Part shown: in pieces, positions 1-64,000 of the stretch
Numbering within the stretch: the stretch's first letter is position 1
How the letters are laid out: each line of letters begins with the position of its first letter
The notes under the pieces: model-generated
The model's input: only the letters and a program-made list of their open reading frames with translations
Databases searched by the model: none
What the model was told of the DNA's origin: nothing
From: Gemmatimonadota bacterium
GTDB taxonomy: Bacteria; Gemmatimonadota; Gemmatimonadetes; Palauibacterales; KS3-K002
Length of the DNA stretch: 64,000 bases
Assembly: GCA_039586795.1 (NCBI GenBank)
Contig: JBDHJS010000003.1
Span: forward strand, 64,001 to 128,000
Direction of reading: 5' to 3'
Program-made: the position numbers and the translations under genes

Positions 1-1340
1 TGAGTCGAGGCGACCAGGCCCTGGACCTTCTGCGTCGCCGCAGGTTCGACGTGGCCCTGATCGATCTCAACATGTCAGAGACCCACGGTCTCGATCTGTT
101 GCGGGCCGGCCTGAAAGCGAACCCTGACATGATCCCGATCATGATCACGGGTAGGCCAAGCGTGGACTCGAACCTCGAGGCGCTGCAAGCGGGCGCGTGG
201 GATTACCTTCCCAAGCCATTCTCAGCCAGCCAGTTGCAGCTTTTGATCGGGCGCGCCGCTCACGCGGTGGTATCGTCACGAGAGATCGGCGAGAAGCAGA
301 AACAGCTGGAAGGCGCGCACGACCATGGCGAGCAGGTAACGTTGCTGGGCGTGTCGTCGGCGTTTACTCGCGTGATAGAAACTGCCCGACAAGTGGCCCG
401 CACCGACGCCTCGGTGTTCATCACGGGTGAGAGTGGAACGGGCAAAGAGCTGATCGCCCAATTCATCCACCACCACAGTCGGCGCAGCCGGCGAATGCTC
501 GTTCCCCTGAACTGCGCGGCGCTGCCGGAGACGCTTCTGGAGTCGGAGATGTTCGGGCATTGCAGAGGCTCGTTCACGGGAGCGGACCGCGACAAGCCGG
601 GGTTGTTGGAAGTCGCGGACGGCGGAACGATGTTCTTGGACGAAGTGACGGAGATGTCGCACGCGACCCAAGCCAAGTTACTTCGTGTTCTTCAGGACGG
701 CGTGCTGCGGCGAGTTGGAAGTACCAAGACCGACGCGGTAGTGAACGTACGGTTCATCGCTGCCACGAATCGCGAGCCGGCGCAGGCGGTGGAGGATGGA
801 GATATGCGACAGGATCTCTTCTTCCGCCTCAAGGTCGTACCGATCAGGATACCGCCACTCCGTGAGCGGCCGGACGACATACCGGTTCTGGCGAACCACT
901 TCTTGATGCATTACTGGAAAAGGCATCGCGACGTAGGCGCGGAGTTGCCCCGTTTCTCAACCGGCGCGATGTTGGCCCTGCAGACTCGTGCCTGGCCGGG
1001 CAACGTGCGGGAGCTACAGAACGCGATCGAGCACGCAGTCGTGTTCCTCGAGCCCGGGATGGAGATTACGGCGGCTGACATCCCGTCGATCCAAGGCGCT
1101 GAGGAAGCGATGGTTTCTGCCCCGATGGGGTTCCGCGGATTCGACGAGCCTTACCACGCCGCGCGCGAACGGCTGACGGCTGAATTCGAGAAACGCTATT
1201 TGACCGCAATGGTAAACCGTGCTGGCGGCAATATGTCCGAGGCTGCTCGACTCGCCGGCATCGACCGTACGACGATCTATCGTTTGATGGAAAAGCACGG
1301 ACTGGATCGCGAAGAGATCGTTCTGGACTCCGGAATGTAA
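1..1340 (+). CDS. Sigma54-dependent response regulator (REC-AAA+-Fis HTH), NtrC family; 5'-truncated by window edge
   Basis: Frame is open from base 3 (SRGDQALDLLRRRRFDVALIDL). It has a REC Asp and KPF, Walker [22 protein letters not shown], Walker [22 protein letters not shown] and a C-terminal HTH. Confidence 0.95.
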   Translation, partial: SRGDQALDLLRRRRFDVALIDLNMSETHGLDLLRAGLKANPDMIPIMITGRPSVDSNLEALQAGAWDYLPKPFSASQLQLLIGRAAHAVVSSREIGEKQKQLEGAHDHGEQVTLLGVSSAFTRVIETARQVARTDASVFITGESGTGKELIAQFIHHHSRRSRRMLVPLNCAALPETLLESEMFGHCRGSFTGADRDKPGLLEVADGGTMFLDEVTEMSHATQAKLLRVLQDGVLRRVGSTKTDAVVNVRFIAATNREPAQAVEDGDMRQDLFFRLKVVPIRIPPLRERPDDIPVLANHFLMHYWKRHRDVGAELPRFSTGAMLALQTRAWPGNVRELQNAIEHAVVFLEPGMEITAADIPSIQGAEEAMVSAPMGFRGFDEPYHAARERLTAEFEKRYLTAMVNRAGGNMSEAARLAGIDRTTIYRLMEKHGLDREEIVLDSGM

Positions 1341-1352
1341 GCGGAAGATCTG

Positions 1353-2486
1353 ATGGAAGTCGTTCACCCGCCACGGCCAACCGAACACGACGCCGGCCTG
1401 GACGTCCAGCCGCGGAATCTGTCTGCGGCTGCGCTCCAGTTCGCCAAAGTGCCGAACCGTGCTCTGCTCGCGGCGGCCCAGGGCGTGATGACCCGTTGGC
1501 AGGACGCCCTCGGCACGGTGACGCCGTGGCCAGCGGCGGCGGACGAACTCGCCCGGCTTACGATAGCGGTGCACGAAATCGCGTCCAGCGGTGAAGCGGC
1601 GCTAGAGCTACCGATCGGTACTCCGTTGCGGCGGCAGTTGCTGGCGCTGCTGGAGACCGAGGTCGAAGAGTGCCGCGGCAGGATTTGCTCCGACGCCGAG
1701 GTAGACGAGCTCAAGGACGCTTTCACCGTCGTGCATGGCGCGTTGGAATGCGAGGACATGCAGGAGGTGGAGGCTCGGCTGGCCAGCCCGGACGGGCCCG
1801 AGCTGCTCGCTGAGGTCGCCCACGATCTGCGCTCCCCGCTGACATCCATTCTGACACTCGCCGATGCGCTCCGTAGCGGCCGTAGCGGCGACGTGAACGG
1901 AGTTCAGCAGCGTCAACTCGGACTGATTTACAGCGCGGCGCTGGCGTTGAGTTCGACGGCGAGCAACCTGATAGAGCTGGCCCATGGAGGCGATCGCCTT
2001 GCGCAAAAGGAGCCTTCGCCGTTCTCGATCCTCGAGATCATGGAGTCGGTTCGCGACGTGCTGCTGCCGATGGCCGAAGAGAAAGAGATCGAGCTACGCT
2101 TCGCGCCTGGCGACAATCAGCGTCGGCTTGGCTATCCGCTGGCGCTTTCCCGCGTTCTGCTGAACCTGGCGACGAACTCTCTGAAGTTCACCGAAGAAGG
2201 GTACGTGGAAGTCACGGCGCGCCCGCTCGACCCGACGCACGTGGAATTCGCAGTGCGCGACACCGGCAAGGGGATCAGCGCTACCGCCGTGGACACGCTT
2301 TACCAACCGTTCCGGCGCTCGCCCGCCAGAGACGGCTACTTCTTCTCGGGGACCGGACTGGGACTCATGATCTGCCGCAGGCTGGTGGAGGCGATGGGTT
2401 CGAGGTTGGAGTTCGAGACGCGACCGGATTGGGGCACCCGATTCTACTTCGAGCTCGAGCTGCGGCAGGTAGACGAATTCGTCTGA
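1353..2486 (+). CDS. Cytoplasmic histidine kinase (HisKA + HATPase_c)
   Basis: H-box AHDLRSPL, N-box NLATNSLKFT, G1 DTGKGI, F-box YQPF, G2 GTGLGL; no evident TM segment. Confidence 0.9.
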   Translation: MEVVHPPRPTEHDAGLDVQPRNLSAAALQFAKVPNRALLAAAQGVMTRWQDALGTVTPWPAAADELARLTIAVHEIASSGEAALELPIGTPLRRQLLALLETEVEECRGRICSDAEVDELKDAFTVVHGALECEDMQEVEARLASPDGPELLAEVAHDLRSPLTSILTLADALRSGRSGDVNGVQQRQLGLIYSAALALSSTASNLIELAHGGDRLAQKEPSPFSILEIMESVRDVLLPMAEEKEIELRFAPGDNQRRLGYPLALSRVLLNLATNSLKFTEEGYVEVTARPLDPTHVEFAVRDTGKGISATAVDTLYQPFRRSPARDGYFFSGTGLGLMICRRLVEAMGSRLEFETRPDWGTRFYFELELRQVDEFV

Positions 2487-2507
2487 AGCAGAGGGCTCTC
2501 CCGCTCG

Positions 2508-3620
2508 CTAACTTCGCGAGACAATCCCCCTTACGATCACATCGGCGATCCGCTCCGCAGCTTTCCCATCCCAGAGTTCCGGCGCCTTCTTCAAAGGCCG
2601 GCTACCGTTCCTCTTTTCGGTGGCCTGCAGGGCAGCTCCGACAATCGCATCCGCCTCGAGGCTGACCAAACGATTGGTGCCCTGCTCCACCGTAACCGGA
2701 CGCTCGGTGTTGAGACGAAGCGTGACACACGGGACTCCGAGGACGGTGGTCTCCTCCTGGATACCCCCCGAATCGGTGAGCATGACCGCCGCCTCCGACA
2801 TAAGAGCCAGAAACTCCTGATATCCGAGCGGATCGATCAAGCGCACGCGCCCCAGCTTTGAGCGCAGCCCGAACGAATCGAGTTTGCTCTGCGTTCTCGG
2901 GTGCACGGGAAAGACCACGGGCAGTGTCTCCGCGACATCCGCCAGGGCGTTGACTATCGGTTCGAGCGATTCGGGGCTGTCCACATTGGACGGCCGGTGT
3001 AACGTGACCAGCGCGTAGCTTCGCTCCGACAGGTCGTAGCTGGCCAGCGTCTTCAGCGTCGGAACGTGCTCGAGCTGTTTCAGCAGCGTGTCGATCATCA
3101 CGTTTCCGACAAAGTGAATCCGGTCTTCGGACACGCCCTCTTTCTTCAGGTTCTCGTTGGCAGCACGCTCAGTCGTGAAAAGGAAATCGGACAGACGATC
3201 GGTGACCACGCGATTAATCTCTTCCGGCATGCCCCAGTCGAACGAGCGGAGTCCGGCTTCGACGTGCGCCACCGAGATTCCCAGCTTGGCTGCGACCAGC
3301 GAGCATGCGACTGTCGAGTTCACATCGCCCACAACGACCACGAGGTCAGGCTGGCGCTCCAGGCAGATGGGCTCGAACGCCTGCATGACGCGAGCCGTCT
3401 GTTCCGCATGAGTGCCCGATCCGACACCGAGATCCACATCCGGTCGTTGAATTCCGAGCTGGTCGAAGAAGATCTTTGAAAGGGCCTCGTCGTAGTGCTG
3501 GCCGGTATGAACGAGTATCTGCTCGACCTCGGGATAGGCGCGAAGCGCCTCCATAACGGGCGCTATCTTCATGAAGTTGGGCCGCGCGCCCGCTACGTGT
3601 AGAACTCGCCGACTCGTCAT
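2508..3620 (-). CDS. wecB: UDP-N-acetylglucosamine 2-epimerase (non-hydrolysing)
   Basis: Motifs GARPNFMKIAP, HTGQHYD, HVEAGLRS, TLHRPSNVD, TDSGGIQEE. Confidence 0.95.
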   Translation of the reverse strand: MTSRRVLHVAGARPNFMKIAPVMEALRAYPEVEQILVHTGQHYDEALSKIFFDQLGIQRPDVDLGVGSGTHAEQTARVMQAFEPICLERQPDLVVVVGDVNSTVACSLVAAKLGISVAHVEAGLRSFDWGMPEEINRVVTDRLSDFLFTTERAANENLKKEGVSEDRIHFVGNVMIDTLLKQLEHVPTLKTLASYDLSERSYALVTLHRPSNVDSPESLEPIVNALADVAETLPVVFPVHPRTQSKLDSFGLRSKLGRVRLIDPLGYQEFLALMSEAAVMLTDSGGIQEETTVLGVPCVTLRLNTERPVTVEQGTNRLVSLEADAIVGAALQATEKRNGSRPLKKAPELWDGKAAERIADVIVRGIVSRS

Positions 3621-3638
3621 AGTTGTGCGATTACGCGA

Positions 3639-4424
3639 TTAGCGACGGAGAACCCGGTCGACCAGAATGATGATGCTGGTAACCGCGGCTGTGTAACTTA
3701 TGATTTGGCCGAACGTGAAGACCGGCCGCCTGGGGACTTCGATCGAATCGCCCTCGCGCAACTGAAGCGCATCGAGCGTTTCCCCAAGGGCGAGGGCGAG
3801 CTCGAGCTCCTTCCCCTCCAGCACCGTGCCGTCCGCACGCCTGACCTTCAGCTTGTGGAGGTTGGCCGCCGTCGTCGGCCCACCCACTGACATGATCGCG
3901 TCCGGCAGCGGAGTCTCGATAGGTAACATGTGGTAACCCGGCTGCAGAATCTCTCCGGCGAACGTAAGCCGCACGTAGGTCCGGGCTCTCACGTCGGGCT
4001 GAGCGACGAATCGACTCAGCTGCTGTGTGAGATACGGCTGAAGCTCCGTCCGTAGAACGCCCCTGAGGGAAATCGCCCCCACCACGGGCAACTCGATGGC
4101 CGGACCTGCCGTGACGACGAAGGTATCGGTGAGCTGCAGCTCACCCTCCACCACCATCACCACTCGATCGCCTACGCGGAAATCCCCCTGCTGCAAACGC
4201 CGGCGGACGATCGCCGCCTCGCCCCTCGCTTTCTCGCGCAGCACCGGGCTATAAGCCTGCGACCGGGCTCCGTTCTCGAAAAACGTTGCCAGCTGCTCCA
4301 GCGTGTCGCGCGTCGCGCCGACGCCGGGAATCTGCCACGGATCCTGCTGGGCACTGAGTTCAGCCGGGTGAACCGCACCAGCGATGAGTACAGCTGTAAG
4401 AGCTACGATCGACAGTCGAGACAC
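3639..4424 (-). CDS. Polysaccharide export protein, Wza/SLBB-domain
   Basis: GTG at 4424 preceded by GGAGG; signal peptide; GDRV..LPVVGAI poly_export-like segment; GEILQPG..GGPT..ANL..LREGDSIEVP SLBB; C-terminal hydrophobic helix. Confidence 0.8.
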   Translation of the reverse strand: MSRLSIVALTAVLIAGAVHPAELSAQQDPWQIPGVGATRDTLEQLATFFENGARSQAYSPVLREKARGEAAIVRRRLQQGDFRVGDRVVMVVEGELQLTDTFVVTAGPAIELPVVGAISLRGVLRTELQPYLTQQLSRFVAQPDVRARTYVRLTFAGEILQPGYHMLPIETPLPDAIMSVGGPTTAANLHKLKVRRADGTVLEGKELELALALGETLDALQLREGDSIEVPRRPVFTFGQIISYTAAVTSIIILVDRVLRR

Positions 4425-4473
4425 GGTACCTCCAAGAGTCGAATTCCCTTGCACAGCCACACGCCCGCACGGA

Positions 4474-4489
4474 TTCAAGATTGAGGCCG
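4474..4489 (-). promoter_or_regulatory. Candidate sigma54 -24/-12 variant upstream of wza-like/wecB
   Basis: CGGCCTCAATCTTGAA (GG-N10-GA). A degenerate palindrome TGTAGA-N6-ACAGCG lies at 4560-4577 on the minus strand. Confidence 0.35.
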
Positions 4490-4777
4490 AACGTGGCGAC
4501 ACACCGGTTCTGGTCGTAAACCGCTGAACGATAGAGGATTACGCTGCCAGAAGCCACACCGCTGTTTCGGCTCTACAACGCCGATTTGGTGCACCCGTGC
4601 CACGCGAGGCTTGCGCAAGTCGGCTGCAAAGGCCACAATACGACCGCTGAAACGGATGATTCCCTCCGGCAACCGCATTCCCCCGAACGCCCAAGCACGG
4701 GACTTTCCGCTTGGCGATGCACCAGTTCTGTAGGATCGCTGACAGCGACCGTTCCCGTGGTAAAGGCAGGGAAGGAA

Positions 4778-5704
4778 ATGGCTGATCAGGCTCCGGTCCG
4801 CCCGACGTTGGCTCTGATCGCGAATGATCAGGAGTGGTCAAGCCGATCGCTCGAGAGCACGCTGGCCCCGTTGGGGTACGCCTTCATACGAGCATACAAC
4901 GGCCAACAGGCGATCGAGCTTGCGGGTGACAGCTCGCCTGATGTGATCATCATCGATGCCACGCTGCCGGACATGCCTGGGATCGAGGCCTGTCGTCGAA
5001 TCCGCAGGGATCCACGCGTTACCATCGTCACACCCATCATCGTCACGACCGCGGGCCGTCTGACGCGGCACGATCGTTTGGAGGCCCTGAAAGCTGGGGC
5101 GTGGGATTTCTGCGGCTGGCCGATAGACGTGGAAGAGTTCACGCTGAGGCTGGGGTTGTATCTGAAAGCGAAGTTGGAGGCTGACCAGACCCGAGAAGAC
5201 AGTCTGATCGACCATGACACGGGTTTGTACAATCTGCGAGGACTGATGCGCCGCGCCCGGGAGTTGGGGTCCGACGCGTACCGCCACTCGCGGGCGCTGG
5301 CCTGCGTAGCCCTGGCACTGCAGCCTCCCAACGGGATGATGATCGGCAACGGGGATGACTCCGAGTTATGGGAGATTCTGGAGATTCTCGGCGACGCGCT
5401 CAAGACGAACGCGCGCATCTCGGACGCAGTGGGACGCGTACGGCTGGGAGAGTTCCTGGTCGTCGCCCCGGCTACCGACGATGTGGGAGCGTTGACTTTG
5501 GCGGAGCGACTTACGACCGCCATCCAAGGTGTCGTTGAAGAAAGCGAAAAAGCGCCGCTGACGGTCCTTGCTGGCTACCACGCGGTGGATGACCTGCGCG
5601 AATCGGGCGTACAGCCGTCGGAGCTCATGGCAGGAGCGACGACGGCTCTTCGTCGTTTGCAGATCGATCCAGGAGAAGCGAGGATCAGCCGCCACGTTGG
5701 GTGA
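4778..5704 (+). CDS. Atypical REC + degenerate GGDEF protein (probable c-di-GMP receptor)
   Basis: ATG at 4778 after AAGGAA. REC IIIDATLPD; DHDTGLYN; RISD I-site followed after 5 aa by RLGEF in place of GGDEF. Confidence 0.8.
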   Translation: MADQAPVRPTLALIANDQEWSSRSLESTLAPLGYAFIRAYNGQQAIELAGDSSPDVIIIDATLPDMPGIEACRRIRRDPRVTIVTPIIVTTAGRLTRHDRLEALKAGAWDFCGWPIDVEEFTLRLGLYLKAKLEADQTREDSLIDHDTGLYNLRGLMRRARELGSDAYRHSRALACVALALQPPNGMMIGNGDDSELWEILEILGDALKTNARISDAVGRVRLGEFLVVAPATDDVGALTLAERLTTAIQGVVEESEKAPLTVLAGYHAVDDLRESGVQPSELMAGATTALRRLQIDPGEARISRHVG

Positions 5705-5745
5705 CTGATCCTCGAGATGTTAAGCCTGCCTTCAGTCTACTTGCA

Positions 5746-8475
5746 TCACCGCCGGGCACTCTTACGATGCTTGCGCCTACGTTGGGCGCCGGGCTTGTGA
5801 GTCTTCTCGGCATTCTCGTCCCGGCCATCACCGCCGTCCGCTGAGAGATCCTCGGGTTGGTCTCCGTCGGAGCCGTTGACCTGAACTTCTGGCACATCCA
5901 ACCCTTCTTCAGACGAGACGTCTTCGGTCTGGGCACCGAATTCGAACTCAGGCTCGACGACCGAGATCTCTTCTATTTCGGGACTCTCATCGGCTGATGT
6001 GTCAGCGGTCGTGAAGCTAATCTCCCCGACGGCGTCTTCCTCGGTAACCGCCTCTCCGCCCGGCGTCCAGACCTGCACGCGCTCTTCTGATTCCTCCTCA
6101 TCCCACGCTTCGTAGCCGGGTGAGTAGTAACTGTAGTACTGGCGGTAGAGTCCGCCCGGCGGAACATCATTCAAGACGGCGCCGAGCAGGCGAATGGGTA
6201 ACCGCTCCAGGACATCGAGCTTCGCTTCGGTCGTCTCGCGGTCCGTAGCACCGGTTCGCACGACGAGCAGCATGCTGCCTGTGAGCGTTCCCATGGCCAG
6301 TGGATCGACTCCGGCCGTGAGCGGCGGTGTGTCGAGAAGCACGACGTCGTAGCTACTTCTGAGCTGCAAGAGGAGCGTCGACATCTCCTGTGACTGAATC
6401 AACTCCGGGCCGTCTTGCCGACGCGTACCGCAGCCGATTCGATCGACCATCTCGTACATCGTGGACTGAATGATCTGTTCGCGTGAAGCCTGGCCGGCCA
6501 GGTAGTCAGTGAGTCCCGGCTTTCTTGCCCCGCCGAACAAGCGGTGCAGCACGCCTCTGCGAACATCACCGTCGATAACCAACGTCCTTCGGCCGAGGTC
6601 CGCGAACGCCAACGCGAGGTTGGACGTCACGAACGACTTCCCGTCCTCAGGCGACGTGCTGCTTATCGTCACCACGACAGGGCCGGCGGAGCCGTAAGCG
6701 TGCAGCAGGTTGAGGCGAATGACCCTGAACGCCTCGACGAGCTGTTCGGTGGCTTTGATGGCCTGACCGCGGCGGCCGGCGACGTGGGGGATCGTCCCGA
6801 TGATGGGGAGGCCGAGCTCCTCGCTGAGCTGTTCGGGGTACTTGAAGCGAGGGTCGATGCGATCGAGAACCAACGCTGCGCCCACGGCGCCCATGAAGCT
6901 GACCATGAACGCCAGAATGAACAGTCGCGGCTTCTGGCTCTCGTTGATCGGTCGCTGGGGCGCCACAGCGGCATCGAGGATTCTCACGTCCGGAATACTG
7001 CTCACGGCGGCGAGTCGCGCTTCTTCGTATCGCGCCTGCAGCATGGTGAACAGGTTGGCGGCTATTGCCACTCGTCGCTCGAGTCGCGCCTCGTCGATCA
7101 ACCGGGGCGGAATCTCGCTCAACTCATCTGAAGCGGATGCGATGAGATCGTCCAGTTCACGCTCGCGCTCGACGACCTCCGCGACCAACGAACGCACCAA
7201 AGTAGGTATGGTCCTCCGCTCCAGCGACTCAAGCTCGTCCTTGAGCTGCTGGATGGGTGGGTATTCGTCGGTGTAGCGGTAGTACAGAGTCCGCAGCTCA
7301 GCTCGTTTCACCGTGAGCTCATCGAGCACGCCCAGAAGTTCCGAAGCCTCGCGCACGGCCGGTATGACCTCAAGGGCCGCTACCGAGAACTCGACGGTGG
7401 GATCTCTGGCCAGCACTTCTTCGAGCGCCTCTCTATCACGTCGCAGCTGCTCGGACTGAACCTTCAGGTCGAAGTAGCCGCCGAAAGCAGGCGCCGTCGT
7501 CTGCTGCAGACCCGGGGTCACCGGAGTAGCGGGACTCGAAGGCAGAGTGATGGTCTCGACACGGAAGTTCTCCAGCGCCGCTTCCGCCTCGGCCAGCTGC
7601 TGCGCCGCGAGATCCAGCTGCTCGTCGAGGATCTCGGTGACCTCCTCAAGCTTGTCGCTCTTGAGATCCGCGGCGACCTCTACGTAGCGCTCACCGATCG
7701 CGTTCAGCGTTCTGGCGATGCGGCCCGGGCTCGACCCCCGGAGCGATAGCCGGAGGAAGCTGCCGTTGCCGTCCAGGTCGATACCCAGGGTCCTGCCGAG
7801 CCGGGTCGCTCTGTCGCGGGGATTCCCAACGCCGAACTCGATGACGCGCCCGGCCGTCAGCTCCTCGGCCGGCGGGATCCACACGAAGCCGAACTGCTGG
7901 CCCACGGAGTCGCCAACCGCACCCCGCTGGACGACCAATTCGTCCGCCGTCCGCAACTCGAACCCTTCACCGTCTGGCGTCACGGTGAGCTTATAGTCGC
8001 CGTAGGCCGCTCGCTCGTAACTGTCGGCGAGCCTGAAATCCTCAAACACTGAGGCATTTGCCGGGTCTCCCCGACTCAGGTAGAGCCGCATGTCGAGAAC
8101 AGCGTGCTCGAGGACCATGTAGGACGTGAGGAGATTCACCCAGGCGGCGGACTCGAGGAGCTCGGTCTGGCGAATCGGGCCCTGGGCGGCCTCGCCGCGG
8201 TTGGTCCTCTCGATCCAGAGCGTCGCCTGAGCCTCGTACTGCGGCGTCACGAACCTGCCTGCCGCCACACCCGCGGCACTGCCGAGAATGGTCACCAGGA
8301 TGATCAGCCACTTGTAGCGCCACAGAGCTACGGCGTAGCGGCGCCAGTCGAAACCAGGCTGCGCGAACGTCGGGGTAACCGGCACGCCCTCCCATCCGGT
8401 ATCGACAGCGCCGGCCGGCTGGATCTCTCCAGCGCCGGTCACATCCTCGGGCTTGGCGGGCAGATTGTCCGACAT
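5746..8475 (-). CDS. wzc: Polysaccharide co-polymerase / BY tyrosine kinase (Wzc/GumC family)
   Basis: Likely start ATG 8475 (MSDNLP). Two TM segments, coiled coils, Walker A SPEDGKS, IDGD, LLDTPP and Tyr cluster YRQYYSYYSPGY. Confidence 0.92.
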   Translation of the reverse strand: MSDNLPAKPEDVTGAGEIQPAGAVDTGWEGVPVTPTFAQPGFDWRRYAVALWRYKWLIILVTILGSAAGVAAGRFVTPQYEAQATLWIERTNRGEAAQGPIRQTELLESAAWVNLLTSYMVLEHAVLDMRLYLSRGDPANASVFEDFRLADSYERAAYGDYKLTVTPDGEGFELRTADELVVQRGAVGDSVGQQFGFVWIPPAEELTAGRVIEFGVGNPRDRATRLGRTLGIDLDGNGSFLRLSLRGSSPGRIARTLNAIGERYVEVAADLKSDKLEEVTEILDEQLDLAAQQLAEAEAALENFRVETITLPSSPATPVTPGLQQTTAPAFGGYFDLKVQSEQLRRDREALEEVLARDPTVEFSVAALEVIPAVREASELLGVLDELTVKRAELRTLYYRYTDEYPPIQQLKDELESLERRTIPTLVRSLVAEVVERERELDDLIASASDELSEIPPRLIDEARLERRVAIAANLFTMLQARYEEARLAAVSSIPDVRILDAAVAPQRPINESQKPRLFILAFMVSFMGAVGAALVLDRIDPRFKYPEQLSEELGLPIIGTIPHVAGRRGQAIKATEQLVEAFRVIRLNLLHAYGSAGPVVVTISSTSPEDGKSFVTSNLALAFADLGRRTLVIDGDVRRGVLHRLFGGARKPGLTDYLAGQASREQIIQSTMYEMVDRIGCGTRRQDGPELIQSQEMSTLLLQLRSSYDVVLLDTPPLTAGVDPLAMGTLTGSMLLVVRTGATDRETTEAKLDVLERLPIRLLGAVLNDVPPGGLYRQYYSYYSPGYEAWDEEESEERVQVWTPGGEAVTEEDAVGEISFTTADTSADESPEIEEISVVEPEFEFGAQTEDVSSEEGLDVPEVQVNGSDGDQPEDLSADGGDGRDENAEKTHKPGAQRRRKHRKSARR

Positions 8476-8578
8476 ACACAGACTCACGGCAAAGGTGGTA
8501 TTCACTCGCGGACTCCAGGCGCCCGCGACGCTCAAGATAACCCTAACAATCCGGGATGCAGCAAGCCCGATACTCCGT

Positions 8579-8594
8579 AGCAAGCACGATGCCG
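8579..8594 (-). promoter_or_regulatory. Sigma54 -24/-12 promoter for wzc
   Basis: CGGCATCGTGCTTGCT, GG-N10-GC with TTGC. Confidence 0.65.
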
Positions 8595-8692
8595 GGCGCG
8601 CGGCGAAGCGAGAGATCTCTTTCCAACAACAAGGTTCTACCGGCAGCCGACGCGGTGGGCCGGGCAGCGTTGTATATTTCGCAGACCTGCTA

Positions 8693-8710
8693 TGTAGCGA
8701 GGCTGCTACA
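8693..8710. promoter_or_regulatory. Palindromic upstream activator site
   Basis: TGTAGC-GAGGCT-GCTACA, a perfect 6-bp inverted repeat about 100 bp from the wzc sigma54 site. Confidence 0.65.
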
Positions 8711-8870
8711 GCACTTCAGGCGACTTGAAGGCGATTGTGGTATTGGGCCAACAGGGCTGGGCCAGGTGGTCCGCCTCGCTGGCCCGTCAGAAGGCCGGAA
8801 CGCAAGTGATGGGTTGAGAACCCCAAGCCTTCCGGCCCCTAACCGCCCGGGCGGTGGGGTTCAAATGTTC

Positions 8871-8886
8871 CGGCCTGATCCCTGCA
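8871..8886 (+). promoter_or_regulatory. Candidate sigma54 promoter for second NtrC-type regulator
   Basis: CGGCCTGATCCCTGCA, GG-N10-GC. Confidence 0.4.
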
Positions 8887-8973
8887 AGATCCAATTGAGT
8901 CACGATAATACCCGCCGCGGCCACTGCCTCCGGAGACGAGGCAGCCAGTGGAAAACACCGTGGAGGCTTGTTG

Positions 8974-10521
8974 ATGTCCAGTTCCCTGTCCGGCACAAAC
9001 AGCGGCGATGGAGACGTGCTAACGCCAGCCCCCGCTGGCCTTTCATCTGAGGAAGGTACGCGCGGTACCGAATCGGTGATCCCGCTGAGGATCCTGATTG
9101 CGGATGACGACCGTACGTTGCTCGAGAGCTGCGCGAGTATCTTGGAAATTCAGGGTCACGAGGTGACCTTGTCGGCGCGAGGCCAGGAAGCGCTGGATAT
9201 TCTGCGACGTCGCCGTTTCGACCTGGCGCTGATCGATCTGTACATGCTGGACGTGTCGGGGATGGAGCTATTGCGGGCCAGCCTCAAAGCGAACCCCGAC
9301 CTGATTCCGATCATCATCACGGGCAAGCCAAGCGTGGATTCGAACATGGAGGCGATCCGCGCCGGCGCCTGGGACTATCTTCCGAAGCCATTCTCCGCGA
9401 CACAATTGCAGGTGATGATCGGCCGGGCGGCGCACGCCGTGCTGGGAGCGCGCAAGACGCAGGCTCTCCAGCAGGATATCGAGACGCAGCACGGCCACAG
9501 CGAAAAGGTGAAGGTGCTGGGGATCTCACCCGCGTTCCAGCGGATCGTCGAGGTCTGCCGCCGGGTGGCGCCCACCGATGCCTCAGCTTTTGTCACCGGA
9601 GAAAGCGGGACGGGCAAGGAACTGATCGCCCAGTTCATTCATCACCACAGTCGACGGGCGCGGAAGCCGCTCGTCCCGATCAATTGCGCCGCCTTGCCGG
9701 AGACGCTTCTGGAATCCGAGATGTTCGGACATTGCAAAGGCTCGTTCACGGGTGCGGTGCGGGACAAGCCTGGCCTCCTGGAGATCGCCGACGGCGGCAC
9801 GATGTTCCTGGATGAGATCACCGAGATGTCACAGGCCATTCAGGCGAAGTTGCTGCGGGTAATCCAGGACGGCGTGGTTCGACGAGTCGGCAGCACGAAG
9901 ACGGACGCCGTGGTCAACGTCCGCTTCATCGCCGCGACGAACCGCGACCCGGAGGAAGCCGTCGAATCCGGCACACTCCGCCAGGACCTGTACTTCCGGC
10001 TACGTGTGGTGCCGATACGCGTACCACCGCTGCGGGAGCGGCCCGAGGACGTCCCGATTCTGGCCGAGCACTTCCTGCTGACCTACTGGAAGCGGCACCG
10101 TGAGCGGGGCGCCGAGCCGCCGAAGTTCACCGCCGCCGCCACGCGAGCGCTGCAGGACCGGCAGTGGCCAGGCAACGTCCGCGAGCTGCAGAACGCTATC
10201 GAGCACGCGGTCGTGTTCCTCGAGCCGGGAGCCGATATCAAGGCCGAGGACGTCCCATCCGTTCAGGACAAGGTGCCTGCTCAGGAGGGCTCCCTATTCG
10301 AACTCAATTGGCTCGACGAGCCCTATCACATCGCCCGCGATCGGATGACCGCGGAGTTCGAGCGGCGTTACCTGGTTTGGGTCGTGAACCGAGCGGCCGG
10401 CAACATGTCCAAGGCCGCCCGCATAGCGGGAATCGACAGGACGACGATCTATCGGCTGATGGAGAAGCACGGCCTGCGGCGTGATGCCATGGTCGCGCAG
10501 AACTCTCAAGACACTCCGTGA
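8974..10521 (+). CDS. Sigma54-dependent response regulator, NtrC family (paralog of 1-1340)
   Basis: GGAGG then ATG 8974. Complete REC (ADDD, IDL, KPF), [27 protein letters not shown] and HTH. Confidence 0.95.
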
Positions 10522-10608
10522 CGCCGACAGGATCGGTTTGATCGTAGCACCACGTTTCTTTTTCGTTGGTGCTGTCGAGTTTTCTTCTTCTTCAAGCAAG
10601 CGCTTTCC

Positions 10609-10626
10609 TGTAGCACCGTCTCCACA
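10609..10626. promoter_or_regulatory. Upstream activator site
   Basis: TGTAGC-ACCGTC-TCCACA, followed by IHF-like AATAAAcaacTTG (10694-10706) and sigma54-like GCGCACAGCCGTTGCA (10732-10747). Confidence 0.55.
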
Positions 10627-10836
10627 ACTAGCAGATGCATTGCTACGTAGCGTGAGTACATCAGTTTCCGGACGGCCCACCTAAGTACTTGTAAATAAAC
10701 AACTTGGATATTGGCACGGAACGGCCCAAACGCGCACAGCCGTTGCACCTGCATGTGAGCGCTTAACCGAAGTACGCCTTGGCTTGCCAACCCGCCGGCG
10801 AGTCAGACCTGAATCACCACACAACGCGGAGTTGGG

Positions 10837-11601
10837 ATGGAGGCATCGACAGTACCCACGCGAGAGCACTATCGCGCTCAGACTAAGCCACTTGCGCTGG
10901 AGAACGGCAACGGATCCGCGGGCGGGTTGAGTGAAGGGTCCACTGCTTCGCATGAGTTGGCTAGCGAGCGTGCTCGACGCATTCTGAATTTGGCGGCCGC
11001 ATTTGTGTTGCTTGTTCTCAGCACTCCGGTCATGATCGTCATCGCGCTGGCGATCAGGCTGACCTCTTCCGGTCCGATCTTCTTCGTTCAGCAGCGCGTT
11101 GGCATCGACCGCCGCAACGGTGGACGGCCAACCGGCAACTGTCGGCGGCAGACGGATGCGGGTGGGCGGCCCTTCAAGATCTACAAGTTTCGCACGATGC
11201 ATTGGAACGGCGGCAACGGTGATCGTCAGGTGTGGGCAAGTCCTGAAGACCCACGCGTCACTCGGTTGGGCCGCGTTCTGCGCACGTACAGGCTGGACGA
11301 GCTACCTCAGCTCATCAACATCCTGCGCGGAGACATGAACCTGGTCGGGCCACGGCCAGAACAGCCCAAGATATTTGACGATCTGCGTTCCAAAGTGACC
11401 GGCTACGAACGGCGCCAAGCTGTGCGACCGGGGATCACGGGGTGGGCGCAGGTCAATCAGCATTACGACCGGTCGGTCGAGGATGTGAAGAAGAAGCTGG
11501 CGCTGGACCTCGAGTACATCGGCAAGCAGTCGGTACGAGAGGACTTGAAGATCATGCTCCGTACGGTGCCGGTAATCCTGTTCAAGGAAGGCGCCTGGTA
11601 A
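10837..11601 (+). CDS. Priming sugar transferase (polyprenyl-phosphate phosphoglycosyltransferase, Bac_transf)
   Basis: FKIYKFRTM, LDELPQLINILRGDMNLVGPRPE, RPGITGWAQV, LDLEYI. Confidence 0.93.
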   Translation: MEASTVPTREHYRAQTKPLALENGNGSAGGLSEGSTASHELASERARRILNLAAAFVLLVLSTPVMIVIALAIRLTSSGPIFFVQQRVGIDRRNGGRPTGNCRRQTDAGGRPFKIYKFRTMHWNGGNGDRQVWASPEDPRVTRLGRVLRTYRLDELPQLINILRGDMNLVGPRPEQPKIFDDLRSKVTGYERRQAVRPGITGWAQVNQHYDRSVEDVKKKLALDLEYIGKQSVREDLKIMLRTVPVILFKEGAW

Positions 11602-11621
11602 GCGGAGACCCGCCAGGTAGC

Positions 11622-11666
11622 GAACGCCGGTCCCCTCTCACTGCAGAGGGACCGGCGTTCTTCTTT
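11622..11666 (+). terminator. Intrinsic terminator between convergent genes
   Basis: 13-bp stem GAACGCCGGTCCC/GGGACCGGCGTTC followed by TTCTTT. Confidence 0.75.
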
Positions 11667-11721
11667 AGGTAGCTGCTAGACTGGGCAACCGTTAGGTACA
11701 CCCCAACAATCTCGGGTTCCG

Positions 11722-13032
11722 CTAAGGCAACAACGAGGGAAGTTGCCCTGCAGGCGCCACGATGACCGTATACATGCTCACCGGCGGTCCCATATCCTGT
11801 GCAACGTTGCTTCCCAGGGTAACACGCCCTGCTGGGAAGATCGCCAGCAGCACGCTGAAGCCGCCCGTGTCGTCCTTCTCGTTGTAGATGTCCAGTCCGG
11901 TATCCACGAAGCCATCCAGCCAGTCGGGCCGTGGGCTGACGCGGTCGTCATGGGCGACGAAGACCGCGACCTCCTCACCGACGTCGAACGACAGGAAGTT
12001 GCTGGCAGATGGGCTCATATTCTTGTCATCGTTCGCCGTGCGGATATAGGTCACGCCAACGAAACTGGGCGGAATCGTCCGGAATTCACGATTCCGATCG
12101 GTATACTGGTGGACGTTGGACTGTTGCGGGAACAGATCGGTGGCCGCGAGTCCGCCCTGGTCGGCCTGGTAGGATCGGCCGCTCGATGCCGACACGCTCG
12201 ACACCTGGGCCGGGCTGGCCGGCGCCGGCGTCGACAGCCCCACGGAGAAGGCGACGGTATAGTCGCTGTTATTGGTGGTGCCGCCCGAATCGGCACACCG
12301 CACATAGAGCTGATAGGACTGCCCAGTCTGTAGACCGACGATGGGCGTAGCATGTCCCGTCGTGTTGGTCTGCTCGAAGGGGGTCATCTGGCCATAGGAG
12401 GTACCGCTCTGATTGCTCCAGGCGCAGACGGCATTCTCGTCGGTGGCCACGTGGAGCACCGTCTCACTCGTGCCGCTAGCGAGGTCTCCCCGTGGCTGAG
12501 AGTGCACGATGCGTGGTGAGCCCGCCGGGCTCGCCGATGGCAGGAATCCGACCGTGAAACCGACCTCGTAGTCGGTGTCGTTCACGTTTCCGGCGCCATC
12601 GTCACACCTGACATACGCCGAGTAGGCGCCGCCATCTTGAAGTCCACCGTACCGCGCGACGTGTTCCCGGCCTCCGGTACTGGAGAACGGAGTCATCGAC
12701 CCGAAAGCGGTCCCCGCGACATCACTCCAGCCGCACGTCGCGGCCCTGTCAGTCGCAACCGCGATGATAGCCGAGCTAACACCACCAGCCAGCTCCCCGC
12801 TGGGGTAGCCGGCCGATATGACCGGCGCCACGCCCGGGTTGGGTGGCGGCGGTGGCGGCGGTGGTGGTGGAGGCGGCGGCTCGTTCTCACCCTCGTTCTC
12901 CGTAGGGTCTTCCTCGGGCGGATCGTTCCCATCGTCTGGGGGAGCCACTAGATCACCACAGGAGGCGAGGACAAGGGCCATGCTGAAGAGAATACTCCAG
13001 CGAGCCAGTCCTCTGGACTGCTTTCGAGACAT
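11722..13032 (-). CDS. Lipoprotein with polyproline linker, two tandem 93-aa Cys-containing repeats and a conserved C-terminal domain
   Basis: Lipobox LASC, 13 consecutive Pro, repeats containing ATD..A.C.WS...YVRC.D, and a C-terminal TANDDK...NFLSFD...VAHDDR domain. Confidence 0.8.
   Translation of the reverse strand: MSRKQSRGLARWSILFSMALVLASCGDLVAPPDDGNDPPEEDPTENEGENEPPPPPPPPPPPPPNPGVAPVISAGYPSGELAGGVSSAIIAVATDRAATCGWSDVAGTAFGSMTPFSSTGGREHVARYGGLQDGGAYSAYVRCDDGAGNVNDTDYEVGFTVGFLPSASPAGSPRIVHSQPRGDLASGTSETVLHVATDENAVCAWSNQSGTSYGQMTPFEQTNTTGHATPIVGLQTGQSYQLYVRCADSGGTTNNSDYTVAFSVGLSTPAPASPAQVSSVSASSGRSYQADQGGLAATDLFPQQSNVHQYTDRNREFRTIPPSFVGVTYIRTANDDKNMSPSASNFLSFDVGEEVAVFVAHDDRVSPRPDWLDGFVDTGLDIYNEKDDTGGFSVLLAIFPAGRVTLGSNVAQDMGPPVSMYTVIVAPAGQLPSLLP
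12238..12825 (-). repeat. Tandem intragenic repeats (12547-12825 and 12238-12516)
   Basis: Two 279-nt units encoding aligned 93-aa repeats. Confidence 0.8.
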
Positions 13033-13293
13033 CCTACTTCACCTCTTCGGGGACTCACGACATGTGGGGTCCGCCGCGCTTGCAGCTTAGACTAACAAAG
13101 CGCGCTACTAGCCGGCGGGTACGCGCCTTGGTCTAAGATGCGTCAAAGCTGCCTTCTTCTCAACCCCGCCGCCTTAGTGGACTCCATCGAGACGTGCAAG
13201 CGAGGTGCCGCCGCCGCCGAGGGAGGGCCCTGCCAGCTAAATCATTCTAGAACAACAGCTTACGGTCTCCGTGATACGCCGATTGCCCGGTTT

Positions 13294-13309
13294 TGGCCAG
13301 CGATATGCG
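13294..13309 (+). promoter_or_regulatory. Candidate sigma54 promoter
   Basis: TGGCCAGCGATATGCG, GG-N10-GC, downstream of an AT-rich tract. Confidence 0.45.
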
Positions 13310-13459
13310 GTAGTTCCTGCAGATCCTAGGCAGACTCTGCACACCGGTACGGGACGTGCGACCGAGACATCGTCATGCTGTTCACCGAACCAGTCGTTAT
13401 CTTGGGGCTGGCCACGCCGAGCAGCGGAGGACAGCGAGGCGGGTAACACCGGCGGAGAA

Positions 13460-15121
13460 TTGAACATCTATTTGCGACTCTTGATGGCTCGGCTTTCCCG
13501 CGGCGTTGTGACCCTGGAGCAACGTGGTCGGAAACGTCTGCTACTGGGATCGTCCCTCGTGATCGCCATCGCGGGGCTCGCGTTCTCCTGGTATCCGCTG
13601 CTCGCCGCAGGACTGTTGGTGGCGGCGCCGCTATCGATCAGCTACGCCAGGGACCGCGCATTCAGAACGGTGCGCCTACGAGCGGCGATTCGTCGACACC
13701 GCGATCTCTCCAATCTCGAGCCGGCGAGCCAGGTCCTTTCGAAGATGGGGATAGACGAGCAGCGGATCGACGATCTGCTTCGCCGAGCGAAACTCGAGAC
13801 CGAACTTCCAATCGCCGAGCTGGATCAGAACAATCGTGTAGTGAGCGACGTCGGGCCGATCCCGCTGTTCGAGAATGCGCTGATAGAACGGGACGCGTTT
13901 CAGAAACGGTCGAGGAACAAGGTAGAGATCGTCATCATTTCGAACGTGGTGGCGCTGAAGAAGAGCTATCGGGATTTCACCTCTTTCCGTAATGAGGTGA
14001 TCGCGCTCGATGCACTCAAGCGTCTCGAGCGAGTGCCAAAGATCGTCGCGCTCGATGAACAGCGTCAGTCGTTGTGTCAGAGCTTCGTTCCGGGACCCAA
14101 CCTCGGTACGCTGATGGTGACAAAGGGGGCCAGCGTCAGCAACCAGTATCAGGCGGGGAGGAAGTACCCTGGCATCGACGGCTGGTCGAGGACGCCGCCT
14201 ACCGAAAGCGAGCGTTCATCGGTGCTGCGAGCACAGAGCGAGGTTGTCGACGAAGCCTTCATCGCCGCTCTCCAAAAGTTGTTCGTCGCGGTCCATGCCG
14301 AAGGAGTCGGGATGACCGACGTCAAACACGGCAACGTCATCAGCTACGGTGGACAGCCCTACTTCTGCGATTTCGACTTCGCGCGCGTTCAGCGTAGCAA
14401 TGACATTTCGTTCCTGCTGACGCGGAACAGGGAGCGGGACAAGTTCAATTACCTGTTCAACGGCGACCTGCCCACGAGCTCATCCCTGCAAGCCGCGCTT
14501 GCGCACCTGACAACCCGTAGCACAGGAAGCGAGCTTCCATCCGTCTATTTCGGAGGAGGATACAGTTTCGGCGACCTCGGCGGCGCCAACGATGCGACGG
14601 CGTTGTGGCTGAAGCTCCGGACGGCGTTACTGGGCTCGGTAGGCGCCACCGTCATCGACTTCGGGAGTAGGGGAGGAGTGATCGCCCTTGAACTGCTGCG
14701 CTCCGGCGTAGAGCGTGTCTGCGCGTATGAACCCGATCCTCAACTTCTGACTTTTGCCCGCCTGACTCATCAGTTCTTCGAGTTAGTGGACAATCGCGCC
14801 TACGACTTTCGGTGCGAACCGTTCGACCGCTCCCAGGCACTCGCGCGCGATGCAGGCGGCTACGACACGGCGCTGGCCCTCGACGGACTGAGCGGTAAGC
14901 GTGAGGAGCTCGAGCAGTTGATCGCCTGGCTGAACGAGAACGTGCAGTCGCTGATCATTGGCTGCCCCAATCGAGTCTCGTCGGGCGCCGAGGTGCTGGC
15001 GACTGCTACAGCGGAAGAAGTGCGCGAGCTGCTCGTGGGCTCCAAGTTTTTGCGATCAAAGCAGTTAGCGGTGCCGCGCGGCTCTCTGATCGCGGCTGCC
15101 ACAACCAAATTCAATACCTGA
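13460..15121 (+). CDS. Membrane-anchored kinase-like (Kdo/APH/RIO fold) + class I methyltransferase-like fusion
   Basis: GGAG then TTG 13460. N-terminal TM region; VALKK, NE, H..G...DVKHGN and CDFD kinase motifs; VIDFGSRGG..AYEPD SAM-binding motif. Confidence 0.65.
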   Translation: MNIYLRLLMARLSRGVVTLEQRGRKRLLLGSSLVIAIAGLAFSWYPLLAAGLLVAAPLSISYARDRAFRTVRLRAAIRRHRDLSNLEPASQVLSKMGIDEQRIDDLLRRAKLETELPIAELDQNNRVVSDVGPIPLFENALIERDAFQKRSRNKVEIVIISNVVALKKSYRDFTSFRNEVIALDALKRLERVPKIVALDEQRQSLCQSFVPGPNLGTLMVTKGASVSNQYQAGRKYPGIDGWSRTPPTESERSSVLRAQSEVVDEAFIAALQKLFVAVHAEGVGMTDVKHGNVISYGGQPYFCDFDFARVQRSNDISFLLTRNRERDKFNYLFNGDLPTSSSLQAALAHLTTRSTGSELPSVYFGGGYSFGDLGGANDATALWLKLRTALLGSVGATVIDFGSRGGVIALELLRSGVERVCAYEPDPQLLTFARLTHQFFELVDNRAYDFRCEPFDRSQALARDAGGYDTALALDGLSGKREELEQLIAWLNENVQSLIIGCPNRVSSGAEVLATATAEEVRELLVGSKFLRSKQLAVPRGSLIAAATTKFNT

Positions 15122-15150
15122 TCCAAGCGATCGGAGACGGCCCAGCACCC

Positions 15151-16647
15151 CTATTCGGTGCCCCCGGGCGGTACGTCCTTGAGGAAGGTCTTCCGCAATT
15201 CTTGGCGTTTCGGTTTCCCTGAGGCGGTGCGCGGGATCTCTTCGACTTCGGCTATCTGTCGCGGCCATTTGTAGTCGGGCAGGACATCGCGCAGATGTCT
15301 TCGTACGTCCGCGATTAGTGGAGAGGAGCCCTGACGGAAGCAAGCGATTATCGTTTCGCCCCAGATCTCGTCCGGCACTCCGATGACCACACATTCGTGG
15401 ACCCCGTCCATCGAGATGATGGCTTCCTCGATCTCTTTAGGGTGAACGCGGTAGGCTCCCGTCTTTATCAGGTCGCTTCGCCGACCCGTGATGAAGATGA
15501 ATCCTTCGTCATCGACAGTAGCCAGGTCACCCGTCCACAAGCCTCCATCCCTCAACACCTGCCGACTAGTCTCAGCATCGTCCCAGTAGCCCGACATCAG
15601 GTTCTCGCCGCTGGCGACGATCTCTCCTTCCTGTCCCGGCGTGACCGGCTCTCCACGCTCATCCAGGACCTGAAGCGCTACACCCGGCATGCCTTTGCCA
15701 ATACTGTTGGGTCGGCTCGGGAGCTCGGATGTCGGCAGATAGCTCAATCGAGCCGATGCCTCCGTCTGGCCGTACATCAAAAACACCTCGACGTCAGGCA
15801 GGGCTCGCTGCAAGCGACGCAGATTGGCGGCGGGAAGGGCACCGCCCGCACAGGTGAGATAGCGGAGCGACGGTGCTGGATGCTCATCGAGCTTCCCACG
15901 CTGAAGCAGCATGGCAAAAGTAGACGGAACGCCACTCAACCCCGTACACTCGCGATCGCGCAGTAGCTTAACGACCCGGGCCGGAAACGCCATCGCACCC
16001 AGCAGCGCCATACTACCGCCCACGCGACAGTGCGTTTGCAGAAGCGAGTTGCCGTAGCTGTAGACAAAGTCGAGGACGACGCCCACTCGATCCTCGGACG
16101 TCAAGCTGAGATACTCAACGATCCCGGTGGTGTTCGAACGTAACGCCCGATGGCTGAGCATTACGCCCTTCGGTGTACCTGTAGTTCCGCTCGTGTAGAT
16201 GATCTGGGCGAGCTCCGTCCCACCACCCAGGGGTAGCTCATCGAACGGCGGTTCATTTTCCAGCTCTTCAACGGTCCATGTATGCTCGACACCGATCTCG
16301 GCAAGCGCGGGATAGTCACGCGCTGGATCGGTGATACAGATATTCGGCTGACAATTCTCAACGACGTGAGCCAGAGCGCGCGGCGCAGTGGCCATCGCCA
16401 ATCCAACCGCGGTGCCACCAACCAGCAAGGTGCCGTAGTAGGCGCTGAGGTAGTCGATACCGTTGGGGAGGAGAAAGAGCACGCGATCGGCTGGCTGCAC
16501 ACCCTGTCGCCGAAGTCCGGCGGCAAGGCGCTGCGCTCGCCCCAATACTTCCTGGTAGGTGAAGACCGTCCCTGATTCGTCGATCAAGAAAGGTGCGTCA
16601 GGCGTCCGCTCGGCCCATCCCTTGAGGTCGTCCGCGATGTGCATCAC
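15151..16647 (-). CDS. Adenylate-forming acyl ligase (AMP-binding family)
   Basis: YTSGTTGTPKG, MYGQTEA, TGDL, GRRSDLIK, PRTASGK. Confidence 0.92.
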   Translation of the reverse strand: MMHIADDLKGWAERTPDAPFLIDESGTVFTYQEVLGRAQRLAAGLRRQGVQPADRVLFLLPNGIDYLSAYYGTLLVGGTAVGLAMATAPRALAHVVENCQPNICITDPARDYPALAEIGVEHTWTVEELENEPPFDELPLGGGTELAQIIYTSGTTGTPKGVMLSHRALRSNTTGIVEYLSLTSEDRVGVVLDFVYSYGNSLLQTHCRVGGSMALLGAMAFPARVVKLLRDRECTGLSGVPSTFAMLLQRGKLDEHPAPSLRYLTCAGGALPAANLRRLQRALPDVEVFLMYGQTEASARLSYLPTSELPSRPNSIGKGMPGVALQVLDERGEPVTPGQEGEIVASGENLMSGYWDDAETSRQVLRDGGLWTGDLATVDDEGFIFITGRRSDLIKTGAYRVHPKEIEEAIISMDGVHECVVIGVPDEIWGETIIACFRQGSSPLIADVRRHLRDVLPDYKWPRQIAEVEEIPRTASGKPKRQELRKTFLKDVPPGGTE

Positions 16648-17867
16648 GAGTCTTCCGGTGGCCCGAGTTGGCAGGAGGCTGCCGGGAATACGCCTGCCCT
16701 CACATCGACGCCGAACCGCTCCAGAAGTGTACTGACCAGTTCATCCCATCTGCTGAAGTGGGGGTATCCCTCCCAGTGCGTCACCTGGCAATCCGACTCA
16801 CTGATGCCGGGGGCATAGACGTAGAGCGGCGTTTCTCCGAGAAAGGGCTTTGGCGCATTCGCTTCCCGGTGCAACGGCATCCCCCGATCGAACAGACCGT
16901 GATGGCCTCTCCCTCTGTGGCAAGCCGCCATGAGGATTACGGCACCACCCTCGGCCAGGTGCTTCAGACCACCCGTTCGAAGCGGACTGTAAGCGTTCTC
17001 GACCTGGAGGAACTCGCCGTCTTTGGGATAGGCGTTGCAGAACAGGACATCGAAGGTTCCCGTCATCGGAGTGGCGTACGCCTGCCGGGCGCTATCGCAG
17101 GCCAGGCGATGGGCTTCGGTGGGCTCTCCGAAATGGACTTCTCTGATGTACCGCGTCGAATCCACAAGACAAGACACGCCGAAGTGAAGCGGAAGCTCTT
17201 CGGCCACTCTTTCCATCTCGCGCCGAATGCGGTTCCCCTCGGTGGCCCCGATCCCTCCCGCGAACCCCATCATGGCTAGCTTGTGCAGCCACACCAGAGT
17301 GTCGAGCGAAGCGAGGCCGGGGACGACGATCTTGCCGCCGCCCGAGAATCCGGCGAACGGATTCGGAATCACACTGCCAACACCGATCCGAAAGTCGGCT
17401 TCCAGAAATGGGCCGTCGATTCGCAACGGAATCTTGCCGATGCGGATCCCACTGTCTGACAACTCGCCTGCCGCATCGTGAAAACGCACTTCAAATCGCT
17501 CGGCGATCCAATCGCCTATCTTCGCGCGAACCTCATCGGCCCCCGGCCGGCGATGCGCACCCGTGGCCATCACGAGATCGATTTGGGACTTCGGCACACC
17601 CGCGTCGAGTAACCCGGTTACGATGGCCTGCAGCGCCAACCCGAGTGGTGACGGCCGCGTGAGATCGTCGATCGCGATCGAAACTCGCGCTCTCGCGCTC
17701 ACCTGTTCCTGCACCGCCGCTATCAGCTTGGAGTAGTCAGGCGATGACGGCTGCTCCCAGCCGGCCATCTCCAATCGCTCGACTTCCCATTCGGACGGAA
17801 ATGGAAATTCCCGCTGTTCGGGATCTTCGCTCCAGGCGCGCCAGGGCAACGTGAGCGTCTTCGTCAC
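16644..17867 (-). CDS. LarA-like (lactate racemase family) protein
   Basis: IDDLTRP, ATGAHR, AGFSGGGKIVVPG and NAYPKD motifs typical of the LarA/DUF2088 family. Confidence 0.8.
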   Translation of the reverse strand: MTKTLTLPWRAWSEDPEQREFPFPSEWEVERLEMAGWEQPSSPDYSKLIAAVQEQVSARARVSIAIDDLTRPSPLGLALQAIVTGLLDAGVPKSQIDLVMATGAHRRPGADEVRAKIGDWIAERFEVRFHDAAGELSDSGIRIGKIPLRIDGPFLEADFRIGVGSVIPNPFAGFSGGGKIVVPGLASLDTLVWLHKLAMMGFAGGIGATEGNRIRREMERVAEELPLHFGVSCLVDSTRYIREVHFGEPTEAHRLACDSARQAYATPMTGTFDVLFCNAYPKDGEFLQVENAYSPLRTGGLKHLAEGGAVILMAACHRGRGHHGLFDRGMPLHREANAPKPFLGETPLYVYAPGISESDCQVTHWEGYPHFSRWDELVSTLLERFGVDVRAGVFPAASCQLGPPEDS

Positions 17868-17868
17868 G

Positions 17869-18120
17869 TCAGCTGCTTTCTCCGCCCAACTTGCTCTCGA
17901 CGAGTGCGGTGATCGCTACCACCGTCTCGAAGTTGTCAGGCATCATGTCATCGATGGCCACTTCGATTCCGAAGGTAGCCTCCAAAAAGCTGATCAGTTC
18001 CTCCATCCCGAGGCTATCCACGATCCCGCTTTGCAGGAGCATGGTGTCGGGCTGAATGCTCGACTGATCGGGTAAGCCCTTCAACTCAACCAGGTAGGCT
18101 ATGACTTTTTCAGCGATCAC
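17869..18120 (-). CDS. Acyl carrier protein 1
   Basis: 83 aa, acidic, GIVDSLG phosphopantetheine site, PDNFET. Confidence 0.88.
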   Translation of the reverse strand: MIAEKVIAYLVELKGLPDQSSIQPDTMLLQSGIVDSLGMEELISFLEATFGIEVAIDDMMPDNFETVVAITALVESKLGGESS

Positions 18121-18171
18121 CTTTGTTCTCCACGGCTTTCCTGTTGTCGGTGCACGAATACGCGGGCGGGC

Positions 18172-19212
18172 TTAGACGTCTCGGTCCCCCAACGTCATGT
18201 ACCAGTTCTCCGCGTTCTCTACGGCTGCCTTGCCCCAGAAACCGGCGCCCGCATGGCAGACCGTTGGATGATTTTCGACTCGCTCCCAGAACCCCAGTCG
18301 CCTGAGATCTTCGCTTCGCGGGAAGTGGTTCTGCACCATAACGTCAAGCGCCTGAGATCCAAACTTGTCCGCGAGACGGGCCGCCGCGAGTAACAGCTCC
18401 GGCCCCGCGTTCTCTTCGGGTAAATACGCGAGGTCATGGACTTTCGTTGCCGGGTTCATCAGCCTGAGTACCAGGTAGCCCAACAGAGTCCCGGACGTGT
18501 TACGCGCTTCGAGGATCTTCGCGTTGAAGTCGGGCCGCTCGAAGCATCTCCAGTTCAGATACGCTTCCGTCCTACGGACGATCACCCGATAGCTCTGACC
18601 CAATCTGCGGTCAAGCTCGTCATACTCCGACCCGATGCTATCGACCTCGGCCACTTCTACTCGCCTGCTTCTCACCTGCCGCGCGATGTGACGCGCCCGG
18701 AGCGCGAGATTCGCGACAGGACCGACGACCCGGGCCGCCGCCTTTCCGAACTTTCGCGCTAACAGACCTTGGGCACGCAGTGGGTAGACCCAACGCCTTA
18801 TATCCGACAGCTGCCGGTGGCCCGTCCGCTTGTGAACCGCCAGCATCGCCGGCACCGGATGCGCGTACAGAAACGCATACTCGCCGGCATCCACCGCCTC
18901 CTTCGCCGGCAGCCGCAGCTTCACGGCCGGTCCCAGGGTTCGATGGCCGACTTCGACGCTGAAGTCGCCGCAGTTCAGAGCGCGGCATTCCTTGCCGTCC
19001 ACCCACACTTCGCGCGGATAGCCCGAGGTGAAGCCGACAGAGTCTCCGGACGGCGCCGTCAGAATCCATATCCGGGCCGCGCCTGCCGGGTTCTTGGCAT
19101 ACAGCCACTCGAATCTCTCGCGCTCCGTATCGCCACCGCGAATTCTGCGGTAGAGCTGCATCGCGAGATCGAGGTCCCGGGTTTCCGTCACTTCGTAGGT
19201 CGACGCTTTCAT
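18172..19212 (-). CDS. GNAT/Fem-like acyltransferase
   Basis: Likely ATG 19212 (MKAST); FEWLYAKNP, DFSVEVGHRTLG, RTEAYLNWR, C-terminal W.MTLGDRD. Confidence 0.75.
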   Translation of the reverse strand: MKASTYEVTETRDLDLAMQLYRRIRGGDTERERFEWLYAKNPAGAARIWILTAPSGDSVGFTSGYPREVWVDGKECRALNCGDFSVEVGHRTLGPAVKLRLPAKEAVDAGEYAFLYAHPVPAMLAVHKRTGHRQLSDIRRWVYPLRAQGLLARKFGKAAARVVGPVANLALRARHIARQVRSRRVEVAEVDSIGSEYDELDRRLGQSYRVIVRRTEAYLNWRCFERPDFNAKILEARNTSGTLLGYLVLRLMNPATKVHDLAYLPEENAGPELLLAAARLADKFGSQALDVMVQNHFPRSEDLRRLGFWERVENHPTVCHAGAGFWGKAAVENAENWYMTLGDRDV

Positions 19213-19230
19213 CTGCAAGCGGCCTGCTAT

Positions 19231-19246
19231 TGCAAGAGCCAGGCTC
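19231..19246 (-). promoter_or_regulatory. Sigma54-like promoter for GNAT-ACP-LarA-ligase operon
   Basis: GAGCCTGGCTCTTGCA, 15/16 identical to the site at 36897-36912. Confidence 0.5.
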
Positions 19247-19360
19247 GGGTCGTGGCGTTTCAGTCTGGTCGGACACACCCTGTTGCGGCGCGGGATTCAC
19301 CAGCTAGCCCGGGCCTACCCAGCCTCGGAACCGGCCAGATCAACGGAAAGTGGGCCGAAC

Positions 19361-19378
19361 TGTTGCGTCTCTGCAACG
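19361..19378. promoter_or_regulatory. Upstream activator site between divergent ACP operons
   Basis: TGTTGC-GTCTCT-GCAACG; sigma54-like ACGTACAAACTTTGCA at 19470-19485 (+). Confidence 0.65.
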
Positions 19379-19509
19379 GTCATGACAAGCTGACGCTCGG
19401 TCTGATCCGCATTCCACCCTGAGAACGGCTAGAAAAGAGGCTGCCGGGCCGAGGCGGGGCGACGGCTTCACGTACAAACTTTGCAGATCGGATACCCGCG
19501 TACGGAACC

Positions 19510-21810
19510 GTGGGGTGCCGGACGGACCACGCGTCCGGTGGCAGAGATCGAGAGAAGGTGACCAAGGTGGAAGCCAATACGGCTGATAGACCGGGCGGCG
19601 ACCTGCCCGAGCTGCTTAGAGAGGCGCTGAACGGGAGCGCTGAGACCGCGGATATAGTGGCGGCGCTGACCGTGCTGGCCCCGTCGTCCGCGGCTGCGTG
19701 GCTGACAGAGAATGAAGAGCACGTACGATCCCAATGGGCGGAGGAGGATCTGAAGCGCGTCATCACCCGGGTGGTGACCGAGTGCACGGAGCGGGGCGGG
19801 AACGCGGAGGCCACTTGCGCCGTCGAGTTGGTCGAGCGCTACGGTGACACAATAGACCCGGATACTGCAGCGGCCGTCGTCTCCACGTTGGATACCGAGG
19901 AGCAAGCCGGAGTCGTTTCGAAGATGACCACGGATGCTCTCAATCGCTGGCCGACTCATCAGGGGCTGCTGCGCCTTGCCGTAGATCAAGCCGTGGAGGC
20001 GAATGATGCGGAGCATGCACACGGCTTGCTGACGCGACTCGCCCACGTGGATGACGGCCAAGCCAACCTGAGCTACGTGTGGCGAAAGCGGAAGGTTTTG
20101 CCGAAGGAAGGATCGCCACCGATCCGAATCGCGCTTCTCAGCTCATTCACGATCGATCCCCTGGCGCACTACCTGGACGCTGAGTGCCGGGCGCTCGGTC
20201 TCGAGCCAGAAGTATACGTCGGTCCGTTCAACTCCTGGACACAAGAAGTCCTGAATCCCGAATCCGGGTTGCGCCGCTTCGAGGCGGAGATCGTTTTTCT
20301 ATCCGTCTCGATCGACGACCTGATCCCCGAGCTTGCGGGCTCGCCGTCGATCGAGCAGCTGGACGAACTGGGACGGACGGCAGTGGAACGCGTGATCTCT
20401 GTATCGCGGCAGTTCACCGCCTGGTCGGATGCGATGCTGGTCGTGCATAGCTTCCATTCCGTCTACGCCGATCCCTACGGTATCGCGAAGGGTCGGAGGG
20501 GGCGCGCGGCGTGGTTGGCGGAGCTCAATGCAGCGATGGCCGAAGAGCTGGCTGGACTCCCGCGCGCGTACATGCTCGACGAAGGTGAGCTGCTACTTCG
20601 ACGAACCGACGGCCCGGCTGACAATCCCAAGATGCGGCACATAGCGGCCCTGCGCTTAACCGGCCCCCTGCTCCGGCAGACCGCCCACGCGTACGCTCAT
20701 TACATCGCTCCGTTCAAGGGACTTTCCCGCAAGTGTGTCGTCCTGGACCTGGACAACACGCTCTGGGGCGGGATAATCGGTGAAGACGGTCTGCACGGCA
20801 TCAAGCTAGGCAACACGGCGCCCGGCTCAGAGTATCAGGAGTTTCAGCGTTATCTTCTCTCGTTGACAGAGCGAGGCTTCCTGCTGGCGGTCAACTCGAA
20901 GAACAACCTTGATGACGCGATAGAGGTATTTCGGTCCCACGAGGGTATGGTATTGCGGGAAGATTCGTTCAGCGCGATGCGCATCAACTGGCGGCCAAAA
21001 CCCGAGAACATCCTGGCGATCGCCGAGGAGCTCAACATAGGGGTCGATTCCCTACTCTTCGTCGACGACAACCCGAACGAACGCGAGCTGATGCGGCAGA
21101 TGGCGCCGGACGTCCTGACTGTTGACCTCCCGGACGATCCATCGCTCTACCGATCGACGTTGGAGGCACTACCTCAGCTTCAGAAGCTGGTCGTCACCGA
21201 TGAAGACAAGACGCGCACAGAGCTATACCAGGCGCGGCGCAAACGCGAAGAGGCGAAAGTCGATGCCGGCTCGCTGGAGGATTATCTGAGATCACTCGAC
21301 ATCGTCGTCGAAATCGGACAGGCGAACGAGTCAACGCTGCCGCGCGTGCATCAGATCTTTGAACGGACGAATCAGTTCAACCTAACGACGCGTCGCTACC
21401 AGGCCGGCGAATTGGCGGCATTTGCATCCGACGCGGTTCACCGATTGTACACGCTTCGAGCGAAGGACCGTTTTGGTGATCACGGGATCGTTGCCACGGC
21501 GTTGGTACGTGCGGACGGGGGTTGCTGGGTGATCGACAGCTTCTTGATGAGCTGTCGCGTGATCGGCTACGGTGTGGAGACGGCCCTCCTGTCCAAGGTG
21601 AGCGAAGACGCGGTGGCTTGCGGCGCGCAGGAGCTGGTCGGCGAGTACATCGAGACGGCGAAGAATGCGCCGGCGCGTGACTTCTACGCGAGACATGAGT
21701 TTAGCGAGCTAGGCACGAAAGACGACGTGCAAAGTTGGAAGGCTACACTAGCAGACAAAGCGATGCCGTGCCCGGACTGGGTGCAGGTGGAGGTTGCAGA
21801 TGACGCCTGA
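19510..21810 (+). CDS. FkbH-like HAD-IIIC glyceryl-ACP synthase with N-terminal extension
   Basis: LDLDNTLWGG, NSKN, FVDDNP, TNQFNLT, DRFGDHG, FLMSCRV. The start may instead be GTG 19558 or 19567. Confidence 0.92.
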   Translation: MGCRTDHASGGRDREKVTKVEANTADRPGGDLPELLREALNGSAETADIVAALTVLAPSSAAAWLTENEEHVRSQWAEEDLKRVITRVVTECTERGGNAEATCAVELVERYGDTIDPDTAAAVVSTLDTEEQAGVVSKMTTDALNRWPTHQGLLRLAVDQAVEANDAEHAHGLLTRLAHVDDGQANLSYVWRKRKVLPKEGSPPIRIALLSSFTIDPLAHYLDAECRALGLEPEVYVGPFNSWTQEVLNPESGLRRFEAEIVFLSVSIDDLIPELAGSPSIEQLDELGRTAVERVISVSRQFTAWSDAMLVVHSFHSVYADPYGIAKGRRGRAAWLAELNAAMAEELAGLPRAYMLDEGELLLRRTDGPADNPKMRHIAALRLTGPLLRQTAHAYAHYIAPFKGLSRKCVVLDLDNTLWGGIIGEDGLHGIKLGNTAPGSEYQEFQRYLLSLTERGFLLAVNSKNNLDDAIEVFRSHEGMVLREDSFSAMRINWRPKPENILAIAEELNIGVDSLLFVDDNPNERELMRQMAPDVLTVDLPDDPSLYRSTLEALPQLQKLVVTDEDKTRTELYQARRKREEAKVDAGSLEDYLRSLDIVVEIGQANESTLPRVHQIFERTNQFNLTTRRYQAGELAAFASDAVHRLYTLRAKDRFGDHGIVATALVRADGGCWVIDSFLMSCRVIGYGVETALLSKVSEDAVACGAQELVGEYIETAKNAPARDFYARHEFSELGTKDDVQSWKATLADKAMPCPDWVQVEVADDA

Positions 21811-22027
21811 GGATGTGGTGAGCCGGGTATTCGGTGTATCCCGCAACAAGGTAGACGACGACACTTCCAACACCACGTTGCCCGAGTGGGATTCGATGGG
21901 CCACGTGAACCTCATCATCGAGCTCGAGTCCTCATACGGAGTGTCCTTTTCGCCGGACGATGCCCTGCAGATGACCGACGTGGCAGCCATCAAGCGTGCG
22001 CTGCAAAGCCGAGGAGTGTCTTGGTAG
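21800..22027 (+). CDS. Acyl carrier protein 2 (FkbH partner type)
   Basis: GGAGG then ATG 21800; WDSMGH motif; overlaps the FkbH-like stop. Confidence 0.9.
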   Translation: MTPEDVVSRVFGVSRNKVDDDTSNTTLPEWDSMGHVNLIIELESSYGVSFSPDDALQMTDVAAIKRALQSRGVSW

Positions 22028-23208
22028 CCAACGACACGCGAGCGGCCGATCAGGCGAATAGCGGCGCGTCGACTCAAGTCGTAAAGGTCCAGGATGAACA
22101 CATCGACGTCCTGACCGGGTTTATACGAGAGATTTGGGATTCGAACGCGGACGCTGAGGCCGTACGCAGAGCGCGCAAGGCTGCGGCGGCGCAGAACCCG
22201 GCGGCGGCCGGAGAGCCTCCGCCGACTTTCTTGCTGATATCGTCCGATCGGGCGATCGGACATGTCAGCACCATACCGATCAGGATTTGGGACGGAGAAG
22301 CGCAGCGACCCATTCACTGGGTGAAGGGTCTCATGGTCACTCCGGACCACCGGAACGGACCGGTCGGGTTTCTCCTTCTCAAGGAGGCGGTGCGCGAACT
22401 CGGCGACGGCATGGCCATGGTCGTCGAGCCACCGGCGCGTCGGTTGTTCGAAGCGCTTGGGTATCAGGACGCCGGTGTCTTACCGAATCACATGCGAGTG
22501 CTGAAGCCTGGGCGGTTCCTGAGCCGCATCGATGTTGAAGCGATCGGGCTCGCCGGGCTGCCGTCGTGGACGAACGGCGCCGTTCGTCTTGCGCAGCGAT
22601 CCGGACTCGCACGGTTGCTCGGTATGGCGATCAGTGGAGCCACCGGCGCCTGGACGGCGGTCGCTGGACGGCGGAGCAGCGGACTCCAAAACAAGCCGGT
22701 TCGGCGGATCTCTGAAATCGATTCGTCGGCGATCGATGATCTCTGGGCTCGAGTTCGAAGCCAGCTGCGTGCCGCGGCGGTGCGCGACAGCGCCTACCTC
22801 AACTGGAGATACGACGACAACGCATACCGCCCGGTAGCCGTGTACGCGGAATCCGAGCTGGCCGGGGTCGGGATAGTACGGGCACCGAGTGATGACGGCG
22901 ATCCAAGACTGCGGGGAGTACGCGTGGCCGTGCTGTCCGATCTGCTCTATCCGCCCGACCGACCCGACATTGGGCTCGCCCTGCTGGCCGCCGCGGAGAA
23001 CGCGGGTCGCGAACTGGGGGCCGACGCCTTGCTGATCAGCGTTAGCCATCCGGGCACCCAGAGACTCTTCAAGCGACGTGCATTCCTAAGGATCCCGGGC
23101 AACGTCCACTTCCTCTTCAAAGGCACCCCCGACACTCCGAGCCTGCCTTCGGGCATCGATGAATGGTGGTTGAGTAGGGGGGACAGCAGCGCCGACGAAG
23201 TGTTCTAG
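22021..23208 (+). CDS. GNAT/Fem-like acyltransferase
   Basis: GAGGAG then TTG 22021; LMVTPDHRNG, RDSAYLNWRY, C-terminal WWLSRGDS; same architecture as 18172-19212. Confidence 0.75.
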   Translation: MVANDTRAADQANSGASTQVVKVQDEHIDVLTGFIREIWDSNADAEAVRRARKAAAAQNPAAAGEPPPTFLLISSDRAIGHVSTIPIRIWDGEAQRPIHWVKGLMVTPDHRNGPVGFLLLKEAVRELGDGMAMVVEPPARRLFEALGYQDAGVLPNHMRVLKPGRFLSRIDVEAIGLAGLPSWTNGAVRLAQRSGLARLLGMAISGATGAWTAVAGRRSSGLQNKPVRRISEIDSSAIDDLWARVRSQLRAAAVRDSAYLNWRYDDNAYRPVAVYAESELAGVGIVRAPSDDGDPRLRGVRVAVLSDLLYPPDRPDIGLALLAAAENAGRELGADALLISVSHPGTQRLFKRRAFLRIPGNVHFLFKGTPDTPSLPSGIDEWWLSRGDSSADEVF

Positions 23209-23237
23209 CGAGATTCGCTACCAAGCTAACCCGCATC

Positions 23238-24398
23238 CTATCGGCGCGTCGGCTCCCAGACAGCCTGCCCTTTACCGGTCACGAGCCGGCTCCAGGCGTG
23301 CAGCACCGCGAAGTTCCCACCTGCGAGATAAGCGGGAAGCGCGAACAACAGGGGGACCGACCTGTCCTTCGGCCACGCCATTCCGAGGACCGCAAGCACG
23401 GCACCAACCACGGCTGCCGTGGCTGCGGCCACCGCCCACCAGTAGCTCATCCCGAGCACGACGAGCGCCGAGAGCCCAATGAGAAGCGCCCAAGGCACGA
23501 GCCAACGGCAGAGCTTGTGCGTGAACAGCATCCAGGCGAACCGCCCGTAACGGAATGGGTTGAGCAGACGCCGCTTGAAGAACAGCGTTCGGAGTCCGCG
23601 AGTGATCGTACGAACCTTACGCGAGTATTCGTGGCGTAGCGATAGCGCCCGCGGCACCAAGCACACCGCATCGGTCACCGACACGGAACGGTAGTCGTGC
23701 TCCCGAGCCCTGAGAGCGGCGGTGAAGTCGCGACTGATGCCGCGGGGCAGCTCGTGTCGGTGCAGGTCGGCACGAATCGCGTAGAAGCACCCGGACGCGC
23801 CAACGATCCCGTACACATCGGTCTCGAGATCACGCAACCACATCTCGAACCCAACGTATCCCGATTCGCCCACGTTGGTGGCGCCGTCGACGCGAGCGAC
23901 ACTCACATCGCGGCCCGAGGCGACACCGATCGTAGGATCGGCAAACGTCGCGATCAGTTTCTTCAGAGCATCGGGCTGGATGCGAATGGTCGCATCCGTG
24001 TTCACGATGATGTCACCCGTCAGGTGCTCGAGCGCAGCCGTCTCAGCGGCGTCTTTCCCACCGCGCTCTTCCATACGCAGGAGCTCGACACCGCGATCGG
24101 CGTACTCCTTCACGATCTCGTCGGTCCCATCGGACGATGCGTCCGAGATAACGAGGATTTGACGAAGTTCGGCCGGGTAGTCCAGCGCCAGCAGACTATC
24201 GAGGGTAGCGCGTATCCTGTCAGCTTCGTTGTAGGCCGCCAGCGTGATGCTGATCGATGGCCACTCGCTCGGGGCATCCGCTTCCGATCGCGCGCTTCGA
24301 AAGCTCGCGAATAGCTTTAACAGAAGCGGGTAGCCGATGTAGGTGTAGGTGACGAAGAGAAACGCCACAGCCAGCGTGACCAAGGCGACCTCGCTCAT
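23238..24398 (-). CDS. GT2 glycosyltransferase, membrane-associated
   Basis: AYNEA, SDASSDGT, NTDA, GASGCFYAIR; N- and C-terminal TM segments. Confidence 0.9.
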   Translation of the reverse strand: MSEVALVTLAVAFLFVTYTYIGYPLLLKLFASFRSARSEADAPSEWPSISITLAAYNEADRIRATLDSLLALDYPAELRQILVISDASSDGTDEIVKEYADRGVELLRMEERGGKDAAETAALEHLTGDIIVNTDATIRIQPDALKKLIATFADPTIGVASGRDVSVARVDGATNVGESGYVGFEMWLRDLETDVYGIVGASGCFYAIRADLHRHELPRGISRDFTAALRAREHDYRSVSVTDAVCLVPRALSLRHEYSRKVRTITRGLRTLFFKRRLLNPFRYGRFAWMLFTHKLCRWLVPWALLIGLSALVVLGMSYWWAVAAATAAVVGAVLAVLGMAWPKDRSVPLLFALPAYLAGGNFAVLHAWSRLVTGKGQAVWEPTRR

Positions 24399-25516
24399 CC
24401 CTCAGCACCCCGCCTGGATACCTGTCCGATCCGCAAATAGAGCTCCTCATGTTTCGCGAGCCATGGCTCGACCGCGAACTCCGCCTCTAGACGCGCCCGC
24501 GCGGCAGAGCACCTCCGCTTCGCCTCCTCCGGTTGATCGTGCACCGCGCGGATCGCTTCAGCAAGCGCGTTTGGATCCTCCGGAGGCACCAGGAGCGCCT
24601 CGCTCACCGACACGACATCCGGAACGCCGCCCACGCTCGTGGCGACGATCGGTGCACCGGCAGCCATCGCTTCAAAGACGACCATGGGAGTGCCTTCAGT
24701 GCGCGAGCTGTTGACGAAGCAGTCGAAGCTAGTGAAGAACCGCGACGCCTCGGGCACGGCTCCATGCCAACGAACAGAACCGTCCAGGTTATTCTTGCTC
24801 GAATACTCCCGCAAACGGTCTCGCTCCCGGCCATCACCGACCACCGAAAGCAACGGATTGAGATCCGCTATCCGCGTCAGCGCGTCCAGCATGACGTCCA
24901 GACCTTTTTCCCTCTCCAATCGTCCTACCCAACCCAAGTGAAACATGCCTTCCGGCACATCGAGAAGTCGTCGCGACTCCTGGCGGTCCAGACCCGCCTC
25001 GGCGCCGGTCCATGCGTTGCGGACCACGTGGATGCGGTCACGGCTGACACGTGACCGTACGAGCCCTTCCACCTGAGTTGTCGCTACCGCGACCACGGCA
25101 TCAAACTGGCGAAAGGCTCTTCGCTGCAGCCATTCATAGAAGTGATTCTTCAAGCCGCCGCCCGTGAAACCATGCACGGTAGTAACGGTGGGTATGCCCA
25201 AAGCGCGGGCGGCGCCGGAACTCACAACGTCACAACGGTATCCGTGGGTGTGAACGATATCCGGCTCAATCTGGCGCAACACTCGCGCGACCTCGGAGCG
25301 CTCTTGCAGATAGCGTCGCGACGGCACGATGACGGAATGAACTTCCACGTCCAAATCGCGCAGTGGAGTCAGAAACGGATGGTCCGGTCGCTCCTCATCC
25401 ATCACCGCCACCACCGCCACCCGATGGCCCTGTTCCCGGTGCCCACCGGCCAGCGTCTGGACGACCCGCTCCGCACCCCCGACATCTCCGGGAGCGATAA
25501 TGTGAAGAATCACCAT
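24395..25516 (-). CDS. GT4 glycosyltransferase
   Basis: ATG 25516; GGAE, VGRLEREKG, EGTPMVVFEAMA (EX7E). Confidence 0.92.
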   Translation of the reverse strand: MVILHIIAPGDVGGAERVVQTLAGGHREQGHRVAVVAVMDEERPDHPFLTPLRDLDVEVHSVIVPSRRYLQERSEVARVLRQIEPDIVHTHGYRCDVVSSGAARALGIPTVTTVHGFTGGGLKNHFYEWLQRRAFRQFDAVVAVATTQVEGLVRSRVSRDRIHVVRNAWTGAEAGLDRQESRRLLDVPEGMFHLGWVGRLEREKGLDVMLDALTRIADLNPLLSVVGDGRERDRLREYSSKNNLDGSVRWHGAVPEASRFFTSFDCFVNSSRTEGTPMVVFEAMAAGAPIVATSVGGVPDVVSVSEALLVPPEDPNALAEAIRAVHDQPEEAKRRCSAARARLEAEFAVEPWLAKHEELYLRIGQVSRRGAEG

Positions 25517-25648
25517 AATTCTTATTGCCCCTGGCCTTCCACCTCGAACCGCCGGTAAGCGTAACAATATACATGCCGGGACTGTCGCGACTTTGGGCTC
25601 GATTCTCGACCGGCTCGCCCCAAATTCGAGGGACTCCTCGTGCTAGCG

Positions 25649-25666
25649 TGTTGCATATTCGCAACG
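25649..25666. promoter_or_regulatory. Upstream activator site between divergent operons
   Basis: TGTTGC-ATATTC-GCAACG, flanked by CGGCATGTATATTGTT (25563-25578, -) and CGGTCCCGGTCTTGCA (25774-25789, +). Confidence 0.65.
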
Positions 25667-25875
25667 ACCGATCTACCCTCCGCCTGTCTTAAGAGCGACG
25701 CCTACGAGCTAGCGATGGGGCAGCGCTGTGGGAGCCGCGGATCGAGCGTAGCCATTTGTGGAAGGGACCGCGACGGTCCCGGTCTTGCACCCCCGCGTAG
25801 CCGTTGGACAGGCGCATGCTATTGCCGAAGGGCATTGCCGCCAGAGCTGACCCACGGCCAACCTGATAAAGCTCG

Positions 25876-26781
25876 GTGCAACGAAAGAAGCAGCTCGACA
25901 GGCCCATCATCATCATCGGGTGCAATCGCTCCGGAACGACGCTGATGTTTCGGAACCTGGCCGAGCATCCAGTAACCTGGAGTCTCTACGAAGAGAGCCA
26001 GGAAATTTTCTATCGGCACTACCCGATCGACCCTGAGGTGGGAGACCGCATCGTAGAAGACCCGACGCCGGAGGTTGCGGCGCAGGTGATCGAGGATTTC
26101 TACCGCCAGGCACACAACAAGGAAGCGTTCACCGAGCATCCGTTGCTGCGGCTGGTGCCACGCAAGGCTTTGCAACGGCCGATGAACGTGCTGTACAAGC
26201 GGCCGCCATTGAGGCTGGTCGAGAAGACGCCAGCTAACAGTCTTCGTATCCCGTTTCTGGCGCGTTTGTTTCCAGACGCTCGCTTCATATTCCTGTTGCG
26301 CAGAGCAGAGGACGTCATCAGCTCACTGATGCAGGGGTGGAAACGCTGGTCTCATACGGGTGCGGGCGAGTGGACTTACAATGGCTGGCATTACATCGTG
26401 CCGCCCGGCTGGCGGGATTGGCGGGACCGATCGCTTCAGGAGATTTGCGCTTTTCAATGGATGGAGTCGATTCGGATCGCGTGGGACGATCTAAACGAGC
26501 ATTGTCAGGACAGGTTCCTGCTGGCCCGTCACGAAGAAGCGATATTGGACCCGATCGATACCTACAACAGAATCCTCGAATTCTGCGAGCTGCCGCCATC
26601 TTCCCACTTTGACGCACAACTCGTGAAGGCGGACAAGCGTGTCTTCACTCACGGCGGGACAAAGCCACGCCACGATAAATGGCGAGATCTCCACGAACGC
26701 GAAGTCGAGTCGGTGAGACATCTCTTCCAGCCCCTCATGGATGAGTTCTACCCTCGCGAAGAAACCGAGCGGGACGCGTGA
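25876..26781 (+). CDS. PAPS-dependent sulfotransferase
   Basis: IIGCNRSGTTL (5'-PSB loop), EKTPAN, R...DVISS (3'-PB). Confidence 0.88.
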   Translation: MQRKKQLDRPIIIIGCNRSGTTLMFRNLAEHPVTWSLYEESQEIFYRHYPIDPEVGDRIVEDPTPEVAAQVIEDFYRQAHNKEAFTEHPLLRLVPRKALQRPMNVLYKRPPLRLVEKTPANSLRIPFLARLFPDARFIFLLRRAEDVISSLMQGWKRWSHTGAGEWTYNGWHYIVPPGWRDWRDRSLQEICAFQWMESIRIAWDDLNEHCQDRFLLARHEEAILDPIDTYNRILEFCELPPSSHFDAQLVKADKRVFTHGGTKPRHDKWRDLHEREVESVRHLFQPLMDEFYPREETERDA

Positions 26782-27641
26782 TGGCCGAGCTACACAAGGT
26801 CGATCCGTCGATGTTCGATGCGATCTATCGAGAGTTGTTGTGTGGCCTCGACCCGGCGCGACCCGAGGCGGAGTGGCGTCGCATAGTCGCCTACGAATGG
26901 GATTGCCCCGAGGACTACAGGGGCTTTGTTCTCCTCGACGATGGGCGGCCGGTCGGCTTTCTAGGCCTCATCTTCAGCACGATACCCGTGGGGGAAAGCC
27001 AGGAACGATTCTGTAACGTCACCAGCTGGATCGTCCAGGACTCTCATCGCGGGGAAGCGGCACTCCTCGCCTTCGCGCTCAGAGGTCTGAAGGAGTATAC
27101 GATAACGAACCTGAGTCCAAATGAGGCCGCCCACAAAGTATTCTCTTCCCTGAGATTCAAAGTACTCGAGACCCATACGCGCATTTTGCTCCCGCTGCAC
27201 GTGTTCTCCCGAAGGAGTTGGCGTCCGCGTTGTGCCATTACTGATGACACCGACTCGATAGCTGCGATGCTTGATGACCCGGAGAAGCGCCTTCTCGAGG
27301 ACCATTTGCCGTACGCCCGACATCTCGCGGTTTCTGACGATTCCGGATACTGCTACGTCATCTACACACTTAGGCCGAGACGTGGGATGCCGTCCGCCCG
27401 GTTCCATTTCATGAGCGACCCGGACCTCCTATTCGCGAATCTTTCCAGCGTACAGGCTTTCTTGATGAAGCGAGATCGATCGATGTTCGTCGAGATGGAT
27501 GAGCGTTTTCTCGAAGGGCGAGATGTTCGGGGAGGGTACAAACGGAAGCTCATCTTCCCACGCCTCTTCCGTTCGCCCCGGCTGGACGGCAGCCAGGTGA
27601 CGGATCTCTACTCGGAGCGGATCTTACTCAATCTCGGCTAG
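26778..27641 (+). CDS. GNAT-like hypothetical acyltransferase
   Basis: VGFLG, CNVTSWIVQDSHRG (GNAT motif A-like), TNLSPN; coupled to the sulfotransferase stop. Confidence 0.55.
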   Translation: MMAELHKVDPSMFDAIYRELLCGLDPARPEAEWRRIVAYEWDCPEDYRGFVLLDDGRPVGFLGLIFSTIPVGESQERFCNVTSWIVQDSHRGEAALLAFALRGLKEYTITNLSPNEAAHKVFSSLRFKVLETHTRILLPLHVFSRRSWRPRCAITDDTDSIAAMLDDPEKRLLEDHLPYARHLAVSDDSGYCYVIYTLRPRRGMPSARFHFMSDPDLLFANLSSVQAFLMKRDRSMFVEMDERFLEGRDVRGGYKRKLIFPRLFRSPRLDGSQVTDLYSERILLNLG

Positions 27642-27650
27642 CGTCGACGA

Positions 27651-28727
27651 TCAAAGGTATTCAGACGCCAGATCGACGAAGGCGATCCCATCCCGCTCGT
27701 CTTCCATCCGGTAAGCCATACAGACGATGCGTTCGCCATCCGGCGACCACTTCCCGTGCACGGCGCGAAATCCGAAGGGCGTTATCGCCACAGCCGGCGG
27801 TGAAGGGCTGGTCGTTGAACCGAGCTTCCGAACGAAAACCGCAGGGCTTCGCACCCGTAGCTGTCTTGGGTGGAGCGTGTGGGAGGGAGCGGGCCGGTCA
27901 CGTACAGATACGAAGGCGATCCGCTTTCCGTCCGGCGACCAGGACGGGTTACGTCCCTGAACCTGGTCCAGCTCGTAAGGGCTCTGTCCCGGGAATTTGA
28001 CCCAGATCCTGTTCTGTCCCGAGTCATATCTTTCACCCGGCCGCTGACCCGCGAACGCGATCGGGTTACCCGCATCCGTGTCGGGCGAAACGCTGCACAT
28101 CCCGACCCATATTTCATCCGGATCGGTGAGGGGCTCGACTTCCCGGCTCTCGAGATAGAATCGAAGCGCGCGCCGCGTCGCGTAGTCGGTGACCGCGATC
28201 GACCGTCCGTCCGGGTACCACGACGGATAGTAGACCTCCCTCAACGGAGGATCGCCGACCGGGATGTGCGTCAGTTCGCTTCCGTCTTCGTTCACCAGCC
28301 ACAGCCCCGCTTCTTCGCCTCGAATTCCCGTGAAGGCGATGCGACCGCTGGCCCGAGACCAGTCTGGCCGTGTGGTGCGGAGGTCCGGCTGCTCTAAGAG
28401 CAGCTTTGGCGCGCCACCGCTGACCGGCATAGTCCACAGGCTCCAACTGCGCAGGTTGGAACTGGGACTCGCCGAGCCACCTCCGACCGGCGCCACCATG
28501 AAGAGCACTCTGTCGCCGGACGGAGAAAAGCACGGTCGTGAATACGAAAAACCCTGATCGGCGGCGATAAACCGGAAAGCGGCGGGTGTGTGTCGCTCCG
28601 CCGCGCGAAGCAAGCCGGGCACCAGAGGGACAGACGCCGCTGCCCCAAGCCCCTTCGCGGCGGTGATTAGAAAGCCGCGACGATCGAGCTTGCGAGATTC
28701 ACCAAAGCTGTGTCGTGTGTCTGGCAT
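27651..28727 (-). CDS. Tat-exported TolB-like (PD40) beta-propeller protein
   Basis: LDRRGFL twin-arginine signal; repeated P.WSPDG.RIAF units. Confidence 0.8.
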   Translation of the reverse strand: MPDTRHSFGESRKLDRRGFLITAAKGLGAAASVPLVPGLLRAAERHTPAAFRFIAADQGFSYSRPCFSPSGDRVLFMVAPVGGGSASPSSNLRSWSLWTMPVSGGAPKLLLEQPDLRTTRPDWSRASGRIAFTGIRGEEAGLWLVNEDGSELTHIPVGDPPLREVYYPSWYPDGRSIAVTDYATRRALRFYLESREVEPLTDPDEIWVGMCSVSPDTDAGNPIAFAGQRPGERYDSGQNRIWVKFPGQSPYELDQVQGRNPSWSPDGKRIAFVSVRDRPAPSHTLHPRQLRVRSPAVFVRKLGSTTSPSPPAVAITPFGFRAVHGKWSPDGERIVCMAYRMEDERDGIAFVDLASEYL

Positions 28728-28856
28728 CCGATCACCAAGCGAAACGACGAACGCGCAGCGAGATAGACTTGCGAGGACCGCATAACGGCTGCCTTATATA
28801 GCGTCACAAAAGAGATTCGCGCAAACGAGTAAGGAGCTATCAGCTCCGCATAGAAC

Positions 28857-29999
28857 ATGACCATAACTGTTGCCTTCGTCGCGCTCTCGGCGCTCGTCAC
28901 CCTGGGGTGGGTCTGGGACATCTCGTGGCAGACGACCATCGGCCAGACCGGTTTCTGGACTCCACCGCATATCACCGTGCTGCTGGCGGGTGTCGGTTTC
29001 GGTGTGCTGTGCGTTCGAGCCGTGAAGAGTTGGAGCGACCGACAACCCGGCGCTCGGCTGTCCCCGGCTTTCGTCGGATCGATTCTGGGAATCTGCGGTG
29101 TTCTGGTGATGCTTGGCGCCGCATTCTACGACTACTGGTGGCACGCCACACAGCTGCCTCAAACCATGGTGCTGATACCGCCGCACAAGATCGGCGCCGG
29201 TGCGATCGTCGCCATCCAGACGAGCGCTGTCCTGATTACCCTCGCTAACCTGAGCGAGGTTCCGGGTCAACAGTCACGATGGGCCACGATCGTCTACGTG
29301 GTGTCCGCCGGGTTGCTGCTGTTTCTGATCGCAACGCTGGCAACGGAGTACGTGGGAAGACCAAATCTCTGGCAAAGCTCCGGGTTCTACAAAGCAAGCG
29401 GGTTGGTTTTTCCCGTGCTTCTGGTTGCTCTCGGGTTGTCACCGCGACTCAAGTGGGGAGCAACGGCTGTTGCCGGGATCTACATGGCGGTCGCGCTACT
29501 GATGATCTGGGTACTGCAACTCATTCCAGCGCAACCGCGTCTCACGCCGGTTCACAACCCGGTGACGCACATGGTGCCGCCACCGTTTCCGTTGCTTCTT
29601 CTGCTCCCAGCTGTCGCCATCGATCTCCTGAAGCAGATCGCTCTGCGATCCCGCTTCCACATCAGCGATTGGGTGCTCGCGGGACTGATCGGCGTGACGT
29701 TCGTTGGGATCATGTGGGTGGCCCACTGGTACTTCGCTGACCTGCTGCTCTCTTCGCTCGGACGCACCTACTTTTTCGCAGCCGACCAGTGGCCCTTCTA
29801 CACCCGCCTCGGACCCTGGCGTTATCAGCAGTGGGTTCTCGACTCAGGTGCCTCCACCTTACTGAAGCGGATCGCCCTCGCCGTGCTGTTTGCCGCCGCA
29901 TCGGCCCGGGTCGGCCTCTGGGTCCGGCGGGCAGCGCTGGCCGCGACCGCCGCCCGGGAAAGCGGCGTCGTCTCAGAGTCGCCCACTGCTGTGTCATAG
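28857..29999 (+). CDS. Polytopic membrane protein with two D-x3-H/Q...PPH motifs
   Basis: About 9-10 hydrophobic segments; WDISWQTTIGQTGFWTPPH and YDYWWHATQLPQTMVLIPPH. Confidence 0.7.
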   Translation: MTITVAFVALSALVTLGWVWDISWQTTIGQTGFWTPPHITVLLAGVGFGVLCVRAVKSWSDRQPGARLSPAFVGSILGICGVLVMLGAAFYDYWWHATQLPQTMVLIPPHKIGAGAIVAIQTSAVLITLANLSEVPGQQSRWATIVYVVSAGLLLFLIATLATEYVGRPNLWQSSGFYKASGLVFPVLLVALGLSPRLKWGATAVAGIYMAVALLMIWVLQLIPAQPRLTPVHNPVTHMVPPPFPLLLLLPAVAIDLLKQIALRSRFHISDWVLAGLIGVTFVGIMWVAHWYFADLLLSSLGRTYFFAADQWPFYTRLGPWRYQQWVLDSGASTLLKRIALAVLFAAASARVGLWVRRAALAATAARESGVVSESPTAVS

Positions 30000-30007
30000 A
30001 TGCAACA
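29990..30007. promoter_or_regulatory. Upstream activator site
   Basis: TGTGTC-ATAGAT-GCAACA, 70 bp upstream of a sigma54 site. Confidence 0.55.
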
Positions 30008-30076
30008 GTATAGACCTACATCCAAGCGCTGGCGCCACTTTCAGGCTGGCCCGGCGGCCCAGGAAACGCCCACAGC

Positions 30077-30092
30077 TGGTCCCGTTATTGCA
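30077..30092 (+). promoter_or_regulatory. Sigma54 promoter for ACP-SDR-ligase-GT4 operon
   Basis: TGGTCCCGTTATTGCA, GG-N10-GC. Confidence 0.65.
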
Positions 30093-30229
30093 CAATTCGT
30101 TGATGGCTAAGGCGTCGTAGGCACGCCTGGCTGGGGGGCGCGATCAGCGCGCCCCCCAAGGGAAACCGTGATGTTATCTACATTTCCGAGAAGCCCGCAC
30201 GCACCATACGCGCATTGCGAGGGAGCCTA

Positions 30230-30526
30230 GTGAGCACTGATATCCTGCAGATCATCGTGAGCTGCACGCGCGAGGTTGGCGAAGAGCAAGAGATCAACCT
30301 ACCCGGCGATCTTGGAAGCGAGACACGTCTCTTCGGCCGCGAGGGGCTGTTCGATTCCGTCGGCCTGGTCAGTTTGGTAGTAGCGGTGGAGGAAGCGATC
30401 GAGGACCAGTTCGGTCAGGCCGTCAGTCTGGCGGATGAGCGAGCGATGTCTCAGTCGAAGAGTCCTTTTCGCTCCATCGGCACACTTGCAGAGTATGCCA
30501 ACGTTCTGATCGCGGAGAGCCAGTGA
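30230..30526 (+). CDS. Acyl carrier protein 3
   Basis: GGGAG then GTG 30230; GLFDSVGLV site; ERAMSQSKSPFRS. Confidence 0.85.
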   Translation: MSTDILQIIVSCTREVGEEQEINLPGDLGSETRLFGREGLFDSVGLVSLVVAVEEAIEDQFGQAVSLADERAMSQSKSPFRSIGTLAEYANVLIAESQ

Positions 30527-31233
30527 GCGAAGATCAAGATTCGCGAGTGACGATCGTCACCGGTACGAGCCGTGGGATCGGCGAGTACCTGGCCAAGCAC
30601 TATCTCGAGCTTGGCCATAACGTCGTGGGTTGCAGCCGCAAGCCGGCGGAGTGGAGACACGAACGCTACACGCATTTCGAAGCGGACGTCGCGGACGAAT
30701 CGCAGGTCAAACGTTTGTTCAGCGAGACGCGGAAGCGTTTCGGCCGGGTGGATCACCTGATCAACAACGCCGGCGTCGCGTCGATGAACCATGCCATGAT
30801 CACTCCTCTGGCAACGGTCCAGGGGATCTTCAACACGAATCTGGTGGGCGCTTTTCTCTTCTCGCGGGAAGCCGCGAAGCAGATGAAGAAGGGTTCGTTC
30901 GGACGGATAGTGAACTTCACCACGGTCGCCGTGCCGTTGAAGCTCGCTGGGGAGGCCGCGTATGCGGCGTCTAAAGCGGCGGTAGAGACGCTCACGCAAG
31001 TACTGGCCAAGGAGTTTGCCGAGTTTGGAATCACGGTCAACGCCGTCGGGCCTACGCCGGTCGAGACGGACTTGATTCGCGCGGTGCCCAAAGAGAAGAT
31101 CGACCACCTGGTATCGCTACAGGCGATTCAGCGACTGGGCACATTCGAGGATGTGGCCAACGTCGTCGACTTCTTTCTCAAGCCCGAGAGTGGAATGATC
31201 ACCGGTCAGACGGTCTATCTCGGTGGTGTGTGA
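30523..31233 (+). CDS. SDR oxidoreductase, FabG-like
   Basis: TGTSRGIG, NNAG, YAASK. Confidence 0.92.
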   Translation: MSEDQDSRVTIVTGTSRGIGEYLAKHYLELGHNVVGCSRKPAEWRHERYTHFEADVADESQVKRLFSETRKRFGRVDHLINNAGVASMNHAMITPLATVQGIFNTNLVGAFLFSREAAKQMKKGSFGRIVNFTTVAVPLKLAGEAAYAASKAAVETLTQVLAKEFAEFGITVNAVGPTPVETDLIRAVPKEKIDHLVSLQAIQRLGTFEDVANVVDFFLKPESGMITGQTVYLGGV

Positions 31234-32570
31234 TGCATATCGATTTCTTGCTGGATGTCTTCAACGAGAACCGCGACAACGACGCCATCATCTGGCGTGA
31301 TGAGACTTACACCTACGGCCAGCTAGTGGAAGCGATCGCCGACTGGGTTGATCGTCTGAAGAAAGAAGGAGTTGAGCCTGGCACCACGGTGAGCCTGGAG
31401 GCGGATTTCTCTCCCAACGCCGTTGCGCTCCTGCTGGCGCTGATCGAGCGGTCGTGTGTCGTGGTTCCGCTCACTTCCTCGGTTGAGGCAAAGAAGCCCG
31501 AGTTTCGATCAATCGCCGAAATCGAGACGATCATCGACGTCGATGCCAACGACAACGCAACGTTCTCGCAGACCGGCGTCGAAGCCACGCATGAGTATCT
31601 GGTCGCCCTGAAGGACAGCTCACGGCCGGGTCTGATCCTCTTCTCGTCCGGCTCGACCGGGGCGTCAAAGGCATCTGTCCACGACTTCGTTCCGCTGCTG
31701 GAGAAGTTCAAGACGAGGCGCCACTCGAAGCGTTCGATCACGTTCTTGCTGTTCGATCACATCGGTGGAGTCAACACGCTGCTCTACAATCTGTCGAACG
31801 CGGGCTGCGTGATTGCTCTTCAGGACCGCGCCCCCGATGCGGTCTTAGCAGCGATCGAGAGACATCGCGGGCAACTGCTCCCGACTTCGCCGACCTTCAT
31901 CAACCTCGTGCTACTCAGCGAGGCCTACAAACGGCACAACATATCGAGCTTGGAGCTGGTGACCTACGGTACGGAGGTCATGCCGGAGAGCACGCTGCAG
32001 CGGTTCCACCAGTTATTCCCTGAGATTCGACTGCTGCAGACGTACGGGCTGTCGGAGGTCGGAATCCTCCGGTCCAAGTCGAAGTCCTCGGATTCGCTCT
32101 GGGTGAAGATAGGCGGCGAAGGATTCGAGACGCGCGTCGTCGATGGCATGCTGGAGATCAAGGCGCAGTCGGCGATGCTGGGCTACCTGAACGCTGAAGA
32201 CCCGTTCACAGAGGACGGCTGGTTCAAGACAGGTGACGCCGTTGAGGTGGACGGCGAGTATTTCAAGATCCTCGGGCGAAAGTCGGAGATCATCAACGTG
32301 GGCGGTGAGAAGGTCTATCCGGCGGAGGTCGAGAGCGTCCTCCAACTGATGGAGGGGGTAGAGGACATTGCCGTTACCGGTGCGCCGAATCCGATCACCG
32401 GTCAGATGGTCACGGCCAGGGTGAAGCTCAGCACGGACGAGTCTCTAGGCGACTTCCGCAAGCGGATGCGCGAGTTCTGTCGCGGCCAACTCGATCGCTA
32501 CAAGATACCGCAGAAGATCACGCTCGTTGACGAGACGATGTACGGCGAGCGGTACAAGAAGATGCGGTGA
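31233..32570 (+). CDS. Adenylate-forming acyl ligase
   Basis: FSSGSTGASK, TYGLSE, WFKTGD, GRKSEIINVGGEKVYP. Confidence 0.9.
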   Translation: MHIDFLLDVFNENRDNDAIIWRDETYTYGQLVEAIADWVDRLKKEGVEPGTTVSLEADFSPNAVALLLALIERSCVVVPLTSSVEAKKPEFRSIAEIETIIDVDANDNATFSQTGVEATHEYLVALKDSSRPGLILFSSGSTGASKASVHDFVPLLEKFKTRRHSKRSITFLLFDHIGGVNTLLYNLSNAGCVIALQDRAPDAVLAAIERHRGQLLPTSPTFINLVLLSEAYKRHNISSLELVTYGTEVMPESTLQRFHQLFPEIRLLQTYGLSEVGILRSKSKSSDSLWVKIGGEGFETRVVDGMLEIKAQSAMLGYLNAEDPFTEDGWFKTGDAVEVDGEYFKILGRKSEIINVGGEKVYPAEVESVLQLMEGVEDIAVTGAPNPITGQMVTARVKLSTDESLGDFRKRMREFCRGQLDRYKIPQKITLVDETMYGERYKKMR

Positions 32571-33754
32571 TCGATTCCACATCGACTAGCTACATAGCCA
32601 GACAGAAAGCACTCGAAATGGTGGACACTCGGTCAGCTCGCAACGTCGTATTCTTGATGAGCGACTTGGGAGGTGGCACGGGCGACCACCTGCTCTCGAT
32701 GTTCAATCGTTGGCGGGATCAGGGATGGGCGGCGCGTATCATCAGCGAGCGCCCGCTCACGTCGCGTTTGACGCCGGAAGTTCCGGTCGACGTCCTGGAA
32801 CGCACCGATTGGTTCGACCGCTACCCGATCACCCAACTGCGACGTGTGCGGCGAATTGGACGACTTCTGGATCAGCACGGCCACGATGTCGTCCACTCCT
32901 ACTTCTACTGGTCGATCATCTACGGCAGAGTCCTCAAGAAGCTCGGAAAGGTCAAATACCTGATCGAGAATCGTGAAGATCAGGGCTACTCATGGAACCG
33001 GCGCGACTATGCAATCCTGCGCGCGGGACGCGCGATACCGGATCGAGTGATTTGCGTGTCGGAGGCGGTGAGGCAGGTCGTCCTCGAGCGCGAGCGAATC
33101 GACCCCGATCGAGTCGTCGTCGTCCACAACGGTATCGAGCCGTTGTCAGATGATGATGTGGGCGACCGCCAGGTCGTGCGAAACGAACTCGGCTTGAGCG
33201 ACAGCGATCTTGTGGTTGGGATGGTGGCCAACCTCAACCGCAAGGTGAAAGGTGTACCCTACTTCATCGACGCGCTGCCGCTCATCCTCGATGCGGTGCC
33301 CACAGCCCGATTCGTGATATTTGGAAAAGGCAAAGAGGAAGCCGCCTTGAAGGAGAAGGCTAGATCTATCGGCGTCGATTCCTCACTTCTCTTCGCCGGG
33401 TTCAAGTCGGACATCGAGCGGTACTACGCAGCCATGGATGTCTCTGTTCTTACGTCACTTACGGAAGGCCTTTCCATCTCGCTCCTGCAATCGATGCAGC
33501 ACGGACTGCCGGTGGTCGTGACCCACGTCGGCGGCAATCCGGAGGTCGTTGTCGATGGTGAGACCGGCTTCCTCGTTCCCGCTCGGGATCCGACCGAGTT
33601 TGCAGAGAAGGTGATCGCGTTGCTGCGCGACGGCGACCTCAGGCACCGGATGGGAGAATCGGGAAGAAGGCGTGTATCAGAGGCCTTCCAGGTGGAGCGG
33701 GCGGCCGATCGTTATCTGGAGATCTACGGAGAAGTGCTGGCGTCTAGTGGCTGA
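32567..33754 (+). CDS. GT4 glycosyltransferase
   Basis: CVSEAV, HNGI, ANLNRKVKG, EGLSISLLQSM. Confidence 0.9.
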   Translation: MIDSTSTSYIARQKALEMVDTRSARNVVFLMSDLGGGTGDHLLSMFNRWRDQGWAARIISERPLTSRLTPEVPVDVLERTDWFDRYPITQLRRVRRIGRLLDQHGHDVVHSYFYWSIIYGRVLKKLGKVKYLIENREDQGYSWNRRDYAILRAGRAIPDRVICVSEAVRQVVLERERIDPDRVVVVHNGIEPLSDDDVGDRQVVRNELGLSDSDLVVGMVANLNRKVKGVPYFIDALPLILDAVPTARFVIFGKGKEEAALKEKARSIGVDSSLLFAGFKSDIERYYAAMDVSVLTSLTEGLSISLLQSMQHGLPVVVTHVGGNPEVVVDGETGFLVPARDPTEFAEKVIALLRDGDLRHRMGESGRRRVSEAFQVERAADRYLEIYGEVLASSG

Positions 33755-33765
33755 TCGCCTGGACT

Positions 33766-35028
33766 TCAAGCGAGCGTATAATCCTCTTCCACCGTCGTGA
33801 GACTGCCGTCGGATACTCGCTCGTGTCTGAGAAGCGCGTCCGCAAAGAACTTCGTCGCCCAATTCAGAATCTGATAGCTTCCGTAGTCTCCGCTGACCGG
33901 AGCGGAGCCCTTGATTCCCCCTCTCGTTCCCGGGCTACTACCCACGGTGTCCTGCGTAGACTTCAGGAAGCGGAGCACCCGGGGCACGGGCTCCAGCCAG
34001 GACCGTTCGCCGGTTATCAAGTAGAGGCGGATCCAAATATTCACGCTCTGCGCTTCACCCGTCAGACAGCTCCAGCTCGCCGCGGGCGACCAATTGGCAT
34101 CGAACCGCCCAGGCATCCATCCATCCTGTCGCACGGCATCGGCGAGCCGTTCGGCGCCGAGACGCGCCGCCGCGATCAGACGATCGTCCTCTAACACGCG
34201 CCCACCCTCGAGCAGGCCGCGGAGTGCATAGGCCAGAGTATGCAGTAGGGGACGCTCGGGGTCGCTCAGGCAACAATCAGGAATCCAGCCATTGGGTCGC
34301 TGCTTTTCGACGACGGTGAGCAGGGCTCGGGCGGCAGCATCGGAGAGCTCGGTTTCTCCGGCGCTCACCCCGCACTCAGCAAGACCCCAGGCCGTCCTGG
34401 CGTTGTACAGCGTGGTATCACCCCGCGCGAACTGTGATGTGCCGCGCCTCCAGTAACCGTCTTCGTCCAGTCGAGAGGCGAGGTAGCGTCCGGCGCGCAA
34501 AGCGGCATCGGCGAATGCTGAGTCGCCCGTCTCCTGATGGGCAGCGAGCCAGCCGAAGAGAACCTGCCCGGTGTTGAACACCGCAGGTGACACCGCCTGC
34601 CCGATCACACCACCCCGCACGGCGCCACTCTCGAGTTGTACGTCTATTTCCCAGCGCGCGGCTCGCTCCGCGCGTTCTTTCAGCGCGGGTCGGGACAGGT
34701 GCCGACCGACCGCGTAGAAGGTCGGAATGATGTAGCCCGTTGTCTCTGGATAGGATGGTTGCCAACCGCTGCGCTTGAACCGCTTGTGCCATTTGAGGGT
34801 GTAGCCGCGCGCGAACCCGCCATCCGGATTCGCGTCCTGCGCACGCTCCAGCCAGCCCAGCGCCTCTTCGAGGTGAGGTCTGTGATCTTCGTGTACCGTG
34901 TAACCGCCCAACCGATCGCGCCAAGCCGCAGCCATCGCCTCTCGACTCAGCAACGGCGATGATCGAAGAGCGTGGAGTTTACCTATCACCTTTCTCTGGA
35001 TCTCCCAATGGCCGCCACGACAGCGCAC
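33766..35028 (-). CDS. (alpha/alpha)-barrel protein, prenyltransferase/squalene-cyclase-repeat-like
   Basis: SYPETTGY, FNTGQV, Q..DG/NG repeats, HTLAY, NWATKF. The start may be GTG 34989. Confidence 0.7.
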   Translation of the reverse strand: MRCRGGHWEIQRKVIGKLHALRSSPLLSREAMAAAWRDRLGGYTVHEDHRPHLEEALGWLERAQDANPDGGFARGYTLKWHKRFKRSGWQPSYPETTGYIIPTFYAVGRHLSRPALKERAERAARWEIDVQLESGAVRGGVIGQAVSPAVFNTGQVLFGWLAAHQETGDSAFADAALRAGRYLASRLDEDGYWRRGTSQFARGDTTLYNARTAWGLAECGVSAGETELSDAAARALLTVVEKQRPNGWIPDCCLSDPERPLLHTLAYALRGLLEGGRVLEDDRLIAAARLGAERLADAVRQDGWMPGRFDANWSPAASWSCLTGEAQSVNIWIRLYLITGERSWLEPVPRVLRFLKSTQDTVGSSPGTRGGIKGSAPVSGDYGSYQILNWATKFFADALLRHERVSDGSLTTVEEDYTLA

Positions 35029-35053
35029 GCGAGACTAAGTTCGTGCGAGCGGC

Positions 35054-36799
35054 TTAGGCGGTAAGAGACGCCGCGTGGTAACCATCCGGCTCCAACGCCG
35101 TCACATGCCCGCCCTCGACGCGATACACGACATCGGCGACTTCGATCATGGCGGGCTGGTGGGATATGGCCAGTATTGTCGCTATACCGCGCAGGTTAGC
35201 CAGCGTCTTGCTGATCGCTGACTCTGTTTTCGGGTCCAACGCCGTAGTCACTTCGTCCAGTACGAGAAGCGCCGGCTTTCTGACCAGCGCTCGAGCAATG
35301 GCGACACGCTGACGCTGCCCACCAGAGAGCTTCGAACCGGCCTCGCCGATGGGTGTGTCCATACCGTCCGTGAGCTGGGAGACGAAATCCCACGCGCCCG
35401 CGGCTTTCAACGCCGACTCGACCTGCTCGCGGGTGATCTCCTTGTCGCCGACCGTGACGTTTTCGAATACACTATCATGAAACAGGAACATCTCCTGCGG
35501 CACATACCCGATCATGTGGCGCCACTTCACCATATCGATATCGCTTAGCGACACCGAGTCGATGAGGACCGAGCCGTTGTCCGGACGCTGAAGCCCGACG
35601 ATTAGATCTGCGATCGTCGTCTTGCCTGCTCCCGAAGGCCCAACCAGAGTGACGAACTGACCTGACTGAATCTCGAGCGATACTTTGTTTAGGACTTCTT
35701 TTTCACCGTACGCGAAGTCCACGGAATCCAGACGCACTGCATCGACGACCGGCGTCGGCTCCCGCGTGCCCAGATTCCTTTCTCGCTCGGCCACTGCCGT
35801 GTCGGTCATTCCCTTGAGCGCGTAGAAGGCGCTTTCACCCACCGCCATCGTCTGGTATTGGGCCTGGCTCTTGTTCACACGGCCAATGAGTCGGTAGAAG
35901 AGGAAGGCCAACACCAGAAGGGATGAGAAGTTCACGCTGAAGGCTTTGATGGCCAGATACAGCCCTCCCGCGAGCATGACAGCGACGATCGGCTCCTGCA
36001 TCGCGATGAGGGACTGTGTGGCAAACACATGTCGGACATGCGCGTCCCTGATGCCCTGCGTCTCCCTTTCCAGCAACGGGCTGACGTGCTTCTCCTGGGC
36101 CATCGCCTTGATCGGCTTTATGCCGTGGAGAGCATCGGTCATCGTGCCGACCAGCGACCTCATCAAAAAAGTCGTGTGCCGCCCGGCCGCGCGACTGATG
36201 TCGACGAATCGACCCAGCAGCAAAGCGATGGCAGCACCCGCGATAACCGCCAGTACGGCAATCTTCCAGGATACCAGGAAGACGATCCCAACGTAGACGG
36301 CGACCTGTATCAAGCCCGCCATCAGGCTGCACGCTTGCCGGTAGGCCGTCGACGCCCTTCGGGCCTCGATGGACGTCGCCGTCGCGAAGTGCCCAGCCGG
36401 TTCACTCGTGAAATACGACCAACGAGCGCTAAGAAGGGCGTCGATCAAGCGAAGCCGCAGGTCCTTGGCAACGTGGGCCTCGGTATAGCCCGCCTGCATC
36501 ATGCCCGCCCACAGGAAGATGCTCTTCAGACTGATGCCGAGGATAACGACAATCATGAGGACCGCGAGGGTCGGCTCGATGCCGAAGAAGCCGAGTACGC
36601 CTCCGACCGCCTGAGCTGGGCCCGACTGGGGGCCCGTCGCGCCCGCATCCGTTGCCAGCTCGAGTATCGGGAAGAGCGTGACCAGGCTGAACCCCTCCGC
36701 CAGCCCGGCAAAGATGAGCAACGGCACCATGATGGCCGTGCGTACGGGATACGCACGTGCAAAGTGGATTATGAAGCGGACGCTATCTTTGTTTAGCAT
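35054..36799 (-). CDS. ABC exporter, fused permease/ATPase (MsbA/PglK-like flippase candidate)
   Basis: N-terminal TM domain, GPSGAGKTT, LSGGQRQR, LVLDE, ISH. Confidence 0.92.
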   Translation of the reverse strand: MLNKDSVRFIIHFARAYPVRTAIMVPLLIFAGLAEGFSLVTLFPILELATDAGATGPQSGPAQAVGGVLGFFGIEPTLAVLMIVVILGISLKSIFLWAGMMQAGYTEAHVAKDLRLRLIDALLSARWSYFTSEPAGHFATATSIEARRASTAYRQACSLMAGLIQVAVYVGIVFLVSWKIAVLAVIAGAAIALLLGRFVDISRAAGRHTTFLMRSLVGTMTDALHGIKPIKAMAQEKHVSPLLERETQGIRDAHVRHVFATQSLIAMQEPIVAVMLAGGLYLAIKAFSVNFSSLLVLAFLFYRLIGRVNKSQAQYQTMAVGESAFYALKGMTDTAVAERERNLGTREPTPVVDAVRLDSVDFAYGEKEVLNKVSLEIQSGQFVTLVGPSGAGKTTIADLIVGLQRPDNGSVLIDSVSLSDIDMVKWRHMIGYVPQEMFLFHDSVFENVTVGDKEITREQVESALKAAGAWDFVSQLTDGMDTPIGEAGSKLSGGQRQRVAIARALVRKPALLVLDEVTTALDPKTESAISKTLANLRGIATILAISHQPAMIEVADVVYRVEGGHVTALEPDGYHAASLTA

Positions 36800-36896
36800 G
36801 TCCTCGCGATCGAAGAAGTCAGGGCAGTTGGGGCACCAGATGGGATACCGGCAGCAGCCCGAAAGTCACGACAGAAACTACGCGCGCAACCCTATC

Positions 36897-36912
36897 TGCA
36901 AGAGCCAGGCCC
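36897..36912 (-). promoter_or_regulatory. Sigma54 promoter for ABC exporter operon
   Basis: GGGCCTGGCTCTTGCA, GG-N10-GC. Confidence 0.6.
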
Positions 36913-36991
36913 CCGTTGGTACCGTATTCTCGTCTCCTTCCAGCCCCAGAGGCACCTGAGGACGCTGTTGTGACACGGCTTCGGCCCCGAG

Positions 36992-37009
36992 TGCTGCATT
37001 GACGCAACA
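36992..37009. promoter_or_regulatory. Upstream activator site
   Basis: TGCTGC-ATTGAC-GCAACA within a longer imperfect inverted repeat; IHF-like TTTCAAtaagTTA at 37066-37078. Confidence 0.6.
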
Positions 37010-37215
37010 CTTCGGGCGATGCGCGGAGGCTCAAGCCAGGCACACTTCTTCCGGAACGTCAACAATTTCAATAAGTTACGCGCCGAGTTCGTCGGCGCTC
37101 CCCACGCCCGCAAGGATCTGGCGTTCTCGTTGATGCGCAGGGCTTTCAGGGCGGCATCCAAGCCCGCGCGAACGCCTTTGATGGCGAAGGCCACAGCTGA
37201 AGGAGCAACTCAGAC

Positions 37216-38214
37216 TTGCAGGCAGAACCAGGCGACACGGCGCACGCACCCGTTTTTATCGTGGGCTGTCCACGATCGGGAACGACGTTGCTTTACCACA
37301 TCCTCCTTTCGACGGGAGACTTCGCGTACTACCGAGCGGAGTCTCACGTATTCGACATCATCGTACCGCGATTCGGCAGCCTGAGAACGACGGCGGCGAA
37401 GCGGAAGATGCTGGACACGTGGTTGAGCAGTCGGTTGTTCGAGGTTTCGGGGCTCGAAGCGCGTGGCATCAGCGACAGGGTCCTATCGGAGTGCCACAGC
37501 GGCGGGGATTTCCTTCGCGCGCTGATGGAGAGCATCGCAGACGATCAGGGTGTCAGTCGCTGGGCAGATTGCACTCCGGCGCATCTGTTGTTCATGCGGC
37601 AGATCAAGCGGCAGATACCGAGTGCCAGATTCATTCACATCGTTCGTGATGGGCGCGATGTCGCCCTATCGTTGGACAAGCTTGGCTGGGTCCCGGCGTT
37701 ACCCTGGGACCGACGCCCGACGCTGCTGATCGCCGGTCTGCGATGGGAGTGGGTGGTTCAGAGAGGACGCAAAGAAGGTAGCAAGCTCGGCAACGATTAC
37801 CTGGAAGTGGCCTTCGAGAAAGTCGCGGACTGGGATACCGAGACCATGGCTCGGATCGCCGAGTTCATCGACCACGAACTGAACTACGAAGAGATACAGG
37901 CGTCCGCGGTAGGGTCGGTTGGCGCGCCCAATACCGCGTTCGAATCCGGCGGCAGCGGTGCGGCGTTCAAACCAGTCGGGCGCTGGAAGTCGAAGTTTCC
38001 CAAGGAACAGCTGGAAGCGCTGGAAGGGATGATCGGCGACTCTCTTACGAGTCTTGGCTATTCTCTATCTACCGACAACGGCGAGCATCGCTCATCTATG
38101 AGTCTCCGGCTGATGCGAGCCGAGTATCAGCAGTTTTGGTCGCTGAAGCACTGGGTCAAAGCCAAGACGCCTCTGAGTCGGGTGCTGACCGACCTTGATG
38201 AGTTGGGCGAGTAG
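37216..38214 (+). CDS. PAPS-dependent sulfotransferase
   Basis: IVGCPRSGTTL, RDGRDVALS, VGRWK. Confidence 0.88.
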   Translation: MQAEPGDTAHAPVFIVGCPRSGTTLLYHILLSTGDFAYYRAESHVFDIIVPRFGSLRTTAAKRKMLDTWLSSRLFEVSGLEARGISDRVLSECHSGGDFLRALMESIADDQGVSRWADCTPAHLLFMRQIKRQIPSARFIHIVRDGRDVALSLDKLGWVPALPWDRRPTLLIAGLRWEWVVQRGRKEGSKLGNDYLEVAFEKVADWDTETMARIAEFIDHELNYEEIQASAVGSVGAPNTAFESGGSGAAFKPVGRWKSKFPKEQLEALEGMIGDSLTSLGYSLSTDNGEHRSSMSLRLMRAEYQQFWSLKHWVKAKTPLSRVLTDLDELGE

Positions 38215-38243
38215 TCGCTGGTCAGTTACGCGATCCCAGAACG

Positions 38244-39251
38244 CTAGTCGGCGCGCACCGCCACAACGTTGAAGCTACGGGTCAGGATCGGAACGGAGAG
38301 CGGAGAGCGCGCTAACGCTCGGTTCGCGGCCAGGCCAAGTCTGTACACAGGCCCGAGGGCCGTCTTCGAGTAGGCGGCGGGTTCAAGTAGCTCCGTTCGG
38401 AACCCACACTTCGTCAACATCTGATCCACGGTCTTGGGCGTGAAGCCCCAGATGTGCGGTGCGGGCACGACCTGTCCGCCGATCGTCCTCTTTCCCGCCT
38501 CCCGCGCCCGCGGCCTCAAGCGCCGATTGCTGCGAAGCCTGAGGATCACGCAACCGCCGGGCTTCAGCAGTCGTCGAATCGCTGTTAGGTCCCCCGCCGG
38601 GTCAGCGACGTAGTAAAGAGTGTCGAGGGAGACGACACAATCGAAGGAATCGGCGGGGAAATCGAGCTCCTGAATACGTCCAACTCTGAGGGGGACGTCG
38701 AGATTCTCCAGGCCCCACTCGACAGCGCTTTCTGAGATATCACAGCCGGAGGCATCGAATCCCTGGTCCATCGCCCACTTGGGGAAGTGGCCGTAAGCGG
38801 CGCCGACATCTAGCACGCTCTGCACGCCGAACCGGCGGAGTAGACGTGTGACGTCTTTGAAGATGGGTATGCGCCGCCCGCCCCAGTAGTCGGGGTCGGT
38901 ACGACGGAAGTAGCGCTCGTTGAACACCCAGCCCATGGCGTCCTGGGTGAGCCGGGGCGAGACGAAGATGAGGCTACAGTCCTCACATTGACGCACGCCG
39001 AGAAGGTTCCAGAACACAAACCGCGACAGTAGCCGGGTCCGCTCGCTGCCACACGCGCAACGCGACGTGGTTTCTATCGGTGTGAAGCGAAAGCCTTTAT
39101 CGACCGCCGTCCGCAGCCAGAGCTCCGGGTCGTCCACCACCGAGCCGTGCTTTCCGAGCGCCTCGAGCTGCGCTCTGACAGAATCTTCACCGTATTCGGC
39201 GGACAACTCGGCTGCGAGACGATCGATCTTTTCGCTGGACACCGTTAGCAT
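38244..39251 (-). CDS. Class I SAM methyltransferase with Cys-rich N-terminal region
   Basis: CACG..CEDC, VLDVGAAYG, GCD, LLKPGG, PHIWGF. Confidence 0.88.
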   Translation of the reverse strand: MLTVSSEKIDRLAAELSAEYGEDSVRAQLEALGKHGSVVDDPELWLRTAVDKGFRFTPIETTSRCACGSERTRLLSRFVFWNLLGVRQCEDCSLIFVSPRLTQDAMGWVFNERYFRRTDPDYWGGRRIPIFKDVTRLLRRFGVQSVLDVGAAYGHFPKWAMDQGFDASGCDISESAVEWGLENLDVPLRVGRIQELDFPADSFDCVVSLDTLYYVADPAGDLTAIRRLLKPGGCVILRLRSNRRLRPRAREAGKRTIGGQVVPAPHIWGFTPKTVDQMLTKCGFRTELLEPAAYSKTALGPVYRLGLAANRALARSPLSVPILTRSFNVVAVRAD

Positions 39252-39252
39252 C

Positions 39253-40284
39253 TCATTCGGCTTTCCACACCATGAGTCGCAAGCGCTCCGCGCCCGTGAT
39301 CACACGTGTGGCGTAGGTCAGGCTGTTCGCGTTTCCGAATCGTCCCAACTTGAATCGCTCATCCGGATCGGCCTTGGCGGCAGAACGACTGACGTAGCGG
39401 TTCTCGGTGACGACGGCGGCCAGGTACCCGGCGCGCTTGAGGTTCTCTATCTCCCTCTGGCCGAAGTCGGGCCAACGCCCGTTCGGATAAGCAAGAATCG
39501 GTACCGGCTTGGTCGCTTCAGCGCTTAGCCGCGCCAGCGACTCTTCGATCTCATACCGCGATTGCTCTTCCGTAGCTTGTGCCAGGATCGGGTGCGTGAC
39601 AGAGTGGGGGCCGAACGTCATTCCGCTAGCCTCACAGGCGCGCAACTGATCCCACGACATCGGCTCGTATTCGAACGGCGCGCTATCAGGAAGGTCGACT
39701 GCGGCAGCAACCGCCAGAGCGGCGATACCCGCGTGCTTCTCCTCGTCGGCCACTCGCTTGCAGCGCTCGGTGAAATCCTGGACGGCGGACGCACGCTGAG
39801 ATTTGTCTTCCCAGTTATAACTCAGATTGGAATCCCCGAGCTTCACGGAGAAGCTCTGTCGGGTCGCTTTGAGAAACACGTACTCGATCTTGTCCCACCA
39901 GAACCAGAGCTCTCGATCGAGGAAGCCCGTCGTCACGAACGTGGTCACCGGGCAATCGAACTCCGCGAACAGCGGCGCGCCGATCGTCGCCTGATCCACG
40001 AAGCCATCGTCCATCGTAAAGGCCACCGCACGATGCAGCGGCGGCCCTTCACCCATAGAGCGCGTCACCAGCTCATCCAGAGGGACGAACTCGCAGCCCT
40101 GTTCACGTAGATAGGCGAGCACGCCACGCAGCAGTTCCGGGTCTCGGCCCGGCGTGCCGCGCTCGGGATCGGCCAGGCGATGCAGCCGGAAGATGACTCC
40201 CTGGCCTCGCGCAAGCGGAGACAAGACCGCTCTTACGCCGGGGAACGACAGCGCCTTCCCGACGAGCTCGCCCAGCCTATTCAT
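39253..40284 (-). CDS. Polysaccharide deacetylase (CE4/NodB)
   Basis: FTMDDG, HSVTHP, AYPNG. Confidence 0.88.
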   Translation of the reverse strand: MNRLGELVGKALSFPGVRAVLSPLARGQGVIFRLHRLADPERGTPGRDPELLRGVLAYLREQGCEFVPLDELVTRSMGEGPPLHRAVAFTMDDGFVDQATIGAPLFAEFDCPVTTFVTTGFLDRELWFWWDKIEYVFLKATRQSFSVKLGDSNLSYNWEDKSQRASAVQDFTERCKRVADEEKHAGIAALAVAAAVDLPDSAPFEYEPMSWDQLRACEASGMTFGPHSVTHPILAQATEEQSRYEIEESLARLSAEATKPVPILAYPNGRWPDFGQREIENLKRAGYLAAVVTENRYVSRSAAKADPDERFKLGRFGNANSLTYATRVITGAERLRLMVWKAE

Positions 40285-41252
40285 CGGCCTCTCCGGCTAG
40301 CGCGACGCCTTCGGCGCTGTTTCCACGTACGCACCACCAGATCGCGGGCCCACCGCCGTTGCATCCGCTTCCACTCACGCTTCGGAAGATCCTCCGTACC
40401 GTTGGTCTCGCGAAGCCAGTCGAGAAGCTCAACCACGGTTGGGAACCAGCCTGGCCGACGCGACAGTGCTTCCAAGCGCTGGCGCGTGACATCATCGACC
40501 ACACCGTCTTTCGCAAAACCCTTCCCCAAGTGCGTCGCAACTATGCAAAACCCTCCCTCCTTCTCGAGCCGGTCCAGGCGTCCGGGCTCGATCAGATCTC
40601 TGAACTCGATGCAGTCTTCCGCGTCAGCTGCCGAATACCACCAACGAACGAGCGGCCGTGACGGGTCCCGGTACGGCATCGACGGATTGATGTTCGCGAG
40701 GTTGATCTCGTCGAACGTGAGGTTGCGAACGTAGTCAACGTGGCTGGTGCAAAGGTCACCCCACCAATAGGGTGAGCCCTCCACGTGCCCCAGGTAGTAG
40801 TCCTTTGGAGTGCTGTTGAATCGGCCGTACAGCATCTTGATCACCGGATCGTCGAGCCGGTCCGCACCCCAGTACAGGTTTTCGCGGTTGAATGCGTGGT
40901 TAGCATGTACTCTGGGATAGGCCCCAAACAACTCGCGAAACCGCTCCAAACCGGCCAGCGTCCGCTCACGCTCGCTCGACTCCATCGTCGCGCAATGCCA
41001 GGCAATCTCAAAACCACGCTCTTGCAGATCGACAACGAAGTCGCCGTACTCTTGGTCCTCCAGCGTCTGCGAGCTCGAGAAGTTCTGACTGCCCTCCGGA
41101 CAGGGCATCGGCCAGACGGTCTTGGTGATCCGCATGCCAAGCTCTTCTAACAGCCGATACACGGGCAGCAGGTTCTCGACCGTTCCGACGTCGGTGTCGT
41201 CGATGATCGTGAACGCGAAGCGCTTGCCGCCAGGATACTCTGCCTTTGACAT
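40281..41252 (-). CDS. Deacetylase-like (NodB-fold) hypothetical protein
   Basis: FAFTIIDDTD, EIAWH, ANHAFN, THLGKGF. Confidence 0.6.
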   Translation of the reverse strand: MSKAEYPGGKRFAFTIIDDTDVGTVENLLPVYRLLEELGMRITKTVWPMPCPEGSQNFSSSQTLEDQEYGDFVVDLQERGFEIAWHCATMESSERERTLAGLERFRELFGAYPRVHANHAFNRENLYWGADRLDDPVIKMLYGRFNSTPKDYYLGHVEGSPYWWGDLCTSHVDYVRNLTFDEINLANINPSMPYRDPSRPLVRWWYSAADAEDCIEFRDLIEPGRLDRLEKEGGFCIVATHLGKGFAKDGVVDDVTRQRLEALSRRPGWFPTVVELLDWLRETNGTEDLPKREWKRMQRRWARDLVVRTWKQRRRRRASRRGR

Positions 41253-41320
41253 ATCAACTTTCAGAAGCGTGGTTCACTGGGACCGCGGTTCCCATCTCGA
41301 CACGCGGCAACGCCTCGTCT

Positions 41321-41336
41321 CGCAAGAGTCGGACCC
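41321..41336 (-). promoter_or_regulatory. Sigma54 promoter for deacetylase/methyltransferase operon
   Basis: GGGTCCGACTCTTGCG, GG-N10-GC. Confidence 0.55.
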
Positions 41337-41415
41337 CCATCAGGACGCCAAACCGGCCCCAACGAAGCAGGGGCGCCCCGCGGTCGAACAGCGGCGCGAC
41401 CGGCGCTTTCCCGGG

Positions 41416-41433
41416 TGTTGCGCCTAAACCACA
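41416..41433. promoter_or_regulatory. Upstream activator site between divergent genes
   Basis: TGTTGC-GCCTAA-ACCACA, about 80 bp from sigma54-like sites on both sides (+ strand TGGCCCCGTTCGTGCG at 41514-41529). Confidence 0.6.
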
Positions 41434-41573
41434 TTACGCTCCATTGGCTGTCACGCCAGCCACTTACGGACGGTCCCATCGAGCAGGCGCTGACCGAGGC
41501 AGCGCGTCGCGTCTGGCCCCGTTCGTGCGGAGCAGCGGTTGGACTCGACCCTGCAACCGCGGGAGGAGGCGGA

Positions 41574-42977
41574 TTGAATCAGGCTTCGCGAACAAGTCGG
41601 CCAACCATTCTGATGGTCGCCTACCATTTCGCACCCGAGAACGTGAGCGGCACTCACAGATCGCTGCATTTCGCCCGCGATCTACACGAGGCGGGTTACG
41701 GCGTTCGTGTGATCACCGTGAGCGAGTCCCGGATAAAATCGATAGATCGCAGTCTTTCGGACGTCTTTCCCTATCCAGAGTCGATCACTCGAGTGGATCA
41801 CGGAAGCACGATCGGTAGCCTGTACCTGTCGGCAAAGCGGTCAGATTCTGCTCAGCAGGCCGCGACCGAACCATCAGGGCAAGTTGATCCGGCTCAGCGC
41901 GCCGAGAACAACCGCCGCGGATTTCTAACCCGACCTTTAGCGTTTCTGAAGCGACAGGTCGCCGCGTGGGATGTTCTGCCGGACGAGCGACGCGGGTGGT
42001 ACAAACCGGCGGTGAAGGCCGGTCTCGAGCTTGGCAACACGGAGCGAATAGATGCGGTCTTCGCGTCAGGGCCGCCGTGGACCGCCGTGATGGTCGCCCG
42101 CAAGCTGGCGCGAGAACTCAAATGTCATTTGATCGCAGACTTCCGGGACCCGTGGACGGGAAACACGGGCCGGCAGACCCCATACGATGCGGAGTGGTGT
42201 CACTGGATAGCAAAGCGCTGGGAGCAACGCACGCTTCGAGAAGCCCGGCTCGTGCTCTTCAACAGCCCCTCGATCATGGAGGCGGCGGGTCGGAGCTCCG
42301 GCGCAGTCAACGCGTCGAAGCTTCGCAGCATACCCAACGGCTCCGACATGCGTCGGCGTGAGTTCGAATCGCCGATTGCCGCCGAAGGACAGCTGCGCAT
42401 CCGCCACTTCGGCAATCTGTACCGCGGGAGATCGGTGCAACCGCTCGTCAGCGCACTGCAGGCCCTGATTCGCGACGGCTCGCTAGAACCTGGCGAAGTC
42501 TGCGTCGAACTGATCGGCCGCATCGCCGCGGAAGTGCAGGAACTGGTCGCCTCTCCGCCCGACGGAGTAGAATTCAGAGCCGTCCCCACGCTACCCTACA
42601 CCGAGGCGGCAGAGCTGATGATGGAGCCCGCGGTTCTGCTCGTCGTGCAGCCGTCCAATCTCAACGTTCAAATACCGACCAAGCTCTACGACTATCTATG
42701 CACCGGAAACCCGGCACTCGTCATGGCCGCGGAGGACAGCGCTACGTGGGCGGCCGCCCGCAGCTTCGGGCGCTGCGCTCGCCTGCATCCGGCCGAATCA
42801 ACTTCAAACGAAGACGTACTCAGGAAGCTCGTCGACAGTTGGCGTTCCGGTAACCTGAAACAGGAGCGAACGGTGGAAGACACCGAGGCGCTGTCGAAGA
42901 AGGCGGTGGGCGAGATGTTCCTGGGCGCCGTGGCGCCGATCCTCCGGAACCAGACAGGGGATAGTCGGGACCGTTAG
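41574..42977 (+). CDS. GT4-like glycosyltransferase
   Basis: GGAGGAGG then TTG 41574; MVAYHFAP, ASGPPW, ADFRDPW, IPNG, PTKLYDYL. Confidence 0.85.
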   Translation: MNQASRTSRPTILMVAYHFAPENVSGTHRSLHFARDLHEAGYGVRVITVSESRIKSIDRSLSDVFPYPESITRVDHGSTIGSLYLSAKRSDSAQQAATEPSGQVDPAQRAENNRRGFLTRPLAFLKRQVAAWDVLPDERRGWYKPAVKAGLELGNTERIDAVFASGPPWTAVMVARKLARELKCHLIADFRDPWTGNTGRQTPYDAEWCHWIAKRWEQRTLREARLVLFNSPSIMEAAGRSSGAVNASKLRSIPNGSDMRRREFESPIAAEGQLRIRHFGNLYRGRSVQPLVSALQALIRDGSLEPGEVCVELIGRIAAEVQELVASPPDGVEFRAVPTLPYTEAAELMMEPAVLLVVQPSNLNVQIPTKLYDYLCTGNPALVMAAEDSATWAAARSFGRCARLHPAESTSNEDVLRKLVDSWRSGNLKQERTVEDTEALSKKAVGEMFLGAVAPILRNQTGDSRDR

Positions 42978-44422
42978 CGCGGTTGCAGTCTGCGCGAACG
43001 ACGGACGCCTGACCGGCGACGGGAGCGGGGAGCACGAGCCGTCGCCCCGGAGGCCTGAGCTGGCGTGACAACACGTCGCAATGTCGGCAGATTCCCGTGT
43101 GCCAGGAAGTGCGTCTTCGATAGCCCAACGGCCAGACCAATCAGCACGTACGGGATGTCTGAGTACGCTTGCGACAGAAACATGCCGGCGACCAGGTAGG
43201 CAATCAACGACCCGATGAGACTCTGGGCCATCGCCACCTCGCGCCCATCGACGTTCGCCGCGTTGGGCGGTGGTCGCGCCATCAGCCACAACATGCGAAG
43301 GGCGAGACCGAAGAGGGCGAGGAAGACCAGCAGCCCTGTGACCCCCAGCTCAGCCCCTACCTCGAGGTATGAGTTGTGCGCGCTCGACCACTTTAATCCC
43401 ATGCCCCTACGCTCGCGCTCTCGCGCCAACTCGGACAGTCGACCCTCGGCTGTTCCGAAGCGGCCAATGCCTACGCCCAGTAGCGGCCGCTGGCCCATGT
43501 AGCCAACCGCCCGCTTCCACACCTCGAGTCGGCCCGTATCCGAGCGGCCGGACCAGTTGTAGTCCTGCGTGGGGTTGAGAAGCGTGGCCATGCGCTCCCA
43601 ATACTCGTCGCTCGCGACCGATCCGCCGGCGACGAGTACAAATACAGCGACGGCAACCCGAGCCCTCTTCGGCAACTCAGTATAGAACACGAGCCAGTAG
43701 CCGAAGACGGCAATCAACGCGAGAAAGGCACCCCGTGACCCACTGATCACTATCGCCGCCATCATGACGAGCACCGCGCCAACCGCCGCCCACTGGTAGA
43801 GCCGCCGCTGCGCCCGGGTCACGAAGTACGCCGCCATCGGCAACGCCACGACCATGTGCATCGCGTAGTCGTTGGAATCGTAACCGCCGAACCCGACCGG
43901 CCGGCCGGCTGTATCCTCAGGGCCACCGGTCATCACGATCATCGCGCCGTAAATCGCCCCACCGAAGACGAACGCACCTATGAAACGCTCAACGTCAGTG
44001 ACGTCACGAACGCAGGCCGCAACAAGAAGCGCGAACAGAATCGTCTTGATGAAGTGAGGAAACATGAAGCGGAAGCTCTGTGTCGGCCCCAGACTCAGTG
44101 GTATCGACAGGAACATCACCACGATCAGGGCTATGAACGCGTAGCTGATCGGGTTCAGGAGGTACTCGAGCCTCCGCCGCGGATCGGCGTCCAGAAAGTA
44201 GAGCCCGTAGGCCGCCAGCGTCGCCAGCGACGTGACCTGCAGCATCCCGACAATCGGAAACACCGACTGGAATCGCCACAGGTAGGTCAAGAGCATCAGC
44301 GCCACGGCAATCAGGAGCAGATCCCACTTCGGCCTGGCAGCCTCCGTCGCCGCAGCGGCAGCCCGGGCTTGCGCGCGCGAGGGATACTTCACCTGATTGT
44401 TCGCGGCACTATTCTGATTCAC
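42974..44422 (-). CDS. O-antigen ligase / Wzy-like polymerase
   Basis: About 12 TM segments, SGSRGA, R...W, GVGIG.F, AHNSYLEVGAELG. Confidence 0.88.
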   Translation of the reverse strand: MNQNSAANNQVKYPSRAQARAAAAATEAARPKWDLLLIAVALMLLTYLWRFQSVFPIVGMLQVTSLATLAAYGLYFLDADPRRRLEYLLNPISYAFIALIVVMFLSIPLSLGPTQSFRFMFPHFIKTILFALLVAACVRDVTDVERFIGAFVFGGAIYGAMIVMTGGPEDTAGRPVGFGGYDSNDYAMHMVVALPMAAYFVTRAQRRLYQWAAVGAVLVMMAAIVISGSRGAFLALIAVFGYWLVFYTELPKRARVAVAVFVLVAGGSVASDEYWERMATLLNPTQDYNWSGRSDTGRLEVWKRAVGYMGQRPLLGVGIGRFGTAEGRLSELARERERRGMGLKWSSAHNSYLEVGAELGVTGLLVFLALFGLALRMLWLMARPPPNAANVDGREVAMAQSLIGSLIAYLVAGMFLSQAYSDIPYVLIGLAVGLSKTHFLAHGNLPTLRRVVTPAQASGATARAPRSRRRSGVRRSRRLQPR

Positions 44423-44521
44423 AGTAACCTCAGTTTAGGAACGCCGATGTCTTAACGCGGGCCGCACAATGAAAGTGCCCTACGCGGCACCCATCTGACA
44501 AGCGCCTGTACTTCATCCACG

Positions 44522-45970
44522 TCAATTGCCGGCCGCCTCGCGGGGAGGAGGATCGGCACCGCACCAATGCAATTCCACTCTATAGGTTCGGTAGTCCAGT
44601 CGCGGTCGCTCCGTTGTGAGCACCTTTCTGCAATTCGCGTCCAACCACCGGGCCCCACCGCCCACATCCCCTACCATCCCGTAACGACGGAACGACGCAA
44701 CCAGCCAGAAGCCGGAGTTCTGCTCCAACTTGTCGGCAAGAAACTGGGGATCGGCACGCACGGTCTCGAAATCGAGATCGGGCGCATAGTATCGCTGAAT
44801 CGTGCCGGGCCACCCAAGAACGGGACGATCGCCAGCGACCCGCTCGATATAGGAGTAGGCTGGGCGGTAATCGAACCTGGTGCCATCCGAAAGGTGTGAG
44901 ACCGTGCCCGGCAACACCGCAGCGGCCAGGACGAGGGTAACTACGCCCATAACGTAGGATTGTCCTGACGTCATCTTCTCGGCCACGCGCTGGGTGAAGC
45001 CGCCCACTGTGACGTACACGAGCGGTAGCATCGCCATGCCGTAGTCGGCGTACACCGACCGGCTAGCTGACATCACCATCATCAATCCTGAACCGGTGAT
45101 CCAGGCGAACCAGGCGAGCGCCCCCCATCGCCGGTCTGAGCCCACACCCTTGAACAACAGATAGGCGCCGCCGACAGCAGCCACCGCCACAACGGGAGGA
45201 CTCGTCCACTGCACCATAGCCGGCACGATTCTCAGCGCCGCAACAAGTCCCCTTGTCTCGTTCAGCGCCCCGACTATGCCGCTGAGAAACAGGTAGAGCA
45301 CTCCGATAAGGCCAACGACAGCGAGCGGCCCCCAAAAGTAGAAGAGACCCCGCCGTGATGGCAGCGAGAGACCCACGCGGCCTTCACTCGAAACGAAGAG
45401 AACCGAGGCAAACGCTCCAAACATCGGGAAGGCGAAACTCGGGTGCGTCAGAGCGCCCACCATCAGGAGCACCAGCATCAGGACGTAACCGCCCACCCGA
45501 TCCGTGTCGAGCGCGTGCAAGAGCACCAGGTAGACGACCACTGCCAACAGGTACACAAGGGTCCAATAGCGTGCGAACTGACTGGCATACAGATGCCAGG
45601 CCGATATCGAGACGAGGAACGCCGCGATGAGCCCGGCCGGCACGCCGAAAACCCGGCGACCGAGCTCGTATGTGACCCAAACACCGAGAACCCCATAGAG
45701 GAAGGGTTGAATTCGCAAATACAACGGTGTATCGGGTGTGACTTTGAGCAGCAGGAATTGCAGGAAATAGTAGAACGGTCTCAGGTTGAACTGTTCACCG
45801 AATTCCACCGAGTCATGCAGCGTGTAGAGCTCATCCTGGTAGACCGGCCACTCGGCCAGTTTGTAAAGGCGCAGCAATACAGCCAGCAGGAGAATGCCCG
45901 CAAACAGCCAGGTACCCGCCGATACACTGCTCGCTGACTTGGTTGAGGTCGGCAATTCCGTCGGTCCCAT
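44522..45970 (-). CDS. GT-C glycosyltransferase (ArnT/PMT-like)
   Basis: Polytopic; DE motif after TM1 (YQDE); SQFARYW. Confidence 0.8.
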   Translation of the reverse strand: MGPTELPTSTKSASSVSAGTWLFAGILLLAVLLRLYKLAEWPVYQDELYTLHDSVEFGEQFNLRPFYYFLQFLLLKVTPDTPLYLRIQPFLYGVLGVWVTYELGRRVFGVPAGLIAAFLVSISAWHLYASQFARYWTLVYLLAVVVYLVLLHALDTDRVGGYVLMLVLLMVGALTHPSFAFPMFGAFASVLFVSSEGRVGLSLPSRRGLFYFWGPLAVVGLIGVLYLFLSGIVGALNETRGLVAALRIVPAMVQWTSPPVVAVAAVGGAYLLFKGVGSDRRWGALAWFAWITGSGLMMVMSASRSVYADYGMAMLPLVYVTVGGFTQRVAEKMTSGQSYVMGVVTLVLAAAVLPGTVSHLSDGTRFDYRPAYSYIERVAGDRPVLGWPGTIQRYYAPDLDFETVRADPQFLADKLEQNSGFWLVASFRRYGMVGDVGGGARWLDANCRKVLTTERPRLDYRTYRVELHWCGADPPPREAAGN

Positions 45971-45990
45971 GCTCTAGTTCAGCGGACTAC

Positions 45991-46986
45991 TCACTCCGAG
46001 TCCTCGATCGACCGACGCGCAACCCGGTAGGACGGCCGCCGCGTAGCGTGCAGGTGGACGATGATCTCTCCGATCAGACCCAGCGCGATGGCCTGAACTC
46101 CAAGAACGACCAGAAGGACGCCGAGCAACAGCAGTGGTCGATCGGCAAGGCTCTCTCCGGCGAAACGCTGGATTAGAACGACCATCAGTATCGCGCCGCC
46201 GATCACGGACAGTCCACTGCCCATGAGTCCGAAGAAGCGCAGCGGCTTCTCCGTGAATCGCAGCAGAAAGAAGAGGCCAAGTACGTCGAGCAGTCGGCGC
46301 AGGTAGACTCCGGGAGAGTAGAGTCTCATGCCGACATCCGCCGAGTGCTGAGGACTGTCGACTTCTACGACCGAGTACCCTTCACGCAAAGCCAGCAACG
46401 GAATGAAGCGGTAGAAATCACCATAGAGGGGAATCTCATCAAGCAACTCGCGGCGCATGGCTCGCACGCCGCACGCCACGTCGTGCAGACGACCACGGCC
46501 GAGCTTTCCGATCAGCGCGTGGAACACTCGGCTCTGAAGTCGATTGATCCACGAGTCGCGACGCGGCCAGCGACGCGCCATCGCCAGGTCGGCGCCCTCT
46601 TCCACTTTCTCGATGAGCGCCAGCAACGCCGAAGGTTGCACTCGGCGATACGAAGGCAGCGTGAGTAGGATCGAACCCTTGGAGTGAGCCGCCGCCACCT
46701 TCAGCAATGCCGCTTCGCCCACCGGCTGCGCCAGCTCGAGTATCGAGATCGGCTCTCCCGACTCTCTGAGCGGCTCGAGCTCGGATGTCAGTTTCTCATA
46801 CCAGGGTTCTGCCACGAATACAAACTCGTAAGACCGACCCGCCTCTCTCAGAGGCTCCGCGTACTCGCGATAGATCTCGACCAGGGACTCAGGGCGTTCC
46901 CTGACCGGGACTATCACCGACACGACGACCTCAGTCGCACTTTCCTGGCTGGTAATCGTGATCCGCTCCAATTCAGCTGTCTTCAT
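45991..46986 (-). CDS. Degenerate ArnC/DPM-like GT2
   Basis: Aligns to the upstream GT2 (HDVACG..RRE, YRFIP, C-terminal TMs) but lacks DDGS and DxD. Confidence 0.75.
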   Translation of the reverse strand: MKTAELERITITSQESATEVVVSVIVPVRERPESLVEIYREYAEPLREAGRSYEFVFVAEPWYEKLTSELEPLRESGEPISILELAQPVGEAALLKVAAAHSKGSILLTLPSYRRVQPSALLALIEKVEEGADLAMARRWPRRDSWINRLQSRVFHALIGKLGRGRLHDVACGVRAMRRELLDEIPLYGDFYRFIPLLALREGYSVVEVDSPQHSADVGMRLYSPGVYLRRLLDVLGLFFLLRFTEKPLRFFGLMGSGLSVIGGAILMVVLIQRFAGESLADRPLLLLGVLLVVLGVQAIALGLIGEIIVHLHATRRPSYRVARRSIEDSE

Positions 46987-47938
46987 CACTGCTCCTCTCC
47001 CGAACCACCGGGAGCGCCCCGGACTCCTCGCCACGCGCCTCACGTAAGGCACCCTCGGCGATCAATCCGAGCATCAACAAGTAGAAGGCCAGACCGAGCC
47101 AAAGCAGCGCCGCGCCCGGAAGCACGAGCGCATTCGCTTTCACAGCTCGGAACGTTGTTAGGGCTATGATGGCTGCGACCGCGAATGCCAGGCCCATCGT
47201 CGCCGAGCCGAGCGCGCCGACGCCAAACAGGGCCAGCGGCCGTTCCCGGAACGAGCGGATCATCTTGATCGTCAAGAGATCCGCCAGGACCTTCCCGATC
47301 CGCGACAGGCCATACTTGCTCGTCCCGTAACGACGCGGGAAGTGGCGCACCGGGATCTCGGCAATACGTGCACCGCCGGTGGCGGCCGCGACCGCAGGGA
47401 TGAACCGGTGCATGTCCGAGTACAGATGGAGCCGATCCAGCAGCTCGCGTCGGTACGCTTTCAGCGAGCAACCGTTATCGCGAATCGGCACACCCGTGAT
47501 CCAGCCGATGATCCGGTTGGCCACCCAGGAAGGCACCTTGCGCGTGATGAACTTGTCCTTCCGGCGCTCCCGGTAGCCCGCCACGAGATCGTAGCCCTCT
47601 TCGATCTTCTCCAAGAACCGGGGAATGTCCTCCGGATCGTTCTGAAGGTCGCCGTCCATCGTGACGATGACCCGGCCCACCGCGTGGTCGAACCCGGCCT
47701 GCATCGCCGGGGTTTGACCGTAGTTGCGAGCCAGCCGCAGCAGCCGCAGCCGCTGATCCTGCTCGGCCAACCGAGTCACGATCTCCGGAGTCCGGTCACC
47801 GCTCCCATCATCCACGAGCAGGAGCTCCCAATCGTCCCCGTCGCCGAGCGCGGCTTTCACCGCGTCGACCAGGGGCCCAACGCTCTCCTCCTCGTTGAAG
47901 AGGGGCACGACAACCGAGAGGGGCAGTTCCCTAACCAT
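46973..47938 (-). CDS. Polyprenol-phosphate glycosyltransferase, ArnC/DPM1-like GT2
   Basis: PLFNEEE, VDDGSGD, RNYGQ, MDGDLQNDP, HRFIP, SKYG, two C-terminal TMs. Confidence 0.9.
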   Translation of the reverse strand: MVRELPLSVVVPLFNEEESVGPLVDAVKAALGDGDDWELLLVDDGSGDRTPEIVTRLAEQDQRLRLLRLARNYGQTPAMQAGFDHAVGRVIVTMDGDLQNDPEDIPRFLEKIEEGYDLVAGYRERRKDKFITRKVPSWVANRIIGWITGVPIRDNGCSLKAYRRELLDRLHLYSDMHRFIPAVAAATGGARIAEIPVRHFPRRYGTSKYGLSRIGKVLADLLTIKMIRSFRERPLALFGVGALGSATMGLAFAVAAIIALTTFRAVKANALVLPGAALLWLGLAFYLLMLGLIAEGALREARGEESGALPVVRERSSDEDS

Positions 47939-48205
47939 AGCGAACCGAGCTAGGGCAACGGATATGCCGCTTTTTGGGGACTGGATGCCAGATAACTAGT
48001 GCCTCCCGGGCCTGGCGTCGTGGGATCGGTGCAACAGAGCTCCCGATCCCCGCACCCCGCCTCGCTGCGAAAACCAACTATTGTAAAGGGTTCCGAGCGC
48101 CACGAGCCGGTTTTGCCGACCCGGTGTCCGCCACCATGAGATGGCACGACATCGAGGCGCCAACCATCACCGCTCTGGAGGCGATGGACCCCCGTGTGCA
48201 GAGCC

Positions 48206-49402
48206 TCAGCTCGAATAGCTGTTGAGCAAGTGCAACACTTTCTCGACCTCCACTTCCGAGGCCAGAGAATGCGTGGGTACCGTGATGAGCGTTCGGGCCA
48301 GCTCCTCCGCCCCGGGCCAACCACCGGAGGCCCCCCGTAGACGGGCTCCCAGCTGCGGGAGCGCAGCCAGAGTCGTTGGATAGGCGGGAGCGATGCCCAG
48401 CCGCGCCGCATCTCCGGGAGCGTGGAAGCCGGCCATCCCTTCTTGCAGCCGAAGCGGAAGACGCAGATAGCCAGGTGAAGCGTCTTCGGCGACCTGAATC
48501 GGCCGAACGGCGGGCCCGGTCAGTTCGCTCAGCATAGCTTCCGCCTTCTCGCGGCGGCGAGCGGCCTCGTCCCACGCGTCCGGCCAGGTACGCGAAAGGA
48601 TGGCGGCTGACGATCGGGGCAATGCCGCTATGGGCGTCGGCTCATGGTAGACCGTTTCGCCGAGTCCAAGAAACGGGAGCGATGCCGGAAGGTTGTAGAG
48701 GCTTGGCCGAGCGAGGGTCCACTGAGCGACCCCACCGAGGATCACTCGGACCTCGCTGCTAAGACCCCCCGTCGACGTCGGCGCTTCCGGCGCCGCGGCA
48801 ACCTCTTCTCTTAGGAGCAACGCACCGCCTCGTACACCCGTCCAGCCTTTACCACGTCCGAAACTCAACACGCTGAGCTCGCCGAGCGAGCCCAGAGGTT
48901 TTGAACGCCACGCGGCCCCATGACCCTGGGCCGCATCCTCGATGGCGATGGCAGAGTAGGACGACGTGATCTTCTCAACAGCGTCCCAGTCTACCGGAAT
49001 TCCGTAAAGCGGGCTGATGACCACGATCCGCGCGCCATCATCGAGTACGCCGCGCAGCGAATCGAAGTCTGGCGCTAGCGTGTCAGGATCGATGTCGTAG
49101 AGCGCGACGCTCTCGCCGTATGCAACGGCCGCCGTCGCAACGTCGAAGCAAGTGAACGCGGGCAAAGCGACGGTCGCCGATCCACCCAACCTCTGACCGG
49201 CGGCTTGCAGCGACAGATGAAGTGCCTGGGTGCCACTTCCGCAAAGGATTAGCTGATCGGCGTCGTATTCCCGAGCGAGCTTGTCACGTAGCGTCGATCG
49301 CGAGTCCCGGCTAACACGCGCCGCCTGCAGCGCACCGGCCCAAGACGCGCGCAGCGAAAGGGGTGAGTGGACCGGCGGAATACGTCGCGGGAAGAAGCTC
49401 AT
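48206..49402 (-). CDS. DegT/DnrJ-family PLP-dependent aminotransferase-like protein
   Basis: SGTQAL, IEDAAQ, SFGRGKG (PLP Lys), GGAL. Confidence 0.8.
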   Translation of the reverse strand: MSFFPRRIPPVHSPLSLRASWAGALQAARVSRDSRSTLRDKLAREYDADQLILCGSGTQALHLSLQAAGQRLGGSATVALPAFTCFDVATAAVAYGESVALYDIDPDTLAPDFDSLRGVLDDGARIVVISPLYGIPVDWDAVEKITSSYSAIAIEDAAQGHGAAWRSKPLGSLGELSVLSFGRGKGWTGVRGGALLLREEVAAAPEAPTSTGGLSSEVRVILGGVAQWTLARPSLYNLPASLPFLGLGETVYHEPTPIAALPRSSAAILSRTWPDAWDEAARRREKAEAMLSELTGPAVRPIQVAEDASPGYLRLPLRLQEGMAGFHAPGDAARLGIAPAYPTTLAALPQLGARLRGASGGWPGAEELARTLITVPTHSLASEVEVEKVLHLLNSYSS

Positions 49403-49403
49403 C

Positions 49404-50450
49404 TCATGGGATGTTGCGTGACAAGAAGGGGCCTATCCTGTTGGCCAGCCCCAGTGGCAAACGGCTCCACGCCGCGGTAGCGGCTCTGAAGATGGGCCGA
49501 TCGGGTGATGGCGTCGCCGAGACTCCACTGGGTGACCATTGCGCCCAAGAGAGTTGGGCGTCGTTCCCGCCCCACTGTCTCTTGAATCGGTGCGTGCCGC
49601 TGTCTGGCGAGCAGCGACCGAAATTGAAGACCTTCAGACCGCGGGCGATCATCTGCTGCATGAACGTCCAGTACAGGAGCATGTTCGGCGCCATCCGATT
49701 GTGTTCGCGGAGCGATGACGCCCAGGTCATCTCGAACTCGTCGCGCCAGATGAACCCCGCCGCCGCGGCCACCGGCTGTTCACGCCAGTACACTGCGCCA
49801 AACACAGCGCGTTCGGCCAGGACGCTCGCAATACGCTCAAAGAAAGATAGCGGCAGGACTGGCGTGCCAAGGTCCCGCATGTTCCGAGTGAACACCGAGT
49901 AGAAAGCCTCGACCTGATCCAGGCCAAAGCGGCCCTCCATATTCTCCTTGATCGGCCTGCGAATCTGGCTGCGAAGTTTGGCCGGAAAGACCTCTTTCCA
50001 GAGTACTTCCTCGTCGGGAGGTAAGTCGAGCAACACGGTAATCTTCCTCTCCGACAGCGAAAGATCCGTCTCTACCGGATGCCGAGTACGCAGCTCGACC
50101 AGATCCACGCCCACTCGTTTCGCCGCCTCGACGGCATGCTCGGCAAGGCGCGATTGAGCCGCTGGCGACCCGATGGGTCCGCCGTAATTGAGGAACGGCA
50201 TTGACACCAGATAGTCGCCGAAGATCCTGCTCTTGACCCGCACCAGCGGAAGCGCGCCGACGATCGTGCCGTCACGATCTTGTGCGGTGTACAGGAGGCT
50301 CTCGTGACCGAGAGCATCCGCCATGACTTCGCGCCAGCCGATGAGGTGGCAAAACGTTCCGTGATCCGAGGTCGCCACGAAATCATCCCACTCGGCCGCC
50401 TCGCCCTCGAACGACCTGATCTCCAGCTCCTCGGTAGCACGATCGGTCAT
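49404..50450 (-). CDS. FemAB-related protein of the type associated with PEP-CTERM/XrtA EPS loci
   Basis: SMPFLNYGG, KLRSQIRR, NMRDLGTP, PNMLLYW, FNFGR, FKRQWG. Confidence 0.88.
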   Translation of the reverse strand: MTDRATEELEIRSFEGEAAEWDDFVATSDHGTFCHLIGWREVMADALGHESLLYTAQDRDGTIVGALPLVRVKSRIFGDYLVSMPFLNYGGPIGSPAAQSRLAEHAVEAAKRVGVDLVELRTRHPVETDLSLSERKITVLLDLPPDEEVLWKEVFPAKLRSQIRRPIKENMEGRFGLDQVEAFYSVFTRNMRDLGTPVLPLSFFERIASVLAERAVFGAVYWREQPVAAAAGFIWRDEFEMTWASSLREHNRMAPNMLLYWTFMQQMIARGLKVFNFGRCSPDSGTHRFKRQWGGNDAQLSWAQWSPSGVSATPSPDRPIFRAATAAWSRLPLGLANRIGPFLSRNIP

Positions 50451-51274
50451 AGTGATGCCACGGTGTCCGCTATGGGCCGAAAAGAGAACTCGCCAAGGAA
50501 GCGGCGCAAGCGCTTCGCGGTGCGCCCCAGCCCGCCATAATGCCTGAGCCGCGTGAGCAACGACACATCGAGCCGCGGCTGGTTCGGGTCGATCTCCCAG
50601 GGGTGTATGTAGAAGGTCGCCGGGTGTCCGCGCTGCGCGCTGCTACGGGCAGCGGCGCGGGCCAGCGAGTACGGCAGCAAGCGAAAGTAGGCACCTCCGC
50701 CCGCCGGGAGGTTGAGCTTCCCGACCCGCACTGTCGCCGGCGGCATCTCCGCGATCCTTCCAACGTCTCGTTCGATCCAGTGTGGATCCCGTCGGCCAGC
50801 CGGGTAACCGTAACCCGGACGTGACACCGGGAAGAGGCTCGAATCGTAAGCGTGGCCCTCCTCGATAAGCACATCCAGTGCCCACTCGCAGCCGGGCGTG
50901 ATGGAGAACGAGGGCGCTCGGAATCCTCGCACGGGTTCGCCGGTCAATTCCTCCAGCAACTCCTTTGTGCGTTTCACGGAGTCCCGAAAATCATCCCGGC
51001 TTTGTCGCCCGACGAGGCGATGGTCCCAGCCGTGTGATGCGACCTCGTGTCCGGCCGCTGCAATGCTGCGGACCATTTCCGGGTGCTTTTCGGCGACCCA
51101 GCCAAGGACAAAGAACGTGGCGCCGGCATCGTGCTCTGCAAACATCTCGAGGAGTTGGGAGACGCTGTTCACGACCCTGCTCTCGAAGTCATTCCAGCGC
51201 TTTCGACTGACGTGTGATTCGAAAGCCGAGACCTGGAAATACTCCTCAACGTCTACGCTGAAGTGATGAATCAT
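50447..51274 (-). CDS. Polysaccharide deacetylase, XrtA/PEP-CTERM-locus subfamily
   Basis: SVDVEEYFQV, ATFFVLGWVAE, SHGWDH, FRAPSFS, GGGAYFR, YIHPWEIDP. Confidence 0.9.
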   Translation of the reverse strand: MIHHFSVDVEEYFQVSAFESHVSRKRWNDFESRVVNSVSQLLEMFAEHDAGATFFVLGWVAEKHPEMVRSIAAAGHEVASHGWDHRLVGRQSRDDFRDSVKRTKELLEELTGEPVRGFRAPSFSITPGCEWALDVLIEEGHAYDSSLFPVSRPGYGYPAGRRDPHWIERDVGRIAEMPPATVRVGKLNLPAGGGAYFRLLPYSLARAAARSSAQRGHPATFYIHPWEIDPNQPRLDVSLLTRLRHYGGLGRTAKRLRRFLGEFSFRPIADTVASL

Positions 51275-51349
51275 CCGTTCTCAAGTTTCCGGTTTCGCCA
51301 CTGGGGACAGGCGATTGGGATCATGACCATTCAGCCACCGAAAGCGGTT

Positions 51350-51365
51350 CGCAATGTACGTGCCT
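51350..51365 (-). promoter_or_regulatory. Sigma54 promoter for deacetylase-FemAB-DegT operon
   Basis: AGGCACGTACATTGCG, near-consensus. Confidence 0.75.
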
Positions 51366-51492
51366 CTGTGAACAACCCCTTGCAATATCTTCCACTTGTG
51401 ATAGACTTTGCACTCTGCGACGCTAGGTCTGGCCGGGCCTTTCGTCGTCTAACCCCACAAATGTCGGATACTTGTAGCGCGTAGCCATCGAT

Positions 51493-51508
51493 GGGTGTGC
51501 CTCTTGCT
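51493..51508 (+). promoter_or_regulatory. Sigma54 promoter for FN3 lipoprotein operon
   Basis: GGGTGTGCCTCTTGCT, GG-N10-GC; shares TGCCTCTTGCTA with the 57984 site. Confidence 0.55.
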
Positions 51509-51606
51509 ATGAGGCTCTCCTGATCGAGACACGCGGTGTTGTCTATTGTGCGTATATGTCGTCCCCCGCCAATACGACTGTTGCATAGTTCACGGAGTGT
51601 GGAATC

Positions 51607-51999
51607 GTGTTTCTAGCCCGCCAGTACTTACCCATCGCGCTCATCGGCCTGGTAGCGGTAGCACTAACCAGCTGCGAGGCGCTCGCGCCGATAACCCAGC
51701 CCGAGGAAGAAGATCCGGGAGAAACGCCGCCCAACAGCGTCAGTCTCTCCTGGCAAGCGCCGACGCTGAACGCCGACGGCACGCCCCTCGGCGACCTCGC
51801 GAGCTTCAACATCTACTATGGTTCGGTATCGCCGCTTAGCGACGCGACCGCCACCGTCGTAAATGTTGGCAATGTAACGACATACACTGTCCGCGACCTA
51901 CAGCCTGGCGTTTACTACTTCGCCGTCTCCGCAGTGGACCAGAACGGTAACGCAAGTTCGCTGTCCGACGAAGTCAGAACGGAGATATCGGCCCAATGA
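51607..51999 (+). CDS. Small fibronectin type III lipoprotein
   Basis: Lipobox LTSC; VSLSW..P, YYG, L.PG.YYFAVSAVD.NGN.S. Confidence 0.85.
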   Translation: MFLARQYLPIALIGLVAVALTSCEALAPITQPEEEDPGETPPNSVSLSWQAPTLNADGTPLGDLASFNIYYGSVSPLSDATATVVNVGNVTTYTVRDLQPGVYYFAVSAVDQNGNASSLSDEVRTEISAQ

Positions 52000-54125
52000 A
52001 CGCGCGAATATCGGCCATCGGCCTCGGATTGTTGATCGCCTTCGCCGTCACGGTACAGCCGATCCAGGCGCAGTCTGGAGGCCAGGCGATCACCGGAATA
52101 ACGTTTGACTGGGGTACGTACATAAACACCGCATCCGGGTCGGACAACTGGCCGCTCGCCTGGTGCGAGGACGGCCATCAGTACACCAGCTGGGGAGACG
52201 GCGGCGGCTTCGGCGGCACGAACTCCGATGGTCGCGTTTCTCTCGGCTTCGGCCGCATCGAGGGGGATTACCCCAACTTCACCGGCTATAACGTGTGGGG
52301 CGGCAAGAACCCGGAAAGCAACGACCCGTTGTTCTCCGGTAAGGTCGTCTCGATGATCTGCATGAACGGTAACCTCTACGCCTGGCGGAGCTCGGGCAGC
52401 AACTACTCGGCTTTCAGGTGGAAGCAGATCATCCGGTCGACGGACAAGGGCCGAACCTGGAATGAAGACGAGTTCCCCGAGAGTCGGCTGGAAGGTGGTG
52501 TAGGCTTGCCGGGTCTGCCTTACTTCCTCGACTACGGTCAGAACTACAGCGCCAACAGCGACGGATACGTCTATATCTACACGATCCGCATTGAGGACGA
52601 CAACAACTGGGAGGTACAGAAGCCCGGCGTGATCTGGCTGGCGCGTGCGCCGGCGGCCAACGAGGCGTTCATCGACCTGTCGAACTGGGAGTGGTATACG
52701 GGTGCCGGTCCGACGTGGGGTAGCGTCGATGATCGTGCGGCTGTGATTCAGGACAGCGATGGCTTCATGCGGAACAGCGCGATGTACGTTCCGGGCCTCA
52801 ATCGTTACGTCATGGTGGCTAACCACACGGCGCGCAACCAGGGGAACATCGTGATCTACGAGGCGCCCCAGCCGTGGGGCCCGTGGTCGGTCGTGATGAA
52901 GAAGGATGGCTGGCCGTCGGGTGAGACGAGTGTCGTGTCGCCGAGTTTCGCGTTCGGCAACTTCTCGCCCAAGTGGCTATCCACCGATGGACGCGACTGT
53001 GTGTTTGTCTGGTTCCGACCCGATGATTGGAACAGCGTCGAGTGCCGGTTCGAGATTGGTGGAACTACCGATGTAACACCGCCACCGACGCCGACCTCGC
53101 TCAGCGCCAGCGCCGGCGGAACGAGCACGGTGAACCTGTCGTGGAACGGGGTATCCGACCCAGAGAGCGGCATCAGTCGCTATATCGTCTACCGTGACGG
53201 TTCGCAGGTCGGCAGCCCCACCCAGACGAGCTACACGGACTCCGGCCTCAACGCTGGCACCAGCTACTCGTACCAGGTCTCCGCGGTCAACGGCGTCGGC
53301 CTCGAGGGTCCTAAGAGCCAGTCAGCGAGCGCGACAACCGATGACGCATCGGATACTTCGCCACCCACGGCGCCGAGTTCACTCAGCGCGAACGGCACCG
53401 GGAGAACGACGGCCAGCCTGACGTGGTCGGCTGCCAGCGATCCGGAGAGCGGGATCAGTCGATACGTCGTCTATCGCGATGGCTCAGAAGTCGGGAATCC
53501 CACGCAAACCAGTTTTAACGACACTGGTCTAACCGCCGGCACCACCTACACTTACGAAGTTTCTGCCATCAACGGTGTCGGCCTCGAAGGCCCGAAGAGC
53601 TCGTCAGCTGACGCCACGACGGCGCCGCCAAGCAGCGAAGGGCTGGTACAGAACATCTCCGTGGCGTCGGGGAAGGTGTATGTAGCCGTCGAAGACGCGT
53701 TCCAGGAGGCTTCGATACAGTACATCGACCGAACTCACACGTTCACTTCTGTTCCGACGGAGCTGGAGGGGGCGCTGTACATTCAGACCGCGAATGACGA
53801 CAAGAGCGAGAGCGCTGGATCGAGCAATTTCCTGTCCTTTGACATCACGTACGATGCTGTCGTCTACGTTGCGCACGACGATCGACTCGATCGTCCGACC
53901 TGGCTGAACTCAGGATTCGTTGACATCGGGCTCGACGTCGTTTCGTCGGACGACGGGACCATCTTCAGTCTATTTGCCAAGAGCTTCACCGCCGGCAGCG
54001 TGACGCTCGGCGCCAATGCTGACACGCCGCTTAGTCGGTCCAGCATGTATTCTGTCATTGTCGACAACTCCGGTCTCGACCTCATTCCACCGGCACCACC
54101 TCGGGGTCTTCGGGTCGGGAACTGA
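51996..54125 (+). CDS. Secreted multidomain protein: DUF4185-like propeller + 2 FN3 + shared C-terminal domain
   Basis: Signal peptide; SDNW..WGDGGGFG; EAPQPWGPW; two FN3 repeats (DPESGISRY.VYRDG); TANDDK domain. Confidence 0.8.
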   Translation: MNARISAIGLGLLIAFAVTVQPIQAQSGGQAITGITFDWGTYINTASGSDNWPLAWCEDGHQYTSWGDGGGFGGTNSDGRVSLGFGRIEGDYPNFTGYNVWGGKNPESNDPLFSGKVVSMICMNGNLYAWRSSGSNYSAFRWKQIIRSTDKGRTWNEDEFPESRLEGGVGLPGLPYFLDYGQNYSANSDGYVYIYTIRIEDDNNWEVQKPGVIWLARAPAANEAFIDLSNWEWYTGAGPTWGSVDDRAAVIQDSDGFMRNSAMYVPGLNRYVMVANHTARNQGNIVIYEAPQPWGPWSVVMKKDGWPSGETSVVSPSFAFGNFSPKWLSTDGRDCVFVWFRPDDWNSVECRFEIGGTTDVTPPPTPTSLSASAGGTSTVNLSWNGVSDPESGISRYIVYRDGSQVGSPTQTSYTDSGLNAGTSYSYQVSAVNGVGLEGPKSQSASATTDDASDTSPPTAPSSLSANGTGRTTASLTWSAASDPESGISRYVVYRDGSEVGNPTQTSFNDTGLTAGTTYTYEVSAINGVGLEGPKSSSADATTAPPSSEGLVQNISVASGKVYVAVEDAFQEASIQYIDRTHTFTSVPTELEGALYIQTANDDKSESAGSSNFLSFDITYDAVVYVAHDDRLDRPTWLNSGFVDIGLDVVSSDDGTIFSLFAKSFTAGSVTLGANADTPLSRSSMYSVIVDNSGLDLIPPAPPRGLRVGN

Positions 54126-55431
54126 GGTCGTCGAACCGAATCAGGCAGATCACTCAGAAACGCGCGAGGCGGGGATCCAGCGATCTCCGCCTCGCGTTCT
54201 ATTCTGGGTCTTCTCGACGCCTGACGTGAGACAGAGACTTGCAGAGCTTCTCGAGCGCGCGACATACTGTTGCCAATGACTGCTAGCGTGAGTCTTGTTG
54301 CCCGCTTTCGATCCAACACGTTACTGAATAGCGAGTGTTCAATTCTATGAGCAGTACGCGTTTGCTACGCCTCAACAGCGCTGCCGGCCTGACACTTCTA
54401 CTTGTCGCGGGCTGTGGTTCCATCGAACCGGGCAACGGGGACGACTCGACAGACCCTAACGCCTTCATCACTGGAGTCACATTCGACTGGACCACATACA
54501 AGGAAATGGCTGACGGGTCGGACAACTGGCCGCTCGCCTGGTGCGAGGACGGCCACCAGTACACCAGCTGGGGCGACGGCGGGGGCTTTGGCGGCACAAA
54601 CCAGGATGGCCGCGTCTCCCTTGGCTTCGGTCGCATCGAAGGGGACTACCCCAACTTCACCGGCTATAACGTGTGGGGCGGCAAGGACCCGGAGAGCAAC
54701 GACGCGCTTTTCTCCGGCAAGGTCGTCTCGATGATCTGCATGAACGGTAACCTCTACGCCTGGCGGAGCTCGGGTAGCAACAACTCAGCTCTGAAGTGGA
54801 AGCAGATCATCCGGTCGACGGACAAGGCCAGATCGTGGAGCGCGGACGAGTTCCCGGAGAGCCGGTTGGAAGGTGACGTGGGTCTCCCGGGTCTGCCCTA
54901 CTTCCTCGACTACGGTCAGAACTACAGCGCCAACAGCGACGGATACGTCTATATCTACACGATCCGCATCGAGACGACGGATACCTGGGAGGTGCAGAAG
55001 CCGGGCGTGATCTGGTTGGCACGCGCCCCGGCAGCCAACGAGGCGTTCATCGATCTGGCGAACTGGGAGTGGTACACGGGCGCCGGTCCCACGTGGGGCA
55101 GCATCGATGATCGGGCGGCCGTGATTCAGGACAGCGATGGGTTCATGCGGAACAGCGCAATGTACGTTCCCGGTCTCAATCGCTTCGTCATGGTGGCGAA
55201 CCACACGGCGCGCAACCAGGGCAACATCGTGATCTACGAGGCTCCGCAGCCGTGGGGTCCGTGGTCGGTGGTGATGAAGAAGAACGGTTGGCCGGCGGGT
55301 GAGACCAGCGTCGTGTCGGCGAGCTTCGCGTTCGGCAACTTCTCGCCCAAGTGGCTATCTGCGGATGGGCGTGACTGTGTTTTCGTCTGGTTCCGACCCG
55401 ACTCCTGGAACAGCGTCGAGTGCCGGTTCGA
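52089..55431 (+). repeat. 965-nt direct duplication (52089-53053 and 54467-55431)
   Basis: Equal-length, highly similar coding copies with long identical tracts. Confidence 0.9.
54163..54205 (+). terminator. Probable intrinsic terminator
   Basis: Stem CGCGAGGCGGGGATC/GATCTCCGCCTCGCG followed by TTCTATTCT. Confidence 0.6.
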
Positions 55432-55456
55432 AACCGCGGCGACCACCGTACAATGA
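54347..55456 (+). CDS. Lipoprotein carrying only the DUF4185-like propeller domain
   Basis: Lipobox VAGC; near-identical to the N-terminal domain of 51996-54125. Confidence 0.82.
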   Translation: MSSTRLLRLNSAAGLTLLLVAGCGSIEPGNGDDSTDPNAFITGVTFDWTTYKEMADGSDNWPLAWCEDGHQYTSWGDGGGFGGTNQDGRVSLGFGRIEGDYPNFTGYNVWGGKDPESNDALFSGKVVSMICMNGNLYAWRSSGSNNSALKWKQIIRSTDKARSWSADEFPESRLEGDVGLPGLPYFLDYGQNYSANSDGYVYIYTIRIETTDTWEVQKPGVIWLARAPAANEAFIDLANWEWYTGAGPTWGSIDDRAAVIQDSDGFMRNSAMYVPGLNRFVMVANHTARNQGNIVIYEAPQPWGPWSVVMKKNGWPAGETSVVSASFAFGNFSPKWLSADGRDCVFVWFRPDSWNSVECRFETAATTVQ

Positions 55457-56638
55457 AGCGTCAGTGAAGGGTGAGCCAGCGGCGACCATCGTCATGGTGA
55501 GCGGCCGAAACATCTCGTTCTCCAGGGCATCCCACAAAGTCGGGCCCCAATGCGCGTCGCCAAGCGAGTCCCCGAACCTGACCATCACCAGATCCAGGCT
55601 AGGCACGACGAGCAACACCTGACCTCCCGCCCCCACGGCAGCAAAGGACTCGAGCGGCAGTGAAGGCCAGGCGCCATTCGAGTTGACCCACCAGCAAATC
55701 GCTGGAGCGGGGTGTGAGCGCCCCTCTGAAGGACTCGGCAAAATCGCGTTTGGGCTCAGGACGATCTCTACGAGAGTCGAGTCTATCAGTTGCCTGCCTT
55801 GCCACCTGCCCTTCTGCAACATGAGCTGACCGACGCGAGCGGCTGCCCGTGCTGAATAGAAGGCTCCGCTCCACGTTGCATGCAAGCGCATTCCGTCCGC
55901 TCTAAATGACCTACCGTAACTAATCGTCCAAGCAGACCGCGGGACACCCAACGGTTCCATGATTCGATGTTCGAGCGCGGCCTCGATATCTGAGTATGGA
56001 GAATCTTTCAAGCTGGCGGTCACGGAATAGCCGAGGGCGGCGAACGCAGGACCGCTATACATGAATCGCGTTCCGGGGGTGAAGGTGATGGGCGCTTCCT
56101 TCAGCACCGCCTCGAAGGCGCCGCGTTGGCGACCCCAGAAGACTCGCTTCCAGCCCACCTGGTCACCTTCGTCGCGATGTTCGATTCCCGAGGTGTGAGT
56201 CGCAAGATGCCGAATCGTGATTGCCGACCTTGCCGGGTCGCCGTCCCACGCTGGAATGTACGCAGCAGCCGGCGCATCGAGTTTGATCAGGCCGTCATCG
56301 ATCGCTATGGCCAGCGACATCCCACCCACCAGCGCCTTGGCCATCGAGGCCGTGCCTTCTTTTCGCCAGCGACTGTGGAACGGCGCGTACCACTCGTAGG
56401 CGATCTGGTTGTGCCTGACGATCAGCAGCGCCTTCGTTCCCTTGTCGGCAAGCCTCGCCCTCAATGTGTCCAGCTGGACGGCGCTGAAGCCCAGACTCTC
56501 AGGCGTGGCTTCGTCCCAAGCCACCACGCCCCCAATCGGCATAGGCAGCCGATCACACCCAGCCATCAAGACAATGGCAGATATGACGAGAGTGAGTCCA
56601 CCGGTCTTGTCGCCCATAGCGACAAGCGGACGGATCAT
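55355..56638 (-). CDS. Serine hydrolase, beta-lactamase/PBP-like family
   Basis: ATG 56638; SMAK (SxxK), HLATHTSG, FMYSG, IMEPLG, GAGGQ; possible lipobox MAGC. Confidence 0.85.
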   Translation of the reverse strand: MIRPLVAMGDKTGGLTLVISAIVLMAGCDRLPMPIGGVVAWDEATPESLGFSAVQLDTLRARLADKGTKALLIVRHNQIAYEWYAPFHSRWRKEGTASMAKALVGGMSLAIAIDDGLIKLDAPAAAYIPAWDGDPARSAITIRHLATHTSGIEHRDEGDQVGWKRVFWGRQRGAFEAVLKEAPITFTPGTRFMYSGPAFAALGYSVTASLKDSPYSDIEAALEHRIMEPLGVPRSAWTISYGRSFRADGMRLHATWSGAFYSARAAARVGQLMLQKGRWQGRQLIDSTLVEIVLSPNAILPSPSEGRSHPAPAICWWVNSNGAWPSLPLESFAAVGAGGQVLLVVPSLDLVMVRFGDSLGDAHWGPTLWDALENEMFRPLTMTMVAAGSPFTDASLYGGRRGFEPALDAVPGVGSEPDENTVTPIRR

Positions 56639-56648
56639 GATTAGCCCC

Positions 56649-57830
56649 TCAGGACGTGACGCGTCTGAGAAACATTCCTGCGGCGATACCAACCGCCACC
56701 GCCAGGTACTCGAGCGTCGGTGTTCTGGCGAGCCCGGTCGCAAGCGGCACAACTGCTAGGGCGAGAACCAGAAGTGCCGAGTAGAGTCCAAGTTCTTTGT
56801 GGCCGCGCGCCCAGTACGCGCCGGGCATGGCTAGACCAACCAGCCAAACACCAGTCAGAATGGCCACGAACCATCCCGGTAGACTTCCTGTGTAGTAGAG
56901 CAGAGACCAACCGAGACCCAGGGTGAAACCGAGTCCGCAAGCACTCGAGCCGTTGACCGATATGCAATGACCATCCGGCTCACGCCACACATCCACGGCG
57001 AGGCTATCGCCCTCAACCACCCCGGCCATGACCTGCTCGTTCCGCAGGTCCGGCTGATCCAAGCGCAACTCCGCGGCGCGCGTCCTATAGCGATACACCA
57101 TTGCGGTGCGATCGGGTCCCAAAAGGATGATCTCACTCTGGCGATCGTCGTAGATACTGACCAGAGAGCTAAGTCCCGTTACGGGTGGACCGGCCAGAGC
57201 CCTCGCGCGCAGCCGACTTGAGGCTTGCAGCAGGGACCGCACACTATCGGAGTTCGCCAGCCGCCTGGGCGGAATCTCGAGCGACCCGATGGTGAATTCG
57301 CTCACCTCCCCACGATACCACTTCAAGTGGCCCAGTTCCGGTGTCCACTGCCCATAATACGTTGAACGAGGAAACAATGGTTGCAGCAAGAAGCCGACTC
57401 CGGTGTGCACAACCAGAACCGTGGCCGTAGCAGCTATCACCAGGATCCGCGCCTGGCGCGGATTGGGCAGGAACCAACTCAGCGCGTAGCGGCCAATCAC
57501 TGCGCCGAGCACCGCCCCTGTCGTGTTGTAGACGATGTCTCCCAGGTTGGCAAAGCGACCCGGGATGAAGAGTTGTGCAAGCTCCAGCCCGGCGGAGAAG
57601 AGCGCGGCGATGAGAAGAACCTCTGACACACGCCTTCCTCGCAGCCCGAGGCCGATGCCGACTGGCGTGAAGAAACCGATATTCAGAAGCGCGTCCGCCA
57701 CACCGCGGACACCGCACACCAGACAGGTGACAACCACCATGGAGTCAGCGTAGCGCTGCGGGAATAACGTCACGACCAGGATGGCAGGGACGTAGATCAG
57801 CAGGACGTATTTTCCGAGGCGCGCGCGCAT
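56649..57830 (-). CDS. VanZ-like membrane protein with soluble beta-rich domain
   Basis: ATG 57830; D.LLNIGFFTP.G, LELAQLFIPGR, DIVYNTTG. Confidence 0.78.
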   Translation of the reverse strand: MRARLGKYVLLIYVPAILVVTLFPQRYADSMVVVTCLVCGVRGVADALLNIGFFTPVGIGLGLRGRRVSEVLLIAALFSAGLELAQLFIPGRFANLGDIVYNTTGAVLGAVIGRYALSWFLPNPRQARILVIAATATVLVVHTGVGFLLQPLFPRSTYYGQWTPELGHLKWYRGEVSEFTIGSLEIPPRRLANSDSVRSLLQASSRLRARALAGPPVTGLSSLVSIYDDRQSEIILLGPDRTAMVYRYRTRAAELRLDQPDLRNEQVMAGVVEGDSLAVDVWREPDGHCISVNGSSACGLGFTLGLGWSLLYYTGSLPGWFVAILTGVWLVGLAMPGAYWARGHKELGLYSALLVLALAVVPLATGLARTPTLEYLAVAVGIAAGMFLRRVTS

Positions 57831-57937
57831 GGTCGCTTTGGTTGCGTGACGGCGGCCGGCAGAGAACTGACGCGGCGGCCTGATGGTCAATAGTAGCGAA
57901 GCGGCGAAACACCGAAAGGCCACACTCCAATCATTAG

Positions 57938-57955
57938 TGTAGCATCCTCACTACA
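57938..57955. promoter_or_regulatory. Upstream activator site
   Basis: TGTAGC-ATCCTC-ACTACA. Confidence 0.6.
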
Positions 57956-57983
57956 TAGACCACGGGAAACCGAGCTATACTCG

Positions 57984-57999
57984 TGGCCTGCCTCTTGCT
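57984..57999 (+). promoter_or_regulatory. Sigma54 promoter for GT4
   Basis: TGGCCTGCCTCTTGCT, GG-N10-GC. Confidence 0.65.
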
Positions 58000-58013
58000 A
58001 CGTCATTTGTGCG

Positions 58014-59192
58014 ATGAACATTCTGACCTTTAACTACGAGTACCCGCCCCTGGGCGGCGGCGGTGGTGTGGTGCATGCCCTGATCGTCGAAGAGCTGGCA
58101 AAGCGCCATCGCGTCGTCGTCGTTACATCTGCCTTCGAGGACCTTCCCTCGCACGAAGTCCGGGGCGGGGTAGAGATCCATCGCGTGCCCATCGTGGGCC
58201 GCAAGGACGCTTCAGCGGCCTCGCTGATATCGCTTTTGAGCTTCCCGCTCACAGCATGGGCGAAGGCGTATCAGCTGATTCGCAAAGAGCGTTTCGACAT
58301 TATCAACAGCCATTTCGCGGTTCCTACGGGCCCGGCTTCTCTGCCGCCCGCAAAGCTCGCCAGGATTCCCCATGTATTGAGCCTTCACGGCGGTGACATC
58401 TATGACCCCTCCAAGAAGCTGTCGCCGCATCGCTTACGGGGTGTCCGCTCCGTGGTCAACTGGGTGCTCAAGAGCTCAGACGCCGTGGTGGCGCAATCGA
58501 CGAACACCCGTGAGAACACGCACAAATACTACTCATATGACGGCCCCATCGAGATCATCCCGCTGGGCATTCGACAGCCGGACTTTCCCGATGCAACGCG
58601 CGACGACCTCGGCGTGCCAAGAGATCGCTTCGTAGCGATCACCGTCGGGCGGCTGGTGAAGCGCAAAGGCATTGATCAACTCCTTCAGGCGCTGACACTC
58701 CCTGAGTGTCAGGATGCCATACTCTACGTGGTCGGCGACGGCCCCGAACGCGCACCGCTGACAACCCTGTCGAGAGAACTCGGCCTGGAGGATCGAGTCG
58801 TGTTCACAGGCCGCGTGGAGGAAGATGAGAAGTGGCAGCTACTCAAGTGTTCTGACGCCTACGTATCGGCCACTCTTCACGAAGGATTCGGCCTGGTCTA
58901 TCTGGAGGGGATGGCCGCTGGACTGCCCGTCGTCACGTTCGATCACGGTGGGCAGGTGGACTTCCTTCGACATGACGAGACCGGATACGTGGTCTCGGCA
59001 GGCGACGTACCAGGGTTGGCCGCAGCGATAGGTCGCCTCATAGCGAATCCGGAAGAAGTGGAGAGGTTCCGCGCCACGAACCTGCAGCGAGCACCGCAAC
59101 ACCGCATAGAGGAGTGCGCCGACGGCTATGAGGAGCTGTTCGATCGTGTAGCTGCTGAGGGAAAGAAAGCGGCAACCTTGGTCACGGCATAG
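58014..59192 (+). CDS. GT4 glycosyltransferase
   Basis: YEYPPLGGG, VGRLVKRKG, EGFGLVYLEGMA. Confidence 0.92.
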   Translation: MNILTFNYEYPPLGGGGGVVHALIVEELAKRHRVVVVTSAFEDLPSHEVRGGVEIHRVPIVGRKDASAASLISLLSFPLTAWAKAYQLIRKERFDIINSHFAVPTGPASLPPAKLARIPHVLSLHGGDIYDPSKKLSPHRLRGVRSVVNWVLKSSDAVVAQSTNTRENTHKYYSYDGPIEIIPLGIRQPDFPDATRDDLGVPRDRFVAITVGRLVKRKGIDQLLQALTLPECQDAILYVVGDGPERAPLTTLSRELGLEDRVVFTGRVEEDEKWQLLKCSDAYVSATLHEGFGLVYLEGMAAGLPVVTFDHGGQVDFLRHDETGYVVSAGDVPGLAAAIGRLIANPEEVERFRATNLQRAPQHRIEECADGYEELFDRVAAEGKKAATLVTA

Positions 59193-59199
59193 CCGACAT

Positions 59200-60879
59200 C
59201 TACCGCCGGGCCGCTCTTAGCGCTTCCGTAACCCGCTCACGTAGAAGATCTGCCGTTTGTTGCTCCGCCGGCCCTTGCCGCGCGAAGCGCGCCGCCCATC
59301 GATAGAAGCCGTTCACCGTGCGTTGGATGGAAGGGTTCTTTGGGCTCGTGTGGCGAAGCGTTTCTACGAGGTGGTCTGCCAGATCTTCGAGCATCGCACC
59401 CTCATTTCCGCCGGTCGCCGGCCCGACGTAGAAGACGCCCTCACCCTCATGTCCACCCAGCGGTCTATTGGGCCGCGGCCGGAAAGTCCAGCCGTATCTC
59501 CAGAGACCGAACTCGTCGGGCCGAAACGCGGCGCGATACCGATGCCTGGAAACCGAATCGGCGTCGACTTTGAGCAGTCTCCCCGAGGGAGCGATCAAAA
59601 CCATCTCTGGAGCCTGTTCCTCCCGCGGGCCGGGCTGTACCCAGGTCTCCAACAGGTCCAGGACAAACTCCTCGCCCCACTCGACCCTGTTACGCGGTGA
59701 CGACACCATGACCTGAGACCAATCCCAGCGACGAACGATCGGGTTATCGAGATACTCCCATTCCGCATCCTCGACGGATAGTTCGCTGTCTCCGCCGCGG
59801 ATAAACGTCGCGGGCGGAATCCCTTCACCCGGTTCGATCGCGGCGGCCAGCAGAACGGTTCGACCGGGATGCTCGATCACGTTAGTGACATGAGCCATCC
59901 CCGCCTCCAGCACAAAGTCGTCCGTCGCCGCTACGACCGTGAACGGGAGCTCAACCTCGATGTCGAGGCGGGGTCGCTTCGAGACCCAGTCTCTTTCGGT
60001 ACCGAAGTTCGAGCTCAGGATGCCGTACTCTGTGCCCCAACGGTCTTCTTCTTCGTCGTCCAACTTCAACAATAGGTCGACGGATCCTCGCTCCAACGAT
60101 CGATCCACATAGCGCGCCAGACTCGGACCCCCAAACGTCAGCATCGTATCGTCCCGGACGATCGTTCCCATCGCCACAGGGCGGAGCGCATACCTGACAA
60201 GCGCGTCCTGGTCGTCTGGCTCGAGCGCTCCTGGGGCGGCCCACGTTTCTTCGTCTACTCGCGCTTCCGTCCAACTCGCTTCGCCAGGCGCTGCGCGCGA
60301 CAGATCGTTCTTTTCGATTCCGCCGGCACCGGCAACCCAGTCCGCGTCGGTCGGATAGGCGTACAAATGGAGCGGCTCGAGTGGTTCCTCCCCCGCAAGG
60401 GGCGAGTCAACCATGAACGCCTCGATCCAGAAGGACAGCCTGGCCGATACGACGCGAGCCTCCCGCGGCAACTCGGGCAGCGCCCAACGAACCAGACCTC
60501 GCTTCAATTCGAAACGGCCTTCCCGGTTGGGGCCACCGTAACGTCGGCCGACGCGCACGTGATACGAGGTGCCCTGGTTGTACGGGTACTTCACCCTGCC
60601 ATCCAGGTATCCCCTGATATCGGTGTCCTCGACTGTGGAGACCGGAGAGATCAACGAATAGCTGACGTTCGTTGTTCTGGATGCAGGCGCGGCGACGTCG
60701 ATGAACGCCGCCGTAACGCGCACACGCCCGACGCGCTGGATCTCGAGTTGAGAGATCTCCTTGATCCGCGCCGCCGTATGTCGGATCCGCGGTTGGCTAT
60801 CAATCCGAACCTCGAGCCACTCGCAAGCGGATATCGCGAGGAGCGTAATAACCGACAGCAGCATCCATCGTGCTCTCAT
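59200..60879 (-). CDS. Hypothetical lipoprotein with DNRLRE/CBM96-like segment
   Basis: ATG 60879, just after the upstream gene's stop; lipobox-like ISAC; EDTDI...GLVRWALPELP..ARVVSARL...RPRLDI. Confidence 0.6.
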   Translation of the reverse strand: MRARWMLLSVITLLAISACEWLEVRIDSQPRIRHTAARIKEISQLEIQRVGRVRVTAAFIDVAAPASRTTNVSYSLISPVSTVEDTDIRGYLDGRVKYPYNQGTSYHVRVGRRYGGPNREGRFELKRGLVRWALPELPREARVVSARLSFWIEAFMVDSPLAGEEPLEPLHLYAYPTDADWVAGAGGIEKNDLSRAAPGEASWTEARVDEETWAAPGALEPDDQDALVRYALRPVAMGTIVRDDTMLTFGGPSLARYVDRSLERGSVDLLLKLDDEEEDRWGTEYGILSSNFGTERDWVSKRPRLDIEVELPFTVVAATDDFVLEAGMAHVTNVIEHPGRTVLLAAAIEPGEGIPPATFIRGGDSELSVEDAEWEYLDNPIVRRWDWSQVMVSSPRNRVEWGEEFVLDLLETWVQPGPREEQAPEMVLIAPSGRLLKVDADSVSRHRYRAAFRPDEFGLWRYGWTFRPRPNRPLGGHEGEGVFYVGPATGGNEGAMLEDLADHLVETLRHTSPKNPSIQRTVNGFYRWAARFARQGPAEQQTADLLRERVTEALRAARR

Positions 60880-60883
60880 GCCA

Positions 60884-62614
60884 CTACACCGGCTCGTGGG
60901 TAGACTGTGTTCGCGCACTACTCACGACGTCACCCCGTACCACGCGCTCAGGAAAACGCGACTTCACCTCGTCGACCTGGCTTTCGACAGCGTCGGAGGT
61001 CAATCCTAACTCTCCAGCCAGAATCGCAGCACATTCCCGCAAGGCTCCCTCACCGGGGTACTCACCGGTCGCCAAGTCCGTGCGTCGCAACACTATATCG
61101 CCTAGGGTTTGAGCCATCTCTTCGCGAACGGCGTGTACGACCTGCGCCTTGATTGTATCCGCGCCCGCGATAGGATCGGCGAGTGACGGATCGTCTCGCG
61201 TGTGCTCCAGGACGCTTCCGTATTCAGAACCGTAGTTGTGGACTAGCGACCGCACCGTCTCGTCACCCAACGCGCTCGCGTGCTTGCGCATGGCCTCGGC
61301 GAGGAAGCTCTCGACATCGTCTACCTCGCCGCCGACCACCGGTGTACTGGCGGTCCTGCATTTCGGCGCTCGGTAGCCGAGCTTTCGATATACGATGTTT
61401 ATCGCGCGCTCGGCCTCGTACCGTCCCGTCGTGAAACGCACTCCGATGAGCGAGATCAGGTTCTCGAGCCCGTCGGTCTTGGCGTGATCGATCAGTCGGG
61501 ATCGATGCCCGTAGCGCAGATGTTGCTCACCCTCAGGGTTGTCTCCGAAGGGCACGAGCCCCGCGTTCCACATGGAGACATCATCCAGCGTGAGCTGAAG
61601 GTCCGGATAGCCCGCGTTGACTTCGGCGATGAACTTCTCCAGCTCAGCATCGCTTACGGTAAAACCATCGGGGTCATCTTCATACACGACATGCCAGGTC
61701 CCGATCAGTGTGTAACCGCGCCATGGCGCGACGAAGAGATGCCGTTCGCCGCGGCTCAACACCGCTTCCGGATCGTGCGTCTTACCCTGCACCGCCAGCG
61801 CGACCTTGTCGTCCAACAGTTGCCGCGGCACGACAAAGCAAGCGTCGCGTGAGTATGTGCCCGGAGGAGACAATCGAACGTCCGCCGCCCTATCCAGCAG
61901 CCGCTCGGCATACGGGCCCGCCGCGTTAAGCACAACTTTGGCCTTGATGTCGAGAGATTCGCCGGAGAGCGTATCACGTACGACGACACCGGTTACTTTG
62001 TCTCCGCTGCGGAGAAAGCCCGTCGCTTCAACGTGGTTGGCGGCTACCGCTCCGGCGGCAACTGCGCTTTGTAGAAACGCGAGCACGAGTCGCGGCGGAT
62101 TGTACATCTGTCCATCGCAGAAGACCGCTCCGCCCGTCAGGCCCTCCCGGTCAAGTCCGGGGAACATCTCCAGGATCCGGCTGCGACTGAGTGGCTTGCC
62201 CCACGGGATCTGACGTGTCGGATCCGAAACGCCACGATTCTTGTCTATTGTAAGCAGGTCATACAGCGCCATCCCTGCTCGCAGTGCCGCTTTCCCCTTC
62301 ATCCCATGGCCGTACGTGGGTATGACGATCGGCAGGGGACTCACCAGGTGAGGCGCGACCCGCAGGAACGCGCGTCGCTCCTGGCTCGACTGGCGAACAC
62401 GATAGGCATCGCCGTGCTGGACGTATCGGATACCGCCGTGGACGATCTTGAACGAATTGGCGCTCGCGGCACTGCAAAAGTCATGACGCTCGATTATCGC
62501 CGCCGAGAGTCCCCGTTGCGCGGCGTCCCAAGCGGCGCAGGCGCCGAAAATGCCACCGCCGATCACGACTACATCGAACTCCTGGTCCGCTAAGCGACTG
62601 ACGTCCCGTTTCAT
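60884..62614 (-). CDS. FAD-dependent glycerol-3-phosphate dehydrogenase/oxidase-family protein
   Basis: IGGGIFG, HGGIRY, DGQM, NAAGP, EEMAQTLGDIVLRRT. Confidence 0.85.
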   Translation of the reverse strand: MKRDVSRLADQEFDVVVIGGGIFGACAAWDAAQRGLSAAIIERHDFCSAASANSFKIVHGGIRYVQHGDAYRVRQSSQERRAFLRVAPHLVSPLPIVIPTYGHGMKGKAALRAGMALYDLLTIDKNRGVSDPTRQIPWGKPLSRSRILEMFPGLDREGLTGGAVFCDGQMYNPPRLVLAFLQSAVAAGAVAANHVEATGFLRSGDKVTGVVVRDTLSGESLDIKAKVVLNAAGPYAERLLDRAADVRLSPPGTYSRDACFVVPRQLLDDKVALAVQGKTHDPEAVLSRGERHLFVAPWRGYTLIGTWHVVYEDDPDGFTVSDAELEKFIAEVNAGYPDLQLTLDDVSMWNAGLVPFGDNPEGEQHLRYGHRSRLIDHAKTDGLENLISLIGVRFTTGRYEAERAINIVYRKLGYRAPKCRTASTPVVGGEVDDVESFLAEAMRKHASALGDETVRSLVHNYGSEYGSVLEHTRDDPSLADPIAGADTIKAQVVHAVREEMAQTLGDIVLRRTDLATGEYPGEGALRECAAILAGELGLTSDAVESQVDEVKSRFPERVVRGDVVSSARTQSTHEPV

Positions 62615-62635
62615 TGATTCAAAGACCTTCTTCTA

Positions 62636-64000
62636 TCAGGCCGCAGCATTGCGAGCCTTCGATCGCTGTGTGATCTGATCCGTTAGCTGCTCTTCTGCCC
62701 GGCCCTGAATAAACATTTGGTACCATACTTCGCTGTTAACGAGCAGCCAGAGACGATTGCCGTGATCTGCACGGCCCGCCCGATGTTCTTGCAGCATCGC
62801 GTCGATCGGGCCCTGATTGAGAATCCCCTCGCGAGCCAGTTGTGTATCGCTGAGGAAGATGCTGTAGAGCAGATTCAATTCGCCCTTCAGCATATAGGGC
62901 AATGCCGACGAGAAGCCCTGTTTCTTTCTGGCCAATAACTCTGGCGGCAAGAGGCGCTTGGCGAGCTGCACCTGGATGTATCGCAACTGCCGCCCGCGCA
63001 CTTTGTACTTGGCCGGAAGCCGCGCCGTGAACTCGGCCACCTCGTGGTCCATGAACGGACTCCGCGCCTCCAGGCCGTGCGCCATGGTCATGCGATCCTG
63101 AATCATGACCGGGTGATCCGGCATCCGAGACTGGCAGTCCGCGTAGAGCATGCGGTCGACGACGTCATTAGCCTCGGCCCGCTCGTATGCATCGCGCATA
63201 AGCACGCCGGGGTCGAATTCGGCAGCCGACTCCCGCATCACCGGCCCGTACAACGAGTCCTTGTACGCTCCGTTCATGTAGAAGTAGCTGAGGCTTTCGA
63301 TGTATCGCTCGCCGCCGCTGAAGTTCGAGAGACGATGCAGCCACTTGAGCTGGTGGCCCGGACTCTTGTACCACCGGCCATCCGGTATCAATCCGAGCAC
63401 TGCGCCGATCATTCGACGCAGAGCCACCGGGACCCTGGCATAGTGGTCGGCGTATCGGTTCCCGTAGTAGCGATCGTATCCGCCGAACAGCTCGTCGCCG
63501 CCGTCTCCGCCCAACACGACCTTCACATGTTCGCGAGCCATCTGCGCGATCAGGTCCATGCAGACCGATAGGGGGTCCGACGGTTCATCCAGCTGGCGCA
63601 CCAATCTTGGCAGCGCACCCAGCAAGGAAGGGTTGATCTCCTGCTCGTGATGGCGCGTGCCGTACCGATCGGCGACGAGCCGAGCCGCTGGCGCCTCGTC
63701 AAACTCGCCATAGGGCAGACCAACCGAAAACGTCTGAAAGTCCTCGGCCAGCTTGTGCTTCCTCAGCAGCGCTACGACCAACGTCGAGTCCAGTCCGCCG
63801 CTCATGAACGCGCCCACCGGCACGTCGCTGACCAGGTGCAAGCGGATGCATTCGACCAGGCGCTCTTCCAGTTCCTCGAGCAGATCGGACTCGCTGCCGC
63901 CGACCTTCGGCTCGTAGGGCAGGTCCCAATAGCGCTCGACCTTGAGCCCGCTTTCGCGATCAAATGTCAGGTAGTGGGCGGGCGGTAGCTTGCGGATCTC
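62636..64000 (-). CDS. asnB: Asparagine synthase-like glutamine amidotransferase; 5'-truncated
   Basis: Frame is open to the window end (EIRKLPPAH..RYWD); SDVPVGAFMSGGLDS, GDGGDELFGGY, LEARSPF, KKQGF. Confidence 0.9.
   Translation of the reverse strand, partial: EIRKLPPAHYLTFDRESGLKVERYWDLPYEPKVGGSESDLLEELEERLVECIRLHLVSDVPVGAFMSGGLDSTLVVALLRKHKLAEDFQTFSVGLPYGEFDEAPAARLVADRYGTRHHEQEINPSLLGALPRLVRQLDEPSDPLSVCMDLIAQMAREHVKVVLGGDGGDELFGGYDRYYGNRYADHYARVPVALRRMIGAVLGLIPDGRWYKSPGHQLKWLHRLSNFSGGERYIESLSYFYMNGAYKDSLYGPVMRESAAEFDPGVLMRDAYERAEANDVVDRMLYADCQSRMPDHPVMIQDRMTMAHGLEARSPFMDHEVAEFTARLPAKYKVRGRQLRYIQVQLAKRLLPPELLARKKQGFSSALPYMLKGELNLLYSIFLSDTQLAREGILNQGPIDAMLQEHRAGRADHGNRLWLLVNSEVWYQMFIQGRAEEQLTDQITQRSKARNAAA

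Follow-up and report, generated by a model that had tools for sequence, protein, structure and literature searches.

A conserved TGTnGC-N6-GCnACA palindrome paired with predicted sigma-54 promoters in an exopolysaccharide locus of Gemmatimonadota

Bacteria of the phylum Gemmatimonadota are frequent in soils and sediments; few of them have been cultured, and a literature search found no transcription-factor regulon described for them. The window (the whole 64,000-nt stretch analysed) belongs to an exopolysaccharide locus of approximately 90 kb and about 60 genes, which carries pairs of a palindrome and a predicted sigma-54 promoter. The genome, 97.8% complete, has one sigma-54 gene (a PF04552 match in the profile search, E 1e-65) and 20 sigma-54 activators, two in the locus and 18 elsewhere. 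By Pfam these two are the only transcription factors in the window. Gene calls of the window were made anew for placing sites relative to open reading frames, and a search against Rfam gave no match. The features are listed below with window coordinates; palindromes are given without strand, scores come from the matrices described further on, and promoter elements are predictions.

3..1340, + strand: activator copy 1 (REC-AAA+-HTH_8; Pfam, NCBIfam), starting 195 nt before the window
1353..2486, + strand: histidine kinase, likely cognate (Pfam), His157 conserved
4475..4488, - strand: -24/-12 element for wza-wecB, 11.8 bits, 74 bp from site 4563
4563..4580: weak palindrome, 10.5 bits; second weak copy at 4587-4604, 10.1 bits
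5746..8505, - strand: Wzc-type polysaccharide co-polymerase / tyrosine kinase, predicted target (Pfam, NCBIfam, gene call)
8580..8593, - strand: -24/-12 element for wzc, 14.0 bits, 99 bp from site 8693, found in relatives
8693..8710: strongest palindrome, 17.9 bits, between wzc and activator copy 2
8736..8753: second palindrome, 43 bp from 8693, 9.7 bits, aligned in relatives
8872..8885, + strand: -24/-12 element for activator copy 2 (predicted self-activation), 13.6 bits, position kept in 5/6 closest relatives
9076..10521, + strand: activator copy 2 (REC-AAA+-HTH_8; Pfam, NCBIfam), true start maybe about 100 nt further upstream
10609..10626: palindrome upstream of a polyprenyl sugar-phosphate transferase, 13.4 bits; weak copy at 10646, 9.4 bits
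10694..10706, + strand: IHF-like site with one mismatch between site 10609 and its promoter, alone not significant
10733..10746, + strand: -24/-12-like element (CG for GG) for the sugar-phosphate transferase, 7.8 bits, 106 bp from 10609
19232..19245, - strand: -24/-12-like element (AG for GG) for an unknown-ACP-LarA-like-ligase operon, 8.7 bits, 115 bp
19361..19378: palindrome in a divergent region, 14.3 bits
19471..19484, + strand: -24/-12-like element (CG for GG) for an FkbH-ACP-GNAT operon, 9.0 bits, 92 bp
25564..25577, - strand: -24/-12-like element for GT4-GT2, 8.6 bits, 71 bp
25649..25666: palindrome in a divergent region, 13.9 bits
25775..25788, + strand: -24/-12 element for a sulfotransferase operon, 13.5 bits, 108 bp
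29990..30007: palindrome overlapping the end of the upstream ORF, 12.8 bits
30078..30091, + strand: -24/-12 element for a small ORF-SDR-AMP ligase-GT4 operon, 9.8 bits, 70 bp
36898..36911, - strand: -24/-12 element for an ABC transporter, 12.7 bits, 80 bp
36992..37009: palindrome, 12.3 bits, with no good promoter toward the + strand sulfotransferase
41322..41335, - strand: -24/-12 element for an unknown-deacetylase-methyltransferase operon, 13.6 bits, 80 bp
41416..41433: palindrome midway between two divergent promoters (80 and 81 bp), 12.7 bits
41515..41528, + strand: -24/-12 element for a GT4, 11.5 bits, 81 bp
47955..47968, - strand: -24/-12 element for a GT2-GT2-PMT operon, 8.9 bits, 50 bp
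48019..48036: palindrome, 11.7 bits; further copy at 48220-48237 in the degT 3' end, 14.8 bits
57938..57955: palindrome 29 bp from its promoter, 14.3 bits
57985..57998, + strand: -24/-12 element for a GT4, 9.8 bits

The two activators are 71% identical, with receiver Asp, AAA+ and helix-turn-helix motifs intact, a GSFTGA loop and, in copy 1, the helix DRTTIYRL. Orthologues are present in 117 of 201 Gemmatimonadota genomes. A search of a plasmid collection gave no close relative of the activator. In many orthologous loci the kinase gene immediately follows that of the activator; its N-terminal part (about 145 aa) matches no Pfam family, also across 33 members.

An earlier note had claimed eight related 18-mers of the form TGTWGC-N6-GCWACA in or at the edge of intergenic promoter regions. 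All eight are exact and occur once each, at 8693, 10609, 19361, 25649, 29990, 36992, 41416 and 57938; seven are intergenic, and 29990 lies at an edge, where it covers the final 10 nt of ORF 28857-29999. As to the consensus, W at position 4 holds for this genome but becomes N phylum-wide, and the eight copies deviate from it by no mismatch (8693), one (four copies) or two (three copies). The window contains 13 matches with at most two mismatches, versus 3.7 +/- 1.8 in 100 dinucleotide shuffles (maximum 8). Training of the site matrix drew solely on 50 loci from distant relatives, so that this genome is out of sample; with it all eight sites reach at least 12.3 bits, and the 18 intergenic regions of the window (6,017 bp) have nine sites of at least 11 bits, where 500 shuffles average 0.4 and never exceed 3. 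It also brought up sites overlooked at first reading, five of them in the window (8736, 48019, 4587, 10646 and 48220) and another seven elsewhere in the locus. Of two weaker copies reported earlier at 4560 and 51473, the first starts at 4563 (10.5 versus 3.3 bits at 4560); the second, with a single good half-site and 6.8 bits, was rejected.

Palindromic motif discovery and a comparison with coding DNA, both proposed in the earlier note, bore the motif out. The unseeded search returned a width of 18 in the window (log-likelihood 60.3, versus 29-40 in 12 shuffles), and in 222 intergenic regions of the 50 distant loci it recovered TGTnGC-N6-GCnACA, again at width 18 (537.6, with 141-251 for widths 14-17 and 19). 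The centre of the palindrome is unconserved and the 6-bp spacer is fixed. In 56 orthologue loci, which are related to one another rather than independent samples, matches to the window consensus with at most one mismatch numbered 43 in 88.8 kb of intergenic and 12 in 712 kb of coding DNA; the reversed pattern gave one match, and spacers of 5 or 7 gave none. There were no matches in 14 unrelated activator loci. Three single-contig genomes without the activator have 32 one-mismatch matches, scattered and without a cluster, and G012, which has the activator, has seven within 93 kb around it, among 28 matches listed. G066, a genome chosen as lacking the activator, proved to have a truncated copy at the end of a contig and was treated separately.

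The promoter element was found without a seed in 133 dereplicated regions downstream of sites in relatives, about 85% of which carry cGGcaCg-n4-nTGC. In this genome, which is out of sample, 14 of the 15 main sites have a -24/-12 partner of at least 7.75 bits, where 7.8 bits is the 90th percentile of 1,409 other upstream regions, and all six site directions without a facing gene score at most 4.9 bits. Of the 43 upstream regions in the locus, 18 combine site and promoter, against 7 of 2,246 elsewhere in the genome; permuted matrices give 1.1 and 6.3 paired regions, respectively, and the seven candidate members outside the locus were discarded as being at chance level. The distance of 70-115 bp from a -24/-12 element proposed for most sites is right for seven of the eight (57938 stands at 29 bp), and the idea of a dozen or more transcription units agrees with the 14 predicted promoters that have a paired site in the window (18 across the locus). 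Of the 14 window promoters, 13 stand 50-118 bp from their site and one 29 bp. Both GG and GC are present in ten of these elements, three have no canonical GG and one no GC; a strict canonical sigma-54 pattern had no match in the window and a looser one had a single match. A genome-wide sigma-54 model seeded with a consensus drifted, and the unseeded model was used instead. In held-out loci a paired promoter accompanies only 34 of 74 site-bearing regions and, among those of the activator gene, only 3 of 16. In the locus, 8 of the 26 regions scoring at least 7.5 bits for -24/-12 have no site, among them a strong one at 13346.

Linkage and co-variation point to the NtrC paralogs, which the earlier note had named as the binders and which the sequence data support in that role. 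Of all gene families, only the activator occurs in each orthologous locus, these loci having been fetched by the activator gene itself. Its recognition helix reads DRTT[LIF]YR[LV] in 70 of the 72 orthologue sequences that cover it and in 0/18 of the other activators of this genome. Paired sites 41-45 bp apart occur in 23/70 activator upstream regions. We consider TGTnGC-N6-GCnACA to be a conserved element paired with -24/-12 promoters and, with a probability of about 0.86, the activating site of the NtrC-type activators of the locus, acting on some 18 predicted promoters. By the usual mechanism of this protein family, the neighbouring kinase would phosphorylate the receiver Asp, and site-bound activator dimers would assemble into an ATPase ring that loops across 50-120 bp to the sigma-54 polymerase and opens the promoter; a single site would often serve two divergent operons, and the activator would drive its own gene too. 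Such a switch would be a new instance of a known bacterial type with a textbook mechanism. The analysis yields a defined activator family, its likely 18-bp site and a promoter model for the phylum, of use in delimiting polysaccharide loci, in assigning many unannotated genes to a pathway and in designing direct tests.

The TGT-N12-ACA frame is common to several Fis-type helix-turn-helix proteins, and it is for this reason that the assignment rests on linkage and co-variation. The TyrR box is TGTAAA-N6-TTTACA and the GcsR site TGTAACG-N4-CGTTCCG (PMC4894688), Desulfovibrio activators have motifs TGT-N9/11/12-ACA (PMC4641369), and the PpsR motif is TGT-N12-ACA. All share with our palindrome the 18-bp frame with TGT and ACA ends and a Fis-type helix-turn-helix dimer, and differ from it in targets, protein architecture and the GC found here at positions 5-6; the Desulfovibrio motifs were compared by spacing formula, and one of them may be identical to the palindrome. 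A real operator bound by an unlinked regulator of this type, be it a different one of the 20 activators or a protein resembling TyrR or PpsR, would suit this likeness, as would the 18 other activators of the genome and the distant wzc loci of genomes where the activator was not found, which have two sites in 16.4 kb, one directly upstream of wzc in G005. Such a regulator is nevertheless improbable, since off-locus site-promoter pairs are at chance level and thus reveal no other target set, 67 of 70 regions upstream of the activator gene have a site of at least 8.5 bits, and a sister clade with the helix DRKTIHRM (G128, G136) has no site in its 3.2 kb of intergenic DNA, a small sample. For PpsR, no TIGR02040 match passed the cut-off (best 34.2 of 275.4 bits).

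VpsR, TyrR and FleQ act as sigma-70 regulators or repressors at polysaccharide promoters. The locus activators might likewise bind the sites mainly as sigma-70 regulators or repressors, perhaps via c-di-GMP, as REC-GGDEF genes belong to the conserved cassette (a cluster in 32 loci), upstream of copy 1 one site lies across a sigma-70-like -10 element, and 57938 is just 29 bp from its promoter. We hold this to be quite improbable, because the sigma-54 contact loop is intact in 81 sequences (GAFTGA 64, GSFTGA 16, GAFTNA 1) and the element found unseeded downstream of sites is -24/-12, not -35/-10. An A-to-S change at the second loop position is known from a validated activator (PMC3162934). A last reading takes the 18-mers for palindromes arisen by chance, for RNA hairpins or for a dispersed repeat, in each case without regulatory role. 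It is hardly credible: although only one of the eight fits the originally proposed consensus exactly, the out-of-sample scans refute this reading, and enrichment, a fixed 6-bp spacer, an unconserved centre, confinement to a single locus, one-sided promoter pairing and phylum-wide conservation speak against it.

Among the closest known systems is the PEP-CTERM box with PrsK/PrsR/PrsT of Proteobacteria, a 17-nt motif ending in TTTACA with a -24/-12 about 63 bp downstream (Haft et al. 2006, PMC1569441). There as here, an upstream motif and a -24/-12 go with an NtrC-type activator and kinase beside exopolysaccharide genes, and TIGR02915 (PrsR) is the best NCBIfam match of both activators. Identity was rejected on PrsR, PrsK, exosortase and motif. 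TIGR02915 scores stay below the 502.6-bit cut-off (368.6 for copy 2 and 342.8 for copy 1 as far as it lies in the window), TIGR02916 (PrsK) reaches at best 130.6 bits against a cut-off of 300, over the kinase core only, and this genome has no PF09721 match for an exosortase, which is present in eight related loci. PEP-CTERM genes (TIGR02595) had no match in this genome, nor in any control genome. The motif here has 18 nt, with width 18 favoured over 17, and the right half GCnACA, and its predicted targets are polysaccharide synthesis and export operons rather than PEP-CTERM genes. In Vibrio fischeri's syp locus, SypG is likewise encoded within a polysaccharide locus and activates its sigma-54 promoters after phosphorylation of the receiver Asp (PMC10162802); the SypG site, TTCTCANNNTGMDWN, is unlike the palindrome, and syp, in another phylum, has 18 genes and an activator that is not duplicated, compared with about 60 genes and 18 predicted promoters here.

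The duplication may have split the promoters of the activator. After a local duplication, copy 1 is predicted to have kept only a sigma-70-like promoter and copy 2 only a sigma-54 promoter; among six close relatives, four clearly have both promoter types or nearly so, and a fifth weakly. In this one genome, copy 1 and the kinase would be made from the sigma-70-type promoter overlapped by a third site and copy 2 from the sigma-54 promoter, as starter and amplifier. The text cited for glnAp1/glnAp2 of E. coli describes NtrC repressing a basal sigma-70 promoter and activating a sigma-54 promoter of the activator gene (PMC3870243). A similar dual arrangement is seen as sequence elements in the closest relatives; here, unlike in E. 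coli, the promoter types are divided between two tandem copies, and the regulon is not one for nitrogen. More speculatively, and with less than even probability, a phylum-wide master switch for slime could have been rewired here by tandem duplication into a two-stage circuit, in which the activator shuts off the basal sigma-70 promoter of copy 1 and the kinase across its -10 and a positive loop, with copy 2 expressed solely through a sigma-54 promoter under the same sites, could lock 18 promoters on. A dual promoter split between duplicated activators would make a testable case of regulatory subfunctionalisation, resting on one genome.

Six RNA runs contain 5-8% of the sampled words, and contigs from four runs were short and scattered. 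Helical phasing of the site-promoter spacings was dropped: a 10.3-bp period appeared in the training loci only (n=129, R=0.39; p 4e-4 for 93 unique family-spacing pairs and 0.03 for 35 families) and neither the held-out loci (n=34, R=0.17, p 0.36) nor this genome (n=18, R=0.34, p 0.13) reproduced it, though both kept the phase. The IHF-like sites said to lie between some sites and promoters are not enriched in the window (31, with 25.9 expected); the spacers of relatives have them in 12 of 129 cases in training loci, versus 1.8 expected, and in 2 of 34 in held-out loci, versus 0.7. The genome carries two genes of the HU/IHF family.

The window (G000:C102:64001-128000, on contig JBDHJS010000003.1 of the 4.68 Mb, 97.8% complete genome studied) lies within a polysaccharide locus spanning about C102:53,000 to 146,000. 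By Pfam and NCBIfam the locus encodes Wza, Wzc, Wzy, WecB and a polyprenyl sugar-phosphate transferase, together with glycosyl-, sulfo-, methyl- and acyltransferases, deacetylases and an ABC transporter; genes and start codons are predictions of a hexamer-based caller made for the analysis. The module REC-GGDEF / wzc / divergent activator is present as two tandem copies. Three small ORFs are found at 17869-18120, 21800-22027 and 30230-30526, of which the first matches the acyl-carrier family, while the other two have no Pfam match though their context resembles that of the first. Just beyond the locus edge (G000:C102:44600-53083) lies an acyl-CoA dehydrogenase-ETF fusion of 2,827 residues.

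A sigma-54 enhancer regulon of this locus is a well-supported prediction, and we regard it as real. The eight 18-mers of the earlier note (8693, 10609, 19361, 25649, 29990, 36992, 41416 and 57938) are exact in sequence, and its consensus TGTWGC-N6-GCWACA is enriched in the window (13 matches with at most two mismatches, where 100 shuffles gave an expected 3.7 and a maximum of 8). When 17 intergenic regions of the window were searched unseeded for palindromic motifs, the same 18-mer came back. With at most one mismatch the whole genome holds 23 matches; ten are intergenic, five of them in the window and three in the same locus just outside. A scoring matrix trained on 50 distant loci, and then applied back to this genome, gave the eight sites 12.3-17.9 bits, added sites at 4563, 4587, 8736, 10646, 48019 and 48220, and rejected the weak copy proposed at 51473. 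The density of sites of at least 11 bits is 14.0 per 10 kb in intergenic DNA of the locus, 0.81 in intergenic DNA outside it and 0.24-0.38 in coding DNA.

The palindrome is conserved around relatives of the activators. Seventy such loci were fetched, 56 with orthologues and 14 with unrelated activators; the orthologue loci are mutually related, a few coming from the same genome, so that counts overstate independence. At most one mismatch from the window's consensus, they hold 43 matches in 88,755 bp of intergenic DNA versus 12 in 711,870 bp of coding DNA; the reversed consensus gave one match, spacers of 5 or 7 bp none, and the unrelated activator loci none in 44,481 bp of intergenic DNA. Unseeded discovery on 50 orthologue loci, the six closest being left out, yielded TGTnGC-N6-GCnACA.

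Searched without a seed, the stretch from site to start codon contains cGGcaCg-n4-nTGC, a -24/-12 element, in about 85% of 133 dereplicated distant-locus regions; the reference sigma-54 consensus is given as tGGcacg / tTGCt in PMC4641369. Of 130 distant-locus regions gene-side of the site, 75% have the element, compared with 9% of 100 on the far side; these figures come from training loci and are partly circular. This genome was kept out of promoter-model training, and here the proposed pairing of sites with sigma-54 promoters held: a partner scoring at least 7.75 bits accompanies 14 of the 15 main sites, and no score above 4.9 is found in the six directions without a facing gene. Among locus upstream regions, 18 of 43 combine site and promoter, versus 7 of 2,246 elsewhere in the genome (means of 1.1 and 6.3 with 30 column-permuted matrices), and 14 of these 18 pairs lie inside the window, which agrees with the expected dozen or more transcription units. 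Pairing is weaker in other held-out loci (34/74 versus 129/185 in training loci). One site often serves two promoters in divergent regions, that at 41416 lying 80 and 81 bp from its two. CG, AG or TG recurs for the canonical GG at -24 in site-paired promoters (window 10733, 19245, 19471 and many related loci). Conservation of the first G in the unseeded model is only about 80%, and TGA is frequent in place of TGC at -12. Helical phasing of the spacing was rejected, as it did not replicate, and a role for IHF is conjectural.

Other activators may share the locus, since of 26 regions there that score as promoter-like, 8 lack a site. Genes behind the following four promoters may answer to another activator:

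13346-13359, + strand, sigma-54-like promoter without nearby palindrome, 15.0 bits
12971-12984, - strand, sigma-54-like promoter without nearby palindrome, 8.0 bits
51351-51364, - strand, sigma-54-like promoter without nearby palindrome, 11.0 bits
51494-51507, + strand, sigma-54-like promoter without nearby palindrome, 7.8 bits

These genes include two unknown ORFs, an XrtA-type deacetylase operon and fibronectin-III proteins.

The genome encodes sigma-54 and 20 full-length activators, among which the two of the locus are the predicted binders of the palindrome, with a probability of roughly 0.86 judged from sequence. They are 71% identical and share the receiver Asp, the loop GSFTGA, whose A-to-S change at position 2 occurs in a validated activator (Figure 3 legend, PMC3162934), and the helix DRTTIYRL. 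The form DRTT[LIF]YR[LV] is found in 70 of the 72 helix-containing sequences, from 81 at 51% identity or more (some sharing a genome), and in none of this genome's 18 other activators. Orthologues form one clade. Most stand divergent to wzc, one or two sites lying in the gap (paired sites 41-45 bp apart in 23 of 70 activator upstream regions), and 117 of the 201 genomes sampled from the phylum have an orthologue, with this genome and another flagged unpublished counted in. Among titled records, the closest relatives of copy 2 come from Gemmatimonadota (74-80% identity), and 54 of 56 loci at 58% identity or more bear titles of that lineage, the exceptions being one Acidobacteria and one 'uncultured bacterium'. 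Where the activator was not found, 23 of 31 genomes have no wzc match either. Distant wzc loci of six genomes without a found activator hold 2 sites in 16.4 kb, a modest contrast to 52 in 117.5 kb of comparison loci that carry the activator or a member of its sister clade; G005 is a counter-example, with a site at a distant wzc locus and no activator found. Consensus matches do not cluster in three single-contig genomes that lack the activator. In the sister clade (L126 of G128 and L127 of G136) the helix is DRKTIHRM, the activator adjoins a REC-GGDEF-like gene and not wzc, and no palindrome was found in a small sample of 3.2 kb of intergenic DNA; this clade may use a different site.

From the known workings of the NtrC-type sigma-54 activator family, phosphorylation by a kinase would lead through to promoter opening. 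His157 is conserved in the kinase at 1353-2486, relatives of which occur in 47 loci. The N-terminal part of this kinase, about 145 residues, matched no Pfam family, and it belongs to a Gemmatimonadota kinase family with this part unannotated. A second member in the locus (L004:12487-14133) carries a C-terminal PEGA domain and adjoins a protein kinase-PEGA gene.

The predicted regulon is of a familiar type. The PEP-CTERM box with PrsR (PMC1569441) and SypG at the syp locus (PMC10162802) work in like manner. Identity with PEP-CTERM/PrsR was ruled out, the tests for PrsR, PrsK, exosortase and the motif all giving a negative result. XrtA/PEP-CTERM-associated family genes do lie at 49404-51274 and 62636-64000 (TIGR03019 and TIGR03006 above their cut-offs, a TIGR03108-like match below); an exosortase adjoins the activator in eight related loci, and none was found in G000. 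The TGT-N12-ACA frame is already known from TyrR and GcsR (PMC4894688) and Desulfovibrio activators (PMC4641369), and is also reported for PpsR, which was not found in this genome. The literature covered on Gemmatimonadota sigma-54/NtrC regulons, exopolysaccharide control and the motif frame, mostly open-access texts, describes neither this regulator nor its motif, though a catalogued motif may match it.

The activator duplication is likely local, because both copies group in one clade with their closest relatives (support 95, quick tree) and each of the nine further family genomes that gave a match has a single activator. Upstream of the activator, all six closest single-copy loci carry TTGACA-N17-TAnnnT, whose hexamers follow the sigma-70 consensus, and in five a -24/-12 element is present as well, placed 214-222 nt ahead of the receiver domain and scoring about 12 bits in three loci and 7.9 in two. 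The sixth locus, L043, has none, which shows that the sigma-54 element can be lost from a single copy. Copy 1 has a sigma-70-like pair at C102:63581-63609, with a 10-bit site (63607-63624) spanning its -10 element and no -24/-12 at the position common to relatives; copy 2 has the -24/-12 and lacks the pair. In this one genome the split may have arisen by selection or by drift. The sigma-70-like pair is limited to this lineage: 8 of 70 activator regions have it, compared with 2 when the reverse strand is read and 1 among 80 other regions bearing a site. Its pairing with a sigma-54 element upstream of the activator resembles the control of glnAp1/glnAp2 by NtrC (PMC3870243).
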